From the sequence record NC_023557.1: DNA of 64,000 bases. One strand, written 5' to 3'. The notes under the pieces were generated by a model. It had not been told where the DNA came from and did no database searches. It saw only the letters and a program-made list of their open reading frames with translations. Every line of letters starts with the position of its first letter. Within the stretch, counting starts at the first letter, position 1. Below are positions 1 to 64,000 of this stretch, piece by piece. Both the position numbers and the translations under genes were made by a program.

Positions 1-40
1 GTTTAGTTGAAGCCTTACATCTATGTGGAGTTAGGCGCGT

Positions 41-1036
41 ATGGCACATGATCATCAATTCAACGAAGCCTCAGACAGAGGGCTATTCGATTATGATGCT
101 GACTGTAAAGTAAGTTACTTTATTAAGTCCGCACTCAAGACTCCGTTATTCATTCGACAGCGTACCGGATTGGATAATATCATCCCACCGAAGTTTTATG
201 GTGGCGGGGTCATGGATCAGGTGGAAATCATGCTAGAGTTTCAGATCAAGGAGCATGTATTTCTCGACATTAACAGTAAATCAATTGAGGAGCTACCACC
301 CGAGTACGCCGTGATTGCCAAGGCAATTAATGTAATAAAAGAAAAGCGTGTACGTGAACATGGCAACTATTATGTTGGTCGTGTTGTGTATACCTTTACC
401 AGCGAATATTTCGAGCGCTGTAATGGTCAGTTCTATTTCTCTGTGTTGGATATGGTCTTCTCCGTAAATAGCCCAGATGAGACAGACGAGCACCCGTATT
501 GCATTAATGTGTTACAGCAAACCATGGCAGCAAAATTAAAGGACGATTATGCCGGCTTAGTGACCTATGCAGTTAAGCTGGTAGATTCGCAGACGCGACT
601 AGGCCCAAAGTACATCAACATCGCTGGTGATGTCTTTGAAGTCACACCCACCGAAGGGCAAGGGACCGAATCAGCTGACGGCCTCTATCTCATTGGTGAT
701 GCACCGATCCGCAGAGGGAAGAAAGAATCTACTGGGCGTACACGATTTACGCCACTCGACTCGATACTACAAAGCCCTGAGAAGTATGGATTATTTTCTA
801 CTATTGGGGAAGCGAAGCATCGGGGAGATAAACAGTTGGATGCGGCATTTAATGCATTAGACGCAGCTAACGCGAAGGAACGGAAAGCGCAGCAGAAGAT
901 CGCTCAGCTGGAGACTCAGCTGGAAGGGTTTAAAGCAAAAGAGAAACAGGACAATGGACTGGTTCTCAACAAAGGGATAACGGAGCTCATCAAACTTATT
1001 ACTGCCACTATAGGCATTGTTAAACTCTTGAGGTAA
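41..1036 (+). CDS. Conserved jumbo-phage protein of unknown function, C-terminal coiled coil
   Basis: 331-aa ORF with GGAG RBS, 4 nt upstream of the RNAP subunit gene; heptad-like C-terminus (ALDAANAKERKAQQKIAQLETQLEG). Confidence 0.7.
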   Translation: MAHDHQFNEASDRGLFDYDADCKVSYFIKSALKTPLFIRQRTGLDNIIPPKFYGGGVMDQVEIMLEFQIKEHVFLDINSKSIEELPPEYAVIAKAINVIKEKRVREHGNYYVGRVVYTFTSEYFERCNGQFYFSVLDMVFSVNSPDETDEHPYCINVLQQTMAAKLKDDYAGLVTYAVKLVDSQTRLGPKYINIAGDVFEVTPTEGQGTESADGLYLIGDAPIRRGKKESTGRTRFTPLDSILQSPEKYGLFSTIGEAKHRGDKQLDAAFNALDAANAKERKAQQKIAQLETQLEGFKAKEKQDNGLVLNKGITELIKLITATIGIVKLLR

Positions 1037-1040
1037 CTCA

Positions 1041-2729
1041 ATGGACCCGTTGCTCGAAACAGCTATAAAAAATACCATACCAAAAATGAATCCAGATATC
1101 TCTAATGGATTTGTAAAGCGAGAGCTAGACAAAGCACTTGAATATCTCAACAACGTCTTTGCCAGCGCCTTTGGTAGTTTGGGTTCCAACATTAAGTACA
1201 TCGGGTATCAGCGTTGTCGTCCCGATGAAGAGTACCGTTTCAGTTTAAAGCGTAATGGCGGAGCAACAGCTTCGAAGGCACGTTATGAGCTGGCCCGGTC
1301 TGATGTGTTTCTCACCAAGTTCAACTTCACGGTCGATGGAAAAGCAACCAAACCATTGCTGCTCTATGTACCGTACTGTGATGACACTGGACTGATGCAC
1401 CTGCGTGGGACAGCACACACCATCTCACCTGTCTTGGAAGATCCAGGGATCTCTGTGACACGGGATGGTTGTTTCTTTCGCGTGACCTGTGACAAAATTG
1501 TGGTGAAACGTACTGGCCATACGGTCTGTCGTGATACCATGGACATCACACAAAAGCGTAAGCGGGTGCAGAAGCACATCAACGTACCGTGGGCGAAGAT
1601 CTACCGTGCTAAGCAACAGAAAGCGAACTCAGCGAAGACCGCACCGGTTACCTCGCTACCGCACTATCTGTTTGCGAAGTATGGCGTCACGCACACCTTC
1701 AAGAAGTATGCCGGTATGGATGTGGTGTTCGGGACTGAGTTGGATATCACACCTCAGAACTATCCTGACAATGAGTGGACGCGGTTCTATTCCGCTAAAC
1801 AAACCCACCCTAACAACAAGCGCCCGTCCCAAGAGTGGGTGCCAACGGCTGCAGCGTTAGCTGTCAGAACCACCGCACCGTCTCAGTTGGTGGATATCTT
1901 GGTAGCTGGCTACTTCTATGTCGCTGACTGTTATACCCATGAATTCAATCCGATTCACTCTGATGAGCCAGATCATTGGCGTCTGATGATGGGTAAGATG
2001 GTCTTTAACAAGACGGTCAAGTATGTGCAGATGACAGAATACCTGGCACCGCACTTTGCCTCACTTGATACGTACCTGGACGACATCGCCAAAGAGAACC
2101 TGGCCGAAGAAGGGGTGCTGTGTGAAGACGTGTATGAGCTGATGACTTACATTATTGCGAACCTGGATCACATGATCAACACCGTGAACCTGGCTAGCAT
2201 GTACAACAAGAAACTCGTTGTATTGCCGTATGTGTTATCACCGATCATTCACGGGATCTTCTATACCAAGTTTAACCTGATGCAACAATGCAAGAAGCGT
2301 GCTGTTGATACCACCACTGGCGAAGAGATCATGGTGTTCACGGAAGACACGTTATTTGATGTTCTTGGACGTAACCTGAAGCCGGAAGCGATTAACAAAG
2401 TGAAAGGGCCAGACCATGGCATGATTAGCTCTGTTGCAGCCCCAGGCGACAATAAGATGTTTAAGATAAATAACAAGATTACACTACAGCAAAATGCAAC
2501 ACAATCAGGTGGGCGTCGTAATGAATCACCGATGACCGATGATTCGAAAGGGCTGGATGTCAGTATTGCAGACTGTGCATCGTATCTCCACATTACGAAA
2601 CCCGATCCGACTGGCCGCTCTTTATTTAACCCCTTTAAGTTATTGGTACGTGATAAACTCCTTCCGTCCGTTAAATATGAAAAACTGTTTAGCGTAACGC
2701 AGGCGATTATCTATCGTCGCAATATTTAG
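1041..2729 (+). CDS. Non-virion RNA polymerase beta-like subunit (phiKZ gp123-like)
   Basis: 562 aa; size, N-terminus (MDPLL...IPKMNPDI) and C-terminal ITKPDPTGRSLFNPF resemble phiKZ-type split beta subunits as I recall them; synteny upstream of the portal. Confidence 0.7.
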   Translation: MDPLLETAIKNTIPKMNPDISNGFVKRELDKALEYLNNVFASAFGSLGSNIKYIGYQRCRPDEEYRFSLKRNGGATASKARYELARSDVFLTKFNFTVDGKATKPLLLYVPYCDDTGLMHLRGTAHTISPVLEDPGISVTRDGCFFRVTCDKIVVKRTGHTVCRDTMDITQKRKRVQKHINVPWAKIYRAKQQKANSAKTAPVTSLPHYLFAKYGVTHTFKKYAGMDVVFGTELDITPQNYPDNEWTRFYSAKQTHPNNKRPSQEWVPTAAALAVRTTAPSQLVDILVAGYFYVADCYTHEFNPIHSDEPDHWRLMMGKMVFNKTVKYVQMTEYLAPHFASLDTYLDDIAKENLAEEGVLCEDVYELMTYIIANLDHMINTVNLASMYNKKLVVLPYVLSPIIHGIFYTKFNLMQQCKKRAVDTTTGEEIMVFTEDTLFDVLGRNLKPEAINKVKGPDHGMISSVAAPGDNKMFKINNKITLQQNATQSGGRRNESPMTDDSKGLDVSIADCASYLHITKPDPTGRSLFNPFKLLVRDKLLPSVKYEKLFSVTQAIIYRRNI

Positions 2730-2741
2730 TGAGCCTACATC

Positions 2742-2918
2742 ATGAAACAGAATGCTGAGATCGATTCGTCTATTATTTCTACCGGTAATATCTTCCAGGC
2801 ACAGAAGCCGGCCCCAGTTGGTCGTTGTGATCTGTCGGGTGAATCACAGAAACGCTCACAGAGCATGACAGAAGAAGATAAGGCGGCAGTAGCCAAACGT
2901 TTTGGTTTGACTAAATAA
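2742..2918 (+). CDS. Small 58-aa protein not in the ORF track
   Basis: ATG 2742 to TAA 2918, MKQNAEIDSS...AKRFGLTK; fills the gap between two + genes; RBS is weak. Confidence 0.4.
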   Translation: MKQNAEIDSSIISTGNIFQAQKPAPVGRCDLSGESQKRSQSMTEEDKAAVAKRFGLTK

Positions 2919-2965
2919 TTAACTTTTTGTAAGCAGATTGTTTTAGTCTGCAAAAGGAAACCGTT

Positions 2966-5437
2966 ATGAGCAATATGTACCCACCGCAGATGATGATGGC
3001 CCAAGGAGGGTTGTATCCTCAGCAAGGGATGTATCCGCAGCAGCAGATGATGCAACCCCCGATGATGATGCAACAACAAGCTCCACAAATCGATAAGCAA
3101 GCTTTAGCGCAGGCTTTTGCAAAGTTTATCGATCAGGCGGCCACGCAGAACCAGAACCAGCTGACTGCCTATATCCACATGCGTTACACACAGAACCAGT
3201 ATCAGAACCAGCAGTTCCAAACTGCGGTGAACACGGTACTGGCGATGTACATGTTGGCGCTGCAGACAGCCCCTGGTATGCCACCGCATCAACTGCAGGG
3301 TCAAGCGGTGGTTGATGCATACGAAATCCACGCCATTCTGGAGTTGCAGCAGAACCCCCAGATGGTGCAGGCTTTGGCGCCGAATATCATTCAGGCGCTT
3401 GTGCAGAATATCCCGCGCTTACAGCAGCAGTTAAATCAAAGCTTCCCGCAGCTGCAGTTGCAAGTACCACAGCTTAATGTTCCGGGTTATCAGCTGCAGA
3501 ATACCATGCAGCCGCAGCAGCACATGTTACCTGGTTATAATGCCATGATGCCACCGATGCAGGGTTATGCACCGGTACCGCAGCAGGGGATGTATCAGAA
3601 CAGCATGGTACCTGGTCAGCCGTACAATGGTTATAACGCGCAGACCAATGATAACCTTGGCATGAGCGATGCCCGTGCTCAGTTACCTGCACCGCCAGCC
3701 GATGGTAAGTATTACGGCCCAGCGAGCATTGGTAACAACACCGACAACAAGCCAGCCAATACCGTGCAGCCTATTGCGGTCGCCGGCTTTGAAGTCAGTG
3801 AAGCGCGTGTACCGATGCATGCGGTGGGTGTGCTGGAAGAGTACAGCACACCTAACCTGCAACAAGCGATGCAACAGCAGCAAGACATGCCAATGCCGAG
3901 TAACATCGACTTTGACAGTGTGATGTCGCTGGAAGAGGAAGAGAACGAAGAACCGATGTTCAACGTCCCGCTGGCGGATGAAGAACAACTGGTACTGAAT
4001 GCGGGTACAGATGACGAACCGTATCAGAGTCCGTTCCCGTCATTCTCTCAGATCTTCGGTCAGCCTGCCTCAGGTGCTAACATCAGCGCAGCAGCAGAAG
4101 CAGCGATGACACCACCTCCTGCTGAAGCGTTACTGTCTCAGCCGGTTGCAAACAAACCGACGGTTGTGGTAACCAAAGCTGCTGAAGTGTCACCAGACGG
4201 TCTGCCAGATGGCTGGATGTTCACTGAGTCGCTGGAAGCCGGTGAGTTCCTGAAACTGATCCGTGCTGCTAAACGCAATCGTAAGAATCCACTACCGATT
4301 CATTACGACCGTACTTTCATGACCCGCTTGTATCGCTATAACCCAGATGGTGCGATTGAGCAACGTATCGTAGGAGAAACCATGGACAGACTTCGTCACG
4401 ACCTATCCTCACTGGACGAGGTAGATAACCAAGGGGCACGTGAGCAAGCAGCACTGTTCGCACCACTGACCACTGCGACTATTGATGAAGTCAATAAGGT
4501 AGTGAAGGAAGCAGAGAAAGACAGCGGGAAAGTGACTGAGAAGCTGAAAGAGAAAGACATCGTCGTTCTTAGCAAGCCAGTGACTGTATCGTGCCGTCAA
4601 GAAGCAGCTATCCTGGTGGCAGCCAAAGCTGGCGAGATTCAGAAACTCAACAGCAACAAACACGGGTATGAGTATTACTACCGTGAAGCGATGGTGCTGC
4701 AAACCACCAAGAACGTGACTGCGTTGTTGGAGAACCCAACTGTCAAAGCGCTGTCTCAGCGTTCACAGGTGAATAACCTGGTTGAGCTGGCAGAAGCGAT
4801 CCGTGCAGCGCGTGCAGAAGGTGCGTTAAGCCCACAGGCACTGACCAAGCTGACTGACCACATGATGGAAGTGTTTAACGACATGCTCACTCATGATTAC
4901 GGTTATGCGGGTGAACTGGTGTTGACCGGTAGCGATGAAGACGGTAACAAAACCCAGCTGGAAGATGAGCTGATGGACTTCGTGGTCTACATGGACAGTA
5001 ATGAAGATCATCGTGAAGTGCTGGATCTGATCCATAAGCGTTGGATTCCGCTGCGTGAGCGTCTGTGCATTATCTTAACGGATGGTGCCTTAACCTCTGC
5101 ACAACGTATCCTGGCCAAGCGTTACGGTTCAGACGACGACATGGATGCGATGGTTGATGCAACCAGTAACATGCTGATTGCAATGACCTCGGTTAGCGTA
5201 ACCAACCTCAACAAAACCAGCCGTGAGCTGAAGCTTGATGACAAGGACCGTATCTTCGCTGTAAACGGGTCTGACAGCCCGTATCTGTACAGTGTGTTGA
5301 AAGGTATCACTGAGCGCACTAAACAGCACACATCGCGTTACACGAAGCATCGTGTGGTAACTGCAGATGGCCGCTTCCTGAACTTCCGTCTCGGCGGATT
5401 AGGAGACGGAAGCGTCTTCATTGCCAACTTTGAGTAA
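2966..5437 (+). CDS. Large protein with Gln/Met/Pro-rich low-complexity N-terminus
   Basis: 823 aa; QQGMYPQ-like repeats, acidic linker, globular C-terminal half; AAAGGA RBS. Confidence 0.75.
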   Translation: MSNMYPPQMMMAQGGLYPQQGMYPQQQMMQPPMMMQQQAPQIDKQALAQAFAKFIDQAATQNQNQLTAYIHMRYTQNQYQNQQFQTAVNTVLAMYMLALQTAPGMPPHQLQGQAVVDAYEIHAILELQQNPQMVQALAPNIIQALVQNIPRLQQQLNQSFPQLQLQVPQLNVPGYQLQNTMQPQQHMLPGYNAMMPPMQGYAPVPQQGMYQNSMVPGQPYNGYNAQTNDNLGMSDARAQLPAPPADGKYYGPASIGNNTDNKPANTVQPIAVAGFEVSEARVPMHAVGVLEEYSTPNLQQAMQQQQDMPMPSNIDFDSVMSLEEEENEEPMFNVPLADEEQLVLNAGTDDEPYQSPFPSFSQIFGQPASGANISAAAEAAMTPPPAEALLSQPVANKPTVVVTKAAEVSPDGLPDGWMFTESLEAGEFLKLIRAAKRNRKNPLPIHYDRTFMTRLYRYNPDGAIEQRIVGETMDRLRHDLSSLDEVDNQGAREQAALFAPLTTATIDEVNKVVKEAEKDSGKVTEKLKEKDIVVLSKPVTVSCRQEAAILVAAKAGEIQKLNSNKHGYEYYYREAMVLQTTKNVTALLENPTVKALSQRSQVNNLVELAEAIRAARAEGALSPQALTKLTDHMMEVFNDMLTHDYGYAGELVLTGSDEDGNKTQLEDELMDFVVYMDSNEDHREVLDLIHKRWIPLRERLCIILTDGALTSAQRILAKRYGSDDDMDAMVDATSNMLIAMTSVSVTNLNKTSRELKLDDKDRIFAVNGSDSPYLYSVLKGITERTKQHTSRYTKHRVVTADGRFLNFRLGGLGDGSVFIANFE

Positions 5438-5445
5438 CCCATAAC

Positions 5446-5473
5446 AGGAGAGCTTCGGCTCTCCTTTATGCCG
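5446..5473 (+). terminator. Hairpin AGGAGAGC-TTCG-GCTCTCCT followed by TTATGCCG
   Basis: Perfect 8-bp stem with cUUCGg loop right after the stop at 5437. Confidence 0.75.
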
Positions 5474-5709
5474 GCTAGATTTTCCACCCATCTCCTCTAT
5501 CGGACAACAGATATAGATAGCGTCTGATCAACGTCATTGATTACACCTTATTCTACAACCCCAACGTAACCTGTCGACATTCATAAGGGAATGCCACACC
5601 GTTGTTTATGTCCGTCCTTATAAAAGAAGCGACCAAGCAAAAGACCAATAATCCGCAAGCCTTCTTTAAACTAAACCTGTTCTCTTTTCTTATTAATCTG
5701 GAGTGTTGT

Positions 5710-6042
5710 ATGGATTTCTCATTTCTACTTGATCAAAACCCGTTGAGCTATTACAAAAACGAGTTACCGGCCTTAGTCCGTGAACTTAATGGCTCGGTGG
5801 AAGATGATGCCCGTGTTTCTTGTGAAGACGCGCTGAATGCGCTGGTGCATCTGTTTGCGACACCGGGTGAGCTCATCAGCCTTACTATTCAGCGCCACTG
5901 TGGTATTGTGGAGCAGAAGCTTCGCTATACGGCAAAGTTCATCAATGACACAGTGGCTACAGTCGAAGGACCTGAACCAATGGATCTGCGCTATGTGTTA
6001 GGGACTGCAGTATTTAACGCCATTACCATTCCTATCAAATAA
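5710..6042 (+). CDS. Hypothetical protein (about 110 aa)
   Basis: Track ORF 5602-6042; GGAG RBS favours ATG at 5710. Confidence 0.6.
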   Translation: MDFSFLLDQNPLSYYKNELPALVRELNGSVEDDARVSCEDALNALVHLFATPGELISLTIQRHCGIVEQKLRYTAKFINDTVATVEGPEPMDLRYVLGTAVFNAITIPIK

Positions 6043-6044
6043 AT

Positions 6045-6085
6045 CGGCATAAGAGGAGAGGCAAATGCCTCTCCTCTGTTATGCT
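6045..6085. terminator. Bidirectional hairpin CGGCATAA-GAGGAGAGGC-AAAT-GCCTCTCCTC-TGTTATGCT
   Basis: 10-bp stem between convergent genes with a TATGC motif on each strand. Confidence 0.75.
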
Positions 6086-6103
6086 ACTTCTTTTTTTTTT
6101 GGT

Positions 6104-8959
6104 TTAGAACGTGAACTTCGGGTTTTTCGAGTCGTCGTCGTTGAAGTCGTCATCCGTCGGATCTTCAAGACTCGGATCAGCAGCATCATCATCCGGATTA
6201 GTGGTATCGTCCGGGTTCTGTGTGTCATCCGGGTTCTGCTCATCTACCGGAGGTTCGTCACCATCGGTCGGTGGTGTCGGCATGGCAAACGGGTCAGCTT
6301 CACCCTCATCCGGTACAGCGTTCGGATTAGCGGCGGTGTCACCTAGCTGCTCATCTTCCTTCAGCTTATCGTATTTACTCTGCAGCTTCTCTTCGACTTT
6401 CTTCTTATCTTTCAGATACGTGAGAATGCCTTCCCAGACATTTTCATTGTAGCTGATGATTTCAGAAAGCAGGGCAGCGGTAGCGTTAGTGTCTTCACCC
6501 AGATCATTCAGGATTGCGTATTGCTGCGCATTACCGGAATCATCCATCCACTTACGCATGTACATTGCCACCAGAGACTGACGCCAGGTTTCCAGATCCT
6601 CTTCAGAGCCATCCAGGAACTTGCCCACCACAGCATCTGGGAAGCGGTCATTGATGACAGCCTCGGTGTGCTCACGACGTGTCTGGTAGGCACGGGTGAT
6701 CTCTTCCAGGTCGGTGGTTTCAGGTTCAGGCAGAGTGACGATGATTGAGTTAATGAAGTTGGTCAGCAGACGGGCTGCAATCGCACCTTCATCCTTAGCA
6801 ACATCCGGGTTATTGGCTTTAAAGTCCTCAAACATCTTCTTGCCTTTAGCCGAAGACGGACTCCAGAGATTCTTGTTGTTATGAATGATGTCGTACAGTT
6901 CATTCATCAAGTTACCGGACTTGGCAGTCAGTTTACGCACCAGGTCAGAGGCATGACCACACACCACACGTTGTGACACGGTGATCTCTTGCGAGTACAG
7001 CGCATCGTTGTTGATGTGTTCGATGGCAAACTTGATGTCGTTCTGCGACGAGATGAGTTCAGGACGAATCCCCCACATCTGTGACAGGAACTCCATCAAG
7101 CGGTCATTCCACTCTGGATCAGGCGGGGTGATGTCACGCTTGCCGTGAGAGATATCTGCATCAATCGACGGGTAGTGATCGTTACCACTGGTCTTTACAA
7201 TCACGCTGGCACTGTCAAGGATGTTACACACATCACGCGGGTTCTTGGCACCGATGATCGAGGAGAGACCCAGGGTGGAGTTCAAGTGCGTGGTGATCAC
7301 ATCTTCGATGGTGTTTTCTGGCTCTGGGTCATCCTCATCCAGCGGGATGTTCAGGGTGGTGATGTTCACTGAGTTCGCGACGTTAGCAAGCGTAGTCGCA
7401 ATGATGTTGGTCATCGCCATGGACGCATACAGACGTGAGCGGTCTAACAGAGAACGACCAATACCAAACCGGTTATAGTCGAAAGCGAAGTAGGTCATCG
7501 CTTCTTCTGGCAGGTACAGGATACGGGTCTGCAGGTTACGGCAAGTACGGGCAAACATGATACGCATGACTTCGTTGGTTAACCCCACGGTCATGGTCTG
7601 ACCATAGGTGCCATTAGCCAGGCGCTGCACCAGATCTTTCTCCACTTCTTCGACATACTTGTTGTAGAAGGCAGACGTATCAAAGGTACATTTATTACCC
7701 GACTTCATCTCCGCCGCCATGGCAATGATGCCTTTGGTGCTGTCGATGGCGCTGTTGGTATCCTGACGGTTCTTCATCTGATCTTGATAGAACTGATCAT
7801 TCTGCGCCGTGCGTACCGGGTTGCCGTGTTCGTCCAGCAGAACGAAGTAACCCACGCGGTGTTTAAAGTCACCTGGGACGTGTACCGGGATCACACACTC
7901 TGAGGGCAGGTGCATCAGTAATGGCTGACCAACGTTTTCTTTAGACAGCTCGTCGTCACGTCCGACCGTGATGTTATTGGTCGCTACGTAATCACGCTGT
8001 TTAAAGAGGTCGTTGTAGACATTGCTGTACTGCTCATCCGTCAACACCGGCGTCTGGGCAACTTTGCTGTCTTTGTCCTTACCGCCTTTTGCTTTCGCCC
8101 CGCCTTTATCTTCCAGTGCTTCCATACCGGCACGGCGCAGACCTAACGGGATACGGTTCTTCTTCGACAGGTTGTGGCGAGCCAACGCCAGCTTAAAGCG
8201 TGGCAGACTTAACACCGCATCGTTATCGGTGATGGTTAACCCTAACTCATTTTTATTATCACCATTCAGATGATGCATGGTCATAATAGGCGTTTCGCCA
8301 CTCATCAACGATTCGAGTGACGCGGTCATCAGCATATTAGAACTACCTGGGTTACCCAGATAGCCACGAGAGCGGAACTGTTGGGAGTGTGCGTCGTAGT
8401 CATCAGCAATCGCTTCCATACCAGAGCCACGGGTATAACCGTTAATCACGTTATCCAGTGACGACTGGGAAAGCACCGCCCAGGCTGAGGAACCGGTCTT
8501 AAATAACATGTCCGGAACGATGTCAGCAAGTTTGTCAGTAATTTTATAGTTCTTTTCTATGTACTCCCGCACTGCGCTGATCAAAAGACTGTTAAGCTCT
8601 GTGTTCTTACCCTCATACGCTTCTGTGGTATAAGTCAGGGAGACCGTGCGTAAGTTACGCGGAGAGAGAATAGACGCCGTAAGGATCTTACACGCCTTTA
8701 AGGCTCCGGGTACACTTTCCATCAATTCGGTATTCGAGTCGATACTGGTACTGGTCAGTTTGGAGATGTTTTGGAGCATCCCTGCAGAAGGACCACCATC
8801 CCGGTTGGAACGTCCTGTACGTTTGGACGTATCCCGCGGTTTGTTGTCCTTCGGAACCAGTATGTCAATGATCGCTTTTGTCGCAGGATCTTTATTGAGT
8901 AAATTCAGTTTTGGCGTAGCAGCACGGCTGTTACCTGCCAAGCGATTCGATTCGGCCAT
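6104..8959 (-). CDS. Portal protein (phiKZ gp129-like)
   Basis: About 950 aa on the opposite strand; ILTASILSP, TGSSAWAVLSQSSLDNVING and HLPSECVIPVHVPG...GYFVLLD motifs as I recall for phiKZ-family portals; acidic D/P tail; probable start 8959 (AAGGAG RBS). Confidence 0.7.
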   Translation of the reverse strand: MAESNRLAGNSRAATPKLNLLNKDPATKAIIDILVPKDNKPRDTSKRTGRSNRDGGPSAGMLQNISKLTSTSIDSNTELMESVPGALKACKILTASILSPRNLRTVSLTYTTEAYEGKNTELNSLLISAVREYIEKNYKITDKLADIVPDMLFKTGSSAWAVLSQSSLDNVINGYTRGSGMEAIADDYDAHSQQFRSRGYLGNPGSSNMLMTASLESLMSGETPIMTMHHLNGDNKNELGLTITDNDAVLSLPRFKLALARHNLSKKNRIPLGLRRAGMEALEDKGGAKAKGGKDKDSKVAQTPVLTDEQYSNVYNDLFKQRDYVATNNITVGRDDELSKENVGQPLLMHLPSECVIPVHVPGDFKHRVGYFVLLDEHGNPVRTAQNDQFYQDQMKNRQDTNSAIDSTKGIIAMAAEMKSGNKCTFDTSAFYNKYVEEVEKDLVQRLANGTYGQTMTVGLTNEVMRIMFARTCRNLQTRILYLPEEAMTYFAFDYNRFGIGRSLLDRSRLYASMAMTNIIATTLANVANSVNITTLNIPLDEDDPEPENTIEDVITTHLNSTLGLSSIIGAKNPRDVCNILDSASVIVKTSGNDHYPSIDADISHGKRDITPPDPEWNDRLMEFLSQMWGIRPELISSQNDIKFAIEHINNDALYSQEITVSQRVVCGHASDLVRKLTAKSGNLMNELYDIIHNNKNLWSPSSAKGKKMFEDFKANNPDVAKDEGAIAARLLTNFINSIIVTLPEPETTDLEEITRAYQTRREHTEAVINDRFPDAVVGKFLDGSEEDLETWRQSLVAMYMRKWMDDSGNAQQYAILNDLGEDTNATAALLSEIISYNENVWEGILTYLKDKKKVEEKLQSKYDKLKEDEQLGDTAANPNAVPDEGEADPFAMPTPPTDGDEPPVDEQNPDDTQNPDDTTNPDDDAADPSLEDPTDDDFNDDDSKNPKFTF

Positions 8960-8991
8960 TTTAAAGAGGCTCCTTGCAGTGGGAGAATAGC

Positions 8992-11367
8992 ATGAATTTA
9001 AATGTGGACTATACAATTTACGTGGATAACACCAAGAAGCTTATCCGCACAATGGTCATTAATTCGGCTCAATCAGCTAATATAATTAACGGCCGTATGG
9101 ATGGCTTGGGGTACGGTCGTGACATCTACGACAAGAGTACCTGGAAGTACTACATGAACATGGCCGGGATCTACCATCCGTCCAATGACCGGATGCAGGT
9201 GAAGTCACTCGATAACGGTCAGCTCATCGACTTTACCCGTGAGAACATGGAGATCCATGTCAGCACCAAACGCAGCTACCAGTACGGCACCGACTATTAT
9301 AAAGCCCTGGTTGCGCAGTACCCGTATCAGATCGCGTTGATCAAGGGGATCTTAAACCCAATTGATCTCAGTGTCTCAACCACCGCCGAGGACTGGCAGA
9401 TCCTCTATTACGATAAGACGCTGGTAGAAGATGGTGAAGAGAACCTGATCCCCCGTTTCCAGGAGTGGGTCAACACCCTGATCACCCAGACCTATCTGCC
9501 GGACTATGTCTACATCACCGAAGATCTGATGCACCACTTCTATCTTTCCTTAATTGGTGGTTTTGGTCCTGGTGTGATCTTGGGGATTCGCTTAGAGAAC
9601 ATCAAAACCAACCGGGCACACAGTTTCCATATCTGGTCGCACATTCTGTCGCATGCTGATATTGAGCAGTATCGCCCGTACCTGAACCGCAAGCAGATCC
9701 TCTATCTGTATCGCAACATTGTGTGGCACACCCGCAACCCGGGTGCACAATACTCCTTCCAGAAGATGATCGACGCCTTCTTAACGGAACGCCGCATCCC
9801 ATTACAGTCGTACAACGCCCAGCACAACACCTCGAGCATTCTGACCAAGATTAAACCCGAGGTGGAGTTCAAGCGTGAACTGCTGAACATGCAAGATGCG
9901 ATTGCCAATGTGAACTATGTGCGCAGTACCCGTGAGATCCTGGAAGATGAAGTGCCGCTGGCGAAGAACAACGCCGACGTGTACGAAGACCGGATCGGGG
10001 AAGTCATTCAGGATGTCGGGACCAACCGCAACAGTAACCTCCCGACCAAAGTGCTGGAATCCAACATGCGGGATCTGTCTGACTCGCTGCCGTTCTCACA
10101 CTCCCTGACATTACTGAACGAATGGGTGCGGTTGTCCTCTACGGGCATGTATACCGCGGTGATCACCACTACCAACCCCAATACCGGGCTGACCATGACC
10201 ATGACGGTAAAGGAAGCGTTTATCCTTTATCTGTACGGTGTCTGGCAAAGTCACGGAGTTAACTTGGAGACGATCCCAACCTTCCGTGCCAACATGGTAA
10301 TGAAGATCCCTCGGCCGCAGTTTGCGTTCTTAAAAGCCCAATACGGCTCGCAGCACGTCACCGACGAGTTCATCAAATACGCCCTGAATCTTTGTCCGGA
10401 TATCCCGGCGATCATCTCGACAGAAACCTTCTATGCGAAGACGCTTGAGATTAATGCCGCGACCCAACTGCACCGGGATCTGTACAGCTACCGTAACCAT
10501 TATCATGCGCGGGCAGAATTCGAAGCCCTGGCCTTTGGTTTCTACCAGGATCAGGATTGCGACATCAACTCCGGCATGACCTATAAGGAGTTCTTCAAAC
10601 AGAAGGGGTGGGACTTCACTGACTTACCGCCGGAAGAGTGGGTGGTGTTCGCCAACAAGGTCTCCTCGATTGCCACCGGGTTGGATACGGCTAACCAGCA
10701 GAAGCTCGCGGATATTCAGCAAGCCATGTTGGGCCTGACCATGCAGCTGTCCAGTTACACCATCCAAGTGATCAGGAAGATCAATGAAGAAGCGGTGGTG
10801 ATGCTTGACTGGCCAACCTTGCGCGGGGGTGACATGCACATGAAGGTCTATCAACAGTGGCACTTGGTGGATAACCCTGTGCGACCGATCGATACCCACA
10901 TGCGTGAGAAGAAGACCTACAACCTGATCCACGACTTCCCGAAAGGCCATAACTCGGTAGAGCGCAGCTGGCGCTTCTATATCGACACCGCACGGCAGTT
11001 AAGTAGTCAGGGAATCAACTCCCGTTACAACTATTTAAACGGCGCACGTATGCGGTTGTGGACGGCTGACGATGCGGCGGGTACCGAGAACGAGTTTGAC
11101 CAGCAGATGACCGTGAAAGATCTGCAAGGTCTCTGGATTGACCCGTACGGCGATGCCCGTCCGCCGGCTGACTTCAGTGCAGAAGTGTTGAACGGATTGT
11201 GGACTGATCCGTTACCCGGGATTGCACCAATCGTTAGTAGCTTGGGTGGGTTGTGGATCGATGGTCCAAAGAGCAGTGGTTTTGATGAGGATCTCAACGG
11301 ACTGCATGCTGAAGTCCCTGCGGCATTACAAGCCTTACGCAATACCCCGGGTGATAGCACCACGTAA
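8992..11367 (+). CDS. Virion structural/baseplate protein (phiKZ gp128-like)
   Basis: About 790 aa divergent from the portal; KYYMNMAGIYH...SLDNG...YP.Q..LIKGILNP motif; GGGAGA RBS before ATG 8992. Confidence 0.65.
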   Translation: MNLNVDYTIYVDNTKKLIRTMVINSAQSANIINGRMDGLGYGRDIYDKSTWKYYMNMAGIYHPSNDRMQVKSLDNGQLIDFTRENMEIHVSTKRSYQYGTDYYKALVAQYPYQIALIKGILNPIDLSVSTTAEDWQILYYDKTLVEDGEENLIPRFQEWVNTLITQTYLPDYVYITEDLMHHFYLSLIGGFGPGVILGIRLENIKTNRAHSFHIWSHILSHADIEQYRPYLNRKQILYLYRNIVWHTRNPGAQYSFQKMIDAFLTERRIPLQSYNAQHNTSSILTKIKPEVEFKRELLNMQDAIANVNYVRSTREILEDEVPLAKNNADVYEDRIGEVIQDVGTNRNSNLPTKVLESNMRDLSDSLPFSHSLTLLNEWVRLSSTGMYTAVITTTNPNTGLTMTMTVKEAFILYLYGVWQSHGVNLETIPTFRANMVMKIPRPQFAFLKAQYGSQHVTDEFIKYALNLCPDIPAIISTETFYAKTLEINAATQLHRDLYSYRNHYHARAEFEALAFGFYQDQDCDINSGMTYKEFFKQKGWDFTDLPPEEWVVFANKVSSIATGLDTANQQKLADIQQAMLGLTMQLSSYTIQVIRKINEEAVVMLDWPTLRGGDMHMKVYQQWHLVDNPVRPIDTHMREKKTYNLIHDFPKGHNSVERSWRFYIDTARQLSSQGINSRYNYLNGARMRLWTADDAAGTENEFDQQMTVKDLQGLWIDPYGDARPPADFSAEVLNGLWTDPLPGIAPIVSSLGGLWIDGPKSSGFDEDLNGLHAEVPAALQALRNTPGDSTT

Positions 11368-11368
11368 C

Positions 11369-11400
11369 CGGCATAATGAGGGGTCGTCACTGACCCCTCA
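11369..11400 (-). terminator. Hairpin TGAGGGGTC/GACCCCTCA with the TTATGCCG motif facing the minus strand
   Basis: 9-bp stem preceded by CGGCATAA, the reverse complement of TTATGCCG. Confidence 0.6.
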
Positions 11401-11446
11401 AAAGTAATCCTATGTTTACACCACCTCTACGCCTAAGGAGAACCAC

Positions 11447-12322
11447 GTGCCTGCTAATCAGCCGATTCACGGTGAGGGTGACTATGTCGTAGACGTCGCA
11501 TTGAGCTCTGCTGAGTTAGTGTATGGTTTGATTAACCATGACAACAACACAGACTACACCTCATTGACGTTACGGTTAGGAACCCCGACTGTAAATACCA
11601 ATGCACAGCACGATCGTAATACCCGTATCTTTGCCCAAACTCGTCCAGGCGCGCCGAAGCAGGGGTCAACGTATTTCTATTATGATCGTATTTCGCTGGC
11701 CTACTATCTGCAAAACTACCCTGACCTGGAAGTCGACATCACCGATGACATGCTCACCATGCGTGATCTGATTCCGTGGATGAACCAGACCTTTGGATTA
11801 GGGTTGGTTGCTGAAGATGTCCGGGCCGATTTAATTGACCGTAGCCCGAACGCTGAAAACCGCTTTGCGATGTCAGCTGCCTCCCTGGCCTGGCAGGATT
11901 CGATCGTCTTAAAGATCAACATCCCACCGGTGGATATTGCCACCTTGACCGGTGACTCGGTCTTTGATGCCATCGAAGTGGTGTCAGAACACCCACGCAC
12001 TTACGGTCAGCTGTATGGCTACCAGGTTGACACCGCTGGTATGGCGGCGTTACTGACCGGTCTGCCAATTGGTAAGCTGAGTAATCTCAATGGTGAGAAC
12101 CTCACGCAAGCATTGTCCACTGCTACTTCTGACTATTGGGCTTTCGATGCAACTCCAGTCGTCCGTAACCTCTATGGCGCTACTGTGCGCTTTAATGGTC
12201 GCAGTACTGACCAGGCCGTGTACCCCACTAAACCAGACAACGCGTACATGGTAATCGTGGATATTGTTGAGAGTGAATGCCTGGAGTTCGAAGGCCCGTT
12301 GGTTCTCTACTACACCCGTTAA
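11447..12322 (+). CDS. Virion tail/baseplate protein, paralogue 1
   Basis: GTG start after AAGGAG; shares Y.R(I/L) and W...NL.GA.V.(F/Y)NG motifs with 12338 and 14068. Confidence 0.65.
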   Translation: MPANQPIHGEGDYVVDVALSSAELVYGLINHDNNTDYTSLTLRLGTPTVNTNAQHDRNTRIFAQTRPGAPKQGSTYFYYDRISLAYYLQNYPDLEVDITDDMLTMRDLIPWMNQTFGLGLVAEDVRADLIDRSPNAENRFAMSAASLAWQDSIVLKINIPPVDIATLTGDSVFDAIEVVSEHPRTYGQLYGYQVDTAGMAALLTGLPIGKLSNLNGENLTQALSTATSDYWAFDATPVVRNLYGATVRFNGRSTDQAVYPTKPDNAYMVIVDIVESECLEFEGPLVLYYTR

Positions 12323-12337
12323 CCGAGGAATCGCATT

Positions 12338-13156
12338 ATGTTACAACGCATTCTGCAAAAGACGGCTAACGAGATTATCGTTGAACCGTTTAACCTGGCT
12401 TTTAACACCAACTTAAAAGCTGCCAATTTTGAGCTGAAGGATGTCGGTCCTACAACCGGTGGAAAAGATACCCAGGCCACCTTGTCAGTGATCGACACCA
12501 CCTCCGGGTATAAAGGTGAGCGTCCGTTCACGTATAACCGTCTGGATGCCACAGAACTCTTTTACGGTGTGCCGAAGTTCTTCCCAATGGGCTCGGCTGA
12601 CATTGATGAATACTCTGTCGTTGGGATGCTGGCCTTACGTTATGGTCTGAAGCTTGACATCAACCATATCGCTAACGTCGCCATCACTGCCGGTAAAGCC
12701 GTGGTAACGTTTGCAGATTCATCACCGATCATCAAAGGCAGCGTGCAGTTTGACTTCTACGATGAAGCCATCGATTTGGAAGAACTGATTGCTGATCCAG
12801 AAATCGGCGTGCTGGAGATGCCAGAGCGTACTGAGAAGCCGAACGTGACGTATTACAGTTACGCGCACGACATGACGTACTGTAAAGCGTTTGTTCCGGG
12901 TATGGCGGTGGGTTCACTGGCAACACAGGAACTGGCTGACGCAGTAGCGAACATCACCGGTGATCCGTGGGTGCTGGCAGACGACACTACCACTGAATAC
13001 AACCTGGCCGGTGCTGAGCTTGTCTACAACGGTAACACCACCACTGCGAATGCCCAGGGCTATCCCGTCAATGACGAATACGCCATGGTGGCTTTGTTTA
13101 AATTAACAGATTCATGTAATAATTTTAGTGGTCTGCTAATGGTTAACATGAACTAA
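12338..13156 (+). CDS. Virion tail/baseplate protein, paralogue 2
   Basis: TYNRLDA and DPWVL...NLAGAELVYNG motifs shared with neighbours. Confidence 0.65.
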   Translation: MLQRILQKTANEIIVEPFNLAFNTNLKAANFELKDVGPTTGGKDTQATLSVIDTTSGYKGERPFTYNRLDATELFYGVPKFFPMGSADIDEYSVVGMLALRYGLKLDINHIANVAITAGKAVVTFADSSPIIKGSVQFDFYDEAIDLEELIADPEIGVLEMPERTEKPNVTYYSYAHDMTYCKAFVPGMAVGSLATQELADAVANITGDPWVLADDTTTEYNLAGAELVYNGNTTTANAQGYPVNDEYAMVALFKLTDSCNNFSGLLMVNMN

Positions 13157-13176
13157 TCTGTTGAAAAGGAACAATA

Positions 13177-14052
13177 ATGAAACGTAATGTCAGATCGCAT
13201 GCAGGGAACATGTTGCAGGTCGCCCAGATGTTGGGTATTGCACATGTGGTTCAGGAGCACACCACGCTGAATGAAAAGTTCAATGTGCTGCCTGATCAGA
13301 TCCCGCAGACCGGTCGCCCTAACATGCAGTACTTCTGCATTGGCTTTGGCGGACACAAAGGTATTCTCGGTAAGAACAATACCTTCCTGTCCACATCGAT
13401 CGACCACTACCCGGATCATGCGGCGCTCTATAAACACATCCCGTTTGTGTTGCGTGAGATCGGTAATGACCTCACTGCAGATCAGCGCGCGAAGTATCGT
13501 CTGCGCAGCATCATCACGCTGGATGACGGCAGTCGCTATATCGCCTACTACCTGAAGAAGATCGAACTCAGTAATGTGGTGGTGCGTTCTCAAAAGAACA
13601 CACGCGATGAAGCCGGTTTAATCACCACCTCTGACTATGTGCCGGATGCCTCGGTACTGAACCCACAACAACCTGAACTCAACACCAACAACATCGACCA
13701 GGTAGTCACCTCCACGACCTTCTTGTCAGCCAACGCTGAACTGGATCTGTCGCTGAATGAGCTTGACTGTTCAGAGCTGCTCGATGTCGCCCGCATCCTT
13801 TATAAAGATGAAGCGTATGCCCTGGTGTCGGAGTACGGTCTGGTGGCAGGTATCGATGTTCCTGCTCAGGGTTCAACCGGTGCTGGCGGAACCATTCAGT
13901 ATACTGAAGTGGTGGCGGCACAGATCGTGGACTTCATGACCAACCGTGGCTCAGGTGCGGATGATGACGATAAAGGCATCACCTGTCTGGTCAACTACGG
14001 TGCTACTGAGCCGCTGTTAGCTGACAGTGGTGCAAACGCAACAACCGTCTAA
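13177..14052 (+). CDS. Baseplate protein (phiKZ gp139-like)
   Basis: TTLNEKFNV...P.MQYFCIGFGGH motif characteristic of this jumbo-phage family as I recall it. Confidence 0.65.
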   Translation: MKRNVRSHAGNMLQVAQMLGIAHVVQEHTTLNEKFNVLPDQIPQTGRPNMQYFCIGFGGHKGILGKNNTFLSTSIDHYPDHAALYKHIPFVLREIGNDLTADQRAKYRLRSIITLDDGSRYIAYYLKKIELSNVVVRSQKNTRDEAGLITTSDYVPDASVLNPQQPELNTNNIDQVVTSTTFLSANAELDLSLNELDCSELLDVARILYKDEAYALVSEYGLVAGIDVPAQGSTGAGGTIQYTEVVAAQIVDFMTNRGSGADDDDKGITCLVNYGATEPLLADSGANATTV

Positions 14053-14067
14053 TGACACGGGGGTGAC

Positions 14068-14937
14068 ATGAACATTCTGGGTAAAGATCCACAACAGTTG
14101 ATCAAAGAACTCGCTGCCGGTCACAACAATGTCACGTTGGTACCAGGGGCGACGAAAGTGGTTAACTTTCAAAACCTGGCTGGTACGGTTGGTATTGACG
14201 CACAGGCGGATATTGTCCCGGCTGACCCGACCGTCTATTACCGTAAGAAGACCATCCAGTTTGGCAAGATCGATCTGTCCAAACATTGGCTGAATCAGCG
14301 TCTGACGATCCCACTGCAGGCAAACTCAACCAGCCACAGCATCTTACCACAGCTGATCAAACGTTATGGTCTGAAACTGTCCACGGATGATCTGGTGCTG
14401 ACCACGGTAAATACCAGTAAAGATATCTGGGAATTGCCGATTCGGGTGAAAGCCACCTCGTGGGTCTTTAAGAACACGCTGGACAACATCATCGTCTACG
14501 CCACCGATGTCAGCACCGATCTGCAGTATGTGATCAAACGCCCATCGTTGACTGGGTTGGCGTATCCTTCTGCCGATACCACCAAGATGCAAGGCCCGCT
14601 GTTAAGCTACGGCATGCATTACAGTGTGTATACCGGACAGAACGAAGCGCTTAGAAATGCGAAGGTCGGTTACAAGATGATTGTGGCCTCTGACGATGAC
14701 TGGGCGATTGCGGATCTGCTGTCGGACTACACGGGTCTGGCATGGTCGTTTAAACAGACTGGACCAAGCCTGTACAATGCCGAAGTGGTGTATAATGGCG
14801 TTGCAACGAATGTACCGAGCACCTATTCCCATCTTGATCGCAATAGCGCCACGAACTTCTTAATTTTGAAGCTCAGTGGTGTTGGTGATGTGGGTGGGTA
14901 TGTGGCTATTGGTTACACGATCGAAGTTGATCCGTAG
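14068..14937 (+). CDS. Virion tail/baseplate protein, paralogue 3
   Basis: FGKIDLS and AWSF...SLYNAEVVYNG motifs shared with 11447 and 12338. Confidence 0.65.
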   Translation: MNILGKDPQQLIKELAAGHNNVTLVPGATKVVNFQNLAGTVGIDAQADIVPADPTVYYRKKTIQFGKIDLSKHWLNQRLTIPLQANSTSHSILPQLIKRYGLKLSTDDLVLTTVNTSKDIWELPIRVKATSWVFKNTLDNIIVYATDVSTDLQYVIKRPSLTGLAYPSADTTKMQGPLLSYGMHYSVYTGQNEALRNAKVGYKMIVASDDDWAIADLLSDYTGLAWSFKQTGPSLYNAEVVYNGVATNVPSTYSHLDRNSATNFLILKLSGVGDVGGYVAIGYTIEVDP

Positions 14938-14950
14938 CAGTGTATAAATG

Positions 14951-14976
14951 AAGGGTGGGGCTTCGGCTCTGCCCTT
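14951..14976 (+). terminator. Hairpin AAGGGTGGGGC-TTCG-GCTCTGCCCTT
   Basis: cUUCGg hairpin after the stop at 14937; no U-tract. Confidence 0.5.
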
Positions 14977-14986
14977 AGGGAGTCTT

Positions 14987-15592
14987 ATGATGGTGTTGCA
15001 AGATGGACGCCCGGTGGAAGAGTTACTGCAGGTCTCCATTGACCCCGGAACTGATACCGTCGGTGTTACGTTATTGGGATTGCATCCGATCACCCTTGAG
15101 ATGACCTGGAAGGAATCCTTTACGTTGTATGGATCATTGCTTAATTACCGCTCAGAGCTCGTGTTCCAGGAAGACCGGAATCGTGATGCACGTTTAAAGG
15201 GCCTCACTGATGCCCTGCTGCGTTATCTCTGTACGGTACGGCCTCACGTAGTGGTGTTTGAAGATAACTTCTTACGTCACTCCCCACAGGCCTTTAAAGC
15301 ACTGATCGAATCGGTGGAAGCCATTAAGCGTGCAGTCTGGGGGTATAACCCATACTTACCGTTCTATGAGATCTCTCCGATGCAGGCGAAAGGTGCCGTG
15401 AATGCGATTGCTCCTCGCGGACAAAAACATGATAAGGAGCTAGTGCGTAAGGGACTGATGAACTATCCACGTTTACAAATCCCTCATGCTATTTTGCAGA
15501 CACTCTCTGAGCACGCAGTTGACTCCGTCGCCATCGGTATCTACGGCCTGGAACAATTGTCGCTCGCATTGAGTGCTGCTCATTGGAGATAA
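14987..15592 (+). CDS. ruvC: RuvC-like Holliday junction resolvase
   Basis: SIDPGTDTVG (D), VVVFEDNF (E), ISPMQAKGAV, DKELVRKGL, EHAVDSVAIG (D): RNase H-fold RuvC acidic residues. Confidence 0.75.
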   Translation: MMVLQDGRPVEELLQVSIDPGTDTVGVTLLGLHPITLEMTWKESFTLYGSLLNYRSELVFQEDRNRDARLKGLTDALLRYLCTVRPHVVVFEDNFLRHSPQAFKALIESVEAIKRAVWGYNPYLPFYEISPMQAKGAVNAIAPRGQKHDKELVRKGLMNYPRLQIPHAILQTLSEHAVDSVAIGIYGLEQLSLALSAAHWR

Positions 15593-15593
15593 A

Positions 15594-16103
15594 ATGACTA
15601 CGCAGGCTACTGAAGAAGAGAAGGTGGAAGTGCCGGCCTCGAGTCTGGTTGAGCCAGTGATCGAGTCGGTACACCCGCCGGTTGTCCGGGCAATGAACTT
15701 TGCCGGGGTACTGGCTGTCCTCACCACCTGTTTGTGTGCCATTGCTTTCTTTGCCAACATGTCAATCCATGTCTGGCGAAACGGGTCATGGCCGCCGAAC
15801 GTCGGGGCAGTGATCGTGGCAGTGGTATTGATCGGCCCTGTCTTAACCGCCTGGCAGTTCATGGGTGTGCGCAAAATCCTAACCTCATTACTTTCAAACG
15901 AGAATGGCCTGGGGTTAGGCGGAATTGCGAAAGAGGTCGTGGCCCGTCGTATGGGGTTTCAATACCAACCGACTCAGCCGATGACCAGCCAACAGGTGCA
16001 GCAGAACTACCCGTCACATCAACCGCCGGTGGAATATCCCACTCCACCCGAGGGTTATGCACAGAACGTCCCGCCCGTACCACCAGGTGAGAATGCACGA
16101 TGA
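15594..16103 (+). CDS. Two-TM membrane protein, holin candidate
   Basis: Two hydrophobic segments (FAGVLAVLTTCLCAIAFFA; VGAVIVAVVLIGPVLTAW); converges on the spanin pair. Confidence 0.5.
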   Translation: MTTQATEEEKVEVPASSLVEPVIESVHPPVVRAMNFAGVLAVLTTCLCAIAFFANMSIHVWRNGSWPPNVGAVIVAVVLIGPVLTAWQFMGVRKILTSLLSNENGLGLGGIAKEVVARRMGFQYQPTQPMTSQQVQQNYPSHQPPVEYPTPPEGYAQNVPPVPPGENAR

Positions 16104-16124
16104 ATAGCACCGAACTGATTTAAT

Positions 16125-16177
16125 CAGCATAAAGACAGAGAGCTTCCTTGCGGAGGCCCTCTGTCTTGTTTATGCCG
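16125..16177. terminator. Bidirectional hairpin flanked by CAGCATAAA and TTTATGCCG
   Basis: AAGACAGAG/CTCTGTCTT outer stem between convergent genes. Confidence 0.7.
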
Positions 16178-16184
16178 GTTAAGG

Positions 16185-16688
16185 TTATTTCGTCGATCCC
16201 GTAGGGGGATTAACTTTCAGGTTGTTCAACTGTTTTATTGCAGTGAGCAGACCAGTGGTGTATTCCTGGAGTTTGGTCAGACGACGAGCAGTGTCATCCG
16301 CTTCTGCCCCAATGTTAATTAAGAACTGACTGTCTTCAGGTGGAAAGTACAGGTACTCATCATCTTCGAGCACACTGGTGACTTTATAGTTTACATCAGG
16401 CAAAGGTGCAATCGCTGCCGTTGAGGTAGCTGGAGCGCCCGCTGGAACACCTACAGTTGCAGGCACGTCAGCATCACTCGTACTACCAAAGCGGTCAATG
16501 ATTCGCTTTTGCACCGTCGGAGCCGCGGGTCGCATCAGGGGAGCTGGCGGCTCCTGGACTTGCAATACCGTTTGCTCCAGCAACGTTCCGGTAAGGGATG
16601 GTGACGGGGGCGCTTGGTTTCTTGATCCGCAACCGGAAAGAACCATCACTAACAGCCCCAAGCAAGTTCCCAGTAGTAGCTTGCGCAT
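16185..16688 (-). CDS. o-spanin (outer-membrane lipoprotein)
   Basis: Lipoprotein signal MRKLLLGTCLGLLVMVLSG-C; Pro-rich; start overlaps the 3' part of the i-spanin in another frame. Confidence 0.7.
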   Translation of the reverse strand: MRKLLLGTCLGLLVMVLSGCGSRNQAPPSPSLTGTLLEQTVLQVQEPPAPLMRPAAPTVQKRIIDRFGSTSDADVPATVGVPAGAPATSTAAIAPLPDVNYKVTSVLEDDEYLYFPPEDSQFLINIGAEADDTARRLTKLQEYTTGLLTAIKQLNNLKVNPPTGSTK

Positions 16689-16959
16689 CCTGTGACTCCT
16701 TATCATATTCAGAACTGATTCGTTGAGTCAGCGCCATCTGTTGTTGCTGGATGTCTCTCGTCTGCTCCCCGAGGACCTTTAGTTGATTAACAGATTCGCC
16801 TATCGATTCAATCTGTTTCGACATTTGTTTCTGTTGTTCACCAAGCGTGGCAACCGACGTCGCTGTTGACCACAGAAAATAGACAACGAAGCCTACCACT
16901 GCGATGACAAGTACGACTTTGAAGTTTTTAAGAAATAGTTCTTTCAGCAGAATCCACAT
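16495..16959 (-). CDS. i-spanin (inner-membrane anchored coiled coil)
   Basis: Single N-terminal TM, periplasmic coiled coil, GSFRLRI motif as in Rz-like proteins. Confidence 0.7.
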   Translation of the reverse strand: MWILLKELFLKNFKVVLVIAVVGFVVYFLWSTATSVATLGEQQKQMSKQIESIGESVNQLKVLGEQTRDIQQQQMALTQRISSEYDKESQDAQATTGNLLGAVSDGSFRLRIKKPSAPVTIPYRNVAGANGIASPGAASSPDATRGSDGAKANH

Positions 16960-16968
16960 AAGTCGACC

Positions 16969-18198
16969 TTAATAGGTAGAGATCTTCAACCACCAGGCTT
17001 TGGCAAAGACCCAGGGTTTGGGCATCAGCCCATAGTCTGTGACAATGTCCTCGTTACGGTACTGGATGGTTGTGTTAAGGGCGAATCGCCGACGATGGTG
17101 TAAGGTAAGTAACCGAGAGCGTCCCTCGCCCGGGCGTAGCAAAGGCTCCGCCATCACCCCGTTGTTCAGCTGAATGGGGATACGAGTGTTATCGGGCACG
17201 GTGAACATACCAGGCCATTTATGTGTCTCCAGGGGAATCTGCTCCACTTCTAAGAGCGGATTGTCAAACACCACCCAAAAACTGGTAGATAAGAGCAGCC
17301 AGGCTTTATAGAAGTCATCCTTCTGGTAATCACCCTTGCTCATGATCCGAGGCGAGTCAGGATTGATATTGGCCGGAATGCTAGATAGGTCTATGAATTC
17401 GCGGTCATAGAAATAGCGATCAACCCAGTCAATATACACCGTTGACAAACTGACCAGGCCTTCTCCGAGGATAGAGATGACTTCATCCTGCCAATAGAAG
17501 ATCCCACCGATCACAATCCCGACGGATTTACCCTGGGCGCTAAACGGTGGCGACATCAGGATCTTCTGCCGATAGGGGTTCAGTTCATCTGAAGGCTGGA
17601 GCTGGTCCGCGGTGATGGAGTAACACTTCAGGGTGCTGACATTATGAAAGCTCAATACGCCTGATTTCACATCGTTGCTGACTTTGGCATTTTTACACGC
17701 ATCTAACAGATAGATGCCGTCATCGGATAGCGAGCTGCGGTGCAGGTAGCCGTTCACGGTAAACAATGCACAGTTAAATAATGTCGGGTAGTCCACTCCT
17801 TCTTTCATTAAGATGACATCATTAGCGTCCGCATAGCTAAAGTCACGTTTCAGGGATGAGGTGATGTTGGTCGGCTTTTGGGTAAACCACCATTCATTGA
17901 GATTGTTAAATAGCGCAGACTTCTTGGTGAGATTAGGCAGCGTCGTTGAGGTGGTCAACGCCCGGTTACCGAGCGAGGCTAACCACTGCACCAACGTGCC
18001 GTTGAAAGCACTCACTTCATTATAATAATCCTGCAGAACCAGGCAGACGTTCTTCTTTAGAAAGGGTGACGATAATATGACCCGGTTTTCAGAATAGGTC
18101 TGCAACACCGTTTTGAGCTGCATGGATGAAATATCGTCAGCAACTAACTTCGGGCGCTTGCCCACGGTTTTGGAAATACAGGCAACGTAGTTATACAT
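16969..18198 (-). CDS. Probable virion structural protein
   Basis: 409-aa ORF in the structural module; ALFTVNGYLH motif recalled from phiKZ-like structural proteins. Confidence 0.5.
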   Translation of the reverse strand: MYNYVACISKTVGKRPKLVADDISSMQLKTVLQTYSENRVILSSPFLKKNVCLVLQDYYNEVSAFNGTLVQWLASLGNRALTTSTTLPNLTKKSALFNNLNEWWFTQKPTNITSSLKRDFSYADANDVILMKEGVDYPTLFNCALFTVNGYLHRSSLSDDGIYLLDACKNAKVSNDVKSGVLSFHNVSTLKCYSITADQLQPSDELNPYRQKILMSPPFSAQGKSVGIVIGGIFYWQDEVISILGEGLVSLSTVYIDWVDRYFYDREFIDLSSIPANINPDSPRIMSKGDYQKDDFYKAWLLLSTSFWVVFDNPLLEVEQIPLETHKWPGMFTVPDNTRIPIQLNNGVMAEPLLRPGEGRSRLLTLHHRRRFALNTTIQYRNEDIVTDYGLMPKPWVFAKAWWLKISTY

Positions 18199-18283
18199 GC
18201 GCTCCGCCCTTAGTTTGAAAAATCAATCATATGTGCTCGTTACTTAAACATACCTAAGCTATAAAATTACTTTGGAGACCGAC

Positions 18284-19258
18284 ATGGCTCAGCAGATCAG
18301 CGTGAACGACGTAGTTTATCCGTTCAACCCCCTTAATACCGTGGCCGGTGCCAAAGGCATTGTGGAGTCCCATACACTTACGCCAGCCAACGGTGTGAAC
18401 TATGTGACCTTCGTTCCACGCGCAGCCCCTTTCTTTCGCCGCACCTTAGTCCTCAAGAACAAAGCCAACAATCAGGTGTTAGTCGAAGGTCAGCATTATA
18501 CCCTGGCGTATTTCTTTTCCCCATTCACCCAGCTGGTCTATAAAGGTGTCTACGGTGGCATTACAGTTAATGAACTGGATGCACCGATTGAAGTCGAAGT
18601 GACCTACGATACCATCGGCGGTGACTTTGTTCTGGACAGCACTGGCTATGCACAGTTGGCAGCTAACCTCGTAAACAACCCGCGCGAACTGGACTGGACA
18701 CAGATCGCCGATACCCCAGATACGTACCCACCGATCGACCACACCCATCCGGCCGACCAAACGCTGAACTACATGGATTACGTTGAGCAACTGCAGGCCA
18801 TGCAGGCACTGGTCGCCAGCGCCATCAGCGGGTATGTGCTATCCCTCAACACCCACATCGACACCCAAGGTAATGCCCATGGCATGAAGCCGATTGATAT
18901 CGGACTGGGTAATGTGATGAACTGGGCACCGGCTACGACCGAAGATATCCCAGGGGGCGGGACAACGCTGTATGCTTCACTGGCGATTGTGAAACAAGCC
19001 TTCCAGTACATGTACGGTGGCTTAACCACCCCGGCGTTGAAGAGTGCGATTCTCAATGACTACCTGTCAGCAGAATCTGTAGTCCGTACCTTAACGGTGC
19101 TGAATGAAGGCGCATTACTGAACACCGATGAAGTGGCGAACTTTGGTTTGTGGAAAACCTATCGGGCACAGATGTTGATCAAAGCATCAACCGGCAATAC
19201 CACCGTGCTCACTCCGCCAGCGGTAAATGGAGCGTTCTCACGACTGTTAGGAGTCTAA
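18284..19258 (+). CDS. Tail-fibre-associated protein, paralogue A
   Basis: W..I...P..YPP..H.H and H.D...NAH...IGLGNV.N motifs shared with the next three genes. Confidence 0.65.
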   Translation: MAQQISVNDVVYPFNPLNTVAGAKGIVESHTLTPANGVNYVTFVPRAAPFFRRTLVLKNKANNQVLVEGQHYTLAYFFSPFTQLVYKGVYGGITVNELDAPIEVEVTYDTIGGDFVLDSTGYAQLAANLVNNPRELDWTQIADTPDTYPPIDHTHPADQTLNYMDYVEQLQAMQALVASAISGYVLSLNTHIDTQGNAHGMKPIDIGLGNVMNWAPATTEDIPGGGTTLYASLAIVKQAFQYMYGGLTTPALKSAILNDYLSAESVVRTLTVLNEGALLNTDEVANFGLWKTYRAQMLIKASTGNTTVLTPPAVNGAFSRLLGV

Positions 19259-19259
19259 C

Positions 19260-20522
19260 ATGAGCAGTACTTTATTTCCTGATGTACGTCGGTTGGAGTT
19301 TGACCGCTCAGGCGTTAGCGCTGACAATCACATCACGGACGATTACATTGATCTGCCTGTAGCGGGATCAAACCGGGCGATCGTGTTAAAGCATGGGGCG
19401 TTCTATACCGACTCATTGATATTGAAAGATGACAGCGGCAATATCCTGGAGAAATGGGTGGATTACCAACCTGTCTATCCTTATAACCGCCCTGAGCTCA
19501 ATATCACTGAGATGACCGGCAAGGACAACGCCGCGTTTATCATGATCCTCAATGCCAGTCTGACCGGACGGGTGATCGCTGATTATCAGGCAGTGGGAAT
19601 TCCAAGCGGGATTGCTAACCGGGACTTGATCGACATCCTGGATGCCATTGCCAAAGATGCCCGTAAGTATTACTGGGATGATATCTTTGATAAGCCCGAT
19701 AAGTTCCCACCGTCACCACACCCATTGGATATCAAAGACACCTATAACTGGGCACCCATGACAGAAGCCATGGCGCGGTTCGTGGATTGTTTGAAACACC
19801 TTGATCGCCTGCCAACCATTCAGGATTACATCGATCAGATCGATACGGTGTATAAGGACACGTTACCAAAACTCAATGCAGTTTATAGTGCGTTCCTCAC
19901 CCACCGTCGGAACTACAGTAACCCGCATCTTGATGTGAAGACCACAGTAGTTAATCTGAACAATGTGGATGATTTTGATATGGCGACCTTGGCAGAGGTC
20001 ATTGCCGGCACATCCAGTGTTAAGTTCATGTCACCGTACACCGGCTCGCAAGCGGCTTACAATACCCTGCTGAAGAATGACACCTCGTTAGTGCACGTTA
20101 ACCGTGTGCCGATGGTGCAGTTCGGGGACCTGAGCACCACTGCGATTCCGTATACGCTCGCAGGTTTCGTACTGACCATCACGGCGGACGTTCCGGCTAT
20201 GTTGGCGTCACGGGAGTTCACCCTGAAGAAAGGGGCGATCGACCTGACGAAGTTTGTCAGTGCACCGGCGAACAAGACCCTCTTCCTCTATGTGCGTATC
20301 CGTAATGGACAAGCGAGCTATGAGGTCGCGAGTGCGGCATCGCCTGAGACCACAACGTATATCAACGTAGGACGCATTGTAACCGGTGCATCTGCTATCA
20401 CGTCTGTTACGATCAATAAGATCTCCGGACTCGGTACCGTGCGTGTCAGTGAGGCTCAGATTGGTTCTGCGATTGCAGTGACATCTGGTCTGCCATCCCA
20501 ATCGGCGAATTTGAACTGGTAA
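19260..20522 (+). CDS. Tail-fibre-associated protein, paralogue B
   Basis: WDDIFDKPDKFPPSPH, HRRNYSNPH and a C-terminal IDL...PANKT...IGSAIAVTSGLP...W domain. Confidence 0.65.
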   Translation: MSSTLFPDVRRLEFDRSGVSADNHITDDYIDLPVAGSNRAIVLKHGAFYTDSLILKDDSGNILEKWVDYQPVYPYNRPELNITEMTGKDNAAFIMILNASLTGRVIADYQAVGIPSGIANRDLIDILDAIAKDARKYYWDDIFDKPDKFPPSPHPLDIKDTYNWAPMTEAMARFVDCLKHLDRLPTIQDYIDQIDTVYKDTLPKLNAVYSAFLTHRRNYSNPHLDVKTTVVNLNNVDDFDMATLAEVIAGTSSVKFMSPYTGSQAAYNTLLKNDTSLVHVNRVPMVQFGDLSTTAIPYTLAGFVLTITADVPAMLASREFTLKKGAIDLTKFVSAPANKTLFLYVRIRNGQASYEVASAASPETTTYINVGRIVTGASAITSVTINKISGLGTVRVSEAQIGSAIAVTSGLPSQSANLNW

Positions 20523-20556
20523 GGGTGAGTGGGTGATCCCCTCACCCACTTCCCTA
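20523..20556 (+). terminator. Hairpin GGGTGAG...CTCACCC
   Basis: Inverted repeat immediately after the stop at 20522. Confidence 0.45.
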
Positions 20557-20575
20557 TGACCCAGGAGAGGTTTCG

Positions 20576-23500
20576 ATGAACACCCCGATTTTAACGAAGT
20601 ATAAATTTGACCCCACGGGGAAAGATCCCGAGAACCTGATTGGCGGCGAACGCCACACTGTTGCGGCGGGCCCAAAGAACAAAATCATCGCCGTGTTTGA
20701 AGGTCCCTTTTTCTCAGCCAGTGCCAAAGTGCGCTTGCTTGACGGCAGTTACCTGGAACCCTGGGTAGACTTCCAACCCGTGCACCATTTCCCTGAAGCC
20801 TCCAAACGCACCGGGAAGTCCTGTACATGCTTTATCAAGATCCTCAATGAATCGGTCAATGGGGATGTCTTTATTGAATACCAGGTGGTGGGGGGTGAGT
20901 TCACCTTCAACAGCATCACGCTTGAGAACCTGTTGTGGGCGATCATTAATGATGAGCGTTCGGTCCTGTGGGATAACATCAACAACCGTCCCGCTACTTA
21001 CCCGCCGTCGTATCATACCCATGACATCTTCAATGACACGTATGGCTGGGATGATCGCATCGCGTTCAGTAACTGGATCTCGGATTATCTGATCCTTGGC
21101 GGCGAGCGCTTGAACTACGAAGGTTTTACCAACAAGGTCAATGTGGTGCTGGATGAGATCACCACCATTCAGGCGAACATCTTAGCCCAAGTTGCCGAGC
21201 ATGAAGCGGATCACACCAACCCGCATGCCGATACGGCAAAAGCCTTGGGTTACAACAAACTGCAGAACCTGGCCACTGCGAACGAAGTGCAGGCACTGGA
21301 AGGTCAGCGTACCGATCTGCGTCTTACCGTGAAGACGGCTGAGAGCATTCTGGCGGATGCAGTAAAAGGCTATTCGGTCAACCTGATTCATCAGGGGATT
21401 ATTCCGGTCAGTCGCTTTGGTAACCTGAACTTCTTACAGCCAGGGATCATCGGGTCGTTTGAAGGGGCGTCAATGGTTGATGCGCATGACCATTATGCCC
21501 AGGTGGTTGAGAATGACGGCACCTATATCCGTCTTCGTCCCGGGACCAACGGCGAATCCATTGCGCTGTATTACGACTACGCTACCAACATCCACCGTAA
21601 TATCAACACCTTTACGATCACCAACACCAACAACAAATATGCACCCGCCGGGTTAGACCAAGCATATATTCCGGCCCGTCTGTTTGATTGCCAAGGTGAT
21701 GTGATTGCAGGGATCATGTACAACAAGGCAGCGTTACCGGCAACCAGTGATTACAAATATTGGATTGCCTTGACGAACGGTACACTGGACAGCACCAAAC
21801 ATAACTGTGCGCAGATTGGTAATGCCTTCTTCACCATGGATGACGGCTCAACCCAAGGGTTCAGTCCATCATGGACCCAGTTGTGTATGGTAGGTTCGCG
21901 GATCTACGTGATTCATCAGAACCCTAACGTGGCCACTACCATGGAAGTCGGCGGCGCAATCAGTGGTAACGCCATCCCGCAGATCTATCTCGGGTACATC
22001 AACGTTGCGGATATTGTCGCCGGTGGATCAGTCACGTTTACGCAGATCACAGGCTGGACTACCACGTTCCTCGGTCAAGCCCGTGCTGCTGCCCGCAGCA
22101 TGCAGATCTGTGATCAGGTAATTGGTCGCTCTAACCAACATGTACTGGTGCGCTATGACGGGAATCAATACGTCAGAGCTCAGTATCGCTCATGGCCAGG
22201 TGGCTACGGTAAGATGGTGGCGAACAGTGACGGTACGTTAACGATGTTAGTGGACTTCACCATTAACGTTGATGGTCGTAACAACTCCAATATTTCAGTG
22301 TATCCGATTCGCTTTATTATTGATGTTAACGCCAAGACCGCCAGACCTGCTGACACCATGAACCCGTTTACCGTGGTAGATGACACCGCCAGCACATTGA
22401 AGATGACGGTGGTGACCAATGGTTCTAACCTCAACTACTTTAAACTGCGCGGCGTCAACGATGGTACTGCGGCACTGAGTGGCGATTACCATGGCAGTCG
22501 ATTGATCACCAAGAAAGGGTTCTCAATTTGTACTAGTCGGCAACAAGCATCCAACGTGGGCATGCGCATTGATATCCAACAGATCCCTAACTTTGTTGAT
22601 ATCGATACGTATTGGCGGAATCCCGCCGCCTACACCAACCTCCTGTTCCGGACCATTGGTGATGGTACGTCCTACGGGTCAGAAGCGAAAGGTAACTTGC
22701 GTTGCCCGATCCTCTTCCCGAATAACCGTCTGGGCTTCTGGGCATTTGATGGCACGAACACCTTCTTTGCTTCACAGCCGTTAGTGGGTAATGGTGATTT
22801 CGTTTATAAGCTGATTGGGCTTGGTACAGTTTCGGGTTTCCAGCCTTCGAATGATCGCGTTAGAGCGACCGTTGCTCGTCCTGAGCGAGAGATCATCACG
22901 GAGATCAATGGCAGCTCGGTGGTTACCCACTGTCGTGCAATATCTGATGATGCACCGACCGGTGCGGCAAATATCGATCCATCCCTGAACACCTCGGGTT
23001 CCATCAGTACCGATGTGAACTACTTACGTGCCCAGGGTCAGCGCGTACTCAATCAACTGGGTATCACGGCAGCTAAGTTTCGTTGTATTCTGTTCGTCCC
23101 AACGGATGGCGGAATGTCATTGATGCTTAAGATCGTGGGCTTCACTCCGGCACAGGCTAATGGTATCACTGACATGATCACGGTGATCGCTACCGTGACC
23201 TACAATGGTGCACGTGACGGCGTACTGGCTGGCTGGACCGCTAACCTCGATGACATCGTCAGTAAACCACAATCAGTTGGCACCACTGATATCTCCCGTA
23301 TCCTAACCACCTTCGGGCTGCTGACATACAAGGTGGGTGGCGAATACATCATTGCGATGGGTGGGTTCTATTGTCCGTACACGGTTGGGCCGGCGAACAA
23401 CCTGCCGTTGGTGTACATGAAAATGACCAATGGTCGTCTTTCAGGCAACCCGTCGAATATGTACCTTGTCTCACCGTATGTTGACTTGTTATCAAACACA

Positions 23501-24067
23501 CCGTTTGCCCTTCCAGGTAAGGGGTTGTTTGTTACATATTCAGATAACAACTATACCGTACCGGTGACCCCGAGTGCACAGTCAGCGGTAGGGCCGTGTG
23601 CGATCGTGTTAGCGGCGCAGGGTGAGAACTTTGATACGATTCGTCAGTGGACTATTCCGGGTAACGGCACTTCGGTACTGATCTCACAAACGGTAGAACA
23701 AGGCTGGATCTTGTACTTTGCTGAAGAGATCCCGGTGATTCTGAATGGGCGGGAATACACCTTACCGATCACCAGTATCGATCTGCGTAATGTGAAAGCT
23801 AACCCGGCGAGCACCACCTTCTTTGTCTACATTGAAGCTGTGGATGCAACCACCGCGAAGTACACCATCTCAGCCACGGAGTTGGCGGCAGCAACCACAC
23901 GGATGTTCATTGGTACGGTAGCAACCAATACGTCACAGATCAACACGATCAACGTGACCAAGCGATCGGGTCTGAATAAGTACCAGATCTCTGCGGTGAA
24001 AGCCGGATCGTCTATTCCGGTGTCAACCGGGTTACCGTTCCAACGCGGTAACTGGAGTCAGGAATAA
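20576..24067 (+). CDS. Long tail fibre protein
   Basis: 1163 aa, Thr/Gly/Asn-rich beta-structure composition; shares N- and C-terminal domains with its paralogues. Confidence 0.75.
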   Translation: MNTPILTKYKFDPTGKDPENLIGGERHTVAAGPKNKIIAVFEGPFFSASAKVRLLDGSYLEPWVDFQPVHHFPEASKRTGKSCTCFIKILNESVNGDVFIEYQVVGGEFTFNSITLENLLWAIINDERSVLWDNINNRPATYPPSYHTHDIFNDTYGWDDRIAFSNWISDYLILGGERLNYEGFTNKVNVVLDEITTIQANILAQVAEHEADHTNPHADTAKALGYNKLQNLATANEVQALEGQRTDLRLTVKTAESILADAVKGYSVNLIHQGIIPVSRFGNLNFLQPGIIGSFEGASMVDAHDHYAQVVENDGTYIRLRPGTNGESIALYYDYATNIHRNINTFTITNTNNKYAPAGLDQAYIPARLFDCQGDVIAGIMYNKAALPATSDYKYWIALTNGTLDSTKHNCAQIGNAFFTMDDGSTQGFSPSWTQLCMVGSRIYVIHQNPNVATTMEVGGAISGNAIPQIYLGYINVADIVAGGSVTFTQITGWTTTFLGQARAAARSMQICDQVIGRSNQHVLVRYDGNQYVRAQYRSWPGGYGKMVANSDGTLTMLVDFTINVDGRNNSNISVYPIRFIIDVNAKTARPADTMNPFTVVDDTASTLKMTVVTNGSNLNYFKLRGVNDGTAALSGDYHGSRLITKKGFSICTSRQQASNVGMRIDIQQIPNFVDIDTYWRNPAAYTNLLFRTIGDGTSYGSEAKGNLRCPILFPNNRLGFWAFDGTNTFFASQPLVGNGDFVYKLIGLGTVSGFQPSNDRVRATVARPEREIITEINGSSVVTHCRAISDDAPTGAANIDPSLNTSGSISTDVNYLRAQGQRVLNQLGITAAKFRCILFVPTDGGMSLMLKIVGFTPAQANGITDMITVIATVTYNGARDGVLAGWTANLDDIVSKPQSVGTTDISRILTTFGLLTYKVGGEYIIAMGGFYCPYTVGPANNLPLVYMKMTNGRLSGNPSNMYLVSPYVDLLSNTPFALPGKGLFVTYSDNNYTVPVTPSAQSAVGPCAIVLAAQGENFDTIRQWTIPGNGTSVLISQTVEQGWILYFAEEIPVILNGREYTLPITSIDLRNVKANPASTTFFVYIEAVDATTAKYTISATELAAATTRMFIGTVATNTSQINTINVTKRSGLNKYQISAVKAGSSIPVSTGLPFQRGNWSQE

Positions 24068-24073
24068 CCAGCA

Positions 24074-24098
24074 CGGGGGAGGTGACTCCCCCTTTCTT
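24074..24098 (+). terminator. Intrinsic terminator GGGGGAG-GTGA-CTCCCCC-TTTCTTT
   Basis: 7-bp GC stem plus U-rich tail. Confidence 0.6.
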
Positions 24099-24100
24099 TA

Positions 24101-27100
24101 TTGAAAGGAGTTGCCATGAGCAGCAACCTTGTGGTCGAGCCAGGCAGTTGGGGTGAGTTCTATGCCTCGATTGAAGCTTTGACCTGGAAGTTACAAAACT
24201 CACGTTATTCTCAGTATGATCTGGCTTCCACGGTGATGGTCAACTTTGAAAACGATGTTGATGATCTGGTAACCAGTGCACAGACCCTTTTGGCCAGCCA
24301 CCAGGCACGTCGGGATAATGTCCATCAGGTGAACGCCGAACAGTTAGGGTTTGGGTTAGTCGATAACTTTAAAACTGCAACCGTGGCACAGGCTGGTGAA
24401 GGCGGACACCCCGATCTCTTTGTTACGCCACAAGGCTTTAATGCCCTGGCGAGTAAAGTGTTTGCAGATTTCGGTTCATCACTCCATCATCAAGGGATCA
24501 ACCCAATCTCGTCGTTTGGTTCACTGTCTTTCCTCCCCCCTGACGTCTCCGGTTCTTTTGAAGGTTCAGGGCAGCGCAGTGGTAACAGCGGTGGCCCTAT
24601 GATCATCGAAGATGACGGCACCTTAGTCGGTTTACGTTACGGTACGACCGGCACTACAGAAGGGTTGTACTACTTCTATTTGCCAACTGCCGAAGACCGT
24701 ATTGATAGTGCGGGTCCAATTCGTACCAACTTCAAATATCGTCCAGCCAACTTACCGGCAGGGAGTTACTGCACTGACATCAATAACAGCGATCCGAGTG
24801 TGCTCTTCGGTACCATTAAAGGCTCAGCGACCTATGATCGGTTCATCTCGGTGACCAACGGTACCTTTGACGTTTCTAAGCATTATACTGGTTACTTCAA
24901 GTTGAGCGGAATGGATGATGCGTCGAAGATGGGTGTTATGTCGACGGCCATTCTGGTAGGAAACTATGTGTACATCATCGGTATGGAGGACAATGGTTGG
25001 GGTTCTAACGCCACCGACCAACCTTCCCTGATTATCGATACTGCATTGTTGATGGCGGTCTGGCGTATTCCGTTAGCGCAGATCGTGGCAGGTGGGGCGG
25101 TAACGCCTGAGAAGATCACCGGTTGGTCAACCAAGGATGTCTACGGCCAAACCATCAACAACAACGATATCGCGATTGCACGTCGAATCATGAACGCCGA
25201 TGCCAGCACCCTGCCCTACGTTCAGGTGGCGACCACCGGTGCACAATCTATCACGGTGATGAATAACCAACGTCGTATGCATGTCGCGGTAAACCCCAAC
25301 AACCCCCAACAACTGCGGGTGGTGTTTGTCCATACGGTATTTGTCGCTGGTAAACAAACCGGGTCAGTCCACACACCGATTGCGGTTAATACACTGGTGA
25401 ACCTCGACAGCAAAACGGCAGTGGTCGAAGATGCTCCGGGTGCCATTGTGGTTAGTGGTGCAACAACCAGTCCAAAAGTAACCGGTGGGAGTGTGGTGCC
25501 TAGCACGGCATCCACAGGCGCGCAGTATGAAGGTAACATTTGGCCTAACACACTGGTGACGGATCGGGGCTATCTTCTCACGCGGGCGTCGGGCAACCAA
25601 GCGGATGAGAATGCCCAATATGTTAAATCCCTGATCATGAACTTTACTAATCGGTTCGATGCGATGGTATTTAAAAGGCGACAGACCCGCCAGATCACTT
25701 TTGTCTATGATCCCTTGGTAACCGGTACACCGATAACCAATGGGTTCATGAAACCACAGTTTCTGGCAGGTAATGGGTTATTGTTGACGTCGAACGGTTA
25801 TAAGTCACGTAACTACTTCAATTATGGTACCACCAAACGGGTGTTGCTGACCGGCAGTCCGACATTCAACTATACCTTAACCAGCGGAGGCGTGGTTCAG
25901 GGCTGGGCGCCGAATAGCTCCCGTTATGAGCTTCCTGATCAGAACACCCCCGCCCGTTCGCAGTTTTACCATATCGTCACCCAAGTTGACAGTGCCGGTA
26001 ATGTAAGCTCAAGCCCATCGGTGTTAAGTGAGGCCGGTACGTCGTTTGGTACCAGTATCGATGCCAATCTGAAGATCACCGGAAGTATTACCTTTAGCCA
26101 GAGCGAGCTTAACACTGTAGCGAAAGCGGCGTGTCAAACGGCGTTGGGTGCGGTACCGAGTAGTTTTAAAGGGATGATTTATGTCCCTCAAGATACCAAT
26201 GTACCCTTGATCATGGTGACCTGTGGTGAAGTGCTGCGTAGTGACGGTAACGGTTATCGTGTAGCCATCTCTTTGGTTGAGCTTAACTACACCGGTGCTC
26301 GTAGCGGTAACATCACGGGTTACTCTGTCAAGCGTGTGGTAAATACCCGTGTTGAACCACAGCAACCGCAAGGTTGTCTGATCGAGCTGGCGGCACATGG
26401 CGGACTTAATATTTACAAGACTGCTGCAGGTGATTATCTGTTAGGTATCGGTTCACCTACTTCGCACTCGTCATATGGTGGTCAGTATGGGTATGTCTGG
26501 TATGCGGCGATCAAAGCTGGCGCAGGTACTATTGAAGATGCAACGGTCAAGTTGTTCTATCATGGTTACTACCCAGCGGCCAGTAACCCAACACCGGTGG
26601 CTGTACCAGGTTTTGGCTTGTGTGTGATGGACTCCGCTACACAGATCGCTAACGCCACAGCAATCATGGTAGTGGATGTCATGGCAGCAACCTATGATGA
26701 ATTTGTTACCTGGACGTCCAAGCGTAAGCTGGTCTTAACCGCGCAACAGGTAGAGCAAGGATATCTCGTTTACTTCACGGCCCCCACTCAGGTGTTCATG
26801 GCTGGTAACGAATACACCCTGCCTGCGGGTAACATTGACCTGCGTACCATCACTGCCAATCCTGCCAGTAAGACGTTCTATGTTTACGTGCAGTTAGTCG
26901 ACGAGCAGGTACAATACCTGATCACCCTCGATCAGCTCGCCCCAACCATAACGTTGATGTACATTGGCAAGATTACCACCAACACCACGCAAATCAGTAG
27001 CATTGCTGTTGATAAACGTATCCGCATCGAAACCTTCGAATTGTCAGCTACCCACATCGGGTCGGGTATTCCGATCACGACAGGCGTGCCGTCAACCGCG

Positions 27101-27568
27101 GGTAACTTTGCATGGCGTAATGGTTACTTGAAACTGATGAGCTTTGCAATGCAGCTGGACTATAGTGGTATTGTGACAGTGAATCTGAGAACGGGTGCGG
27201 TAACCATTGAAATGAGTGTCTCTGGTACACCACCAGATTCTGTGAGCAGAACAAGAACACAGACTGTCTGGTCTACTGGTGAGACCTGGGTACCTGGTCT
27301 GGTGACGGTGGGGACCGAAGCATCAGGGGCAAGCGATGCATTCAATACGTACGCGAGTACATCGAAAACCTTCCCAGCTCTGGCGAGGTCAGATATCGCA
27401 AACAGTACTGGGCTTGCAGTTATGATGGGTAACGAAAGTAACCCAACTAACAAAGGCGTCTTTACTCAGCAGCCAAGTGCAGCCAATGACTATACCCTTA
27501 AGTGGAAAGTCACTGATGCGCCGGGTGGCGCTGGCGAATACACCTTTGATCTGTATGTGAAATACTAA
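24101..27568 (+). CDS. Long tail fibre protein with extra C-terminal domain
   Basis: 1155 aa; paralogue of 20576 (GSFEG, EDDGT...LR.GT, ISVTNGTFD) with a 150-aa extension. Confidence 0.75.
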   Translation: MKGVAMSSNLVVEPGSWGEFYASIEALTWKLQNSRYSQYDLASTVMVNFENDVDDLVTSAQTLLASHQARRDNVHQVNAEQLGFGLVDNFKTATVAQAGEGGHPDLFVTPQGFNALASKVFADFGSSLHHQGINPISSFGSLSFLPPDVSGSFEGSGQRSGNSGGPMIIEDDGTLVGLRYGTTGTTEGLYYFYLPTAEDRIDSAGPIRTNFKYRPANLPAGSYCTDINNSDPSVLFGTIKGSATYDRFISVTNGTFDVSKHYTGYFKLSGMDDASKMGVMSTAILVGNYVYIIGMEDNGWGSNATDQPSLIIDTALLMAVWRIPLAQIVAGGAVTPEKITGWSTKDVYGQTINNNDIAIARRIMNADASTLPYVQVATTGAQSITVMNNQRRMHVAVNPNNPQQLRVVFVHTVFVAGKQTGSVHTPIAVNTLVNLDSKTAVVEDAPGAIVVSGATTSPKVTGGSVVPSTASTGAQYEGNIWPNTLVTDRGYLLTRASGNQADENAQYVKSLIMNFTNRFDAMVFKRRQTRQITFVYDPLVTGTPITNGFMKPQFLAGNGLLLTSNGYKSRNYFNYGTTKRVLLTGSPTFNYTLTSGGVVQGWAPNSSRYELPDQNTPARSQFYHIVTQVDSAGNVSSSPSVLSEAGTSFGTSIDANLKITGSITFSQSELNTVAKAACQTALGAVPSSFKGMIYVPQDTNVPLIMVTCGEVLRSDGNGYRVAISLVELNYTGARSGNITGYSVKRVVNTRVEPQQPQGCLIELAAHGGLNIYKTAAGDYLLGIGSPTSHSSYGGQYGYVWYAAIKAGAGTIEDATVKLFYHGYYPAASNPTPVAVPGFGLCVMDSATQIANATAIMVVDVMAATYDEFVTWTSKRKLVLTAQQVEQGYLVYFTAPTQVFMAGNEYTLPAGNIDLRTITANPASKTFYVYVQLVDEQVQYLITLDQLAPTITLMYIGKITTNTTQISSIAVDKRIRIETFELSATHIGSGIPITTGVPSTAGNFAWRNGYLKLMSFAMQLDYSGIVTVNLRTGAVTIEMSVSGTPPDSVSRTRTQTVWSTGETWVPGLVTVGTEASGASDAFNTYASTSKTFPALARSDIANSTGLAVMMGNESNPTNKGVFTQQPSAANDYTLKWKVTDAPGGAGEYTFDLYVKY

Positions 27569-27570
27569 AT

Positions 27571-27616
27571 CGGCATAGAGGGAGAGGTGTTAACCTCTCC
27601 CTCGTGCTTTATGCCG
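27571..27616. terminator. Bidirectional hairpin CGGCATA-GAGGGAGAGGT-GTTA-ACCTCTCCCTC-GTGC-TTTATGCCG
   Basis: 11-bp stem between convergent genes; motif on both strands. Confidence 0.8.
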
Positions 27617-27617
27617 A

Positions 27618-28556
27618 TTAAACAGGACCACCAGTTTCTGAACCGCCTTTCTGTACCCCACCGTGCAGGTGACCGGTTAGTGAGATACCGGCAGCGACAA
27701 CATCCGCTGGGGTGTTTAAACCGCCAGAGGTCTCAATGTGACCATTATGGTCGATGTCACCAATCATACTGATCCCACCTGGGGAGTTAATCGTGGTTTT
27801 ATTAGTAATAAGCTCGAAGGATTCATTAGCCGTGATCTTCATGGTTTTGCACAACATGGAAATCAGTTCTTGGGCAGTGAGATTGAAGTTCTCTTGCGCA
27901 ATGATTTCAATGTTCTTTTTGCTCATGGTGATCAGGCACTTGTCGGTATTGGTGATCTGCCATAACGCCTCAAGCGAGTTCAGCACCAGGTTGTTGTCCA
28001 GGTCATCCGCCAATGAGAAGATAGCTTCACCGTAATCCGCCTTAATGACATACTGGACTTGTTCGCCATTCATCTTCGAGTTGGACATCATGAAGTGTTT
28101 TTTATGAGAGGACCATTCAATGAAGTACCAGTCCCCTTCACCGATGTTCTTATCTTCAGTGGTAGCCGGCGACCCACTCAAGGCGATGATGATGGTCTCT
28201 AAACGTCGTAGGTCATCATCCAGACCCGTTTCCGTCCAGTAGTACTTGTCCTCGTCACCAATCTGCCAGATTACAACACGTTCACCTTTGACCACATCGG
28301 GTGCCGTGACACGGTTAGAACGGAACGGGAACCAGATTGCCGCGATAGTGGAGTCCGTTACCACTTTGTCTTGGGTGCTGTCGCCCGACGAGGTCTTGCC
28401 GTTATGGGTGATGACCTGTGGGTTCACTTCAGCTTCACCCGACATCATCGGTGCGGTTTCACGGGGAATAACTTGAATCTCTTTGCTGTTGGTGCTCTTG
28501 ACTGCAGCCACCACACCCATAGAGTAAAATTTAAGAACCGATACGTTACTGGCCAT
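27618..28556 (-). CDS. Baseplate central spike (gpV/gp5-like; phiKZ gp164-like)
   Basis: OB-like N-terminus, beta-helix-like repeats and C-terminal GISLTGHLHGGVQKGGSETGGP (HxH metal-binding apex). Confidence 0.75.
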   Translation of the reverse strand: MASNVSVLKFYSMGVVAAVKSTNSKEIQVIPRETAPMMSGEAEVNPQVITHNGKTSSGDSTQDKVVTDSTIAAIWFPFRSNRVTAPDVVKGERVVIWQIGDEDKYYWTETGLDDDLRRLETIIIALSGSPATTEDKNIGEGDWYFIEWSSHKKHFMMSNSKMNGEQVQYVIKADYGEAIFSLADDLDNNLVLNSLEALWQITNTDKCLITMSKKNIEIIAQENFNLTAQELISMLCKTMKITANESFELITNKTTINSPGGISMIGDIDHNGHIETSGGLNTPADVVAAGISLTGHLHGGVQKGGSETGGPV

Positions 28557-28629
28557 AGCTAACCCTAATGTTATTTTTTACGTAACCCGACCATTCTATA
28601 AACCAGATCGAATTAATAGGAATCGATAA

Positions 28630-28821
28630 ATGAACCAAGTCTTCTTTATTGAGGCAGCGCCTCAGCGTTTACCGCAGTGGCTCAACCAAGCGATTCTTGA
28701 CGGCCGTGTTCTTGTGCGCGGTGACTCCGTAGTAGACTACCCGTTTTACGTGGTCGACGGACAGGTCGCAACAGTCGGCCAAAGCCTGGTCTTTGACGGG
28801 CAAACTATCACCATTAACTAG
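28630..28821 (+). CDS. Small hypothetical protein
   Basis: 63-aa ORF directly upstream of sbcC. Confidence 0.5.
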   Translation: MNQVFFIEAAPQRLPQWLNQAILDGRVLVRGDSVVDYPFYVVDGQVATVGQSLVFDGQTITIN

Positions 28822-28832
28822 CGGCGCACATC

Positions 28833-31325
28833 ATGCTGATTAAATTTATTGAGCTATACAATTATCAGCGATTGAAGAACAAAGGCATCAATCGCATCAC
28901 CATGACCTTCAGTGAAGTGGTGCAAGTTATTCTGGGTAAGAACGGCAGTGGTAAGTCATCGCTGATTCGCGAGCTCTCACCACTGCCACCTGCGAATGAC
29001 GAGTATGATAAAGACGGTTACAAACATATCGTCATCGAACACAAAGGCGCGGAGTATGAGTTGTACTCCCAGCCTGGCTCGCCATCACGTCACACCTTTA
29101 AGCGTAATGGTGAAGACCTGAACGAAAGCATGACCATGAATGCGCAGAAGATCTTAGTGAAAGAACACTTTGGGTATACTGCTGAAATCCATGAAGTCTT
29201 GCTGGGGATGGTGAATGGGGTTTCCTTTACTTCCATGACACCACAGAAACGCCGTGAGTGGTTCACCTTACTCCACCCAACTGACCTGTCGTATGTCATT
29301 GAATTGCATCAGGTCTTAAAGGTGATGTTGCGTGATGCCAAAGGCGGAATCAAAACCAGTAACCAGCACTTGACAGACCTGTACGGTCAGCGTCAGGAAG
29401 GGGTGACAGTTGAAGCACAGCAAAGTCAACTGGACGATATCCAACACCGACGTGATCGCATTGCACGGTTTATCTCGGATGAGTTAGCCGGGAAGAACTT
29501 CAAGCAAGAGCTCGATAACGACATGTACCGGTTGAAAGATATCGGTGAACGTTTCCAAGCCAACCCGCCATTACTGTCACGCAACTACCGGTCGCGGGAA
29601 GAGATCTTAACCGAGCTGGAGAACTGCCGGGCTGAACTGGGTAAGCTGGAGTATGCCCACAAGACCCACAGCAACGAACTGGCTGAGCTTTCAAAGAACG
29701 AGATCTTTACCAGTGGTGATGCTGAGAAAGACAAAGCAGAACTGGAAGCCTCTAAGCTTGCTATTGCTGAGCATCTTGAACAAAGCCGTGCAGCCCATGC
29801 GGATGCGATGAACCGTTTAGGGGATAACCCTTTATGGCAAAAAATGTACAGTATGCCGTTTGAGCAGGTACGGGTGGTGTTATCACAGGTGGAGAACTTG
29901 ATCGATCACCTGTTGCGTATGGTACCGATGGATGAGCGCAAGAACACCTTGATGTTCTATGACCGTGCCCGCCGCAGTCAGTATGACCTGCAGGTGATGA
30001 TTGAAGGGTTAGAGCAAGAAGACAAGAAGTACAGTCATCAGCTCTCCCATTTCAATTCCGCCGATAAGACCGAGTGTCCGTCGTGTCACCATCGCTGGGT
30101 GCCGGGAGTATCTGAGCGGCAGATGGAAGAAGTCAAGCAGAAGCACAATGCGGTGAACGTGGAACTCACCACAGCCCGGGAGCGACTGGGTCGGTGTAAT
30201 GCCTACCTTGAAGCCAATGAGACCTGGTATCAGGCTGCCAGTGCCTATATCCGCTATACCGAAACCATGCCAGAGTGTCGGGATGTGTTTGAGTGGATGT
30301 TGGCGAATGATGTCCTCTATATGGCTAACCGGGAATTCGCAGCGATTCTGCCGACCATCAAGCACGGTATCTTAAGTCGTGAAGCGTTGGCGAATGACGA
30401 GCAGCGTCTGGTGCAGATTGACAATAAGCTGAAGCTCTTTACCAACGATGCCATTGAGTGGCACACCCGCCGTTACAATGAGCATGAGACGGCCTTGAGT
30501 CAGGTAATCAGTCAGACCCAAGCAATCAATCACACCATGGCGGTGCTAAAGAAAGATCTGCGTCTGGTCGATGACAGTCTGATGATGGCAGAAGTCGCAC
30601 GGGTCTCAATGGAAGGGGTGCGGGTCAATACCGGTAACCTGGCTAAGCAAGCGATTGCCAATACGGCCAATGACGAATACCGGATGTTGGGGGATCAGCA
30701 CAAATCCATCACTGCAGGGCTCTATAACGCACGCTCACTGGAGTCAACCATTCTCAGCACTGAATCCCATGTGCAGTCAATGAAAGCCTCTAAGGACGCG
30801 CTGGAGCTCTTGGTGAAGGCGACCTCACCAACCGAAGGCATTCCGGCTGAACAGTTGTCTGAGTTCATTGAAACCTTTGTCGGTAACATGAACGCGATCA
30901 TCTCCGATATTTGGGGTGATAATCTGCAGATCAAACCGTGTAACATGGAAAACGGCGATCTCTCCTTTAAGTTCCCGTTAATCTCAGGTGACTTTGAAGG
31001 TGGAGCGAAAGATGTCTCTGACTCCTCAACCGGGGAAGCACAGATCATCAACTACGTCTTCCGGTTAGTGGTGATGCAGTACCTCGGCTTTGAGCAGTAT
31101 CCGTTGGTCATGGATGAAGCGGGCGCGAACTTCGATGAAGCACACCGTCCGGCATTAATGAACTACATCAAACGCGCCTCAGAGTCTGGGGTCTATTCGC
31201 AGATCTTTTTGATCTCTCACTATATCGCACAGCACGGTGTATTAACCCATGCAGAAGTCTGCGCTTTGTCGAACGACGGCGTCGCACTGCCTGAGACATA
31301 CAACGACCATGTTGTTATCGAGTAA
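28833..31325 (+). CDS. sbcC: SbcC/Rad50-like SMC ATPase
   Basis: Walker A GKNGSGKS, coiled coils, zinc hook CPSC, signature SSTGE, Walker B LVMDE, H-loop ISH. Confidence 0.92.
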   Translation: MLIKFIELYNYQRLKNKGINRITMTFSEVVQVILGKNGSGKSSLIRELSPLPPANDEYDKDGYKHIVIEHKGAEYELYSQPGSPSRHTFKRNGEDLNESMTMNAQKILVKEHFGYTAEIHEVLLGMVNGVSFTSMTPQKRREWFTLLHPTDLSYVIELHQVLKVMLRDAKGGIKTSNQHLTDLYGQRQEGVTVEAQQSQLDDIQHRRDRIARFISDELAGKNFKQELDNDMYRLKDIGERFQANPPLLSRNYRSREEILTELENCRAELGKLEYAHKTHSNELAELSKNEIFTSGDAEKDKAELEASKLAIAEHLEQSRAAHADAMNRLGDNPLWQKMYSMPFEQVRVVLSQVENLIDHLLRMVPMDERKNTLMFYDRARRSQYDLQVMIEGLEQEDKKYSHQLSHFNSADKTECPSCHHRWVPGVSERQMEEVKQKHNAVNVELTTARERLGRCNAYLEANETWYQAASAYIRYTETMPECRDVFEWMLANDVLYMANREFAAILPTIKHGILSREALANDEQRLVQIDNKLKLFTNDAIEWHTRRYNEHETALSQVISQTQAINHTMAVLKKDLRLVDDSLMMAEVARVSMEGVRVNTGNLAKQAIANTANDEYRMLGDQHKSITAGLYNARSLESTILSTESHVQSMKASKDALELLVKATSPTEGIPAEQLSEFIETFVGNMNAIISDIWGDNLQIKPCNMENGDLSFKFPLISGDFEGGAKDVSDSSTGEAQIINYVFRLVVMQYLGFEQYPLVMDEAGANFDEAHRPALMNYIKRASESGVYSQIFLISHYIAQHGVLTHAEVCALSNDGVALPETYNDHVVIE

Positions 31326-31345
31326 CTAGGCTTAAGGAGTCTATT

Positions 31346-32746
31346 GTGTCGGCTATTCCTGCTAATCTGTATTACGGTCCTGAGGTTCCGGTCGACGCAT
31401 TGCCTGGTGCAGTGTTTAACGACGGCACATGTTTGTATCGCGGAGGTGAACACGGTTGGTTGTATATGTGTCATCTCCACACCGTTTTAAACACCCTCGA
31501 TTCACCTTTGGCGGCGTATGCTGCTGAACCGAACAACGGCACGATCGCTGAGCTTAATGAACCGTTCGCGGTTTACCATCAAGGTAACTGGTTGGAGTTG
31601 GACAAAGACGCTGCACCAGACTTGAATGCGACCGTGGTCTTCAAAGATGAAGATGTGCGCGCAATCGCCGCCGACACCGATAGAACCTGTTTAGTGTTTA
31701 TGGACGGCAGCAACGACGCACAGGTGGCTTTCAAGGTAACACTGTTCCTTTGCCACAAAGGCGAAGTGGTGGGGCTTGGTGACTACGACTACGTTAGCGC
31801 CGATAATCTACCGCTGCTGCAGAGAATGATGTTCGGTAACCGGGGAGGGGGTATGGTTGAATACATGGAACTAGACATCACATCACGGTTTATCGTGAAC
31901 AAAGGGCATTTACCGGAAGTGGGCGATACCTGGATCGATAACGAGTTCAACGAATACGTGTACAGTCCGACACGGCTGTGGGATCGTATTGGTAAGCTTG
32001 CCTTTGTGTATAAAGGCAGTCTGGCTTCCGGTATCGATGCCTTGCGTCACCCCGGCCCGCATAACACCGGCGACACGTACTTGGTTGACAATTTTGCGTA
32101 TGTCTATAACAAAATCGTGAACCGCTTTGTGGTGTTGCAAGTTGATCCGGGTAACGATAACACACCGTTTGATCTCTATCCTGATGGTGCACTCGAACCC
32201 ATTCCAATGCAGGGGATCTATCGCCGCAGTACTGACGCCTTACCCAGCGAACCCAATGGCTGTGGGTATGTCGTGATTGAGCAGGATGGCAGTCATGTCA
32301 TCTACAATCAGTACGGGCTGCGTATTGACTGCGATGTGGTGGAAACCACCGAGCGCACCGAGTCCCGTACGCCGATGGTGGTGATCGGTGATAACGCGTT
32401 GCTGAGGCTTTATTACGAAGCCAACGACATGGACCCTTGTGAAGGGGATGTCTGGGTGAATGATAAACAGCTCATGACCTTCTTTGCTGGCGAATGGACG
32501 TTATTGCCCGTGGGCCGCCTCTACACTGAACGACACCAACCCCTGCGTGATAAAGTTCAGGCATTGCGTGAACTGATTGACAGTGGTCGGTTCAAAAGTG
32601 TGATCGACAAAGCCCGAGAGCAGGAGTTTGAACGCGAGCTGGCCGAATACGACGCTGTCCGCAAACAACCCCCGCTAGAACAAGAACCCAAAGACACTTC
32701 TTTCTTTGCGCCGATCAAAGCCTTCTTTAAGCGTTTGATACAGTAA
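31346..32746 (+). CDS. Hypothetical protein with three GD(T/V)(W/Y) repeats
   Basis: 466 aa; PEVGDTWI, NTGDTYLV, CEGDVWVN repeats. Confidence 0.7.
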   Translation: MSAIPANLYYGPEVPVDALPGAVFNDGTCLYRGGEHGWLYMCHLHTVLNTLDSPLAAYAAEPNNGTIAELNEPFAVYHQGNWLELDKDAAPDLNATVVFKDEDVRAIAADTDRTCLVFMDGSNDAQVAFKVTLFLCHKGEVVGLGDYDYVSADNLPLLQRMMFGNRGGGMVEYMELDITSRFIVNKGHLPEVGDTWIDNEFNEYVYSPTRLWDRIGKLAFVYKGSLASGIDALRHPGPHNTGDTYLVDNFAYVYNKIVNRFVVLQVDPGNDNTPFDLYPDGALEPIPMQGIYRRSTDALPSEPNGCGYVVIEQDGSHVIYNQYGLRIDCDVVETTERTESRTPMVVIGDNALLRLYYEANDMDPCEGDVWVNDKQLMTFFAGEWTLLPVGRLYTERHQPLRDKVQALRELIDSGRFKSVIDKAREQEFERELAEYDAVRKQPPLEQEPKDTSFFAPIKAFFKRLIQ

Positions 32747-32766
32747 AGATCGTAGATCATTTTATT

Positions 32767-32775
32767 CCTACATTA
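32767..32775 (+). promoter_or_regulatory. CCTACAT(T/C)A candidate phage promoter motif
   Basis: Recurs upstream of gene blocks at 2734, 32767, 40067 and 53702, with variants at 13 and 58110. Confidence 0.35.
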
Positions 32776-32803
32776 CCAGATTGGTATAGTCATCGAGGTC
32801 ATC

Positions 32804-33148
32804 ATGTTAGTGATACTACCCCTCGGTAATTTGGCCGCACGGATTGACCGTGCGCTTCAGGTTACTGATTACGTGTTCTCTGCTGAAGAGATTGCTGAAG
32901 CTGCGGTTCATTACATCAACGGAGATGTGGACTGTGCGCTGGATCAACTCTTTCGCAAGATCAACGCTTTAGATGAGACCTTTGTTGACTTGCCGTATAA
33001 CACCCCTTCTGACCAAGTACTGAAAAAAGTGATTGGTCAGGTAGGGCGTGAAATCAATACCAATCTATTTAACCTCTATCACGACGTCTGTATCCCGCAC
33101 TTTGTGAGCGCAGGAGAACATCAAGTCGTGTTAACTGTCGATATGTAG
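32804..33148 (+). CDS. Hypothetical protein
   Basis: 114-aa ORF, GAGG RBS. Confidence 0.6.
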   Translation: MLVILPLGNLAARIDRALQVTDYVFSAEEIAEAAVHYINGDVDCALDQLFRKINALDETFVDLPYNTPSDQVLKKVIGQVGREINTNLFNLYHDVCIPHFVSAGEHQVVLTVDM

Positions 33149-33157
33149 GAGTTACTC

Positions 33158-33646
33158 ATGAGCAGTATTCATCGCGTCTTTTCCACGGACTTACAAACTA
33201 TCAAAGACACTCCGACACCGGAGCTCGAAGATAGTGTTACTGTCGCCCGGAGGATTGCCATGCAGCAACAGCATCAAACGAGTTTCCTGATACTTTTCAA
33301 AGAGCGTGCACGTCAATGCACCGATGGCTTTGATAAGTGGCGGATGGATAAAACCAACAACCCTCTGTTTGAACAGACGGCACGTCAGCGCTTAGCAGGC
33401 ATCGCCATCAACATCTACCAGGAAGTCACCGGTGAAGTGGTCAGTAGTGACACCAGGTACCAGTTGATTAAATGGGCGGAAGACAACAAAGTGATCATCA
33501 TCAACCATGTGGTCGGCATGCAACTGTGGCACCGCATGGTGAACAACACCCCGGCTGAAACCCAGCTCCAGGTGTTCAGTGGTGGTCGGCAAGCCCTGAT
33601 GTTCTCTTTCAAAATCCCCGGGGCGAAGCATCCTTATCTTATATAA
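33158..33646 (+). CDS. Hypothetical protein
   Basis: 162-aa ORF, AGGAG RBS. Confidence 0.6.
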   Translation: MSSIHRVFSTDLQTIKDTPTPELEDSVTVARRIAMQQQHQTSFLILFKERARQCTDGFDKWRMDKTNNPLFEQTARQRLAGIAINIYQEVTGEVVSSDTRYQLIKWAEDNKVIIINHVVGMQLWHRMVNNTPAETQLQVFSGGRQALMFSFKIPGAKHPYLI

Positions 33647-33652
33647 GGTGTC

Positions 33653-33985
33653 GTGATGAAGCTGCAATATCATGCTATCATCCCTATCCCCTCTATGCCG
33701 GCTATTTGTCAGCAGTACGGTATTTCGCATGAAGGGCTTGTGCGAATGGTATTGGAATACCTGGAGGGGAATGAGTATCAGATGATGAGACGCATCCAAG
33801 AACTGCCTGCTGTGACTGACCCTGACATGACTGAAGCGGTTGTAGCCGCTGTTTCACGTGCCATGTTGGAGTTCCTGGATTCGTTACCTGAGGTTAGTAT
33901 AGGTCAACATATTCGGGATATCTATTTGATAGCAGCCCATTCATTAACCGCCCATGTCGGATTCGCTGTGTGCGATGACGAGTAG
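33653..33985 (+). CDS. Hypothetical protein
   Basis: 110-aa ORF, AAGGTG RBS. Confidence 0.6.
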   Translation: MMKLQYHAIIPIPSMPAICQQYGISHEGLVRMVLEYLEGNEYQMMRRIQELPAVTDPDMTEAVVAAVSRAMLEFLDSLPEVSIGQHIRDIYLIAAHSLTAHVGFAVCDDE

Positions 33986-33991
33986 ATTCCC

Positions 33992-34402
33992 ATGACCCTT
34001 TATAAAGAACATGTGGTGTTGTGTATTGTCCAATCTGATGCAACCACCGAAGCCTGGGCCGAGCTATCGCAGCTAGTTTTCGACAACCCGACTTTGATGT
34101 TTGATCAGGAAGACTTTACCCGCCTCCTTAATTTAGCGTTGGCTGATGACCGGGATGAGATGATCAAATACATCCGCACCGCACTCACGGTCAGCCTAAA
34201 TATCGAGCTCATTAATTGGCTCACAGACAGCATGCTTGACATCGCTTATGCTCTTCGCAAATCGTTACCGGTGTTAACACCCACACAACCCGGAGTTGTG
34301 GCCAAGTGTGAGTACCTGTCCCATTGCAGGCGCAACGTCGTACTAAAAGCTACCATCCTCGAACCTTTACCTAAGGAGCATTTGACAGTTATTCACTTCT
34401 GA
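33992..34402 (+). CDS. Hypothetical protein
   Basis: 136-aa ORF, operon-like spacing. Confidence 0.6.
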   Translation: MTLYKEHVVLCIVQSDATTEAWAELSQLVFDNPTLMFDQEDFTRLLNLALADDRDEMIKYIRTALTVSLNIELINWLTDSMLDIAYALRKSLPVLTPTQPGVVAKCEYLSHCRRNVVLKATILEPLPKEHLTVIHF

Positions 34403-34476
34403 CTTTGGGAGAAGTGACCAAGGCCGTGGGGGTATAAGCCTCCACTTAAAGAACCACGACTTCGGTAAAAACCAAA

Positions 34477-35244
34477 ATGAAAACGATCAACGCGATCCTT
34501 CACACCCTCGTGCTGTTTGCACTTGTCTTCGTTGCACAATCCTCACTGGTCCACGCCTCGACATCAACTGGAAAAGCTGCCGTCCAGTTTAATCAAGCAG
34601 GGTGGGATAAATACAAATCCACATTAACCCGAGCCTCGTTAGCATCCGGTGTACCGGTCACTGAGCTCGTGATCTTTACCTCTATTGAGTCTGACTTCAA
34701 AGCCAAGGCCCGCAACACGGCCGGGAGCAATGCAGGCGGACTGACCCAATTCATTCCAAGTACTTGGCGATCGATGGTGCTAACCCACCACAAAAAGTAC
34801 GGGTTAAGTAAAAACGTGTCTCGTTTTAATGCCTATGCCAACGCGGCTATGACCGCAGAGTATATTAAGCAGAACAGGAGCCTTCTACAACAGGCACTAA
34901 AACGGGAGATCACCACTGCCGATGTCTATATGGCTCACTTCCTTGGTCCGGGTACTGCAATTCAAGTCCTGAAGGCCAAAGGCAACCGCTCGATCACATC
35001 TGTTGTAAAGGCGACAAAAGGAAATGCCCGCTTGTTTTACAACAAAGGTCGACCATTAACGGTTGCGCAGTTTAAAGCCAATATGGCCCGCAAAGTGGCT
35101 AACCACCGCCAGGTCTATAAACCCGTTGCCGTAAAGTACGCTGTACGCTACGAGGAAAACCAACGCCTCGATGCACTTATCGCCAAAGTCAATGATAAGC
35201 CAGTACGCGTCGGGTTTAGTACCGCATACGTCAGGGAAATGTAA
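34477..35244 (+). CDS. Lytic transglycosylase (SLT family, phiKZ gp144-like catalytic domain) with signal peptide; endolysin candidate
   Basis: IESDF catalytic Glu, AGGLTQFIPSTW, VYMAHFLGPG; hydrophobic N-terminus ending VHA. Confidence 0.85.
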   Translation: MKTINAILHTLVLFALVFVAQSSLVHASTSTGKAAVQFNQAGWDKYKSTLTRASLASGVPVTELVIFTSIESDFKAKARNTAGSNAGGLTQFIPSTWRSMVLTHHKKYGLSKNVSRFNAYANAAMTAEYIKQNRSLLQQALKREITTADVYMAHFLGPGTAIQVLKAKGNRSITSVVKATKGNARLFYNKGRPLTVAQFKANMARKVANHRQVYKPVAVKYAVRYEENQRLDALIAKVNDKPVRVGFSTAYVREM

Positions 35245-35275
35245 AAGTTAACATACCTGCACGATAATATACATT

Positions 35276-35307
35276 GGGAGGGGCGCAGGTCTCTCCCTTT
35301 TATGCCG
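35276..35307 (+). terminator. Hairpin GGGAGGGGC-GCAG-GTCTCTCCC followed by TTTTATGCCG
   Basis: Stem plus family motif. Confidence 0.7.
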
Positions 35308-35339
35308 TTTGAATTTATTAACCCCCAAGGAGGTTGTGT

Positions 35340-35753
35340 ATGCCTGCGTTATTGCGTGCCGCCAATACCAGTTGTAACACCATTGGCCATGAGTATCACT
35401 CCCCGTTAAACGAACAGGTCATCATGATCAGCGATAACCAAATGAAAATGTTAATAGCCATGCCTGCGAGCAAACTGAATCTATTAACACGTAATCCGGT
35501 CTACGCTGACAATGGCATCGAATCTGTGTTCGTGCATCCCCGGTTCATTGAGCTGGCTGGCCTGATCCAGTTAAGTGCCTATGCCAAAGACCCCGCCTGG
35601 CAGCAGCATGACCTCAGTAACATGTTGGTCTACGTTGGGATGGTTGGGCGTAGCAATGTTCGTCTGGTTGAAGTAAATGCCCACCTGGCCAGTTGCGGCA
35701 TGCTCACGTTACGCCGCAGTGCCCTTGAGTTTGCCAAGCCCGTTATGTCTTAA
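35340..35753 (+). CDS. Hypothetical protein
   Basis: AAGGAGG RBS; start uncertain. Confidence 0.55.
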   Translation: MPALLRAANTSCNTIGHEYHSPLNEQVIMISDNQMKMLIAMPASKLNLLTRNPVYADNGIESVFVHPRFIELAGLIQLSAYAKDPAWQQHDLSNMLVYVGMVGRSNVRLVEVNAHLASCGMLTLRRSALEFAKPVMS

Positions 35754-35798
35754 TGGACAAACACTTACTATTATCTGTTAATTAATCTGGAGTGCCTT

Positions 35799-36245
35799 AT
35801 GATTCAACCTATTAACGTTCCCGGGATGGTGATCAACCCCGAAATCTCCCGTGAAGTGATCTTAATGACCAGTGAACAACTGGACCGTTTCTCGATTGCT
35901 GCCTTCGACATGCTGGCGCTGGGCAATACCGTATTCAGTGGTGAGTTCGGTAGTTATGTTACGCCGTCGCGTGACGAGTTCATGCAGGCTTACCTGCGTC
36001 CATTACAAGCCCCTGACTCGGTACGGCGCTACAATGAGATCGATCAAACCCAAGTCGCCTGTCTGGTCGATTCAATTACCCGTAACGAAAAAGGTGATCT
36101 GATTGGGCGGGTGATCCCACATGGTCCAAATGGCCCGAAACTTGAGAAGCTGTTTAAAGAAAAGAAACAGAAGTTCAAAGTCTTTCCACGACTCAAGTGG
36201 GAAAATGGCTGGAAGTTCGTGGCGTTTGATGTGGGGTATAAGTAA
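35799..36245 (+). CDS. Degenerate prohead-protease-like (T4 gp21 / phiKZ gp175-like) protein
   Basis: GEFGS...RRYNEID...GRVIPHGPNGPKL...FPR...FVAFDV follows the protease motif order without the catalytic His/Ser. Confidence 0.45.
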   Translation: MIQPINVPGMVINPEISREVILMTSEQLDRFSIAAFDMLALGNTVFSGEFGSYVTPSRDEFMQAYLRPLQAPDSVRRYNEIDQTQVACLVDSITRNEKGDLIGRVIPHGPNGPKLEKLFKEKKQKFKVFPRLKWENGWKFVAFDVGYK

Positions 36246-36566
36246 ATGGTACGCGCCGATACAACCATCGCAACAAAAGGAAAGGTTGTACGCTTGAGTG
36301 TCACCGGCTACGGGGTGATGAGCATGGATGGGGTTATGGTGGATGACCCTAAGCAGCGCGTGAACATGCGCACTGCGCACCCCAGCCAAAGTTGTTACCC
36401 ACTACCGGGTGAAAAGAAATGGTACGAAGTTAAACGGGTAGAACAGACAGCCAATGGTTGGTGTTATCCGGTGGTCGGGTTATTTAAGTATCCCGGTGAT
36501 GCCACAAACTTTATTCAATCCCTTATTCAGAAATACAAACTCGATCAGGAAAAACCTCATGAGTGA
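36246..36566 (+). CDS. Hypothetical protein
   Basis: 106-aa ORF abutting the previous stop. Confidence 0.55.
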   Translation: MVRADTTIATKGKVVRLSVTGYGVMSMDGVMVDDPKQRVNMRTAHPSQSCYPLPGEKKWYEVKRVEQTANGWCYPVVGLFKYPGDATNFIQSLIQKYKLDQEKPHE

Positions 36567-37038
36567 AATTACCGTAAAAGTTGTTGGTCCAATTCAAGCG
36601 GGTAAAACTGCGATCGCCTCTTTATTGGACAATGCCCTGCGTGCCAATGGTATCACAGCAAAGATCCAGTCTGACTCGGCGTTGTCTTATCTGCGTGAAG
36701 CCAAGAACCACGTCCCAACCAATGTCAGCGTGACGATCATTGACGGCACCACCGACGGTGTGCGTGAATTTGGCAACAGTGATGATGTCATTCCAATCCG
36801 CGGTCGCATCATGGGTATCGAAGTCCAACCGGTCAAATACACCCCCGCTGAAGCGACAGTGGTTGCACTGGCCGATGCTAACGCCTTTGCCGTGTATCGC
36901 CGTGAATGGCTGAACAATGCGTCGCTGGCCGTCTGGGTGGGTGACTTCCATGTTGAAAGCGATGCCATTGACTGCGCCAATACTCTGGCCGAGAAATACG
37001 GCACTGTCGCTGACTTCCTTTATAAGGCAGGTTTGTAA
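36559..37038 (+). CDS. Protein with N-terminal P-loop-like motif
   Basis: VVGPIQAGKT; start at ATG 36559 (AGGA RBS). Confidence 0.6.
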   Translation: MSEITVKVVGPIQAGKTAIASLLDNALRANGITAKIQSDSALSYLREAKNHVPTNVSVTIIDGTTDGVREFGNSDDVIPIRGRIMGIEVQPVKYTPAEATVVALADANAFAVYRREWLNNASLAVWVGDFHVESDAIDCANTLAEKYGTVADFLYKAGL

Positions 37039-37040
37039 CC

Positions 37041-37310
37041 ATGCATCAGTTTACTCCTGAGATGAAAGAAACGTTAAACGAACTCGAGCGTGAGTTAGCC
37101 CACATTCGTTTAACGCAACCGAACCGGATTAACACACTGATCAAAACCAAGTGTTTTAGCCTGGCCCGGAAAACAAAGTCACCGCACGTCAAACGGGTTC
37201 TGCAGTCAATTACCGCTACCCCGTTGTCGGTTGTAAAGTTAGAAGAAGTTCTGAAGCTTTACCATGAAGTGGATAGTGGTGAAGTGGAACTCTCTATCCA
37301 GCAGGTTTGA
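37041..37310 (+). CDS. Hypothetical protein
   Basis: 89-aa ORF. Confidence 0.55.
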   Translation: MHQFTPEMKETLNELERELAHIRLTQPNRINTLIKTKCFSLARKTKSPHVKRVLQSITATPLSVVKLEEVLKLYHEVDSGEVELSIQQV

Positions 37311-37783
37311 GGGGGGTAGAATGGCGTTGGCTTTCGATTCTTAACGAGTCGGACTTCAACGCAATGACCTTCCTCGCGGTGAAACAATACCACGCTCAGT
37401 CTATCTACTGGAAACGACTGGGTGTGGATTGGAACACCCCTAAGCCTGAGACTGTCCACAAGTTTATGGCGACCTATGTGAAGAATGCCCCGATCAAACT
37501 GATGATCCGTAACGCGGATGCGGTGATGATTGGGTTTGCGCTACTCAGTACCGAACGCACGGATAAAGGACTTGTCTGTCACATCGACGAGGTGTTTATC
37601 GACGAACCCTATCGTAATAAGGGCATTGGTAAGAAAACGCTTATTAGGATTAAACGGCACGCCGAAAAACAGAAGATCGCTGCATTGACCTTGAACGTCA
37701 GTGCTGCCAATCCCGTTCGCGCACTTTATGAACGTATGGGGTTTGAACCAGTGCAGGTGAAATACCAGATGCGGCTGGGTTGA
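37307..37783 (+). CDS. GNAT-family N-acetyltransferase
   Basis: IDEVFIDEPYRNKGIGK acetyl-CoA motif A; LNV...N..RALYERMGF motif B. Confidence 0.9.
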   Translation: MRGVEWRWLSILNESDFNAMTFLAVKQYHAQSIYWKRLGVDWNTPKPETVHKFMATYVKNAPIKLMIRNADAVMIGFALLSTERTDKGLVCHIDEVFIDEPYRNKGIGKKTLIRIKRHAEKQKIAALTLNVSAANPVRALYERMGFEPVQVKYQMRLG

Positions 37784-37801
37784 CCTAGTGAGGAGTTTGT
37801 C

Positions 37802-38356
37802 GTGTCTATCTATCGCATTGAAATCCACCCGAACGCCACCAGTGGTCTTACGGTACTTGTCAGCACGGCTGAAGGTATACGGCGGCTGGCATTAGTGGAA
37901 GGGTGTTCGGAACAGGGAGCGTTTGTAGTTATACGGGATAAGGTTATACGGTTCTATCATTGGGATGTACGACGGGAAGAAGACCGGGCGTTGTTCAATG
38001 CAGACGGTCTGGCACGGAAAGCGCTGGTTGGGATCGAAGCCTTGTTGTGCAAGAACAAAGATTGGGGTTTTGGTGGGACACGTTTCCTGGCCTTTATGAC
38101 AGGTGGCTTAAAACACCGCTGGAACGAGTACAGCAACACGCGGGGGTTTATCCGAGCAGAACATCATCATTTGGTGCACACTCGCGTAGATCGCCGTGAG
38201 GAGCGTGTATTCGTGACATTAGGGGATTGGGCACAGCACACACCGTGGAACTTGCGCCTGGACCGTAAAACCCCCTATTCAACGAAATTCAGAGAGGTGG
38301 TTGAACGCCTCGTCCGTCAGGAGTTCGACTTACCGGCGGTCTTTGACATTAATTAA
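37802..38356 (+). CDS. Hypothetical protein
   Basis: 184 aa, GTG start with GAGGAG RBS. Confidence 0.6.
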   Translation: MSIYRIEIHPNATSGLTVLVSTAEGIRRLALVEGCSEQGAFVVIRDKVIRFYHWDVRREEDRALFNADGLARKALVGIEALLCKNKDWGFGGTRFLAFMTGGLKHRWNEYSNTRGFIRAEHHHLVHTRVDRREERVFVTLGDWAQHTPWNLRLDRKTPYSTKFREVVERLVRQEFDLPAVFDIN

Positions 38357-38370
38357 CCTAAGGTGCTTTC

Positions 38371-38868
38371 ATGGACATTCAACAGTACCAGCCCTCTGCA
38401 CAGATCCTGCATCTCGCTAATCTGTTCTGCGACTACTTCAACCAATCGCCGAATTATTATAACTTGGATTTGGGTAACCGGATCTTTGTCGAGACCAGCA
38501 TCTATCCCATTACTGGGGTCGTTGATATAACACCACAGCGGATCGAACGTCTGCAAGCGTCACACATGACAGGTCAGCTGGTCACCGTGGTCGATGAGCT
38601 GTTAAAACTATTTCCTAACATGCGCTATGTATCAGATGAGTGTGATGGGTTGCTATCCTTGCTGTGTAACGGACGGGCAATTGAGATGACAACCGCCAAG
38701 GGTCTCTGTCGGGGTATTGTCACCTTACGGGGCGTGGTCTGGTTAGATCGCTTTGATCACGACTACCTCAATCCTGATGCGGCACATTATGAAGAGATGG
38801 CCCGGCTGATCAATGTCCATCTGGCGCTGATTAAATTCCAAGGCACCATCCTAAAAAGATTTCTTTAA
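38371..38868 (+). CDS. Hypothetical protein
   Basis: 165 aa, AAGGTG RBS. Confidence 0.6.
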   Translation: MDIQQYQPSAQILHLANLFCDYFNQSPNYYNLDLGNRIFVETSIYPITGVVDITPQRIERLQASHMTGQLVTVVDELLKLFPNMRYVSDECDGLLSLLCNGRAIEMTTAKGLCRGIVTLRGVVWLDRFDHDYLNPDAAHYEEMARLINVHLALIKFQGTILKRFL

Positions 38869-38894
38869 CACAAGTATACGTAGCGAGGTCATGA

Positions 38895-39479
38895 ATGAAC
38901 TACATCTACCGTGCAAACGGCCATTTATTTGTGTTGCTCTACCACATTCCAGTTCTTGATGTCGATCCGAATAAAATGACCCATTGGGAACGGGTATTGC
39001 ATTACCGTCCCTTAACAATTGCCCTCGGGGCTGAAGAAACAGCGGCAGTCGCATTCATGCCTGTTCATCTCGAACTGAGTGGCTGGTCAATGACAACCGA
39101 TGAAGGTGAGTTCTACGACGGCATCTATGTGATCTGGGAGGGTAAACTCTATCTAACACAGAACGATGAAATGTGTTTGATAGAAGAAATCCCTACCCTG
39201 TTTCACAACCTGATGCCAAGTGCTTATCATCAGCAAATGGTGCGTTACACTCAACCGTTTGAGTTCATCAACGGGCTCGACCATCGTAAGTTACGCACGC
39301 TAAAGGCGACAGCCGAAACCGCCAACAGTTTCCTGCGTATGATGGATCGGTTTGAACAAGCGGTTGAATGCCATTACATCAATGAACGCACCAACCTCAT
39401 GGCGTCCACCGAGATGCCCTTGAGCTTTATTCCGCGCCAACGTGGTGCTGTTATTAACGAACCTATCGTCTTACATTAA
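38895..39479 (+). CDS. Hypothetical protein
   Basis: 194 aa, GAGG RBS. Confidence 0.6.
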   Translation: MNYIYRANGHLFVLLYHIPVLDVDPNKMTHWERVLHYRPLTIALGAEETAAVAFMPVHLELSGWSMTTDEGEFYDGIYVIWEGKLYLTQNDEMCLIEEIPTLFHNLMPSAYHQQMVRYTQPFEFINGLDHRKLRTLKATAETANSFLRMMDRFEQAVECHYINERTNLMASTEMPLSFIPRQRGAVINEPIVLH

Positions 39480-39490
39480 CGGAGCCAGTC

Positions 39491-39943
39491 ATGTCAGAAC
39501 AAAAACCCCTTATCCCGTTTCTCCACTTCCAGATCGATGCATTCCGTAATTACCTGGTCGCTAATGATCTGACCCCGTACGCCGTCTTTACCTTGCCTAA
39601 AGGTCTGGACCCGGTACTGGATCGCTACGCCGACCCTGCCAGTGGCCAGCTGATCCTTAACCTCAGCCCTAACTCCTGTGGTCACTACGAGATCACTGAT
39701 GATGGTTATATGGTTCTGCATCAGCGTTTCTCGGGTAAAGCCCACGAAGCGTTCCTGCCGGTCCAACACCTGCTGGCCATGTATGCGCGTGAACGTCAAG
39801 ACCAGGCCATGGTCTTTGCCGACATCGAGCACACCTGCGATGATGATGTGAAATTTGTTGAAGATGAGACTGTGCCGGAAGTGGATGACACTAACGTAAC
39901 AGCCCTGCCCTTCAAGAAACCCACATTAACGGTAGTCAAGTAA
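39491..39943 (+). CDS. sspB: SspB, ClpXP protease specificity-enhancing adaptor
   Basis: DNDLTPY-like ANDLTPY, GQLILNLSP, RFSG, LLAMYARE, acidic linker and C-terminal ClpX-binding tail PTLTVVK (E. coli LRVVK). Confidence 0.9.
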   Translation: MSEQKPLIPFLHFQIDAFRNYLVANDLTPYAVFTLPKGLDPVLDRYADPASGQLILNLSPNSCGHYEITDDGYMVLHQRFSGKAHEAFLPVQHLLAMYARERQDQAMVFADIEHTCDDDVKFVEDETVPEVDDTNVTALPFKKPTLTVVK

Positions 39944-40129
39944 ATTCTATGACTGCGGTTGCGTTCGGTGAGCTTGCCTTTGTACGGTATTGAAGTTCAG
40001 CAGTCGGGTGGCATTTGCCACCCTTCTATACACAGCTTCTTTATTTTTTGTCGAAAAATAATCAGACCTACATTACGTATAGGCTACAGCTAGTCTGTTG
40101 TAATTCGCATCACTAAGGCTAGGTTTACT

Positions 40130-40426
40130 ATGTCACTCATTTGCGTTGATCATCTTGTGGCGGCTTGCGCTACATTTGTTCTGCTGTTGGTGTTGGAGCG
40201 CATCATTCACAGAGACGAACCCGACCACACCCTGATTGAACTGCTCCTTACGGCCTTCGGCATTTCAATCAGCATTCCCGTCACTGTCGGTATGATTATG
40301 CTGACTTACGTGATTCTATTGATCCGTAAGCAACCCAACGCCTTAACCAGGGCGAGTTATTTCCCGGTGGAGATCCTGCGTCTTATTACCCGCAATCGCT
40401 TCAGGCGAAAACCCTCTATTCTCTAA
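40130..40426 (+). CDS. Small membrane protein
   Basis: Two hydrophobic segments and a basic C-terminus. Confidence 0.5.
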   Translation: MSLICVDHLVAACATFVLLLVLERIIHRDEPDHTLIELLLTAFGISISIPVTVGMIMLTYVILLIRKQPNALTRASYFPVEILRLITRNRFRRKPSIL

Positions 40427-40436
40427 CTTACTTCTG

Positions 40437-40465
40437 GGGTGAGTGAAAACTCACCCTTTATGCCG
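40437..40465 (+). terminator. Hairpin GGGTGAGT-GAAA-ACTCACCC followed by TTTATGCCG
   Basis: 8-bp stem, GNRA loop, family motif. Confidence 0.75.
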
Positions 40466-40527
40466 GCGTGTTTAAAACAACTAAATTGCGCCATTATTTA
40501 GACACCGTTAATTAAAGGAATACTGTT

Positions 40528-41079
40528 ATGTCTGTTGTCGACAAATTCAAGAACTGGAAAGCGAACAAGCGCATCGCGTTGCTCGAAGAACTGCTGGAGG
40601 TTCACTACTCAATCGGGGATGTGGTGAGTTACCCAGATCCACCGGCGTTCGAAGTCTGCTGGCATGACACACCGGACTCGATCCACCGGGTACGCTGGAC
40701 AGGTGTGGCTGAAGCCACCGGCATGACGTATGACGATTTCTTCAAAGCCACGCGCGTAGGTCAGTTGCACGATACCTCAAACGTTGAAATCACCGGTGAA
40801 CAAGAAATCGCGGATATGCAAACCCAGGGTTGTTATGCCTTCTGTAACTGGCTGACGAATGAGATCCACATCTGGCTGGGTGATCTGCCGTATGATGACC
40901 CACGCACGGAAGAGATCCTTCACACCATGATCGCCAGTGAGATCGCGCACCTCACCCCCAACCGTCATCGTAATGAACAGCTGGAAATGTACCGGGCGAT
41001 GCAGTATGCCGTGGTAGCGCGTTCTGCCAAAGCGGTATTGGTTGATGCATTGGGCCTACTGAAAGGAAAACAGGTATGA
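40528..41079 (+). CDS. Zincin-like protein with degenerate HExxH motif
   Basis: CYAFC...EIHIWL...TMIASEIAHL. Confidence 0.45.
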   Translation: MSVVDKFKNWKANKRIALLEELLEVHYSIGDVVSYPDPPAFEVCWHDTPDSIHRVRWTGVAEATGMTYDDFFKATRVGQLHDTSNVEITGEQEIADMQTQGCYAFCNWLTNEIHIWLGDLPYDDPRTEEILHTMIASEIAHLTPNRHRNEQLEMYRAMQYAVVARSAKAVLVDALGLLKGKQV

Positions 41080-41393
41080 AGAAGGAACTCTTCACGGTCG
41101 TTACCATTGCAGGTGAAGTTAAAACCCCGATCACCGTGTTTGTTCCAGAGCATGACTACGACATCAATCAACGGGTAGATCTGGTGGCTGCGTGTTATGA
41201 CCGTCGCCACAAACAAACACCCATCAGCAAAGAACACAAAGCATTGGTTACTGACTTACTGGCGCAGATGCGCGAGAAGCTTAACACCGCGATTACACTC
41301 GGGGAAGATGTTGTGCTGGTCTCAGGCGATGTCTCATTGAAGTACCGGGTTTACCTCAGTACTTTTAAAGGAACGACCTATGTTGAGACATGA
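41076..41393 (+). CDS. Hypothetical protein, tandem paralogue 1
   Basis: ELFTVV.I.G...PI motif shared with the next gene. Confidence 0.6.
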   Translation: MKKELFTVVTIAGEVKTPITVFVPEHDYDINQRVDLVAACYDRRHKQTPISKEHKALVTDLLAQMREKLNTAITLGEDVVLVSGDVSLKYRVYLSTFKGTTYVET

Positions 41394-41694
41394 GTTGATT
41401 ACTTCAGTAGCAGTCAACGGCAAGGAGTATTCGCCGATTGTCTGTCCACTGGCTAAAGGACCGGATTACAGCCGGGCGTTTGGTGCGTTGCATAAAGCGT
41501 ATCGGGATGCTGCGACTTACGGCAGTCAGATCATCACGGAGCCGTATGTCAAAACCATTTGCGGGTTGATCGACCAAATCCAAACTGATCTGGCATCTGG
41601 TGTCGATTTCACCGAGGTCCGTAAAGTCAGCGACGGTGAAGTGGCAATCAGTTATCACATCACTGTTCGTACGCTCCCGCGCCACGGCAGTTAA
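41380..41694 (+). CDS. Hypothetical protein, tandem paralogue 2
   Basis: ELITSV.V.G...PI motif. Confidence 0.6.
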   Translation: MLRHELITSVAVNGKEYSPIVCPLAKGPDYSRAFGALHKAYRDAATYGSQIITEPYVKTICGLIDQIQTDLASGVDFTEVRKVSDGEVAISYHITVRTLPRHGS

Positions 41695-41760
41695 TGACCT
41701 CACCCAATCAGTGCAGCCGCTGGTTGGGTTTTCTTACGCTTCATTATAAAGGAAGACATC

Positions 41761-42390
41761 ATGGGTTGGTTTAATAAACAGAAAGCTACACCGGTAGTTG
41801 AAGACACCGCCACGACAGGCAAGCAAGACAGTGCCGACTACCCGTGGGGTGCAACGTATCGCCAACGACTAATGACACATGCTCGTTCATTATTGACCGT
41901 TGATGAACAACAACCCCTGCGTTCTGGCGAAGCCGGTAAGTTGATCGTTTTTAACGGCGTGGGTTTCTTGATCCGGGGTGAATCGGCCAACATTCCTGAT
42001 TTGGCTTACATGCACTATCTGGAAGAAATGTGGAACTGGTTGTTGCGCTGTAATGGAATCGAGCAAAAGCACGGGGGTGTCGTGCCTCGGGCTGAGGTGA
42101 TTCGCCGTTACGATATCGGCGGGGTAGCTGAAGGCCTGGGTTACACCGTTGGGTCGCTAGAGCCAATCGTCCCGGCCTATACTGCCAGTAGCCTGCGTCA
42201 CCGTAATGCTGCAGACGGTCTGCATTTACTCAAAACCCTGCAGGACGTGATTCCGGTCACGGACATGCTGATGATTAGTGAACATGAGAAAGAGCTGATC
42301 CGCAATATAGAGAACTTGGGGATGAAATTGGTTTCAACTCCACTCAGTCACGCCGGTCAGATATTTAGCCGAATCCGCTTTAAGGACTGA
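41761..42390 (+). CDS. Hypothetical protein
   Basis: 209 aa, AAGGAAG RBS. Confidence 0.6.
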   Translation: MGWFNKQKATPVVEDTATTGKQDSADYPWGATYRQRLMTHARSLLTVDEQQPLRSGEAGKLIVFNGVGFLIRGESANIPDLAYMHYLEEMWNWLLRCNGIEQKHGGVVPRAEVIRRYDIGGVAEGLGYTVGSLEPIVPAYTASSLRHRNAADGLHLLKTLQDVIPVTDMLMISEHEKELIRNIENLGMKLVSTPLSHAGQIFSRIRFKD

Positions 42391-42395
42391 CACCG

Positions 42396-43505
42396 ATGAT
42401 CTATCTGGTCTGGATTCTGATTCCATCCTTGCTACTGGTGCTGTTGTCCAAAGCCGTGTTCCCGCATCACATCACCTTTAAAGAGTGGTCGCTGCAGGGC
42501 GTGGCAGTTGTAGTGGGGACGGCGTTGTCTGTCTTGATACTCTATATCACTACAACGGGGATGAGTATCGATCATGAAGTCTGGAATGGCTCTGTGATCT
42601 CCAAAGCGCCGGTGCGGGTCTCCTGTACGCACGAACACCAATGTGGCGAGACGTGTTCTACCGACAGCAAGGGTAAGAAACACTGCACGCCGATCTATTG
42701 TCCGGATCATGCCTTTGATGTTGATTGGGATGTCAAGACAACGGTCGGAACGTTTACCATTGATCGCGTAGCGTTTGATCGTCAGGGATTACGGGAACCT
42801 AAACGCTTCACTGCAGTGCAGATTGGTGAACCGGCAGCAGCGGAGAAGTACACCCGCAATTACCTGTTGTTGGACAGTGATCGCTTTAAAGCCTCAGAAG
42901 GGGTGATGGAGAAGTACAAAGGACGGATACCGGATTATCCCTCCACGTATGACTATTACCGTTTTAACCGGGTAGTCAATACCACCAAGGATGATTTCAA
43001 TTACATCAATGATTACCTGAATAAGGAACTGATTACACTCGGCGCACAAAAACAACTCAACATTGTCGTGGTAATAACCGACAAGAGTAAAGACTTCTAT
43101 GAAGCCCTCCGTGAATCCTGGGACGGTGCCCGTAAGAACGATGTGATACTCGTCTACGGCATTGACAAGGAACATCATGTGAACTGGTTTAAAGCCGATG
43201 CGTTTGCAGACGGGCAGTCAAATATGTCGATGATCAAAACACTGAACTCGACAGCCCTTGACCGCACTCTTGATGCTGACCTCGTGCATGAACAACTTCA
43301 CGTGATCCAGGAGCGTTTTACTAGACTGCCTAATAAAACCTTCGAATACCTCAATGAAGATTTCACCCCACCGATGTGGGCAATCATCATGACGGTGCTC
43401 ATTAACCTGCTACTCAATATTGGCGTGACCTGGTTCATGGTAAAAAATGAAATGGGCGAATACGCATTCATGAATGATAAAGGAAGAAGAAATGCAAGAT
43501 GGTAA
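42396..43505 (+). CDS. Membrane protein with Cys-rich extracytoplasmic segment and TPM-like domain
   Basis: Two N-terminal TMs, C.H...C...C...C segment, QLNIVVVIT...ESWDGARKNDVILVYGID, C-terminal TM. Confidence 0.6.
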   Translation: MIYLVWILIPSLLLVLLSKAVFPHHITFKEWSLQGVAVVVGTALSVLILYITTTGMSIDHEVWNGSVISKAPVRVSCTHEHQCGETCSTDSKGKKHCTPIYCPDHAFDVDWDVKTTVGTFTIDRVAFDRQGLREPKRFTAVQIGEPAAAEKYTRNYLLLDSDRFKASEGVMEKYKGRIPDYPSTYDYYRFNRVVNTTKDDFNYINDYLNKELITLGAQKQLNIVVVITDKSKDFYEALRESWDGARKNDVILVYGIDKEHHVNWFKADAFADGQSNMSMIKTLNSTALDRTLDADLVHEQLHVIQERFTRLPNKTFEYLNEDFTPPMWAIIMTVLINLLLNIGVTWFMVKNEMGEYAFMNDKGRRNARW

Positions 43506-44082
43506 GAAAGGCCTATCTACTGGTGCTCTTGTGGGCATCGTCGCTGTTGGTTTCCTGGTATTGGTCCTGGCCATAGCCGGTTCGATCTTTATGGGTTATG
43601 TCTCGGCATCGAATGAAGGGGTGCGATCTGAAAGCCGCATTGAGCAGCTGAACAAAGACTCCGAGAACGTACTGAGCACCTCAACGATCAAGATCAAGAA
43701 CATGGCTCAGATTCCGGGCATGTATGTGAAAGATCTTAAAGAGGTGATCAGGGCTACCTTTGAAGGGCGTTATGGTAAAGACGGGTCGAAAGCCGTAGTG
43801 CAGTTTATTCAGGAACAAAACCAGCAGGTCGATTCCAAACTGTACCTGAACATTCAAAATGAGATGGCGGCTGGTCAGGATGAGTTTCGTATTGCGCAGA
43901 GCAACAAGCTTGCAGCATGTCGTAATTATGAAAACAGCCTGGGTTATTTCTGGAAAGGCATGTTCTTGAAGTGGGCGGGTTATCCGAAGAAAGACCTGAG
44001 CAAACTCTGCCAGGTGGTGTCGGATGATCAAACGCAAGAAGCGTTTAAGACCGGCAAGCAAAAGACCATCGAGCTGAACTAA
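43492..44082 (+). CDS. LemA-like single-TM helical protein
   Basis: N-terminal TM, then GYVSASNEGVRSE and YLNIQNEM...FRIAQ...RNYENSLGYFWKGMFLKWAGYP resembling the LemA C-terminal pattern. Confidence 0.55.
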   Translation: MQDGKKGLSTGALVGIVAVGFLVLVLAIAGSIFMGYVSASNEGVRSESRIEQLNKDSENVLSTSTIKIKNMAQIPGMYVKDLKEVIRATFEGRYGKDGSKAVVQFIQEQNQQVDSKLYLNIQNEMAAGQDEFRIAQSNKLAACRNYENSLGYFWKGMFLKWAGYPKKDLSKLCQVVSDDQTQEAFKTGKQKTIELN

Positions 44083-44110
44083 CTCACCATCGGACAGGGA
44101 TGTCCTTTTA

Positions 44111-44467
44111 ATGGAGGTCGTCATGCCTTTTATTCGATTCAAAGCAAAAGAGATTAAACATACTGCGGACGCCGTAACAAGTCTGAAGCGGTTCTTTGGT
44201 CTGATTGATAAAAACATTGATGCCGTTAAGATTGTCCAGGCATTTCAAACGGTCGATACCCGCAACGAACCCCTGCTGGAAAACTCGTTGTTGATTATCA
44301 CACGGATGCCAGACGGGACAAAACGTCACACTCATATCTGGAACTCGAAGTTCAAAGAAGAACTCGCTGCATTTAAACCTGAACTGGTTGGTGAAGTCCG
44401 ATCGTTCAGACTCGATTATCAGTTGTATATGGACGGCGATGAGGACAACCCCCTTAAAAGGTTTTAG
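44111..44467 (+). CDS. Hypothetical protein
   Basis: 118 aa; likely start at the second Met (GGAGG RBS). Confidence 0.55.
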   Translation: MEVVMPFIRFKAKEIKHTADAVTSLKRFFGLIDKNIDAVKIVQAFQTVDTRNEPLLENSLLIITRMPDGTKRHTHIWNSKFKEELAAFKPELVGEVRSFRLDYQLYMDGDEDNPLKRF

Positions 44468-44509
44468 TTACCCCCAATTAACCGTACTGTCTTTATAAAG
44501 GTAGTTATC

Positions 44510-45748
44510 ATGTCAAACATTATTGAATTAGAAGGTAAGCAGGTTCCCATCAAGATGTGGACGAAGTTTGTTCCGGTAGAAGAACGTGCTCAACAACAAT
44601 TACTAAACTTGAGTGAGTTACCTTTCATCTTCAAACACCTAGCCGTGATGCCTGATGTACACTGGGGAATGGGCGCGACCATTGGTTCGGTTATTGCGAC
44701 TAAAGGTGCGATTATTCCTGCCGCAGTGGGTGTTGATATTGGTTGTGGGATGATTGCCCAACAAACCTCGCTGGTTGCTGCTGACCTGCCCGATAACCTC
44801 AGTGCTTTGCGCAGTCGTATTGAAGCAAGCATCCCACATGGACGTACCGATAACGGCGGTGCAAACGATCGCGGTGCCTGGGGTGATGAGTTCGCCATGG
44901 GCTTAGACGATGTGCACCGTGAAGCATTGCTGGTTCTTCAGCAACGTTTAGTGGCTATTGTGGCTAAGCACCCGAAGCTCACCAAAGCAGCAGGTAAGTT
45001 CACCAAACATACTGGCACACTGGGTAGCGGTAACCACTTCGTTGAAATCTGTTTAGACGAAGAGCAACGCGTTTGGGTAATGCTTCATTCAGGTTCACGT
45101 GGTATCGGCAACACCATCGGTAAATACTTCATCGAGAAAGCCAAAGAAGAGATGAACCGTTTCTTCGTCCATTTAGTTGACCAAGATCTGGCGTATCTCC
45201 CAGAAGGCTCTCAGTATTACGATGACTACTTGCAAGCGGTGCAATGGGCACAAGACTTTGCAGCGCTCAATCGTGCGGTGATGCTGAGCGCGACACTGAA
45301 GGCATTGCACAGTACCGTGGCTAAGCCATTCACTGAAAGCACCATTGCGGTTAACTGTCATCACAACTATGTTGCCATGGAAAACCATTTTGATACCAAT
45401 GTCCTGGTCACCCGTAAAGGTGCAGTGCGGGCGCGTATAGGTGATCTAGCGATTATCCCGGGTAGCATGGGCGCGAAGTCGTTTATTGTCGAAGGTCTGG
45501 GTAACCAGGAAAGCTTCTGTTCATGTTCACATGGTGCTGGTCGTTTACTGTCGCGCTCAGCGGCAGTGAAACAATTCAGTCTGGAAGACCATATCCGTGA
45601 TACCGAGGGTGTGGAATGCCGTAAAGACAAAGACGTTCTTGATGAAACACCGAAGGCATATAAGTCGATTGAAGACGTGATGCGGTCACAAGACGATTTG
45701 GTGAAAATCAAATACACTCTGAAACAGATCCTTTGTGTAAAAGGTTAA
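44510..45748 (+). CDS. rtcB: RtcB RNA ligase (3'-phosphate/5'-OH)
   Basis: MPDVH.G.G..IG, VGVDIGCG, GTLGSGNHF, HSGSRG, HHNY, IIPGSMG, SHGAGR, C-terminal KG. Confidence 0.95.
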   Translation: MSNIIELEGKQVPIKMWTKFVPVEERAQQQLLNLSELPFIFKHLAVMPDVHWGMGATIGSVIATKGAIIPAAVGVDIGCGMIAQQTSLVAADLPDNLSALRSRIEASIPHGRTDNGGANDRGAWGDEFAMGLDDVHREALLVLQQRLVAIVAKHPKLTKAAGKFTKHTGTLGSGNHFVEICLDEEQRVWVMLHSGSRGIGNTIGKYFIEKAKEEMNRFFVHLVDQDLAYLPEGSQYYDDYLQAVQWAQDFAALNRAVMLSATLKALHSTVAKPFTESTIAVNCHHNYVAMENHFDTNVLVTRKGAVRARIGDLAIIPGSMGAKSFIVEGLGNQESFCSCSHGAGRLLSRSAAVKQFSLEDHIRDTEGVECRKDKDVLDETPKAYKSIEDVMRSQDDLVKIKYTLKQILCVKG

Positions 45749-45750
45749 TT

Positions 45751-46071
45751 ATGAACAAGAAAAAGCAAGTGACGATCTTTGTAGCGGGCGATGTCAATTC
45801 AGCAAAGACCACGGTCATTGCCATTATTGAAAAGGCGCTGAAGGAAGCGGGTCTGGATGCCAAACTGCTTGCGCATGCAGCGGCAGATGCGGAGTATTTC
45901 GTCGGTGAGAAATTAACACCAGAGCATATCTCTGCGATCAATGAGAAGGTTGAGATTTCCATTGAAGAACTCACCCGCCCAGCACCGACCAATGATGATG
46001 GTTCACAGCCTGAGAGTTACGTGGCGATCACCCATAGCGCCGGCATCAAGATCCTCCCACGTAATAGCTAA
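45751..46071 (+). CDS. Small protein with degenerate P-loop-like motif
   Basis: VAGDVNSAKTT, similar to the N-terminus of the 36559 protein. Confidence 0.55.
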   Translation: MNKKKQVTIFVAGDVNSAKTTVIAIIEKALKEAGLDAKLLAHAAADAEYFVGEKLTPEHISAINEKVEISIEELTRPAPTNDDGSQPESYVAITHSAGIKILPRNS

Positions 46072-46076
46072 CACCT

Positions 46077-46104
46077 AAGAGGACTTCGGTCCTCTTTTAT
46101 GCCC
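46077..46104 (+). terminator. Hairpin AAGAGGAC-TTCG-GTCCTCTT followed by TTATGCCC
   Basis: cUUCGg hairpin plus family motif. Confidence 0.75.
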
Positions 46105-46149
46105 GGTTTAATTGTATATAGACACAGTACACATCAACCGAGGGCCATC

Positions 46150-47088
46150 ATGTTAGAGTTACTGATGTTAGGACACCCTACCCAAAGTGCAGGGGGTATG
46201 CAAGAGGACATCAAGACTGACGTCTCGGGACTCATTGCAAAATATAGCAACGCCGGGTCAGTTAGTGCCCTGAATATAACAGTCGGGACAAGTGCCGGTC
46301 TTGCGGTGTATAACAACCAATTGATTTTAATAGCACCATCAACTGTCAGCTATTATGACATCAATACGTTTGTGCGATCGAAGGTTACTAACAATAACGT
46401 CAGTATCAGTGTGTCGTACAACAGCGTTGCACACCAATCGGGCAAGCATTGGTGGTTTGGTCAGGATCGAAGCGTTGCGGCAATTTACCATGTGGATTTA
46501 GAAACAGGTGTGGTGACCAAATACCCTACGCCACCGGTTAAGAAAGGCATGTTCTATGCGTATAAAGGAAAACTGTGGCTAGTCGGTGGTTGGATTGGTA
46601 GTGTCAGCAACACCACGACCATCTACAGCATCGACTACAACAACCCCGTGAGCTGGAGTAGTCAGCCTTTAAATGCCCCATTGCCTCGTCAGTTAGCGGG
46701 CGCATCAGCCTATTTCACCACAAATGGTTTAGTGGCGTTTGTCGGAGGCGGGGCAGTAAGTAGTTCCGGAGATACCGATGGCACAGGTTATACCAGTGTC
46801 ATGCTCCTCAATCCCGATACGTTAACCTTCACAGGCAAGACGATCTCCACACCAATGGGTGGCGGATACCACAACCCGAACTTTGTCTTCAATGACACCG
46901 CGTACCAATTTAAATACACCAACACCGGACAGCGTTGGTCGCTAGGCGATGTCAGTCGGGAATCTAGCCTCAGTCCTGCGCCGATCATTGGCGGTTACCA
47001 TAACGCATTTACGATCGCCGGACGTGTTGCCTTCTACGGGAACAGTTACTCTACCAGCCCTGTTTATCTCTACGTTTTACCAGATTAA
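46150..47088 (+). CDS. Kelch-like beta-propeller protein
   Basis: KLWLVGGW, VAFVGGG, Gly/Tyr/Trp blades; MLELLMLG N-terminus. Confidence 0.6.
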   Translation: MLELLMLGHPTQSAGGMQEDIKTDVSGLIAKYSNAGSVSALNITVGTSAGLAVYNNQLILIAPSTVSYYDINTFVRSKVTNNNVSISVSYNSVAHQSGKHWWFGQDRSVAAIYHVDLETGVVTKYPTPPVKKGMFYAYKGKLWLVGGWIGSVSNTTTIYSIDYNNPVSWSSQPLNAPLPRQLAGASAYFTTNGLVAFVGGGAVSSSGDTDGTGYTSVMLLNPDTLTFTGKTISTPMGGGYHNPNFVFNDTAYQFKYTNTGQRWSLGDVSRESSLSPAPIIGGYHNAFTIAGRVAFYGNSYSTSPVYLYVLPD

Positions 47089-47093
47089 GAACC

Positions 47094-47123
47094 GGAGAGG
47101 CGCACAGCCTCTCTCTTATGCCG
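47094..47123 (+). terminator. Hairpin GGAGAGGC-GCACA-GCCTCTCT followed by CTTATGCCG
   Basis: Stem plus family motif. Confidence 0.7.
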
Positions 47124-47140
47124 TCAAAAGGAAATTAACC

Positions 47141-47551
47141 ATGCGTACACTTGTTGTTGTTTTAACTGAACCGGCTGAGAACCAATCGATTGCTCTGACT
47201 ATCCGCGACCCGTATCACGAGCTTACCTTTGACAAGATCGCAGGTTGGATCGAGTCGGCTACCGGTGACAGTGTATTTCGTGACAAATTCGATTTATTGT
47301 GTAACGAACACACCCTGGAAGTTTTGGTCGATGTAGTTGATGACGGCGACACGCCAACGGTGCACTTCGTCTACAGCAACACCCAATGGAAAGATTGGGT
47401 AAAGTCAGTGGCAAAAGCTTTCGTTTACAACGACCCGCATTCTCGTAACTTTTGCACGGTGAAGGCCGCAGCCGCTTTACTGACCCGTGCGGAACCAACC
47501 CTTAGTGACCAACACAGCGATCTGCGTGGCATTGCCTACGTCGAGGAGTAA
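47141..47551 (+). CDS. Hypothetical protein
   Basis: AAGGA RBS favours ATG 47141 rather than the track start 46949. Confidence 0.6.
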   Translation: MRTLVVVLTEPAENQSIALTIRDPYHELTFDKIAGWIESATGDSVFRDKFDLLCNEHTLEVLVDVVDDGDTPTVHFVYSNTQWKDWVKSVAKAFVYNDPHSRNFCTVKAAAALLTRAEPTLSDQHSDLRGIAYVEE

Positions 47552-47553
47552 TC

Positions 47554-47985
47554 ATGGACAACAAGATTCAAGTCGTTATCTTATCGGATGATTCGTATCA
47601 GCAACGCTTCCTGTTTCTGGAAGTCCCTGCGCTTGTGAACAACACCGATACGGACATCACCGTCCGTAAGCTTATTAATGAAGCGACAGCAAAAGGACGC
47701 CCTGATTTTAACGTCTCTCTGATCAGTGCAGGGATCGGTATGATTGCCGGCTCCAATAACGTTACCATGGAATACCAGATCAAAGCGAACTGCTCAGGTG
47801 CCGCTGGTGAGATCGCTGAGTATATCCGCACCGTAGGTAACTACGAGCGGGTACAGGTAGCAACCAAACCCCACATCGCCCTGGCAATGCTGCACAACGA
47901 AGACTGGGTAGGTAAGCAAACCATCGACCTGATGGATGCAACGCCATTCCTGACCATCACTCCAGTTACTGAAGAGACCTGCTAA
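47554..47985 (+). CDS. Hypothetical protein
   Basis: 143 aa, GAGGAG RBS. Confidence 0.6.
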   Translation: MDNKIQVVILSDDSYQQRFLFLEVPALVNNTDTDITVRKLINEATAKGRPDFNVSLISAGIGMIAGSNNVTMEYQIKANCSGAAGEIAEYIRTVGNYERVQVATKPHIALAMLHNEDWVGKQTIDLMDATPFLTITPVTEETC

Positions 47986-47986
47986 C

Positions 47987-48943
47987 ATGGCTGAAGTCAT
48001 TAAACGCTTGCCGGGGATGAATCACCATCCGGCACACCCTGGTATCTGGGTGCCCTTCGAAAGCTATCGTCTGAAAGACTACTACGACATCAAACTGAAA
48101 ACCGGTGAGGTGTATAAGTGCTGGTACCCGAACGCCACTGCATGGTCGCCCCGGGGTGAATTGGTCGAAGGTCAGCCGGGTCGGGTAGAAGATGATGATG
48201 TGGTGGAGATCCGCCTGTTACCCGATGAAGAGATCACTGACCGTTATTGGTTCAAAGGCGAAGATCGTCTGAAGCGCAATATCGATTTCTTTGGCGATGT
48301 GTTGCCGGAAGTGATCACCGCAGAAGATGGCACGGTAACCTTTAAACCGATTACCCGTCGCGTGTTTGACGAGCTGGTGACCAGTAGCTGGGATGGCGAG
48401 AAAGCGATCTGGTTACGGGAGGATGAGTTATCCGTCGAGGAGCTCAAGACCAGGCTCTGGAGTGAGAAGGGTGACATCGATCCTGATTCGATACTAGGTC
48501 GGTCATTCACCACTTATCTCACCCTGCTCTGCACCCAGGCCAAGTACGAGCTTGAGTTGCTGGAAGTACCGTGGAAGGGCAGTACATTCTACATGAACCT
48601 GATGAGTCCCACTGACTATCAGCGTGAAGCGTGTATGAATGCAGTGGTCAAACTTGAAGAGTTGGCCGCACAGAAGCAGGCTGAGGGGCCTTTACCCTCC
48701 ACACCTTATCGTGGCGTCACGGCAGCAGGTCGCGCAGCACAACGCGCCGTGGTCACGGCAGCGGCGCATACATTGGTATCTGCCTTGGATCGTAAAGCGA
48801 TAGCTGGCGCCAAGCACATGAAAGGTGATCGCTTTGTTACTAAAGGCGAAGCACGGGTAGTCGATGGTCAGAAACTGACCGGGAAGCAATTACGTAAACT
48901 GCAGAAGAAACAACGGAGGGCTGAACGTGGAACAGTCGAATGA
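47987..48943 (+). CDS. Hypothetical protein with basic C-terminus
   Basis: 318 aa; ends GKQLRKLQKKQRRAERG. Confidence 0.65.
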   Translation: MAEVIKRLPGMNHHPAHPGIWVPFESYRLKDYYDIKLKTGEVYKCWYPNATAWSPRGELVEGQPGRVEDDDVVEIRLLPDEEITDRYWFKGEDRLKRNIDFFGDVLPEVITAEDGTVTFKPITRRVFDELVTSSWDGEKAIWLREDELSVEELKTRLWSEKGDIDPDSILGRSFTTYLTLLCTQAKYELELLEVPWKGSTFYMNLMSPTDYQREACMNAVVKLEELAAQKQAEGPLPSTPYRGVTAAGRAAQRAVVTAAAHTLVSALDRKAIAGAKHMKGDRFVTKGEARVVDGQKLTGKQLRKLQKKQRRAERGTVE

Positions 48944-49235
48944 AGAAATCAAACTAATCAGTGGTGATGAAGAACGTGGCGAAGCTTCGTATTTAGTCGA
49001 AAGTGAATACGAAGCCCGTGACGCGTATCAGCATTTCATTGAGCACTATACTGGCGATTCAATCACCGATGGCGAAGATCAGTGGCATACGGTTGCCAGT
49101 GAAGGATTCCTCAGTGACCTTGACTATCCGGTGATTGTGATCTTCTACATCAACTGGGATCATGCTGACCGTCACGAAGTGAAGTCCGTTCCCGTCAATG
49201 GTTTGAGTGCGCTTGCGCCTCATCTGTTCAAATAA
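48927..49235 (+). CDS. Acidic hypothetical protein
   Basis: 102 aa, GTG start with GGAGG RBS. Confidence 0.55.
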   Translation: MEQSNEEIKLISGDEERGEASYLVESEYEARDAYQHFIEHYTGDSITDGEDQWHTVASEGFLSDLDYPVIVIFYINWDHADRHEVKSVPVNGLSALAPHLFK

Positions 49236-49260
49236 GTTCCATTAACCCAAAGAGGTAATT

Positions 49261-49554
49261 ATGTCGTTCACACTGTCAAAGAAACTCGTTCCTGTTCTGC
49301 TCACCGCGAAAGACGGCCGTAAGTATGCCGTTGTTAATGGCGGTAACCGCGCCAAGCTGACCCTCGGCTTTGATGACGGGATCAGTCAGGAGGTTGCTGT
49401 GCCTTCTGAGCAGATTCCTGAAGAAGCGCGCACCAACGGCACCAAACTGTATTTCGATGCAGAAGGTGCGGTGACGGGCTGGGATGCAGCACCGGGTGGA
49501 AAGACGAAGTCAAGCACGACTGCCGGATCAATGACCATGCGTCGTCCTGGCTAA
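49261..49554 (+). CDS. Hypothetical protein
   Basis: 97 aa, GAGGT RBS. Confidence 0.6.
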   Translation: MSFTLSKKLVPVLLTAKDGRKYAVVNGGNRAKLTLGFDDGISQEVAVPSEQIPEEARTNGTKLYFDAEGAVTGWDAAPGGKTKSSTTAGSMTMRRPG

Positions 49555-49562
49555 ACCATCAG

Positions 49563-49588
49563 GGGGAGGGAAACCTCCCCTTATGCCG
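49563..49588 (+). terminator. Hairpin GGGGAGG-GAAA-CCTCCCC followed by TTATGCCG
   Basis: GNRA hairpin plus family motif. Confidence 0.75.
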
Positions 49589-49600
49589 TATGGAGGGGTT

Positions 49601-50131
49601 ATGAGTTTATTGATCTACACTGACGGGCTGTTAATCGGGGATCGTCGGGGAACACGTAATGCAGAGCATGAGCGATTCATCCGTGACATGAAGAAGACTC
49701 ATGTTTCGAAATGCAAACGCTTAGCGTTAGGGGTGGTAGGCGAAGAGATTCATCCAACGGATCTGCCAAAGGTAATGACCTTCTTTATTAACTCGTTGAC
49801 TGATCACTATCATCGCGAACACGACGTGGGTTATGCACACAACTATAGCGAAGAAGAGTCATTGGTGGCGGGTCTTGAGAACCGTCGTTTTATTCTGATG
49901 ACGGCAGATCGGGCTTTTATCATTAACTTCGGCTCTTTGACTGAGATCACTCACGAGCCCTGGTATTGCTCCGGTAACGGAATGGCGATGGCCGATGTCT
50001 TTCTGACTGCAGGGATGTCGCCAGGGAAAGTGATTGAAGCGGTAGCCAAACTCAACCTGGAAGTGGGGCATTCATTTACCCGTGTCGAACAGTCTCGCTT
50101 AAAACCCTTGATTAAGAAGGTGGAAGAATGA
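49601..50131 (+). CDS. Ntn-hydrolase / HslV-proteasome-beta-like protein
   Basis: (M)SLLIYTDGLLIGDRR...KK...LALGVVGE and WYCSGNG...AGMSPGKVIEAVAKL match the beta-subunit layout; GGAGG RBS. Confidence 0.6.
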   Translation: MSLLIYTDGLLIGDRRGTRNAEHERFIRDMKKTHVSKCKRLALGVVGEEIHPTDLPKVMTFFINSLTDHYHREHDVGYAHNYSEEESLVAGLENRRFILMTADRAFIINFGSLTEITHEPWYCSGNGMAMADVFLTAGMSPGKVIEAVAKLNLEVGHSFTRVEQSRLKPLIKKVEE

Positions 50132-50646
50132 GTGGCATATTCGCAGCCCAAGGACGTAACCTCGTGTTTCCTACTCAACTGGAGAAAAGGAGTGGGCTTT
50201 ACTACACCCCGCCTCCTGAAGCGTGCTGGATGCCCTGGGGGCGTTACTTCCCACTGTCAGCAACCAGCTTCAATATCCTCGAGCATTTCATGACCGGAGA
50301 AGATCTGCCACGGGAGAGTTCATACTCGACGCACGTGCTCGGTATTCTGGTCACACCAAACGGACTGATCTACGAATACATCAATACCGTTGAAGGGATT
50401 AGACGGCGGGTTGTTCCTTTGGGTAAAGGTGCAGTGTATTGTCGCTCCGATGATCCATTGCTGGAAGAAGCTATGACAGCAGCGATGGTGGTGCATGATC
50501 AGCTGGTTGACGCCATTACACTGGTAGGGAAGTCCCGCAAACTGATGACCCATCAGTACAAATATACAACACTGGACAAAGTATATGCGGAAATAAAGGA
50601 ACGTAAAATTGTCCTGCAACCGCCCACGAGGAATAATCTAATTTAA
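50128..50646 (+). CDS. Possible degenerate paralogue of the upstream Ntn-fold protein
   Basis: Same size, ATGA-coupled; ILVTP vs ILMTA, VYC vs WYC, C-terminal helix pair. Confidence 0.4.
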   Translation: MSGIFAAQGRNLVFPTQLEKRSGLYYTPPPEACWMPWGRYFPLSATSFNILEHFMTGEDLPRESSYSTHVLGILVTPNGLIYEYINTVEGIRRRVVPLGKGAVYCRSDDPLLEEAMTAAMVVHDQLVDAITLVGKSRKLMTHQYKYTTLDKVYAEIKERKIVLQPPTRNNLI

Positions 50647-50671
50647 CCCCTGTTTATATAGAAAGGAAAAT

Positions 50672-51118
50672 ATGAACAACTTTATCAACGATGCTTTAGA
50701 TATCATTGAACTTAACGAAAGTAGTGCACGTACTGAACTCTGCCGCAAGCAGGAAGCTTCGTTACCGGCCTATATTCTCAAACTGGCGACCCGACTGGCC
50801 AAGAAGATTGCCTATGCAGTTCGCCTAATGGAGAAACGCGATGAAGGGTATGTTCGTCTTGGTGCTTATAGCGATCGCTGGTTACTCTGTTTTGGTGACC
50901 GCATCAGCCGTTATGGCATGCATACGTCGGGTAAACATGCGCTCTATCTTACCTTGGATTGGGCTACTTTTATCCGTGACCATAAGTTATTTGACGTGGC
51001 AAATCACCTACTTCAATTGGCTCTGGGCAAGTTGCTTCCTGGGCATTGTGTGTTACTGGGCGGTGAAACACCCAAACACGAATTCGAGTTCGTGATCTGC
51101 AAACAAACAATAAAATAA
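50672..51118 (+). CDS. Hypothetical protein
   Basis: 148 aa, AAAGGA RBS. Confidence 0.6.
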   Translation: MNNFINDALDIIELNESSARTELCRKQEASLPAYILKLATRLAKKIAYAVRLMEKRDEGYVRLGAYSDRWLLCFGDRISRYGMHTSGKHALYLTLDWATFIRDHKLFDVANHLLQLALGKLLPGHCVLLGGETPKHEFEFVICKQTIK

Positions 51119-51129
51119 GAGAGGGCGCC

Positions 51130-51549
51130 ATGCCACAGCGTGGTACAACACCGAGCTTTGCAGAATTCACACAGCAAGAACTGGCAGAGAAGGTAATCCC
51201 GATACTGCCAGACTACTGTAACCGTCTTTGTGGGGTCATGATAAGCACATGCTTTGCGCATCGCGTGGGGCTTACTGACAAATCTGTACTGCGTTTTGCT
51301 GAGTATCACTTCAACCCCACTCCCGACCTAGCGCGACAAACAGACTGGTCGGTGGAAGTGCGAAGTGAGCAGTGTGTGGTTTATGAACTCAACATCCCCA
51401 AGTTTGTCCACGAGGCTGGATTGGTAAAGCAGTTTTTAGATATCCTCTCCAGCCATCTTGAACTTTATTTCACTGACAGTAAGGTGCTCCTCGGGCATGT
51501 GCTCCCGCCGTGCTTCCTTACTATCCGCATTGAGAAAACAACACCATGA
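51130..51549 (+). CDS. Hypothetical protein
   Basis: 139 aa, GAGG RBS. Confidence 0.55.
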   Translation: MPQRGTTPSFAEFTQQELAEKVIPILPDYCNRLCGVMISTCFAHRVGLTDKSVLRFAEYHFNPTPDLARQTDWSVEVRSEQCVVYELNIPKFVHEAGLVKQFLDILSSHLELYFTDSKVLLGHVLPPCFLTIRIEKTTP

Positions 51550-52313
51550 ATCTTTATCTCGTCTCTGACAGTCGTTATACCCCGCCAGGTGATTTCTACA
51601 ACAACTGGTTAGTCCACGCTAATAGTCGTGACAATGCCGCGATGTTGTGTAATTCACGTTGTCTGGTTGATACCTTTGAGATTGGTAGCCTGAACTACAA
51701 CAACGGTGAACTGATCATGATGCACAAGACCGTCCAGCACACGGATGAACCGCGTCTGAAGCAGAAGGTTGGTGATGCACTGTATTATCCTTTAACGGTA
51801 TCACCTGACAGCAGTGCCTTTGACCGTATCATTGGTGAGATCGTGAACAAAGCCGCCTCCCCGTTACCGGAAGGTGTCTCTGTCGATCGCCTTCTCATCA
51901 ATGCTGACAGTCCTGAAGCGCTGTTCTTTATCTCACGTCATGATTTTGGCAGTTCGCGTTGTTACTACAAAATCCCCAGTGAACTCGACAGCCAGATCTC
52001 TAAACTGCTGGACTTCAATAAAGGTGAGCGTATTCCCCGTACGTCCCACGAACCGGTTGCGCTCTCCTGGCGCAGTCGGCTCTCCCTCATGATCGCGCGT
52101 CAGCATGATGATGCGTACAACCATGAGAAGCTGGAGATCTACCGTAAAATGGCATTTGATCTGGTAGCTGCTGCGACTGACCACGAGAACGCTGCACTCG
52201 CGACACTGGGCCCGGACCAACCCGAATTCAAAGTCTGGATGCCCGGGATTAATGAAGAGAAGATCCATCAAGCGCTGGATGCGTTTGGTGCGCCACGTCA
52301 GTTGGGTGAATAG
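51546..52313 (+). CDS. Hypothetical protein
   Basis: 255 aa, ATGA-coupled. Confidence 0.65.
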   Translation: MNLYLVSDSRYTPPGDFYNNWLVHANSRDNAAMLCNSRCLVDTFEIGSLNYNNGELIMMHKTVQHTDEPRLKQKVGDALYYPLTVSPDSSAFDRIIGEIVNKAASPLPEGVSVDRLLINADSPEALFFISRHDFGSSRCYYKIPSELDSQISKLLDFNKGERIPRTSHEPVALSWRSRLSLMIARQHDDAYNHEKLEIYRKMAFDLVAAATDHENAALATLGPDQPEFKVWMPGINEEKIHQALDAFGAPRQLGE

Positions 52314-52330
52314 CCTATTAGGAGCTGTTT

Positions 52331-52921
52331 ATGGAGAGGATAACATTAGCTTGGCTAAGAGCTAATCAAGGAAGGAAATCTCTGGAAGATCGTTTGTTTC
52401 AATTCGGTCACGTTTATAGTGAGAGAGATTCCTGTTTCACCTGGCGTGGGATGGTGGATAATTACGGCTACGGAAAGATAAAGGTTAAAAGTAGATTGGT
52501 GGGTGCACACAAACTGTCTTATCTGCTATTCAAAGGGGATATTCCAGAAGGTATGGTAGTTAGACACACGTGCGATAACCCAGTCTGTATTAACCCCTCT
52601 CATTTAATCGCGGGTACGGTAAAGCAAAACGTTCATGATGCAATAGCAAAAGGCCGTGCTTCTTTTCAGAATGCTATCAATTCATCGGTATGTAAGTTTC
52701 TGCCGGCCAACGCTATTATTATGGTAGATAGAAAGATAGGCCCACTACTATGTTATGCAACAACCCGGCGATTAGCCCTTGCTGATAATTCTAAAGTTTA
52801 CTGGGGTCGTCCGTGTAAGTCACACGGCATGCCTTGGAGAAGAACCAGTAATGGCGAATGTGTCTATTGCAGGCACGAATACCGAGCAGGTGTGAAGTAT
52901 ACACCTAATGGAAAGAGGTGA
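52331..52921 (+). mobile_element. Free-standing HNH homing endonuclease
   Basis: CFTWRG...GYG...AHKLSY...VVRHTCDNPVCINPSHL..GT..QN; C-terminal C..H...C..C; visibly more AT-rich than its flanks. Confidence 0.85.
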
Positions 52922-52936
52922 TCCCTTTATCTTCCG

Positions 52937-53012
52937 CGGGTGAGGGTTAGAACCCGGCTGTGGCCGCATAGCCAAAGTCGGTTAATCAAAGTCGACGGAT
53001 TTGGATTACCCG
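52937..53012 (+). ncRNA. Candidate multi-stem structured RNA
   Basis: Closing helix CGGGTGA/TTACCCG enclosing GGGT-TAGA-ACCC, GGCTGTG-GCCG-CATAGCC and GTCGG...TCGAC; three G-U pairs work only on the + strand. Confidence 0.35.
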
Positions 53013-53074
53013 GCGTGACTTGTCATTGTTTCACTTTGTTCTACTACACAAACAGCTCAACTCTCTCATAATTC

Positions 53075-53105
53075 AAGGGGTGGGGTAACTCACCCCTTTA
53101 TGCCG
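53075..53105 (+). terminator. Hairpin AAGGGGTGGG-GTAA-CTCACCCCTT followed by TATGCCG
   Basis: GNRA hairpin plus family motif. Confidence 0.75.
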
Positions 53106-53120
53106 CAAGGATCTATTATC

Positions 53121-53453
53121 ATGCAGGAATTCTTCAAAAGCTACGGCACGTACTTCTTTGATGTACTCATGTTTATCATGGTGTTCGCCTGGTGTTTCTG
53201 TGGCAGTGGCGGTACACGTCATGACAAAAACAAATGGTTGCGTTACGGCGCACCTGTTGCATTTGGTCTTTTTGTTGTGCTGGTCGTCCACGGGTTTGGT
53301 GCATTTGATCGTTATCTGGAAAGGAATAAGTGCGCTGACTTACCAATAGGTGTCGGCGTAATGATTGAAGACCGCTGCTACAAGCGCGTTGATGGACCCG
53401 TGTACATATCCGCCGACAGTACCGTGTACAAGGAGAGCAATGTACATGACTGA
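53121..53453 (+). CDS. Small two-TM membrane protein
   Basis: Two hydrophobic helices and a C-terminal Cys pair; the track start used the ATG inside the TATGCCG motif. Confidence 0.6.
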   Translation: MQEFFKSYGTYFFDVLMFIMVFAWCFCGSGGTRHDKNKWLRYGAPVAFGLFVVLVVHGFGAFDRYLERNKCADLPIGVGVMIEDRCYKRVDGPVYISADSTVYKESNVHD

Positions 53454-53649
53454 TTTGTGGTTGTACATTGCAATCTTTCTGCTCTGTTATATCTGGGCAT
53501 TTTTCGGTCTTCCACCTACCGGTAATAAAAGAAAGCTTTATCTGTATCCGGGAATCGTTGCAGTAGCGTTCTGTTTAGGTGTAATGGCGATTAAGAACTG
53601 CAGTGATTCAACCACACGATATCAACCGCTGTACAACGTGCATCAATAA
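53440..53649 (+). CDS. Small two-TM membrane protein
   Basis: AGGAG RBS; LWLYIAIFLLCYIWAFF and LYPGIVAVAFCLGVMAI. Confidence 0.55.
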   Translation: MYMTDLWLYIAIFLLCYIWAFFGLPPTGNKRKLYLYPGIVAVAFCLGVMAIKNCSDSTTRYQPLYNVHQ

Positions 53650-53652
53650 CGG

Positions 53653-53680
53653 GAGGAGGCTTTGGCCTCCTCTTATGCCG
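53653..53680 (+). terminator. Hairpin GAGGAGGC-TTTG-GCCTCCTC followed by TTATGCCG
   Basis: 8-bp stem plus family motif. Confidence 0.75.
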
Positions 53681-53750
53681 ACTATTCTTTTTTGGTTATT
53701 TCCTACATCTACCCGCAAATCATTTAGCCCATTATACACTGGAGTTGTTC

Positions 53751-54305
53751 ATGGAAAAGATTACGAGTGATACGATCCTTGCTAAGTTACGTGAGGTGGT
53801 AGAAACAAACAAAGAAAACCAACATCGGAAACTCCGCTCAATAAGCCAAACCATGGCGTACAACATTGAAGCGATCGTCGAGTTGATTGCCTTATCCGGT
53901 GAGATGCACCTTGATCTGCTTGATCGATACAAGGTTGACACACTCATAGAGCCGCATTACAAAGGCAATCAACGGGCTTATAGTCGACTGAGCCATACTG
54001 CCTGTATTCACACGGGCATGGAATACCTTGCCGGCAACGCGCACATCTACACCAACGATGAGGGTAAAGAAGCAGTACGAATCATCTGCACCTTTAAGTT
54101 TAAACGCGACTTCCTGCAACCTAGCTTATTGCCCAAGGTACTTCACTACTGTCTGCAGGAGCTTCAGCCGCAGTTTGATGATGGCGGCAGTAGCGTCTTC
54201 TTCCACACACCGGGTGAGTTAGATAATCCCCGTCTTAAAGCCATTCCGGGCTGGCACGTCGACGCTAACGTCCGTGATAACTCCATTGTCATTAGTTTAC
54301 GTTAA
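53751..54305 (+). CDS. Hypothetical protein
   Basis: GGAG RBS before ATG 53751. Confidence 0.6.
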   Translation: MEKITSDTILAKLREVVETNKENQHRKLRSISQTMAYNIEAIVELIALSGEMHLDLLDRYKVDTLIEPHYKGNQRAYSRLSHTACIHTGMEYLAGNAHIYTNDEGKEAVRIICTFKFKRDFLQPSLLPKVLHYCLQELQPQFDDGGSSVFFHTPGELDNPRLKAIPGWHVDANVRDNSIVISLR

Positions 54306-54315
54306 GGAACCAAAC

Positions 54316-55026
54316 ATGATCGTTGTTGTTGTTGATACTGAATCGACTGCTTTGGATGAACTCGCGGGTATTCTGAGTTTGTCCGCTATTCGCACTAACG
54401 TGGCTGACATGAGTTGCATCAAGCACCTGATCGGCGTGCACCAAGCCGGCAAGACGCATGACGACATCTTCCATGCCGTATTGAACCTCAATGAACAATA
54501 CGTGATGGGTCGTACCTTCTTGCAAAGCACGCAGGATTGGTGGATGAAGAAAACCACCCCGGCGGCGAAGGCTTCAGTAACCGGACCAACGCAGTCTGCA
54601 AAAGATGCTTTGACAGCATTTGTGGCTTTCATCGAAAAGGCCATTGAGGCGACGATTAAAGAACGCGGGGAGAAAGCGAAGGTCCAGCTGTACTACCGTG
54701 GCGACTTCGATGCCAAAGCCATTGCGTCCCTGGCAAAAGCGGTGGGTGTTGAACTCCCGTATATTTTCAATCAGAACAAAGAGATCCGCACATATATCGA
54801 TGCCAAGCTGGACACGGATATCGGTTATATCCCGTGGCTCGGTTACCCAGAAGGACTGGGGCGTCATAGCTCACTCGATGATGTTCTAATCGATGGCTTC
54901 GAGATGGCGGTGGCCTATCGCATCAATCACCTCGAAAAGTTCGATAAAAAGTCGGTGCCGGGCGAGATCGCCAAACTGAAAGAAACGTACCCTATTCCGG
55001 AGAAAACTCATGCAAAATCTAAATGA
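54316..55026 (+). CDS. DEDDh 3'-5' exonuclease (DnaQ/RNase T-like)
   Basis: VVVDTEST (Exo I), GDFD (Exo II), HSSLDD (Exo III). Confidence 0.8.
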   Translation: MIVVVVDTESTALDELAGILSLSAIRTNVADMSCIKHLIGVHQAGKTHDDIFHAVLNLNEQYVMGRTFLQSTQDWWMKKTTPAAKASVTGPTQSAKDALTAFVAFIEKAIEATIKERGEKAKVQLYYRGDFDAKAIASLAKAVGVELPYIFNQNKEIRTYIDAKLDTDIGYIPWLGYPEGLGRHSSLDDVLIDGFEMAVAYRINHLEKFDKKSVPGEIAKLKETYPIPEKTHAKSK

Positions 55027-55732
55027 CCGTATCTTTGCCAATTATGATGGTCACATTGAAGCTATTGATGCGCATTTTAAACCTACCTATCAACTGCAGC
55101 TGGCTGAGCAAGTCATCCCGGCTGAACAGATGGATAAGCTTGTAACCTGGATGGACCACAACGCCCATGTCAAAGGTGCGACGGTCTACCTGATGGAGTT
55201 GGTGCCTGATCTCGATAAACCGCATCCTGCACAATCAGAGATGCGTGTGTTTATTGCACTCGGTATGTTTAATCGTGAAGTCAACCCTGATTTGCCTTAC
55301 TGGTGTCATGTACATCACCATTATCCGGTTAACCTCGCTGTCGACTTGATTGTTACTGACCTGCAAGGCGTTCCTGTAACCCATGCCGTTCTGACTGCGT
55401 TTAAGTCATTTGATCGAGCGCGTACCTACAGGGATAATCTCGGCGGCAAAGGTGGACATCAACCGCATCACGAAATCCATACTGGCATTATTGACCAAAG
55501 TGGTAAGGTGATCTTCGAAGCCTACGGGAATATCAACTGGCATACCAAGAATGCCATTCGCCTGCTGGCTGAACGACAGATCCTACAGGAAGATACCGAG
55601 TTGTCAGCGGTGTGGTTACTGGCGGGTTTAAAAGCAGGTGTCAACTGGAAAGTCGAAGACCACGTTGACATCATGAAGGCAATCGATACTTTCCGTCCGA
55701 GGAATACCCATGATTTTAACGGCTATGTTTAA
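55010..55732 (+). CDS. Hypothetical protein
   Basis: 240 aa, GGAGA RBS. Confidence 0.6.
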   Translation: MQNLNDRIFANYDGHIEAIDAHFKPTYQLQLAEQVIPAEQMDKLVTWMDHNAHVKGATVYLMELVPDLDKPHPAQSEMRVFIALGMFNREVNPDLPYWCHVHHHYPVNLAVDLIVTDLQGVPVTHAVLTAFKSFDRARTYRDNLGGKGGHQPHHEIHTGIIDQSGKVIFEAYGNINWHTKNAIRLLAERQILQEDTELSAVWLLAGLKAGVNWKVEDHVDIMKAIDTFRPRNTHDFNGYV

Positions 55733-56474
55733 GAAGTGCTTTGGTGCGTCGTCTGTCTATAAAGAAGATGACGGCAGTACACGCATTACCGCTGACCAGT
55801 ATGAACTTACGCTGGGTCGATCCTACCATCCTAAGCTCAAGCGTAAGGTGGGTCGGGGATTTGGCTTCTATGTCGAAAATGGCGAGAAGCTCGAGTTCGT
55901 CTTGCGGGGTTACTGGTTTGTGTTGATCGCCTGGAGCAAGAAGCGCAAATCACTCAATTGGGAAGAAGCGGAGAATGCACCGACTTACGGCTTCAATGTT
56001 GTTGACTCTGACTTAGCGATCTATCTCGGCAACGAATCCGCTAAGTCAGACAAACACATCAGCATGCGTAGTCGCAGCAAATACATCCCCCTGCCCTGGG
56101 CCTGGGTCTTCCATAAGCGTGAAGTGTTAACCACCCGTGACACCTGGGCTGATGTCAAAGAAGGTGCGCTGTCTCAAGAGTGGTCGTTCCCCGCCACATA
56201 CATCACCAAGCACAATGAAGTGCAAGAGATGATGATCGAAGCGAAGATGGAGCGCATGACCTGGCGTCTGGCATGGCTCCCTTGGTTCGCTCCGGTTACC
56301 AAGAAAGACCGCTCAGCGAGTTACAAGTACCACGGGAACGGTGGTAACGGGGTTGGTCACGATGCCAGTGGGTGGAAAGGCGGGGTCATCGGTGGCGGTA
56401 TTATCATGCGGGACAATGAACACAACCCGAAAGAAACATTCGACCGTTTAATTAAAGAGCAGCATTACGGCTAA
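55710..56474 (+). CDS. Hypothetical protein
   Basis: 254 aa, Trp-rich. Confidence 0.6.
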   Translation: MILTAMFKKCFGASSVYKEDDGSTRITADQYELTLGRSYHPKLKRKVGRGFGFYVENGEKLEFVLRGYWFVLIAWSKKRKSLNWEEAENAPTYGFNVVDSDLAIYLGNESAKSDKHISMRSRSKYIPLPWAWVFHKREVLTTRDTWADVKEGALSQEWSFPATYITKHNEVQEMMIEAKMERMTWRLAWLPWFAPVTKKDRSASYKYHGNGGNGVGHDASGWKGGVIGGGIIMRDNEHNPKETFDRLIKEQHYG

Positions 56475-56486
56475 GAAGGAAAGCAC

Positions 56487-57638
56487 ATGCGTCAGTATTT
56501 GGATGGGATTCGTTACATCTTTGAGAACGGGTCACAACGAGGGGATCGCACCGGGGTAGGTACGTTGTCGGTGTTCTCGATGAAGCAGACTTACGATCTG
56601 CGTCTGGGATTCCCGCTGGTCACCAGTAAGAAAGTGCGTATCGATTTTATTATCGAAGAGCTCATCTCTTTCCTATCGGGTGACCCTGATATGCCGGGTG
56701 TGGGTATCTGGGATGATTGGCGTGTCAAAGACGAAGTCTCTCGTGAAGTCCCGTTAGAGAACCACGAGCGTTTAAAACTCTGGGTTGAGAAGTCGGACCT
56801 GAAGTATAACGTTGCTTACCTTCAACTCAATGCGATGGGTTCTGTCGAAGCGGGTCATCGTTTCCTGGATGAGCAAGGGATTCCACGTAACAGAAAAGAA
56901 GTACTGGTAGCAGAAGGTGCACTCAATGCACCCTATGGGCCAGCGTGGCGTGCGTGGAAAGGTCGTCTGGGCGAAGTGCATGATCAGATCGGTTATCTGC
57001 TCAAGCTGCTTAAAAACAATCCTACGAGCCGTCGTATGCTATTGTCTGCTTGGGACCCGGCGAACATGCCGGATGAGTCTATCAGTCCGCAGGATAACAT
57101 CATTGATGGCAAGCCATGTCTGACTCCGTGTCATTGGGCGTTTGAGCTGTACACTGACGAAATCCTGGCAGAGGAACGCCTTGATTGGGTCGAAGCTAAT
57201 GCACCTAGCCTCTGGGAAGACTACAATGATCGTTCAGGTCGCGGTCAGTGGTTAGGCGACACAGACAGTAAGCGCCTTCATGAATTCCTGGACGAAGCCG
57301 GCGTACCGAAGTATTACCTGGATCTGAAGTATCACCAGCGTTCCTGTGACTATATGGTTGGCGTGCCGTATAACATCGCCAGCTATGCGGTGTTGCAGCA
57401 CATGTTCGCCGCCACCTGTAACATGATCCCGCGGATACTGGAAGCGGATATGACTAACATCCATATCTACAACTTCCACAAAACCAATGCGGTCATGCAG
57501 GCCAGTCGCAGCCCACGCACACTACCCACTCTGAAGGTACTCGCCGCTCACGATAAGTTGGAAGACTATACGTTGGAAGACTTTGAACTCGAAGGTTATG
57601 ATCCGCATCCTTTTATTAAATATGAAAGAGCGGTCTGA
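56487..57638 (+). CDS. thyA: Thymidylate synthase with two insertions
   Basis: DRTGVGT, FPLVTSKK, YGPAWR, SRR, PCH catalytic Cys, QRSCD...GVPYNIASY, HIY. Confidence 0.95.
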   Translation: MRQYLDGIRYIFENGSQRGDRTGVGTLSVFSMKQTYDLRLGFPLVTSKKVRIDFIIEELISFLSGDPDMPGVGIWDDWRVKDEVSREVPLENHERLKLWVEKSDLKYNVAYLQLNAMGSVEAGHRFLDEQGIPRNRKEVLVAEGALNAPYGPAWRAWKGRLGEVHDQIGYLLKLLKNNPTSRRMLLSAWDPANMPDESISPQDNIIDGKPCLTPCHWAFELYTDEILAEERLDWVEANAPSLWEDYNDRSGRGQWLGDTDSKRLHEFLDEAGVPKYYLDLKYHQRSCDYMVGVPYNIASYAVLQHMFAATCNMIPRILEADMTNIHIYNFHKTNAVMQASRSPRTLPTLKVLAAHDKLEDYTLEDFELEGYDPHPFIKYERAV

Positions 57639-57670
57639 CCCACTGGTGCGTTGAAGGGAGCACAACGGTA

Positions 57671-58036
57671 ATGAAGAGAGAGTCCAGTTACACCCTGGTC
57701 TTTGGGGAAGGTAGTACTGAAGAAGATGTCAACACCCTGCGTGAGATGGTGTCACACATGCGGGGGTTGACCGGGTTGTCGCAGCTGGGGGCGTTTGAGG
57801 TGTTCGTTACCCATTATGAATTGCAACGTAAAGACGCAGGGCTGATCATCAGTGATCTTCCGGTGAATGCACAGTCGTTGTTTGATGTCAGTGATCGACA
57901 GAACTGGCTGACACCGCTGTTCACTTCACGGGGGTTAGTGGCGTGTGACTTGTTGTTGTTACTGAAGCAAGGCAAATGGACCGGAGAACACCTCAAGGTG
58001 ACCTTTCGGGTAAAAGGCATCAGGGCGAAAGCATAA
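57671..58036 (+). CDS. Hypothetical protein
   Basis: 121 aa, GGGAG RBS. Confidence 0.55.
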   Translation: MKRESSYTLVFGEGSTEEDVNTLREMVSHMRGLTGLSQLGAFEVFVTHYELQRKDAGLIISDLPVNAQSLFDVSDRQNWLTPLFTSRGLVACDLLLLLKQGKWTGEHLKVTFRVKGIRAKA

Positions 58037-58042
58037 CGCATA

Positions 58043-58070
58043 CGGAGGGGTCATTCCCTCCGCTATGCCG
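58043..58070 (+). terminator. Hairpin CGGAGGGG-TCAT-TCCCTCCG followed by CTATGCCG
   Basis: Stem plus family motif; upstream GCATA extends the pairing. Confidence 0.7.
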
Positions 58071-58168
58071 ATTAAGTTTTTGACAAAGTTTACTGCAGAT
58101 CTTTTCAGACCTATATCACGTCGGTGAATAACCTTTCACTAATTAACCAATCCGTAGGGAGTTTTATC

Positions 58169-59545
58169 ATGGCTGCATTAAAATCTAAAGTTGAACTGTT
58201 TCACTGGTATCAGGAACTGAAAACTGAATTTAAAACCGGCAAGATTACCGTGTTCGAATTTGAGCGGCAAGTGCTCAGCGAAATTCTTTCCCTGACCGAT
58301 ACTGGTAAAACACCATCTACTGCCAAAATCAGTTTGGTAGTGGACATCCTTAATTCTGTGGTTTTTGATCATGTGTTTACCGCAGACGGTATCATTGACC
58401 TGGACAACATGCTCGCTCGTGAACACGTACGCAACATTTCGGAATTGACGGCAGCACGCAATAACTTTATTACCATACAAGCCCAGGCCCGTCTGAACAA
58501 AGAAAAGGAACAGACTGCGAAACCAGCAGAGCAGAAGGCATTTGCCAAGTTTCCAACGAAAGAAGAGCTCGAATATTGGGTTAATGCCAGAAAGCTATTC
58601 CGTTATGGTAACCCCAATACGCTCGGCACTGAAGCATACCAGGAGGTTGTCAAATACTGGCATCTGGTCGATAAATATCTGGGTACATTAAAACTGGAAC
58701 TGGATCACACCGACCCTAACTACGTCGATAACATCCTGTTGATTGACTACTTTGTATCGTTGGTCGCCAAGCAAGAGGTTCCTGAGGAAGAACGCAGGCA
58801 TCTGAAAGACACACTTAGCAGTCTATATGCGTGCCCCATTAAAACCCCACACATCGATGCATTTGTCGAACGTGGCCAACACCCCCTTCCAGTTAAGCCA
58901 AAACAACCACCCATCGCGCAACAAGCCATCGACCGCGCTATTGCCTGGCGTGAAGAGGAAACCAAAACAAACCATCAGCAAAAAGACATATTACGAGAAT
59001 TCGCCGATCAATACTGTCCGGTAATGGTGGCCAAGCAACATGCCACTCAGCAGTTGTTTGATTTCGTTGCTCGTGCGGTGAAACGTGTCTTGACCGCCAT
59101 TGCTCAGCCAAACAACCCGGAAGACGCCGAGATGCTGGCAAAAGGTCATGCCATCAACATTCTCAATGTTAAGCATGGTGTAATTGGTGTCAGTACCACG
59201 ATTACCAGAAACGGTCTGGTCAAGTTACGCATCTTCGCTGAACGTGAACTATGTAACGAGGACTACGGTATTCCGACTCTGTCGTATAATCAAGTCCGTC
59301 AATCACCTCATGCAACGTTCAGCATACCAGTGCCGGCACTGATAGATGGGTTCATTAACATGTGGGATATCCCTAATCAGGCCCCTCGCCATATGCATAA
59401 TAGCGTAGGCGGTATGTTGGGTAATCCCTATCCGTTACAGCAGCTTGATGGTTTAATGTCAGCTATTGCAAGAGAAGCAGCCGAGTACGGCGTTACGCCT
59501 ACTTATGGTAGTACTGAAGACAGCCTTATCGTTGTTCTCCATTAA
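58169..59545 (+). CDS. Hypothetical protein, paralogue of the next gene's N-terminal domain
   Basis: WYQELKTEFKTGKI and LIDYFVSLV...RHL motifs; AGGGAG RBS. Confidence 0.65.
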   Translation: MAALKSKVELFHWYQELKTEFKTGKITVFEFERQVLSEILSLTDTGKTPSTAKISLVVDILNSVVFDHVFTADGIIDLDNMLAREHVRNISELTAARNNFITIQAQARLNKEKEQTAKPAEQKAFAKFPTKEELEYWVNARKLFRYGNPNTLGTEAYQEVVKYWHLVDKYLGTLKLELDHTDPNYVDNILLIDYFVSLVAKQEVPEEERRHLKDTLSSLYACPIKTPHIDAFVERGQHPLPVKPKQPPIAQQAIDRAIAWREEETKTNHQQKDILREFADQYCPVMVAKQHATQQLFDFVARAVKRVLTAIAQPNNPEDAEMLAKGHAINILNVKHGVIGVSTTITRNGLVKLRIFAERELCNEDYGIPTLSYNQVRQSPHATFSIPVPALIDGFINMWDIPNQAPRHMHNSVGGMLGNPYPLQQLDGLMSAIAREAAEYGVTPTYGSTEDSLIVVLH

Positions 59546-59553
59546 TCCACACG

Positions 59554-59580
59554 GGGAGGTTCGCCTCCCTTTTATTTTTT
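59554..59580 (+). terminator. Canonical intrinsic terminator GGGAGG-TTCG-CCTCCC followed by a T-rich tail
   Basis: GC stem plus long U-tract, no TATGCC. Confidence 0.75.
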
Positions 59581-59606
59581 AATTAACCTACTGTGAGAAT
59601 TTAACC

Positions 59607-60308
59607 ATGAACAAAGAAACTTATACTACCTGGTACAATGGATTAAAAGAAAGATTGGCGGCAGGTGACATTGATCAAGTTACTTATGAATCGCTTATCA
59701 TCAGTAATCTTCATTCGTTGCTGACTCGACACAGGCATACCCGGCACGATATTAACCATCTGCCGTTACCAAAACATTTCGAACTGATTAACCATTATTT
59801 CGAACTGATTGCTGATGCAGAAATGTCAGAAAGAAATGCCAGACATTTAGTCTCTTTTGTGGCCAGTATTATCGAGGCGATCCCGGCAGCCAGGGCATTC
59901 GGAAAGAAACATAACACACCACTACCCCCTTCTAAGGAAGAGCTCGAGGGTAAACTTGCTTGGGGGCGTAAGAAAGTCGCTACCCCAACTGAAGCGATGC
60001 GTGGTCGTCCGGTGATCACCCAGGTCAACGAACCTGAGAACGAAGTAACCATTGAACTACCCTGGAAAACCGCATTGCACGTTTACAAAGGGTTCCTGGT
60101 AAAGGCACTGATGTCAAAGCACGGATACCAATACAGTGATGCGTATAGCTACATTACTGATCATCAGAACAAATACGACGAACTCTTGGCAGAAGTCCTC
60201 AACAGCATTATTGCTAATAAAGAGTCGCATCTGGTGTCGGTAGGTGGCGGCATCACTGCAGCGGGTACTGGTCTGGTGGTAAGCGGGATTATTAAGCCGG
60301 AGGAGTGA
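59607..60308 (+). CDS. Protein with a C-terminal segment resembling the RNAP beta-prime dock region
   Basis: GRPVIT...LPWKTALHVYKGFLVKALMSKHG...DELLAEVLNSII. Confidence 0.6.
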   Translation: MNKETYTTWYNGLKERLAAGDIDQVTYESLIISNLHSLLTRHRHTRHDINHLPLPKHFELINHYFELIADAEMSERNARHLVSFVASIIEAIPAARAFGKKHNTPLPPSKEELEGKLAWGRKKVATPTEAMRGRPVITQVNEPENEVTIELPWKTALHVYKGFLVKALMSKHGYQYSDAYSYITDHQNKYDELLAEVLNSIIANKESHLVSVGGGITAAGTGLVVSGIIKPEE

Positions 60309-60868
60309 TGAAAGGAGAGATAGAGACACGCTTCAGAAGACACTACGGCAACCACATTAAACGGGGTAGTGATATCGCAGTGCCTTTATACCACATTAGT
60401 CTACAGAATGACTTGGAGGGGCTATGGCGACCTAAAGCCCCTGACTCGCCATTTGATATTCCGAAGAAACCCAGCATCATTACTGAAATGCCGCTCCCGC
60501 GTATCTGTGTAGCGCCATCTATCGAACAGTGCTTCTGGGCAATCTATCCCAATATCTCTAAGCTCTTTGAAGAGGAAGAATACGCAGCGGTTTGTTTTGC
60601 GGTTTATCAACCGATTCTGCATGCCGGTATTGCTGTTGTGGATGCCAGTACGTTAACGCAATGCCGACTGGTGCACGATGCACATATTACCGGCGAGCAT
60701 TGGTTACTCAGCGATACCACCATGTGTGTGATCGACTTTATTCAAGTTAAGAACACCTCACACGGTGAGTTCGTAAAGTTCCATCCGTTTGATACTCCGG
60801 TTGGTAACGAGTGGGAACTTGCCCCTAAAAATGTTGTTTATCATTCACTTAAATTAACGGAGTTGTAA
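60305..60868 (+). CDS. Possible ADP-ribosyltransferase-fold protein
   Basis: LYHIS ... PRICVAPS ... DAHITGEHWL: H, S and E strands in ART order. Confidence 0.35.
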   Translation: MMKGEIETRFRRHYGNHIKRGSDIAVPLYHISLQNDLEGLWRPKAPDSPFDIPKKPSIITEMPLPRICVAPSIEQCFWAIYPNISKLFEEEEYAAVCFAVYQPILHAGIAVVDASTLTQCRLVHDAHITGEHWLLSDTTMCVIDFIQVKNTSHGEFVKFHPFDTPVGNEWELAPKNVVYHSLKLTEL

Positions 60869-60872
60869 ATCC

Positions 60873-61517
60873 ATGGTAACTGCTAGAAAAGCTAATAAGA
60901 CCTTAGGTGAGCACGCGGTGGCTCATGAGGCAGTAACACGCTTAGGTAGCAATAAAAAAGTCAAACCAGTTAAGCCGCTTTGGACACTGGAGAACATCGA
61001 GGACAATCTGGTTGGTCAAGGTATCCTTGCCTACTTGAAACGCCACACGTCGTTATCGATCCGTGACATCAACACCGCGGCTAACCGCCTGACGAAGATT
61101 GCTGATTCAGATATAAAGGAAGGGAAAGCGCGTGATTACGTGGCACGAGTTATTGGGTACAATAATTACGACGCTCTCAACGTCACCGTTCGTGCAGCGG
61201 TGCCTGTGCGCAATCATGTACAACGTCGTAAAGCAAATCAACCGGTCACAGAGCTGCTGATAGAAGACGAGGAACTGCCGCCGGTAACACATACTGAAAT
61301 CAACCCCTTGGTGATGTTAGCCCTACAGCGTGAGATCTCTAAACGCGGCTTTCGTCTCCTTGGTAAGAACTACCGGGCTTTCGTTAACAAGGATAACCCC
61401 GAGCACACCTTTACGTTGATGCAGGCGTATAACTACCTTGCCAAACAACTGGGTTATCCGGACTATCACTCTATGCCCCGTCAGTACCCAATCATTAACT
61501 TGCGCTACGTCGATTAA
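60873..61517 (+). CDS. Protein with a duplicated small helical domain
   Basis: ARDYVARVIGYNNYDAL and AYNYLAKQLGYPDYHSM. Confidence 0.6.
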   Translation: MVTARKANKTLGEHAVAHEAVTRLGSNKKVKPVKPLWTLENIEDNLVGQGILAYLKRHTSLSIRDINTAANRLTKIADSDIKEGKARDYVARVIGYNNYDALNVTVRAAVPVRNHVQRRKANQPVTELLIEDEELPPVTHTEINPLVMLALQREISKRGFRLLGKNYRAFVNKDNPEHTFTLMQAYNYLAKQLGYPDYHSMPRQYPIINLRYVD

Positions 61518-61539
61518 CCTATTGTAAGGAATAAAGAAC

Positions 61540-62289
61540 ATGATGACGACTTTCCCGAAAGAGATGAATGCAGCTTTCCATCCTGATAACGAACAAACCA
61601 CTCAGCTGTGCAAAACGATCCAGCAGATCAGCGGAGTGGAGATCAAACGTGTACATGTGGTGATGGCGATCCACCATTACAAACAAAACGATGCGGCACA
61701 TCAGCCTGACCACATGCTGGCGGTCTTAGCAGAAGCAGCCCACATCATCCAGTCGTTTCCTGACCTGGAGAAATGGCGCACCCAGATCATGTTAGGGTGT
61801 CTGTTCCATGACACCCACTGTCACATCGATCGGGATATGCACCACCTGCTAGGCGCCGAACATGCTCAAGAGGCATTACTGGAGTATGCGTGCGGTTATG
61901 GGATGTCACGTGCGGATGTCTACCTGATCAGTCAGGCCGTGCTGGAGCATCGGGCTTCCTGGAAGTACCCGCGTATTAACCCTGTATCCAACGCTGTGGC
62001 GTCTGCAGATCGTGGCTACCCTGATCTAAAGAAATACATCCGTCGTGCTGTACAGTACCGTTACAAGCGCACGGCAGTCATCAACATGAACACCGTCATC
62101 GATGAGTCGATCGAGCACATGGTAGAGAAGTTCGGGGATGGCGGTTATGCCTGGGAGAGCTACCCGACGTATGCAGCAGTGATGCACGGTGATGCGATCC
62201 AACAAGTGAAGCAACAACTGCGCAGTAAAGAAGGAAAGGCGCAACTCAAAGAGTACGCTGAACTCCACTTTGATGAGTGGGTAGAGTAA
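61540..62289 (+). CDS. HD-domain phosphohydrolase
   Basis: HQPDH ... LFHD ... HHLLGAEHA ... VLEHR ... ASADR metal-binding set. Confidence 0.8.
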   Translation: MMTTFPKEMNAAFHPDNEQTTQLCKTIQQISGVEIKRVHVVMAIHHYKQNDAAHQPDHMLAVLAEAAHIIQSFPDLEKWRTQIMLGCLFHDTHCHIDRDMHHLLGAEHAQEALLEYACGYGMSRADVYLISQAVLEHRASWKYPRINPVSNAVASADRGYPDLKKYIRRAVQYRYKRTAVINMNTVIDESIEHMVEKFGDGGYAWESYPTYAAVMHGDAIQQVKQQLRSKEGKAQLKEYAELHFDEWVE

Positions 62290-62297
62290 GCTACGTG

Positions 62298-62327
62298 GCC
62301 GGAGGTAATCCTCCGGCTGTTATGCCT
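62298..62327 (+). terminator. Hairpin GCCGGAGG-TAAT-CCTCCGGC followed by TGTTATGCCT
   Basis: 8-bp stem plus family motif. Confidence 0.7.
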
Positions 62328-62449
62328 GTTCTTTCTTCTTTGTAATTCCCAACACATTCGGTCTTTGTTATACAAAGGCTATAATCTTTGTCCCGAGCTA
62401 AGGGTAACGTGAACAGTTATGCTGGCTTACTTTTTAAAGGTATCTTTTC

Positions 62450-62980
62450 ATGGATGTTTTATTTAATCTCTCCTCATGGCAATCGCTTTTACTTGTGGTA
62501 GTCGTACTCCTACTGTGGTTGTATTACCAACGACTTCAACACCTGCGTCGTAAGTATCATCGTCGTAATGAACGCATGATGGCGCAGAGCGTGGTCATGA
62601 CATCCCGGCTGTTACTGAGTACCTTCTCGGAGATTGTGGAACGTGCTAAGGAAGAGGACATCTACCAGCGTGATCCTAACTCCCCGATTGCGGCAGACCG
62701 GGCCAGTGCGATGGCCTGCTCCTCCATCTTCAGTGGGTTGTATAACCTGGTTGTGGTGCCCGTCACCACCCTTGATCCGGTGTTCAACGATTTATTGATT
62801 ACCGGTACTGAGCGGGAAGATGTTGAGGAAGGGGTCTTTGTGTCGTTTTATTTGGGTGAACAGCGTAATGATGTGGTTAGGCATTTTATACCCGACCGGT
62901 CGTTACAGGCCTTTATCACCCAAACGCGTGCCTTCAGTGCTTACCTGCGACAGGCTGCGAATACAAAACCACCACAATGA
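62450..62980 (+). CDS. Single-pass membrane protein
   Basis: N-terminal TM followed by a basic stretch. Confidence 0.6.
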   Translation: MDVLFNLSSWQSLLLVVVVLLLWLYYQRLQHLRRKYHRRNERMMAQSVVMTSRLLLSTFSEIVERAKEEDIYQRDPNSPIAADRASAMACSSIFSGLYNLVVVPVTTLDPVFNDLLITGTEREDVEEGVFVSFYLGEQRNDVVRHFIPDRSLQAFITQTRAFSAYLRQAANTKPPQ

Positions 62981-62988
62981 GGTGACAC

Positions 62989-63519
62989 ATGACCAATTAT
63001 GGTTTTCTGCTGAACACAGTACTTCTGGCTTTTCTTATTTGGTTTGGTTACCGACTGCACACGTTGGTAAACAACAGCGAGAAAGCCACCCTCGCCGCTG
63101 ATCATAACGCCAAGCTGCGCTTCCTGACCTATGCAGCCCGGCAGATAATGAGTGACTTGTATACGTCGCTCAATCTTCCGACGCTCACCGGGTGTGCGAA
63201 GATGTATCTACGTGATGACGGCAAGCTTGATAATATTGAAGTCATTATGCGACTCTTCATGAAAACCCATAATGAGATTATTACCAAGCTCTCCGAGGGA
63301 TTGGTGTCGGATCATTTGAAGATCACCGATGTTAAAGTTACCCATGATCTGGTGACCAACGAAGTGCTCATCACACTCTTGTATCCGAATAAAGTCACTG
63401 ACATCCTGGTCTTCCATCATAACCACCTGGCGCAGGCGATCTACCAGCTGGATCGATTGCAGCATCGGCTCTCAACGTTCCACAAAGCGGTGCCGAACCG
63501 CGACCTGTACCAACTCTAA
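62989..63519 (+). CDS. Single-pass membrane protein
   Basis: N-terminal TM, GAGGTG RBS. Confidence 0.6.
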   Translation: MTNYGFLLNTVLLAFLIWFGYRLHTLVNNSEKATLAADHNAKLRFLTYAARQIMSDLYTSLNLPTLTGCAKMYLRDDGKLDNIEVIMRLFMKTHNEIITKLSEGLVSDHLKITDVKVTHDLVTNEVLITLLYPNKVTDILVFHHNHLAQAIYQLDRLQHRLSTFHKAVPNRDLYQL

Positions 63520-63522
63520 ACC

Positions 63523-63552
63523 AAGGGAGGGCTTCGGCTCTCCCTTATGCCA
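63523..63552 (+). terminator. Hairpin AAGGGAGGGC-TTCG-GCTCTCCCTT followed by ATGCCA
   Basis: cUUCGg hairpin plus family motif. Confidence 0.7.
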
Positions 63553-63639
63553 CCCGTTCTTCTTTTTTGGTTATTACTATGAATTGCAAGATTCACCACG
63601 TAGTTCGTTTCACTTATTAACCCCTAAAGAGGAATAGTC

Positions 63640-64000
63640 ATGACAGATAGCACTACAGCGCAGAGCCCGACCGTGACGTTAGACCAAGTCATTGCGTCAG
63701 GCGGCCAGATTGTCTTCCTGGACAATGGGCAACTGAAAAGCTTTCCTGTCTCTCAGATCACTGACTTACTGAAAAGCGGCATGTCTACTGACGTGTTGGG
63801 TCAGGCTGATTCTCTGAGTATGTTTGGTCAGGTGGAGTCGTTCGAGGCTCTACGTAAGCTTAAGCCACAGAAAGAAGGTGCACGCATCTCTCTTCGTGGT
63901 TGGAACAAAGGCAGTTGTCTGGGTGGTGGTGAGTTCATTGGTCATCTCGTCACCAAAGATCTTAAAGCCCGCCCAGATGATGGCGGTATGATTGCAGCCG
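63640..64000 (+). CDS. Tailspike/depolymerase-like protein, N-terminal part (runs off the window; not in the ORF track)
   Basis: GAGGA RBS; open to the end; GQVESFEALRKLKP...GARISLRGW...GGGEF...DDGG is a tailspike N-terminal domain motif. Confidence 0.7.
   Translation, partial: MTDSTTAQSPTVTLDQVIASGGQIVFLDNGQLKSFPVSQITDLLKSGMSTDVLGQADSLSMFGQVESFEALRKLKPQKEGARISLRGWNKGSCLGGGEFIGHLVTKDLKARPDDGGMIAA

Follow-up and report, generated by a model that had tools for sequence, protein, structure and literature searches.

We find that the GC-rich hairpins followed by UUAUGCCG are very probably the main transcription terminators of Erwinia phage Ea35-70, of a type known from phiKZ and 201phi2-1. Our window comprises bases 1-64000 of the genome (NC_023557.1) of this phiKZ-like, nucleus-forming jumbo phage, which encodes chimallin as well as orthologs of gp71-73 and gp123. 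Jumbo phages that form a nucleus rely for transcription on very divergent multisubunit polymerases of their own. The stop signal of two Pseudomonas phages is here found to be common to relatives from Erwinia, Proteus, Klebsiella and Xanthomonas in a sharper form, and to be missing from Bacillus relatives. It can be given a precise and testable definition: a hairpin, an 8-nt tail UUUAUGYY and G as the next base.

Hairpins linked to TATGCC are enriched genome-wide

Across the whole 271-kb genome, perfect hairpins were counted in 326 orientations; TATGCC starts 0-6 nt past the stem in 41 of these, where 0.6 would be expected (binomial p about 6e-62), and chance is excluded as the origin of the pairing. 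The bases following hairpin-linked TATG are mostly C (55/67, 84%), C (47/67, 71%) and G (43/67, 65%). An unbiased count of 5-mers behind hairpins likewise places TATGC, TTATG, ATGCC and TGCCG at the top. A GC-rich stem-loop directly followed by TTAT-K-YY-G, as in the phiKZ-type terminator, is thus present in this phage.

A MAFFT alignment of the 41 sites was set aside as not structural, and a covariance model was instead seeded with seven sites of equal geometry. This model recovers 13 of the 14 listed loci, an additional one at 11366-11401 on the minus strand, and about 42 sites at E <= 0.016 in the whole genome. It favours 5' arms rich in purines, as in Ea35-70, and finds too few sites in phiKZ and 201phi2-1, so k-mer counts are the fairer comparison across phages. 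Rfam returned zero family matches anywhere within the 64-kb window.

Anatomy of the sites in the window

The first-pass annotation counted 13 hairpins coupled to a TATGCC(G)-type motif; its list actually holds 14 loci. All of these sites are present as described, with TATG 0-4 nt past the stem and a tail that is mostly (T)TATGCCG. Stem-loop stability at the listed sites ranges from -11.7 to -26.8 kcal/mol (z -3.0 to -7.9 against shuffles). Loops of the UUCG or GNRA type occur as reported, namely UUCG at 5446, 46077 and 63523, GAAA at 40437 and 49563, and GUAA at 53075.

Most sites are one-way and follow a plus-strand gene. The terminator after Ea357_004 (5446-5473) consists of a hairpin at 5446-5465 with its UUCG loop and TATGCCG at 5467-5473; it lies 30 nt behind the stop codon (covariance model E 3.8e-9, -17 kcal/mol, z -5.1) and, by analogy with 201phi2-1, its RNA 3' end is predicted at 5472. 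Behind the transglycosylase gene Ea357_029 (35276-35307), a hairpin with G.U pairs at 35276-35297 precedes TATGCCG at 35301-35307. The site after Ea357_040 (40436-40465) has its GAAA-loop hairpin at 40436-40457 and TATGCCG at 40459-40465, and that after Ea357_049 (46077-46104; E 4.6e-8) joins a UUCG hairpin at 46077-46096 to TATGCCC at 46098-46104. After Ea357_050 (47094-47123), the hairpin at 47094-47114 and TATGCCG at 47117-47123 leave only 24 nt to the next start codon. The site after Ea357_055 (49563-49588; GAAA hairpin 49563-49580, TATGCCG 49582-49588) adjoins the ribosome-binding site of the next gene.

Further downstream on the plus strand, the gap after the HNH endonuclease gene (53075-53105) contains a hairpin at 53075-53098 and TATGCCG at 53099-53105. 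The terminator after Ea357_062 (53653-53680; E 7e-10) has its hairpin at 53653-53672 and TATGCCG at 53674-53680, then a T6-GGTTATT run. Similar arrangements follow Ea357_068 (58043-58070; hairpin 58043-58062, TATGCCG 58064-58070), Ea357_073 (62298-62327; hairpin 62298-62317, TATGCCT 62321-62327; E 0.55) and Ea357_075 (63523-63552; hairpin 63523-63543 with a UUCG loop and one G.U pair in the stem, TATGCCA 63546-63552; E 9e-7).

Three loci are two-way terminators between convergent genes. Between Ea357_005 (+) and Ea357_006 (-) (6045-6086), the hairpin at 6052-6077 is flanked, as the first-pass annotation stated, by the full TATGCCG on the minus strand (6051-6045) and a TATGCT variant on the plus strand (TATGCTA, 6080-6086, then a T10 run); on the plus strand GCAUAA and UUAUGC lengthen the stem up to the U-run (-26.8 kcal/mol). 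The locus between Ea357_013 (+) and Ea357_014 (-) (16125-16177) is a long interrupted hairpin at about 16133-16167 with TATGCCG at 16171-16177 on the plus strand and TATGCTG at 16131-16125 on the minus strand (-24.3 and -24.6 kcal/mol). Between Ea357_020 (+) and Ea357_021 (-) (27571-27616), the hairpin at 27578-27603 carries TATGCCG on both strands (27577-27571 and 27610-27616). The full motif had been claimed on both strands for 16125 as well as 27571; this holds for 27571, the only locus of the list with full TATGCC on both, and fails for 16125, whose minus-strand copy is TATGCT. At convergent gaps, the flank on either strand is complementary to the motif of the opposite strand, and consequently the two copies pair and the stem becomes longer. 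On the plus strand of two-way sites the paired copies often lead into a T9-10 run.

One full site was absent from the earlier list. It lies on the minus strand (11369-11400) between the plus-strand genes Ea357_007 and 008, with its hairpin at 11377-11400 and TATGCCG at 11375-11369 (E 0.006, -17.5 kcal/mol, z -4.9). With no minus-strand gene end nearby, this orphan site may stop antisense transcripts.

The motif marks the 3' ends of genes

The motif was said to be tied to transcript 3' ends rather than starts, and its placement bears this out: same-strand stop codons lie upstream, convergent gaps are filled and divergent gaps are avoided. TATG lies 27-60 nt downstream of a same-strand stop codon, and the orientation of the motif tracks the direction of the upstream gene. 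In the whole genome, motif hairpins occupy 18 of 34 convergent gaps (11 on both strands) and 1 of 34 divergent gaps, and sense-oriented ones occur in about 29 of 251 tandem gaps. The element is thus found in the sense orientation at gene 3' ends and used two-way between convergent genes, like the phiKZ-type terminator. Two sites, at 11375 and 201614 on the minus strand, are antisense to their neighbours.

At 47117, 49582, 53099 and 35301 the next start codon lies 19-39 nt downstream, leaving no room for a promoter; either these closely spaced terminators are leaky or something restarts there. The AUG of the motif was also considered as a real start codon and rejected: where it is in frame with a gene, a more convincing start, preceded by a ribosome-binding site, is found further downstream. 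Knowledge of the signal can correct annotated start codons set on the motif ATG. It also makes it possible to delimit transcription units in chimalliviruses that have not been studied, and such short terminators could be of use in engineering.

The hairpin is selected as RNA

Stems of one-way sites contain, on the motif strand, 23 G.U against 1 A.C, indicating that the hairpin is selected as RNA on that strand; two-way sites have 4 G.U against 5 A.C. In the model alignment 96.7% of cells are paired, with 164 double changes against 45 in shuffles, and 0 of 500 shuffles scored as high as the real alignment. Both the G.U/A.C counts and the covariation show the hairpin acting as RNA on the transcribed strand, as in phiKZ-type terminators. 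Nearly every site has a different stem and the stems co-vary, which shows that the sites did not arise by recent copying.

At orthologous sites in AH06 (75% identity), stems are replaced and TTATGCCG is retained. The stem is changed in this way at 63523, both stem and loop are altered at 40436 with the motif kept, another stem and loop precede an identical TTATGCCGT at 47094, and an unrelated stem precedes an unchanged TATGCCGATTAA tail at 58043. At 46077, AH06 has another stem in place of this one and a TATACCC tail. The site at 35276 is conserved in AH06 and Deimos-Minion.

The element matches mapped terminators of phiKZ and 201phi2-1

The proposal of a terminator with a fixed non-U tail agrees with motifs mapped to RNA 3' ends in both Pseudomonas phages. 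ONT-cappable-seq has defined the phiKZ motif BCCYCCCCHWWDGGGRRGGBYTTATKYYGT at 61 terminators (Putzeys et al. 2024, Microlife, PMC10914365) and motif A of 201phi2-1 (n=59; PMC11512511). The Ea35-70 element matches both the phiKZ hairpin with TTATKYYGT and 201phi2-1 motif A. That the phiKZ terminator motif was already published is a fact missing from the first-pass annotation.

With phiKZ, the Ea35-70 element shares a GC-rich stem-loop with a 4-5 nt loop and TTAT-K-YY-G-T directly behind it, as well as the location at gene ends and two-way between convergent genes; both phages belong to the same clade with two multisubunit polymerases. The tail is stricter in Ea35-70 (TATGCCG) than in phiKZ (TATGYYG with many T), and the 5' arm is purine-rich (GGAGAGG) in the former and pyrimidine-rich in the latter. 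With 201phi2-1 it shares the hairpin followed by TTTATGYYG, both in motif A and in the A/B combination. At the two-motif sites of 201phi2-1 the second motif lengthens the stem, comparable to the pairing of CGGCATAA with TTATGCYG in Ea35-70. The 201phi2-1 tail is more variable (TATGTT, TATGAC, TATACC). RNA ends were mapped in phiKZ and activity was tested in vivo in 201phi2-1.

We compared the eight 201phi2-1 end positions printed in the paper (PMC11512511) with the motif. Seven of the eight lie two bases after UAUG/UAUA, at a distance of 8 nt from the stem and with the conserved G as the next base, and the eighth lies one base earlier; ONT 3'-end calls may carry a small systematic offset. By analogy, Ea35-70 RNAs would have their 3' ends at the corresponding place; a search of sequencing runs found this phage in DNA runs only. 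In a reporter trap in uninfected Pseudomonas chlororaphis, where the host polymerase transcribes, eight 201phi2-1 terminators of this type strongly block transcription (PMC11512511). The suggestion of a phage-RNAP-specific terminator is not supported as it stands: because the 201phi2-1 terminators also work in uninfected hosts, the Ea35-70 family would, by analogy, not be exclusive to the phage polymerase.

In whole genomes, the hairpin-UAUGYYG(U) consensus is found in Ea35-70, Proteus phage 10, Eowyn, phiKZ and 201phi2-1, and also in pEa_SNUABM_48 and RTH11. It is thus common to Erwinia, Proteus, Klebsiella, Xanthomonas and Pseudomonas relatives over a GC range of 37-57%, and is weak in Goslar. 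The Bacillus phages AR9 and AgentSmith lack it and have U-rich tails, with TATG in 4 of 122 and 0 of 74, respectively. A full-text literature search for the motif string found no description, its lone jumbo-phage match being a PCR primer for phage Miami. MEME/FIMO motifs were run in the Agricanvirus genome paper and dropped as insignificant.

A proposed termination mechanism and alternative explanations

In the mechanism we propose, a GC-rich hairpin would form in the nascent RNA right behind the stop codon, the polymerase would add about eight bases, (U)UUAUGCC, and the RNA would be released one step short of the conserved G. The tail opens with U-rich sequence (UUUAU), which would give a weak RNA-DNA hybrid, as in an ordinary terminator. 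The fixed GYY/G end, in which the last RNA base is a pyrimidine and a G would follow, may then act as a sequence-specific pause replacing the distal U-tract. The 2014 NET-seq studies reportedly found that bacterial RNA polymerase makes elemental pauses where the last base added is a pyrimidine and the incoming one is G. The mapped 201phi2-1 ends resemble this consensus, having Y at the 3' end and G next in 7 of 8 cases. The consensus also includes an upstream G at -10, which phiKZ and 201phi2-1 have in their stems and Ea35-70 lacks. As the 201phi2-1 terminators work with host polymerase, the fixed tail may be dispensable for release.

Bacterial intrinsic terminators resemble these sites: both have GC-rich RNA hairpins, tails that open with U-rich sequence and two-way use between convergent genes, and the predicted release point falls within the 7-9 nt beyond the stem that bacterial terminators use. 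The sites could be ordinary host-type intrinsic terminators in which an imperfect U-tract happens to read UUUAUGCC, their sameness being due to copying of a cassette within the genome. ARNold classed the phiKZ sites as intrinsic (PMC10914365), the 201phi2-1 sites function with host polymerase and the tail opens with 2-4 U. However, the run of 5-8 U is replaced in Ea35-70 by a fixed AUGCCG at tail positions 4-9, and a plain U-tract scan of 44001-64000 (>=5 U in the 8 bases past the stem) misses every motif site. The sole listed site to pass it is the ordinary hairpin and U-run terminator after Ea357_069 (59553-59580, plus strand), which the first-pass annotation gave at 59554 as a canonical U-tract terminator without the motif; the hairpin and U-run are there, but its tail, UUUUAUUUUUU, still has UUAU. 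Copying is hard to reconcile with stems that are unlike at almost every site and co-vary, and A, G, Y, Y and G are retained over five genera and a 20-point GC range, while AR9 and AgentSmith use U-rich tails without TATG. We therefore regard this account as improbable, about on a par with, if marginally below, one in which the ends arise by nuclease cleavage or trimming and UUAUGCCG is the landing site of a phage protein, for example an RNA stabiliser or an exporter from the phage nucleus. Exonucleases stall a few bases beyond stable hairpins, trimming can also be a source of 3' ends 7-8 nt past the hairpin, and a fixed non-U sequence kept from GC 37% to 57% suggests a conserved recognising factor. 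Yet an RNA ending at UAUGCC would retain only seven motif bases, with the conserved G outside the RNA, and the eight homologous elements cut downstream reporter expression in uninfected cells, which points to termination and not to processing by a phage factor. RNase E-type cleavage was rejected: the bases past the cut misfit the RNase E preference, the U two bases past the cut being absent in Ea35-70 (position 8 is mixed).

A signal at the DNA level, either a cruciform or a site for a DNA-binding, replication or recombination protein, would fit the perfect or near-perfect palindromes and the SbcCD-like nucleases that the phage encodes. We consider it very improbable: stems that accept G.U but do not accept A.C, and do so on the motif strand alone (23 against 1), are sensible only for RNA, and orientation is set by the direction of the upstream gene. 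Somewhat less improbable, though still unlikely, is a dual module, in which the hairpin ends the upstream transcript and the TATG behind it is a start site of the non-virion polymerase (+1 at G), giving each downstream gene a short leader beginning GCCG. In phiKZ, TATG with +1 at G is necessary for nvRNAP initiation (PMC4666361); a gp123 ortholog with half of the pocket residues kept is present, and at tandem sites the ribosome-binding site and ATG 19-39 nt past the motif leave no other room for a promoter. TATG alone is, however, insufficient for initiation (PMC4666361). Late promoters should lie upstream of the genes they drive, divergent gaps included, yet divergent gaps, which must contain promoters, nearly lack the motif (1/34). 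It is equally complete in convergent gaps (18/34), where no gene follows and a start would yield antisense RNA only. Moreover, P119L, a validated phiKZ promoter, lacks a hairpin and reads TATGTA, not TATGYYG, and the same is true of the TATG at the 5' end of PHIKZ298 RNA; 201phi2-1 RNA 3' ends lie two bases past the G of TATG.

TATG as a promoter core and the gp123 ortholog

Ea357_002 (1041-2729, plus strand) bears no annotation beyond 'polymerase'. Its phiKZ ortholog is gp123 (7ogp chain E, E 2.8e-44), which forms the beta-N-like subunit in that phage's non-virion RNA polymerase. Searches from Ea357_266 and Ea357_162 gave nothing useful; Ea357_002 is the right gene. In phiKZ, a pocket in the gp123 lobe reads TATG on the non-template strand at late promoters (PMC12809450). 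Of its residues, S144, F151, K158, K190, H331, S334 and Q466 are kept in Ea357_002, H185Y, Y399H and S402T are conservative changes, and N186R, S330P, N398I and Y406L differ.

The terminator core is identical to the late-promoter TATG, and the subunit that reads the latter thus has an ortholog in the window. The settings differ: phiKZ late promoters need no hairpin, are TATGTA-like and lie upstream of genes, whereas the Ea35-70 TATG stands behind a hairpin at gene ends. Transcription starts at the G of the late promoter, unlike the 201phi2-1 RNA ends two bases beyond it. We speculate, tentatively and with considerable doubt, that the terminator TATG is read by the same gp123-like beta-lobe pocket as at late promoters; Ea357_002 bears only on this mechanism. 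By capturing TATG as the transcription bubble moves along, the pocket would keep hold of the enzyme during the addition of two or three further bases, and the pocket-held polymerase would stall at YY/G, exactly 8 nt past the hairpin. If so, initiation and termination would rely on a single recognition pocket, and the pausing role of the U-tract in a terminator would pass to a promoter core. That the terminator tail contains the four bases of the late-promoter core poses a concrete mechanistic question for groups with the purified phiKZ enzyme and its structures.

Abundance of the hairpin-TATGCC(G) element in Ea35-70

The window is 100% identical to bases 1-64000 of Erwinia phage Ea35-70 (genus Agricanvirus; 271,084 bp). 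This phage encodes a nuclear shell protein, the PhuZ tubulin and split RNA polymerase subunits, and is therefore a phiKZ-like, nucleus-forming jumbo phage. The first-pass annotation had described intergenic hairpins followed by a TATGCC(G)-type motif in place of a U-tract. All of these sites are present on re-examination, although their number was given as 13 and the list holds 14 loci. The stem-loops range from -11.7 to -26.8 kcal/mol (z -3.0 to -7.9 against dinucleotide shuffles) and TATG lies 0-4 nt past each stem, most commonly as (T)TATGCCG. At 16125, said to carry the full motif on both strands, both copies exist but the minus copy reads TATGCT. A full site absent from the list comprises a hairpin at 11377-11400 (-) and TATGCCG at 11375-11369.

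We scanned the whole Ea35-70 genome, blind to the motif, for perfect hairpins of at least 6 bp with at least 4 G-C pairs, obtaining 163 hairpins and hence 326 orientations. TATG starts 0-6 nt past the stem in 67 of the 326, and TATGCC follows in 41 against 0.6 expected. The most enriched 5-mers behind the hairpins are TATGC, TTATG, ATGCC and TGCCG. A covariance model seeded with 7 sites, and leaning to Ea35-70-type stems, recovers about 42 sites at E <= 0.016, including 13 of the 14 loci.

Placement at gene 3' ends

The distance from the same-strand stop codon to the T of TATG is 27-60 nt. On a gene map that beyond the window is an ORF-based approximation, with a few true intergenic sites misfiled as coding, motif hairpins are present in 18 of the 34 convergent gaps (with both strands bearing the motif in 11 of these 18), in about 29 of the 251 tandem gaps (sense orientation) and in 1 of the 34 divergent gaps. 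Filled convergent gaps, near-empty divergent gaps and the position after stop codons together form the pattern of a transcript-end signal and not that of a promoter, bearing out the earlier assignment to RNA 3' ends.

For Ea357_050 (46099) and Ea357_056 (49583), the annotated start codon is the terminator motif's own ATG. Each gene has an in-frame alternative, at 46150 and 49601, respectively, that is served by a proper ribosome-binding site, and the Ea357_050 ortholog in Erwinia phage AH06 is annotated 51 nt shorter, in agreement with 46150. Two complete motif hairpins, at 11369-11400 (-) and, elsewhere in the genome, L005:1603-1638 (-), lie between plus-strand genes in antisense orientation, and no minus-strand gene ends close by. 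Termination of antisense transcripts is one possible function; alternatively, they may mark minus-strand RNAs that are not annotated.

Correspondence with mapped phiKZ-type terminators

The RNA 3' ends of phiKZ have been mapped by ONT-cappable-seq, revealing at 61 terminators a conserved motif of a stem-loop then TTAT, BCCYCCCCHWWDGGGRRGGBYTTATKYYGT (Putzeys et al., 2024; PMC10914365). The same motif, named motif A, is found at 59 terminators of 201phi2-1 (PMC11512511). Judged by its sequence, the Ea35-70 element is a stricter version of this motif. Our literature search returned no description of a hairpin-TATGCCG element for the genus Agricanvirus; the Agricanvirus genome paper includes a motif search whose motifs were discarded as insignificant.

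We inspected the DNA around the eight 3'-end positions printed for 201phi2-1, which come from one long-read study of that phage. Seven of them fall on the second base after UAUG (or UAUA), at a distance of 8 nt from the stem and with the conserved G next in the template; the remaining end is one base earlier. Ends 179,552 and 229,201 are the second C of exact TTATGCCG copies. The conserved G is thus the first untranscribed base, and by homology Ea35-70 RNAs should end in ...UUAUGCC. The phiKZ RNA 270595-270485 ends 7 nt past its own hairpin and starts directly after a hairpin-less TATG.

Selection of the hairpin as RNA

With G-T and A-C mismatches scored equally in helix placement, stems of one-way sites (motif on one strand) contain 23 G.U against 1 A.C mismatches, and those of two-way sites (convergent gaps, motif on both strands) 4 against 5. 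Wobble pairs are tolerated on one strand only, which marks selection for the RNA hairpin of that strand. In the model-fitted alignment, each of the eight stem pairs has two-sided changes; these total 164 cells, compared with 45 in shuffles (0 of 500 reaching 164), a figure that leans towards structure because the alignment was fitted to it.

Convergent gaps usually carry TTATGCCG on one strand and TTTATGCTGC then T9-10 on the other. The stem of two-way sites is extended to the U-run by pairing, partly through G.U, between the flank CGGCAUAA and UUAUGCUG. This accounts for the TATGCT variant at 6045. Some 12 plus-strand terminators have a second, distal U-run, a T6-10 run ending G(G)TT 8-15 nt after TATG (6091-6105, 53688-53700 and 63563-63575 in the window; L002:26145, L002:30844, L003:18732, L004:20656, L004:27633 and L005:15594 elsewhere). 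This run might serve another polymerase as a back-up stop or belong to the next promoter.

Conservation in related phages

AH06 (~75% identity to Ea35-70) retains TTATGCCG in orthologous gaps with rewritten stems, for example after the orthologs of Ea357_050, 068 and 075. The pattern hairpin-(U0-3)-UAUGYYG(U) recurs in the whole genomes of Proteus phage 10 (GC 40%), Klebsiella phage Eowyn, phiKZ (GC 37%) and 201phi2-1, and in 18-46-kb pieces of pEa_SNUABM_48, Xanthomonas phage RTH11 (GC 57%) and Ralstonia phage RSF1. The RSF1 piece has just one or two sites, and the whole RSF1 genome no excess of the 8-mer; Goslar shows a weak signal. The Bacillus phages AR9 and AgentSmith lack it: AR9 tails are U-rich, with TATG at 4 of 122, and AgentSmith has TATG at 0 of 74.

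The 5' arm of the stem is purine-rich (GGAGAGG, resembling a ribosome-binding site) in Ea35-70, Eowyn and Proteus phage 10, and pyrimidine-rich (CCCTCCC) in phiKZ and 201phi2-1, with identical polarity on both strands within a genome. Thymidylate synthase, a single gene in Ea35-70 (56487-57638), is annotated in AH06 as two pieces separated by an HNH homing endonuclease gene (L008:23621-25615), which suggests an intron or intein insertion.

Possible termination mechanism and polymerase specificity

Ea357_002 (1041-2729), annotated just as "polymerase", is the ortholog (E 2.8e-44) of gp123, the beta-N-like subunit of the phiKZ non-virion RNA polymerase; 7 of 14 named pocket residues are identical and 3 conservatively changed. 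In phiKZ, this polymerase requires TATG with +1 at G to initiate (PMC4666361); the four bases are held as single-stranded non-template DNA in the gp123 pocket (PMC12809450). The terminator motif might therefore also restart transcription, and several downstream genes do start 19-39 nt past it, without room for a promoter. However, convergent gaps contain the motif in complete form and divergent gaps are nearly devoid of it, and the phiKZ promoter P119L lacks a hairpin and reads TATGTA; such a dual role is improbable. Stalling through capture of TATG by a gp123-type pocket during elongation is an attractive idea but still unlikely: there is a register mismatch of two to three bases, and the pocket is reportedly incomplete when the complex is transcribing (PMC12809450).

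An intrinsic-type terminator, in which an RNA hairpin and a weak U-rich start of the hybrid would lead to release 7-9 nt downstream, fits the parts shown here; the fixed A, G, Y, Y and G are not explained by this model. They may reflect a sequence-specific pause at which the RNA would end in a pyrimidine and the incoming base would be G. Such a pause at YY/G would resemble the elemental pause of bacterial polymerase, which has the same pyrimidine and incoming G. The first-pass proposal of a phage-RNAP-specific signal went too far, since eight 201phi2-1 terminators act as strong transcription stops in a reporter trap when P. chlororaphis is uninfected (PMC11512511) and thus work with host polymerase. 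Conservation in one clade across a 20-point GC range, together with absence from AR9, points to phage polymerases as the source of the selection.

The genome also carries a second dispersed motif, CAGACCTA(C/T)ATTA(C/T), in about 25 intergenic copies, which frequently follow an A/T-rich stretch and are always on the plus strand (32767, 40067 and 58110 in the window; L002:15635, L004:18431 and L006:21049 among those elsewhere). They lie a few tens of bases past terminators and upstream of genes. The motif resembles TATATTAC, the core of phiKZ early promoters, and therefore probably represents a phage promoter class.

Follow-up and report, generated by a model that had tools for sequence, protein, structure and literature searches.

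A predicted HslV-like peptidase subunit and its putative pseudo-subunit, encoded by overlapping genes of the Erwinia jumbo phage Ea35-70

The gene pair and its upstream region

The stretch of DNA analysed here (the window) comprises bases 1-64000 of record NC_023557.1, the genome of the Erwinia jumbo phage Ea35-70, which has a fire-blight host and is a nucleus-forming relative of phage RAY. Two of its genes, Ea357_056 and Ea357_057, both "hypothetical" in the database annotation, are considered here together with the gene that precedes them; the products are referred to as gp056, gp057 and gp055, respectively (Table 1). A first-pass annotation of this DNA had placed two translationally coupled, same-strand open reading frames at 49601-50646. 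The ORF coordinates bear this out: the two genes overlap by the sequence ATGA, with the ATG of gp057 at 50128-50130 and the TGA of gp056 at 50129-50131.

Table 1. Features of the gp055-gp056-gp057 locus, in window coordinates
Feature	Position	Strand	Description
Ea357_055 (gp055)	49261..49554	+	97 aa; directly 5′ of the HslV-like gene
Hairpin	49561..49582	+	GC-rich, terminator-like; 9-bp stem (49561-49569/49574-49582), GAAA loop (RNA-folding centroid)
TATGCCG	49582..49588	+	Promoter-like, directly 3′ of the hairpin; phiKZ non-virion RNA polymerase 'TATG' type
Shine-Dalgarno GGAGGGG	49592..49598	+	Serves the 49601 start; sequence inspection
Ea357_056 (gp056)	49601..50131	+	176 aa; HslV-like Ntn peptidase subunit, predicted Ser nucleophile
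gp056 Ser2 codon	49604-49606
gp056 Asp14 codon	49640-49642
gp056 Lys32 codon	49694-49696
gp056 Gly47 codon	49739-49741
gp056 Gly125-Asn126-Gly127 codons	49973-49981
Ea357_057 (gp057)	50128..50646	+	172 aa; predicted catalytically dead Ntn/HslV-fold partner, putative pseudo-subunit

The gp055, gp056 and gp057 module was found again in at least 15 phage loci. In every locus examined the partner gene lies immediately 3′ of the HslV-like gene; in 12 of 17 loci the two reading frames share 1-23 nt, and in none is the stop more than 25 nt from the start. A homologue of the partner is detectable in Agricanvirus, Moabitevirus, Iapetusvirus, Derbicusvirus and most of the metagenomic giant-phage contigs examined. 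Between Ea35-70 and AH06 the identity is 63% for gp057 and 58% for gp056, and between Ea35-70 and Moabite it is 30% and ∼19%, respectively; judged by these sequence comparisons, the partner is conserved no less than the predicted enzyme. Searches for related loci with single proteins returned known genomes only. Wellington gp153/gp154, considered as a further pair, was rejected, as these proteins are not HslV-like.

The genes of gp055 and gp056 are separated by a hairpin that is followed directly by a promoter-like heptamer. Of 15 related loci, 14 have a strong hairpin at this intergenic site; in AH06 the stem is kept and the loop differs. The hairpin followed by TATG(CCG) recurs in at least 11 intergenic copies on the + strand of the window, and is present in 8 of the 15 related loci irrespective of reading frame. 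The late promoter consensus of phiKZ is 5′-TATG-3′, with transcription starting at the G (PMC4666361), and by analogy the Ea35-70 heptamer may act as a promoter. A search for RNA runs found no infection transcriptome.

The heptamer includes the ATG at 49583 that serves as the start codon of Ea357_056 in the database, and which would add seven residues (MPYGGVM) to the protein. We rejected this start, since its ATG is part of the hairpin-TATGCCG motif that recurs irrespective of frame, and since most relatives begin with M-S or M-T. The Shine-Dalgarno sequence of the 49601 start is unpaired in the predicted RNA fold, and AH06 and RAY have kept it. We recommend that the database start of Ea357_056 be corrected, along with those of its orthologues.

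The protein gp055 is a member of phrog_11059, and profile searches gave no Pfam or PDB match. By BLASTP or HMM, homologues were found at the same position in AH06, Moabite, Totoro, PhiEaH1 and the loci L012, L014, L018 and L020, with weak matches in L017 and L019 (E 1e-4 to 1e-10 overall). The homologues have a G[TD]K[LIV]YFDAEG-like motif in common. In 11 of 12 members a G-[S/C] is kept in the tail, 7-12 residues from the C-terminal end, and the last two residues of many tails are basic and hydrophobic, in that order. In Derbicusvirus, Machinavirus and locus L021 the protein upstream of the pair has no detectable homology to gp055. Since a terminator-like hairpin and a promoter-like motif stand between the genes, gp055 is probably made from another transcript than gp056. 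We regard gp055 as a candidate third component of the system, whether substrate, adaptor or regulator.

Families and predicted folds of the two proteins

The first-pass annotation had read in gp056 the residue layout of an Ntn-hydrolase beta subunit with Ser as the putative nucleophile. The sequence follows the pattern M-S-LLIYTDGLLIG-D-RR...MKK...GVVG...SGNG, and, counting the initiator Met as 1, the motif residues are found as described, at S2, D14, R15, R16, K31, K32, G44-G47 and S124-G127. Scans of gp056 and gp057 against Pfam and NCBIfam gave no match even at an E value of 10, and a PDB search with the single gp056 sequence returned chance matches only. Profiles were more informative: PHROG 1040, 'peptidase HslV family', matches gp056 with an E value of 3.5e-9, and in a PDB profile search the gp056 family profile matched solved HslV chains with E values from 4e-6 to 1e-2. 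In this alignment profile position 12 falls on HslV residue 15, and hence D14 sits on D17 of HslV.

An exhaustive profile search collected 188 representatives of the gp056 family, and a word-indexed homology search two relatives. In 137 aligned relatives D14 is conserved in 99%, K32 in 100% and G47 in 98%, and in the G-x-G motif G125 is conserved in 99% and G127 in 82%. Position 2 is always T or S in these 137 sequences, which is the criterion by which they were selected; among unselected matches to the family, 143 of 149 start with M-Ser or M-Thr. The middle residue of the G-x-G motif is S (68), T (39) or N (19) in the family, and N126 in gp056.

The AlphaFold (AF2) model of gp056 has a pLDDT of 95.1 and helices at residues 55-72, 84-90, 128-136 and 141-151. 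A Foldseek comparison with HslV had been suggested as a check on the assignment; when it was run, HslV was the top match (E 2e-8, probability 1.00). With VIA-align the model matched the HslV of Thermotoga maritima and Escherichia coli with a Z of 14.6 over ∼150 of 176 residues, and Ser2 superposed on HslV Thr1. The Ntn fold is thus present in the gp056 model. Taken together, fold and conservation support the view that gp056 is a predicted Ntn hydrolase of the HslV/proteasome-beta type, with a Ser nucleophile and the full set of catalytic residues. HslV-like peptidase subunit would be a fitting annotation for gp056 and, for the reasons given below, HslV-fold pseudo-subunit for gp057.

The AF2 model of gp057 has a pLDDT of 83.5 and a pTM of 0.80. 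An unbiased comparison with 48,161 PDB chains placed Ntn hydrolases at almost all of the first 47 ranks. The leading ones were Anbu, proteasome beta, HslV and BPH, with 128-142 aligned residues and Z values of 6.5-7.9, a Z of ∼8 being a middling score. In BFVD, the gp057 model matched the gp056 orthologue of Special G (E 1.2e-4), and also the HslV-like protein of Moabite. Feature searches of the ESM Atlas with gp057 and gp055 yielded neither a useful lead nor a stored model.

At the position of Thr1, gp057 has G3, and most of its relatives have N. The family alignment has no conserved Ser or Thr at the nucleophile site and no conserved equivalents of the catalytic Asp or Lys, and the residues that are kept are G38, P42, Y82, G99-K-G101, E113 and Y144. 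The description of the second protein as equal in size, translationally coupled and devoid of the catalytic residues agrees with this alignment, with the ATGA overlap and with the same-fold model. The residual similarity that had also been attributed to the two proteins is found in the fold and not in the sequence: BLASTP of gp056 against gp057 gave a non-significant E value of 4.5, hhalign with deep profiles a probability of 14% over 76 colinear columns, and a shallow profile-profile comparison no similarity. For this reason we do not claim sequence homology between them, and a common ancestry rests on the fold alone. These data suggest that gp057 is a same-fold partner without catalytic residues.

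HslU homologues and the possible function of the pair

In bacteria HslV acts with an unfoldase, HslU. Ea35-70 encodes an HslU homologue, Ea357_115, which is the counterpart of RAY gp116 and matches E. coli HslU with an E value of 4e-59. Its gene lies 36 kb from the gp056/gp057 pair, so that this genome has no hslVU operon of these genes. In Machinavirus a PHROG 4339 ATPase of the Ea357_115 family is encoded 2.4 kb 3′ of the pair, and in Derbicusvirus an ATPase with an HslU domain 1.5 kb 3′ of it. The Moabiteviruses have the pair, and no HslU homologue was detected in them, as judged from the organism tally. By Pfam annotation, four metagenomic loci have no AAA+ gene within 10 kb of the pair. 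The C-termini of the phage HslU homologues are presumably unlike the docking tail of E. coli HslU. RAY gp116 localises to the phage nucleus (PMC10299810). An SspB-like adaptor is also encoded by these phages.

Taking the fold, the catalytic residues, the gene coupling, the conservation of the module and the presence of a phage HslU as observed, we believe on balance, and with considerable reserve, that the pair encodes a hetero-oligomeric HslV-type peptidase in which an active subunit is joined by a pseudo-subunit, and to which an AAA+ unfoldase probably delivers substrates. Translation of gp056 would start at the ATG at 49601, and methionine aminopeptidase would strip the initiator Met, its usual action where Ser or Thr follows, leaving Ser as residue 1. 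Ser1, which is an accepted variant in the proteasome-like triad (PMC8665760), would then work with the Asp and Lys equivalent to D17 and K33 of HslV, and with Gly47 in the oxyanion hole. The partner gp057 would be made in roughly equal amount from the overlapping downstream gene. From the conserved gene overlap we infer that the two proteins form a complex, which may be an HslV-like ring or a double-ring chamber in which cleavage would occur only at the gp056 sites, with gp057 contributing structure, gating or docking surfaces. An AAA+ unfoldase, for which Ea357_115 is the best candidate and the host HslU an alternative, would unfold substrates and feed them into the chamber, so that host or phage proteins may be degraded during infection. 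A role as a virion maturation protease was rejected, because neither gene carries a structural annotation and the family has no relation to the prohead proteases.

The constant neighbourhood of gp055 and the many loci without a nearby AAA+ gene could also be read differently. The pair might be a dedicated, ATP-independent processing peptidase that cuts gp055 at the C-terminal G-[S/C], in a maturation that would resemble the trimming that bares the C-terminal Gly of ubiquitin-like tags; or else the tail of gp055 might dock in the ring as an activator or gate. A gp055-like gene stands directly 5′ of the HslV-like gene in nearly every locus, with homology across genera, the G-[S/C] and the basic-hydrophobic ends are kept as described above, and Fuchs et al. 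saw no AAA+ partner for their new proteasome homologues (PMC8665760). However, the probable separate transcript of gp055, its lack of a match to ubiquitin-like or any other families, and the upstream proteins of Derbicusvirus, Machinavirus and L021 that are not detectably homologous to it all speak against such a role, and the cleavage site is a guess based on a short motif. We regard this reading as improbable.

It is equally improbable, in our opinion, that gp057 is not a ring subunit but a pseudo-enzyme regulator or decoy that restrains gp056, or that mimics HslV in order to divert the host HslU/HslV. Enterobacterial hosts do have HslVU, and gp057 is under strong constraint despite its dead catalytic site, where it displays conserved surface motifs of its own (DSLFTPxG...P, GKG and EE). 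Yet gene coupling this tight, and an intact enzyme as the constant companion, would be expected rather of an obligate subunit, and the phage carries its own HslU.

The first-pass annotation had further proposed that the pair is an isopeptidase that removes the ubiquitin-like conjugates of Bil or CBASS-type E1-E2 defences. Phages need counter-measures against conjugation-based defences, and on one related contig the anti-CBASS gene Acb1 lies ∼7 kb from the pair. The analysis gave this proposal no support. PADLOC gave no match for gp055, gp056 or gp057, nor did Pfam for the pair, and neither protein resembles JAB/MPN or other deconjugases; no E1, E2 or JAB gene was found in any neighbourhood examined, the recurring genomic partner being HslU rather than ubiquitin-like machinery; and the catalytic site is built like that of a chambered endopeptidase. 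We therefore give the isopeptidase very little credence. Just as implausible is a non-hydrolytic proteasome homologue, such as a connectase-like transpeptidase or ligase acting on a specific motif: connectase, which has the same triad, is a protein ligase of the proteasome family (PMC8665760), and its chains are among the structural matches of gp057 (Z 6.1-6.3), but gp056 is nearest to HslV, and its model has no long insertion between strands 3 and 4, where connectase has its signature insertion (PMC8665760).

Relation to known proteasome-like systems

Bacterial HslV (ClpQ) resembles gp056 in fold and size, and provides both its best structural match and its best natural sequence-profile match. 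In the two proteins the nucleophile comes right after the initiator Met, and equivalents of the Asp, the Lys, Gly47 and the G-x-G motif are conserved; as with HslV, an HslU homologue is encoded in the same genome. The differences are as follows. The nucleophile of gp056 is Ser, whereas that of HslV is Thr, and the gp056 family alternates between the two. The first beta-hairpin of gp056 is four residues shorter than that of HslV, so that the Asp lies at mature position 13 and not 17. An Asn replaces the Ser of the GSG motif (Ser129 in proteasome numbering). Unlike bacterial HslV, gp056 escapes the HslV/proteasome models of Pfam and NCBIfam. Finally, gp056 always comes with a same-fold partner that is predicted to be dead, whereas bacterial HslV is homo-oligomeric; rings of HslV and BPH are homo-oligomers (PMC8665760).

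A Ser nucleophile may have a precedent among the bacterial enzymes. The gp056 family profile matched PDB chain 2z3a (E 5e-5), which we take to be CodW of Bacillus subtilis, presumably an HslV homologue with a proposed N-terminal Ser nucleophile. CodW is bacterial and homo-oligomeric, has CodX as its partner, and is not known to have a pseudo-subunit.

Compact group-I proteasome-like proteins, termed PPH, AAH and CPH, were described in Caudoviricetes genomes by Fuchs, Alva and Lupas in 2021; they have a Thr1/Ser1-Asp17-Lys33 triad and no propeptide, and neither an informative gene context nor a co-occurring AAA+ partner was found for them (PMC8665760). PPH, the phage/host proteasome homologue, has ∼140 residues and lacks helix H2 (PMC8665760), whereas gp056 has 176 residues and four helices and is not a PPH by these features. 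Also unlike those homologues, gp056 has a conserved three-gene context and, in several genera, a nearby HslU.

An analogy with the alpha/beta architecture of proteasomes, drawn in the first-pass annotation, was only loosely right and suits the pair poorly. The alpha subunits have an N-terminal helical extension, H0, by which the ring is gated (PMC8665760). This helix is absent from the gp057 model, which opens with a beta-strand at residue 4, as part of a beta-hairpin like that of beta and HslV subunits, and hence there is no alpha-type subunit here; the best matches are beta, HslV, Anbu and BPH. A likeness can also be seen to the 20S rings of eukaryotes and Sulfolobus acidocaldarius, in which active and inactive beta subunits of the same fold come from separate genes and share a chamber, as gp056 and gp057 are proposed to do; S. 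acidocaldarius and eukaryotic beta chains were among the structural matches.

HslV-like phage genes are already annotated in relatives of Ea35-70. A literature search found no description of a phage HslV heteromer, and neither the obligate dead partner nor the three-gene module seems to have been described before.

Archaeal and eukaryotic proteasomes provide examples of chambers that mix active with dead subunits. Since bacterial HslV is homo-oligomeric, a phage lineage in which an intact HslV-like enzyme always comes with a conserved dead copy would have arrived at subunit specialisation independently, and its system would be very small and tractable. Three sets of observations would also be linked in this way: the 'orphan' phage proteasome homologues without known context or AAA+ partner (PMC8665760), the HslU-like protein of the RAY nucleus, for which no peptidase partner was identified (PMC10299810), and the SspB-like adaptor of the same phages. 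A tentative extension, which we consider rather unlikely as a whole, is that nucleus-forming giant phages encode their own minimal hetero-oligomeric proteasome, built from a Ser/Thr-1 HslV-like subunit and an obligate pseudo-subunit and served by a nuclear phage HslU, with gp055 as adaptor, gate or tag, for the targeted degradation of proteins in a viral compartment that excludes host proteases. Should the complex prove to act in or at the phage nucleus, that compartment would have its first assigned protease system.

The HslV-like enzyme and its same-fold partner

Positions in the window are those of the Erwinia phage Ea35-70 record NC_023557.1 (100% identity). Ea35-70, a jumbo phage of 271 kb, belongs to the genus Agricanvirus; over this region it is ~97% identical to phage RAY, a characterised chimallivirus that forms a phage nucleus (PMC10299810). 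The two ORFs of the pair, gp056 (Ea357_056) and gp057 (Ea357_057), share an ATGA overlap. Read from ATG 49601, gp056 begins MSLLIYTDGLLIGDRRG...MKK...GVVG...SGNG, as the first-pass annotation had described.

Features of the region and related genes (positions in NC_023557.1)
Feature	Coordinates	Strand	Remark
Ea357_055 (gp055), 97 aa	49261-49554		upstream of the pair; candidate third module gene
Ea357_056 (gp056)	49583-50131 (annotated)	+	'hypothetical protein' in record
Ea357_057 (gp057)	50128-50646	+	'hypothetical protein' in record
Ea357_060A, HNH homing-endonuclease gene	52331-52921		~1.7 kb downstream of the pair
SspB-like ClpXP adaptor homologue	39491-39943		in window; Pfam PF04386, E 1e-6
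Ea357_115, HslU homologue	85889-87598		outside window; E. coli HslU match E 4e-59
Hairpin + T(T)TATGCC(G)	49561-49588; ~5467, 35301, 40459, 46098, 47117, 53099, 53674, 58064, 62321, 63546	+	GC-rich, intergenic
Hairpin + T(T)TATGCC(G)	~6051, 11375, 27577	-	GC-rich, intergenic

Pfam and NCBIfam scans of gp056 gave no match. PHROG 1040 ('peptidase HslV family') matched it with an E of 3.5e-9, and its orthologues in other genomes carry the names 'peptidase HslV family' or 'proteasome-like hydrolase'. When 1.84 billion representatives were searched exhaustively with a profile, 188 relatives were recovered with E no higher than 1e-3. Among 137 aligned family members residue 2 is T in 73 and S in 64, and conservation reaches 99% at D14, 100% at K32, 98% at G47, 99% at G125 and 82% at G127. 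A 90-member profile compared with solved structures ranked HslV chains (E 4e-6 to 1e-2) above proteasome beta. The AlphaFold model (pLDDT 95.1) likewise had HslV as its best match (Foldseek E 2e-8; VIA-align Z 14.6), and Ser2 superposes on Thr1, chain residue 1 of HslV. The Ntn fold and the serine nucleophile proposed earlier are therefore supported, with D14 and K32 in the 98-100% conserved class. Ser in place of Thr at position 1 is an accepted form of the proteasome-like triad (PMC8665760). As judged from sequence and model, gp056 belongs to the HslV-type Ntn hydrolases and has its active site intact, and catalytic activity is predicted. Methionine aminopeptidase removes the initiator Met when Ser or Thr follows it, and mature E. 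coli HslV starts with its nucleophile; mature gp056 should accordingly begin with the nucleophile Ser. The protein shows the tested defining features of the HslV group except that its GSG motif carries an Asn and that Pfam and NCBIfam models do not recognise it. Its size and helix content rule out a PPH.

The partner gp057 is predicted to share this fold and to be catalytically dead. The residual similarity claimed for it was not borne out at the sequence level (BLASTP E 4.5; deep profile-profile comparison, 14% probability only, with a match colinear over 76 columns), but it held at the level of fold. The gp057 model (pLDDT 83.5, pTM 0.80, from a 9-sequence alignment) had almost exclusively proteasome, HslV, BPH and Anbu chains as its Foldseek matches. 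In a Foldseek-independent scan of 48,161 PDB representatives, Ntn hydrolases took nearly all of the 47 best positions. The proteasome-like group led (Z 6.5-7.9, 128-142 aligned residues); acylases, NAAA, ceramidase, connectase and bile-salt hydrolases came next. Among the viral structures of BFVD, the model matched a 182-aa protein, the Special G phage orthologue of gp056, with an E of 1.2e-4, and also the Moabite HslV-like protein. Although the Z values are middling, this model-based assignment is secure, since the hit list is uniform and coverage is full-length.

The residue of gp057 aligned to Thr1 is Gly (Asn in most relatives), and the family has no conserved Asp or Lys equivalents, in agreement with the earlier view of a partner lacking the catalytic residues; G38, P42, Y82, G99-K-G101, E113 and Y144 are kept. 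Identity to AH06 is 63% for gp057 and 58% for gp056, and to Moabite 30% and about 19%, respectively. We conclude that gp057, conserved at least as well as gp056, is a pseudo-enzyme under constraint rather than a copy in decay. The analogy with alpha/beta proteasomes fits poorly, because the gp057 model lacks the N-terminal helix of a 20S alpha subunit.

Start codon of gp056 and the TATGCCG motif

The record starts gp056 at ATG 49583, 18 nt 5' of ATG 49601. This ATG lies within TATGCCG, immediately 3' of a 9-bp GC hairpin. The hairpin with TATG(CCG) has at least 11 intergenic occurrences on the + strand of the window, and is present in 8 of 15 related loci independently of reading frame. In phiKZ, the late promoters read by the non-virion RNA polymerase share the consensus TATG, and transcription starts at its G (PMC4666361). 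ATG 49601 is preceded by a strong Shine-Dalgarno, GGAGGGG, unpaired in the predicted RNA fold, and M-S or M-T are the first residues of the Moabite and Totoro orthologues and of 143 of 149 distant relatives. On these four grounds the annotated start is disfavoured, and ATG 49583 is most likely a regulatory signal, by inference a promoter, rather than a start codon.

The hairpin-TATGCC(G) motif, also found in related metagenomic phages, resembles a terminator with a phiKZ-type 'TATG' promoter behind it. ATGs within TATGCCG are used, or might be read, as starts at 49583, at 46099 (Ea357_050) and in an ORF from 53100; the annotated start of Ea357_056 may be an artefact of the motif, and the same may probably be said of Ea357_050. 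In the hairpin 3' arm, CCTCC (49574-49578) is complementary to GGAGG of the gp056 Shine-Dalgarno (49592-49596). In principle, the ribosome-binding site might be hidden if the two paired, but the minimum-energy fold leaves it free.

Gene order, gp055 and HslU

An HslV-like gene is followed directly by a gp057-family gene in AH06, Moabite, Totoro, 2050HW, PhiEaH1 and EarlPhillipIV, and in 10 of 10 metagenomic contigs looked up, some of them 250-290 kb long with jumbo-phage genes. The partner in Machinavirus pSal-SNUABM-04 is more divergent and is tied to the family via the EarlPhillipIV protein. Each locus carries exactly one gene of each kind. In 12 of 17 loci the two share 1-23 nt, and the gap between them nowhere exceeds 25 nt. 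Structural relatives of gp057 (BFVD, TM up to 0.78) occur in Ralstonia phages RSF1 and RP12, Pseudomonas phage Noxifer, Klebsiella phage Miami and Erwinia phage RisingSun, so that, judging from models, the module may extend beyond the loci examined.

In many phages a small protein, here gp055, is encoded immediately 5' of the pair; its homology can be traced across Agricanvirus, Moabitevirus, PhiEaH1 and a number of metagenomic loci. Members of this family have in common a YFDAEG-like motif and, 7-12 residues short of the C-terminus, a conserved G-[S/C] within a flexible tail (...TAG-SMTMRRPG in Ea35-70). The protein falls in phrog_11059, and ESM Atlas, Pfam and PDB profile searches assigned it to no known family. 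In 14 of 15 loci a terminator-like hairpin stands between the gene at this position and the pair. The gp055 protein may serve as a substrate, as a docking-tail activator or as a tag. HNH homing-endonuclease genes, such as Ea357_060A, are typical mobile-element clutter in jumbo phages.

The HslU homologue Ea357_115 differs from E. coli HslU by a much enlarged intermediate domain (about residues 113-329) and by its C-terminus (...KELGTLVNN), which is presumably unlike the usual HslU docking tail; two 179-aa genes without assigned function follow Ea357_115. In RAY the orthologous protein, gp116, is reported to be located in the phage nucleus; neither that study nor the supplements examined mention gp056 or gp057 (PMC10299810). 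An ATPase of the same PHROG as Ea357_115 (4339) starts 2.4 kb downstream of the pair in Machinavirus, an HslU-domain ATPase 1.5 kb downstream in Derbicusvirus, and an AAA gene 1.5 kb downstream in one metagenomic locus. Against such a link, the organism tally of the search revealed no HslU homologue in Moabiteviruses, and Pfam annotation no AAA+ gene in four 20-kb metagenomic neighbourhoods of the pair. On an unrelated metagenomic contig, a further SspB gene is found at a distance of 2.5 kb from such a pair; the SspB genes hint at a wider phage proteolysis toolkit.

A candidate hetero-oligomeric peptidase

The fold and the catalytic residues are established, as are the coupling of the genes and the conservation of the module. 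The best-supported reading is that the pair would form a phage-encoded hetero-oligomeric HslV-like peptidase; its co-assembly, activity, ATPase partner and substrates are what we infer. An active Ser1 subunit, gp056, would join an obligate pseudo-subunit, gp057, the two being made ~1:1 through translational coupling, and an AAA+ unfoldase would probably serve the chamber. The main rivals are that the pair is a dedicated processing enzyme for gp055, whose tail has the conserved G-[S/C]; that gp057, its fold retained and its catalytic residues gone, is a regulator or decoy; and that the pair is a connectase-like ligase, connectase ranking behind the proteasome-like group in the gp057 scan. The isopeptidase acting against ubiquitin-like conjugation, suggested at first, found no support: Pfam scans of gp056 and gp057 and PADLOC scans of gp055-gp057 gave no match.

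In their catalogue of phage proteasome homologues, Fuchs et al. (2021) report neither an informative gene context nor an AAA+ partner (PMC8665760), and our literature search found no paper describing a dead partner or a three-gene module. An HslV-like enzyme alone is of a known kind, annotated already in sister phages. The association of an HslV-like gene with a dead same-fold partner is real, and what appears new is the proposed obligate pseudo-subunit, the tail-bearing neighbour gp055 and the probable link to a nuclear HslU.

Follow-up and report, generated by a model that had tools for sequence, protein, structure and literature searches.

The gp070 locus

The DNA analyzed here (the window, 64,000 nucleotides) covers the opening 64 kb of Erwinia phage Ea35-70 (NC_023557.1, 271,084 bp), a phiKZ-like, nucleus-forming jumbo phage of the genus Agricanvirus with genes for chimallin, PhuZ and two multisubunit RNA polymerases. 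Its gene Ea357_070 (gp070), labeled "hypothetical protein" in the Ea35-70 GenBank record, lies in an accessory region near the CBASS inhibitor Acb3, among the following genes and signals:

58169..59545, + strand: Ea357_069 (gp069), 458 aa, with an N-terminal module in common with gp070
59553..59580, + strand: terminator-like GC hairpin and T-run between gp069 and gp070 (7-bp stem with 5 GC pairs, T-rich tail)
59580..59588, + strand: TAATTAACC motif, 27 nt upstream of the gp070 ATG
59607..60308, + strand: Ea357_070 (gp070), 233 aa, very probably a paralogue of nvRNAP beta'N that is truncated and catalytically dead
60299..60310, + strand: GGAGGAG Shine-Dalgarno sequence in the last gp070 codons and TGATG stop/start overlap with gp071
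60308..60868, + strand: Ea357_071 (gp071), 186 aa, translationally coupled partner, with gp168 (phrog_5043) as a structural relative

The TAATTAACC 9-mer has a second copy at 58140, 29 nt upstream of the gp069 ATG. Six of its eight exact copies in the genome sit 0-30 nt upstream of a start codon, and with at most one mismatch there are 31 matches where 10.8 are expected. At the other end of the gene, the abutting arrangement of gp070 and gp071 recurs in AH06, RAY, Simmy50 and the metagenomic phage L011. Fusion of the two products by read-through or frameshifting was considered and rejected: there are two in-frame stops (TGA TGA) and no slippery site. A PADLOC search of gp068-gp073 gave no match.

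The coupled partner, gp071, resembles uncharacterized jumbo-phage proteins, among them a 233-aa protein of Ea35-70, presumably gp168 from the head cluster (PHROG 5043). Other jumbo phages carry gp071 relatives in the midst of virion genes, with no gp070-like gene alongside, and in phiR1-37 the homologue bears a structural-protein annotation; membership of this virion-protein-like family points away from a transcription role for gp070. Neither gp070 nor gp071 carries a virion-protein flag in the Ea35-70 record, and neither is in the RAY lysate proteome list. The gp071 model is confident (pLDDT 87.6) and has no significant match in the PDB, the best being ADP-ribosyltransferase-fold proteins at E 0.12-1, too weak to call.

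Members of the gp070 family form 11 database clusters of 233-270 aa, 53-96% identical; gp070 matches a PHROG of its own (11276), the function of which is given as unknown. Among the matches listed (the best 150 of 220 in the search described below), the family is confined to Agricanvirus-like phages. The alignment and profile used throughout were built from 12 members, and the reading frame is intact in all 12, even at 53% identity. The AH06 GenBank record names its orthologue "beta-prime", the sole such label found. Within the literature searched, which included reviews and Agricanvirus papers, there is no mention of a truncated beta'N paralogue, in agreement with the first-pass annotation, which knew of no described stand-alone example; the AH06 label is the one qualification. 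Neither the lysate proteome list for RAY/Deimos-Minion nor the RAY GFP screen includes the protein.

Homology to phage beta'N subunits

The first-pass annotation had singled out residues 133-202 of gp070 as a segment resembling RNA polymerase beta prime. The motifs that it quoted (GRPVIT ... ELPWKTALHVYKGFLVKALMSKHG ... AYSYI ... DELLAEVLNSII) are present, residue 133 lying at nt 60003 and residue 202 ending at nt 60212, and the likeness that it saw to phiKZ-type subunits is borne out: a phmmer search of the PDB aligns aa 132-204 without gaps to residues 313-385 of phiKZ gp55 (7OGP_A; E 1.3e-4), and the gp070-family profile finds the same protein at E 6.8e-10. The profile also matches the AR9 beta'N subunit (E 6e-5, aa 54-209 against 172-321), and PHROG 2987 ("RNA polymerase beta subunit") is matched by gp070 aa 60-205 over positions 232-368 of 478 (E 2.5e-16). 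The beta'N family was also compared by hhalign, represented by 24 diverse proteins in an alignment built around the resident subunit Ea357_220: aa 111-207 align to Ea357_220 residues 292-387 with a probability of 98.7% and E 2.7e-16. Pfam gives nothing above noise for gp070, and even in the true subunit (Ea357_220) it recognizes residues 391-450 only.

An HMMER scan of 1.84 billion representative sequences yielded 220 matches at E <= 0.001; the best 150, save the gp070 family itself and one odd fragment, are beta'N-like proteins aligned at the same place. Within the Ea35-70 genome the profile matches only Ea357_220 (E 4.8e-5) and, weakly and at the N-terminus, gp069; there is no match to the vRNAP large subunit, Ea357_163. 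The core of gp070 is 23% identical to the resident beta'N and up to 32% identical to beta'N of other lineages. Cellular proteins are matched only marginally (cyanobacterial gamma, E 0.15; one bacterial beta prime at its residues 339-429, E 0.51), so that the resemblance to RpoC noted in the annotation is right in direction, but statistically marginal.

The homologous block is wider than the span first flagged: it begins at about aa 111 and takes in a K-G-x-x-R-K motif ahead of R-x-V-I-T. Conservation of the GR.VIT/LP.K.AL pattern, on which the annotation had staked its reading, holds at nearly all positions: the 12 family members share P135, V136, I137, L151, P152, W153, A156 and L157 without exception, and G133, T138 and K154 are conserved in at least 90% of them. 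The exception is R134 (R in nine, C in two, Q in one), whose equivalent in real beta'N, R315, is invariant. In Ea357_220 numbering, the columns of both K297 and R315 vary in the gp070 family (K/R/N/A/T and R/C/Q, respectively). Retention of the fold residues together with relaxation of the basic ones would fit loss of an active-center role with the fold retained.

Structural comparison points the same way with less force. Foldseek ranks phiKZ nvRNAP first for the gp070 model, only at E 0.1, the model being too poor between domains (AF2 pTM 0.47 for the whole protein).

Domain layout

The protein can be divided as follows:

59607..59741, + strand: aa 1-45, helical hairpin module, not detectably beta prime (AF2 pLDDT ~90)
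59766..59936, + strand: aa 54-110, helical, weakly collinear with the beta'N clamp-helix region after the lid (AR9 alignment)
59937..60227, + strand: aa 111-207, robust beta'N-homologous core (profile comparisons; dN/dS 0.07-0.14)
60228..60305, + strand: aa 208-233, Gly-rich hydrophobic tail, invariant in the family (invariant columns; dN/dS 0.01-0.03)

The N-terminal module is shared with gp069 (hhalign of gp069 7-45 against gp070 3-41: probability 82%, E 1.1e-5), and an HMM of the module finds only gp069 and gp070 in the Ea35-70 genome; it also occurs in AH06 gp76, which matches phrog_11276 at residues 1-85. Fusion of the beta prime-like segment to an unrelated domain, as the annotation had it, is thus correct for aa 1-45 and less so for aa 54-112, which are weakly collinear with the AR9 clamp-helix region: the AR9 lid is at 161-177, and the gp070 alignment follows just after it. 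That aa 54-110 are retained clamp helices is suggestive only, resting as it does on one extended alignment, because hhalign of aa 1-110 alone against beta'N is not significant. Nor is any of the gp068, gp069, gp071 and gp072 families in hhalign against beta'N; the comparison disposes of gp071 as the missing C-terminal catalytic part of beta'N. Given these null results, only aa 111-207 are demonstrably beta'N-derived.

The core contains the K-G-x-x-R-K connector, the R-x-V-I-T strand, the L-P-W strand with its helix, and the dock insertion, the strands and helix being the first two strands and helix of the double-psi beta-barrel. The earlier equation of the segment with the dock is therefore partly right: the dock insertion lies within it, but so do the connector and the first elements of the barrel.

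In the tail, GGGITAAG stands in place of the RNPTL strands in a low-confidence alignment, and the tail could possibly correspond to barrel strands beta3-beta4, homology not being established. AF2 confidence is low in the barrel strands (aa 115-149) and the tail (aa 205-233), with pLDDT <50 in both and <30 in the tail; such values suggest that these segments may fold on a partner. A membrane anchor was set aside as an unlikely explanation of the tail, the best 19-residue Kyte-Doolittle mean being 1.48 against a threshold of 1.6 and a simple sum on the biological hydrophobicity scale +4.1 kcal/mol, both crude measures.

Missing beta'N features and the resident polymerases

Ea35-70 has a complete nvRNAP set, composed of Ea357_002, 220, 241, 245 and 246: Ea357_245 and 002 are beta-like, 246 is beta'C, and 241 is a sigma-like homologue of gp68 (E 1.9e-21 against PHIKZ068). 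The catalytic beta'N, Ea357_220, is complete (495 aa, with NADFDGD; full-length PHROG 2987 match at E 2.8e-197; PF00623) and adjoins chimallin, an arrangement shared with phiKZ gp55. The RAY orthologues of the four beta and beta prime subunits localize to the phage nucleus (bioRxiv 10.1101/2023.02.24.529968). The vRNAP genes Ea357_162, 163 and 266 are likewise intact, 163 being the large subunit. The gp070 gene lies 123 kb away from Ea357_220 and is an extra copy, additional to a complete phage polymerase set.

Compared with a real beta'N of ~480-500 aa, gp070 with its 233 aa lacks every defining catalytic feature. The zinc cysteines, RNPTL and NADFDGD are invariant in the beta'N alignment centered on Ea357_220; the region bearing the cysteines (C72, C87 and C90, invariant in all 24 proteins) is missing from gp070, which ends some 25-50 residues short of the expected NADFDGD position. 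Neither RNPTL nor D[FY]DGD was found in any member of the gp070 family, in line with the original description of a stand-alone fragment without catalytic motifs in a small accessory protein. Failing these features, gp070 does not count functionally as a beta prime, and is better described as a new variant descended from that family. One family member, P0008, has a C-terminal extension with a DFDG about 20 residues off register, for which the chance probability is ~3e-4, calculated post hoc.

Selection and recombination

A pseudogene or decaying duplicate was considered and set aside: frames are intact in all members, and dN/dS by region ranges from 0.01 to 0.3. In comparisons with AH06 and a 288-kb metagenomic relative, where synonymous sites are saturated, the core has a dN/dS of about 0.07-0.14, the tail one of 0.01-0.03 and the N-terminus, where estimable, one of 0.1-0.3. 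Judged by its substitution pattern, gp070 is a working protein kept by selection, and since selection keeps it intact it is presumably used for something.

Superimposed on this constraint is a sharply bounded divergent patch:

59550..60005, + strand: recombinational cassette, leader and codons 1-133 (58-80% identity to RAY; flanks 97-100%)

Between Ea35-70 and RAY, synonymous sites are saturated in the cassette (pS 0.53-0.78) and unchanged in the tail (pS 0). Saturated synonymous change between near-identical flanks implies that the N-terminal half has been swapped by recombination, with a crossover at the start of the conserved core. In a comparable phage pair, gp070 is 62% identical, as against 89% for beta'N.

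Origin

From the profile searches and a 97-column tree, it is clear that gp070 derives from a phage nvRNAP and not from the host, which answers the question of host or phage origin that the annotation had proposed to settle by phylogeny. There, the gp070 sequences form a monophyletic group (support 100) with a long stem, nested among the phage beta'N proteins. The group is not placed beside the beta'N clade of its own phages, but the AU test does not reject that sisterhood (p 0.37): ancient duplication within the lineage and capture from another chimallivirus are both compatible with these results.

The boundary of the homology may say more about how the fragment arose. It ends at aa 207, equivalent to Ea357_220 residue 387, nine residues before an RN|PTL intron site. 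Many metagenomic beta'N ORFs end exactly at RN|PTL or NAD|FDGD; one contig has, directly downstream of an ORF that stops at QRN, an ORF for an HNH endonuclease together with a group I intron core (RF00028, E 6.7e-6, with a score under the gathering cutoff). The phiKZ gp55 protein is itself a spliced product (gp55 + gp56.1). Because the beta'N homology of gp070 ends about ten residues from this recurrent group I intron site, it likely began as an exon-1-like piece of an intron-interrupted beta'N gene. An Rfam search for an intron relic near gp070 gave no match.

Possible functions

That gp070 is an accessory, non-catalytic pseudo-subunit, built from an internal stretch of an nvRNAP beta'N gene (phiKZ gp55 family) of a chimallivirus, can be stated with high confidence. 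It has kept the residues that determine the fold in the connector, in the dock and in the first half of the double-psi beta-barrel, possibly along with the clamp helices, and has acquired a hairpin module at the N-terminus and a hyper-conserved tail rich in glycine at the other end. What it does is a matter for much more tentative suggestions, one of which is that it works by protein-protein binding to a polymerase partner, a plausible mode to which we would give somewhat less than even chances. Bound in this way, gp070 would occupy a partner surface that normally receives beta'N, candidate partners being the beta-like Ea357_245 and 002, the beta'C subunit 246 and the sigma-like gp68 homologue 241, and might gate or modulate nvRNAP assembly, import or activity; alternatively, it could tether its variable N-terminal domain and the coupled gp071 to the transcription machinery.

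In phiKZ structures, the gp68 N-terminal domain is placed on two gp55 clamp helices, and gp68 contacts both gp55 and the beta-like subunit (PMC8287921, PMC7618050). Import of nvRNAP depends on mutual contacts between subunits. Since gp070 keeps these regions, and since its strands and tail are disordered alone yet invariant, it is best read as a pseudo-subunit that folds on a partner; with a core only 23% identical to its own beta'N, however, it may no longer fit the same partners. A pseudo-subunit binding a polymerase partner is nonetheless the best single explanation found, if one that falls a little short of an even bet. A narrower version, in which the dead fragment competes with the real subunit for a beta-like or sigma-like partner and so gates nvRNAP assembly or import, or poisons the polymerase of a related jumbo phage in co-infection, seems rather improbable when taken by itself.

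Other uses of the same protein have to be weighed against binding within the phage's own polymerase. The annotation had suggested a decoy, and an outward-facing trap, in which the beta'N-like surface or the variable N-terminal domain captures a host factor, a defense sensor or a polymerase subunit of a co-infecting chimallivirus, is an unlikely alternative. The N-terminal 133 codons behave as those of a conflict gene might, being divergent alleles exchanged between phages with flanks 97-100% identical, and the module that they encode has been multiplied locally (gp069, gp070, AH06_76); proximity to Acb3 and a core nearer to the beta'N of other lineages than to its own also fit. The saturated synonymous change of the divergent patch, however, reflects recombination and is not demonstrated positive selection, known defense and host factors have no link to the gp070 surface, and PADLOC has no match here. 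Mimicry of the host enzyme in particular is implausible because the phage beta'N core is so far from host beta prime (E 0.15-0.5). Equally unlikely, on our estimate, is re-use as a scaffold, with a gp070-gp071 complex serving some non-transcription job such as virion assembly or a packaged or ejected protein, and the beta'N ancestry being purely historical. The conserved TGATG overlap and internal Shine-Dalgarno sequence that couple the two genes would make sense in such a complex, as would the resemblance of gp071 to gp168, its relatives among virion genes (including the phiR1-37 structural protein), and the fact that the most conserved part of gp070 is the tail, which is not beta prime. It is harder to reconcile with the occurrence of the gp071 family without gp070 in other jumbo phages, with the missing virion flags and the absence of both proteins from the RAY lysate list, and with clear purifying selection on the beta'N core itself.

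Two further readings seem very improbable. One, which the evidence disfavors, is that gp070 has no function and simply persists as the relic of an exon-1 duplication: its boundary does coincide with an intron hot spot, and the family is restricted to one clade with a long stem branch, but none of the 12 clusters, with identities as low as 53%, has a broken frame, every region has a dN/dS far under 1, and the 26 residues of the tail do not vary although synonymous sites are saturated. The other, just as remote, is that one of the two split polymerases truly needs gp070 as a component. Jumbo-phage beta and beta prime are indeed divided among several polypeptides, and the AH06 annotation calls the orthologue beta prime; against this, Ea357_220 has the same region and the catalytic loop in one chain, the intact vRNAP large subunit Ea357_163 is not matched by the gp070 profile, and gp070 is absent from other chimalliviruses (among the matches listed, the best 150 of 220) and from the core genome. 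The suggestion in the annotation of an exchangeable module of the split polymerase is unlikely because Ea357_220 carries that region in a single polypeptide.

Comparison with known systems and implications

Among the closest known counterparts of the proposed pseudo-subunit is the phiKZ gp55 family of nvRNAP beta'N proteins (PHROG 2987; 7OGP, 8QUE chain A), with which ~97 residues of gp070 are homologous and in which K-G-x-x-R-K, R-x-V-I-T, h-P-W and the following helices are collinear. Relative to that family, gp070 is half the length, has no Cys4 zinc site, RNPTL or NADFDGD, has relaxed basic residues, and bears an unrelated N-terminal module and a novel invariant tail. AR9 nvRNAP beta'N (gp270; 7S00/7S01 chain d), matched over gp070 aa 54-209 with the N-terminal part of the alignment weak, is catalytic (DYDGD at 370-374), unlike gp070. 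The exon-1 products of intron-interrupted beta'N genes are, like gp070, cut just before or within the catalytic motifs; they are, however, the 5' part of a functional spliced gene with the whole N-terminus kept, whereas gp070 is truncated N-terminally as well and occupies a separate locus, 123 kb from Ea357_220, with no intron relic nearby. Cyanobacterial and plastid gamma (RpoC1) is also an N-terminal piece of beta prime made as a separate polypeptide, and its match to gp070 is marginal (E 0.15); in contrast to gp070, gamma retains the catalytic loop and is a subunit that the enzyme requires.

T7 Gp2, T4 AsiA, Xp10 p7 and P23-45 gp39 and gp76 are small phage proteins whose binding regulates RNA polymerase. 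The mode proposed for gp070 is like theirs, that of a small non-enzymatic protein on a polymerase surface; to our knowledge, none of these proteins derives from a polymerase subunit. If gp070 does act in this way, it would represent a new class of transcription regulator, a pseudo-subunit derived from a subunit, and if it acts as a competitor it would be the first case of a polymerase fragment turned into a regulator or weapon, possibly one born from an intron-delimited exon. Chimallivirus polymerases have no alpha/omega assembly platform, and a dead copy carrying the partner-binding surfaces of beta prime would be a natural handle on the assembly of the split subunits, their nuclear import and their regulation. 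Should gp070 prove unrelated to transcription, it would still show cleanly how a domain can be put to new use, here with a new tail of unusual conservation. It also illustrates concretely how new accessory genes of jumbo phages may arise from the intron-delimited exons of essential genes.

Interrupted genes and decayed relatives

In many uncultured chimalliviruses, the gene for beta'N, the N-terminal beta-prime subunit of the phage nvRNAP, is broken exactly within the codons of one of two conserved motifs, RN|PTL or NAD|FDGD (proteins P0070-P0214). At one such break, behind QRN in a metagenomic contig (L015 3001-5679), an HNH ORF lies downstream of the beta'N sequence, together with a group I intron core (RF00028, E 6.7e-6).

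One member of the gp070 family, P0008 (L011 6001-6813, from a metagenomic phage), is longer by 37 residues at its C-terminus; this stretch includes a "DFDG" that starts four residues past the usual family end and is about 20 residues off the catalytic-loop register. This motif is either a relic or a chance occurrence; a post hoc estimate puts the probability of such a motif arising by chance at about 3e-4.

Decayed pieces of the Ea35-70 gp070-gp073 block are found at L010 9290-15076, within a 4.7 Mb contig (GCA_054859325.1, JBTAPL010000082.1) that looks eukaryotic, with spliced gene models, retroelements and 41% GC. First comes the gp070 tail (72.5% identity), next gp072, broken by frameshifts into four pieces, and after these an RVT/integrase element and then the gp073 N-terminus. 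Two explanations are available: the pieces are either old phage DNA within a large genome or the product of a chimeric assembly.

A separate gene interruption is seen in Erwinia phage AH06 (L007 775-2769), in which an HNH homing endonuclease gene divides the thymidylate synthase gene into two ORFs, whereas the Ea35-70 orthologue (window 56487-57638) is unbroken.

Other genes in the window

Genes with revised or putative assignments:
1041-2729, Ea357_002, labeled only "polymerase" in the record
55710-56474, + strand, Ea357_066, CBASS inhibitor Acb3, labeled hypothetical in the record
62450-62980, Ea357_074, 176 aa, hydrophobic N-terminal segment
62989-63519, Ea357_075, 176 aa, hydrophobic N-terminal segment

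The RAY orthologue of Ea357_002, gp002, has been reported as nvRNAP beta subunit 1 and is located in the phage nucleus (bioRxiv 10.1101/2023.02.24.529968). The Pfam match of Ea357_066 (PF25187, E 3.4e-62) clearly points to Acb3; its neighbor Ea357_064 is an Rv2179c-like 3'-5' exoribonuclease. The adjoining Ea357_074 and Ea357_075 may both encode small membrane proteins, and the two are possibly paralogs of each other.

The predicted fold of gp071 (window 60308-60868) is confident (pLDDT 87.6). Comparison with the PDB gave no significant match; at best, ADP-ribosyltransferase-fold proteins matched weakly (E 0.12-1). Structurally, gp071 is related to the head-cluster protein gp168 (record 137036-137737; PHROG 5043) and to phiR1-37 g082, whose annotation reads "structural protein".

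A 9-mer near start codons

The 9-mer TAATTAACC is enriched, with 31 matches against 10.8 expected (at most one mismatch), and six of its eight exact copies in the genome precede a start codon by 0-30 nt.

Sites of TAATTAACC:
window 58140
window 59580
window 38350
record 104543
record 263046
record 267127

The 9-mer may serve as a promoter or leader element.
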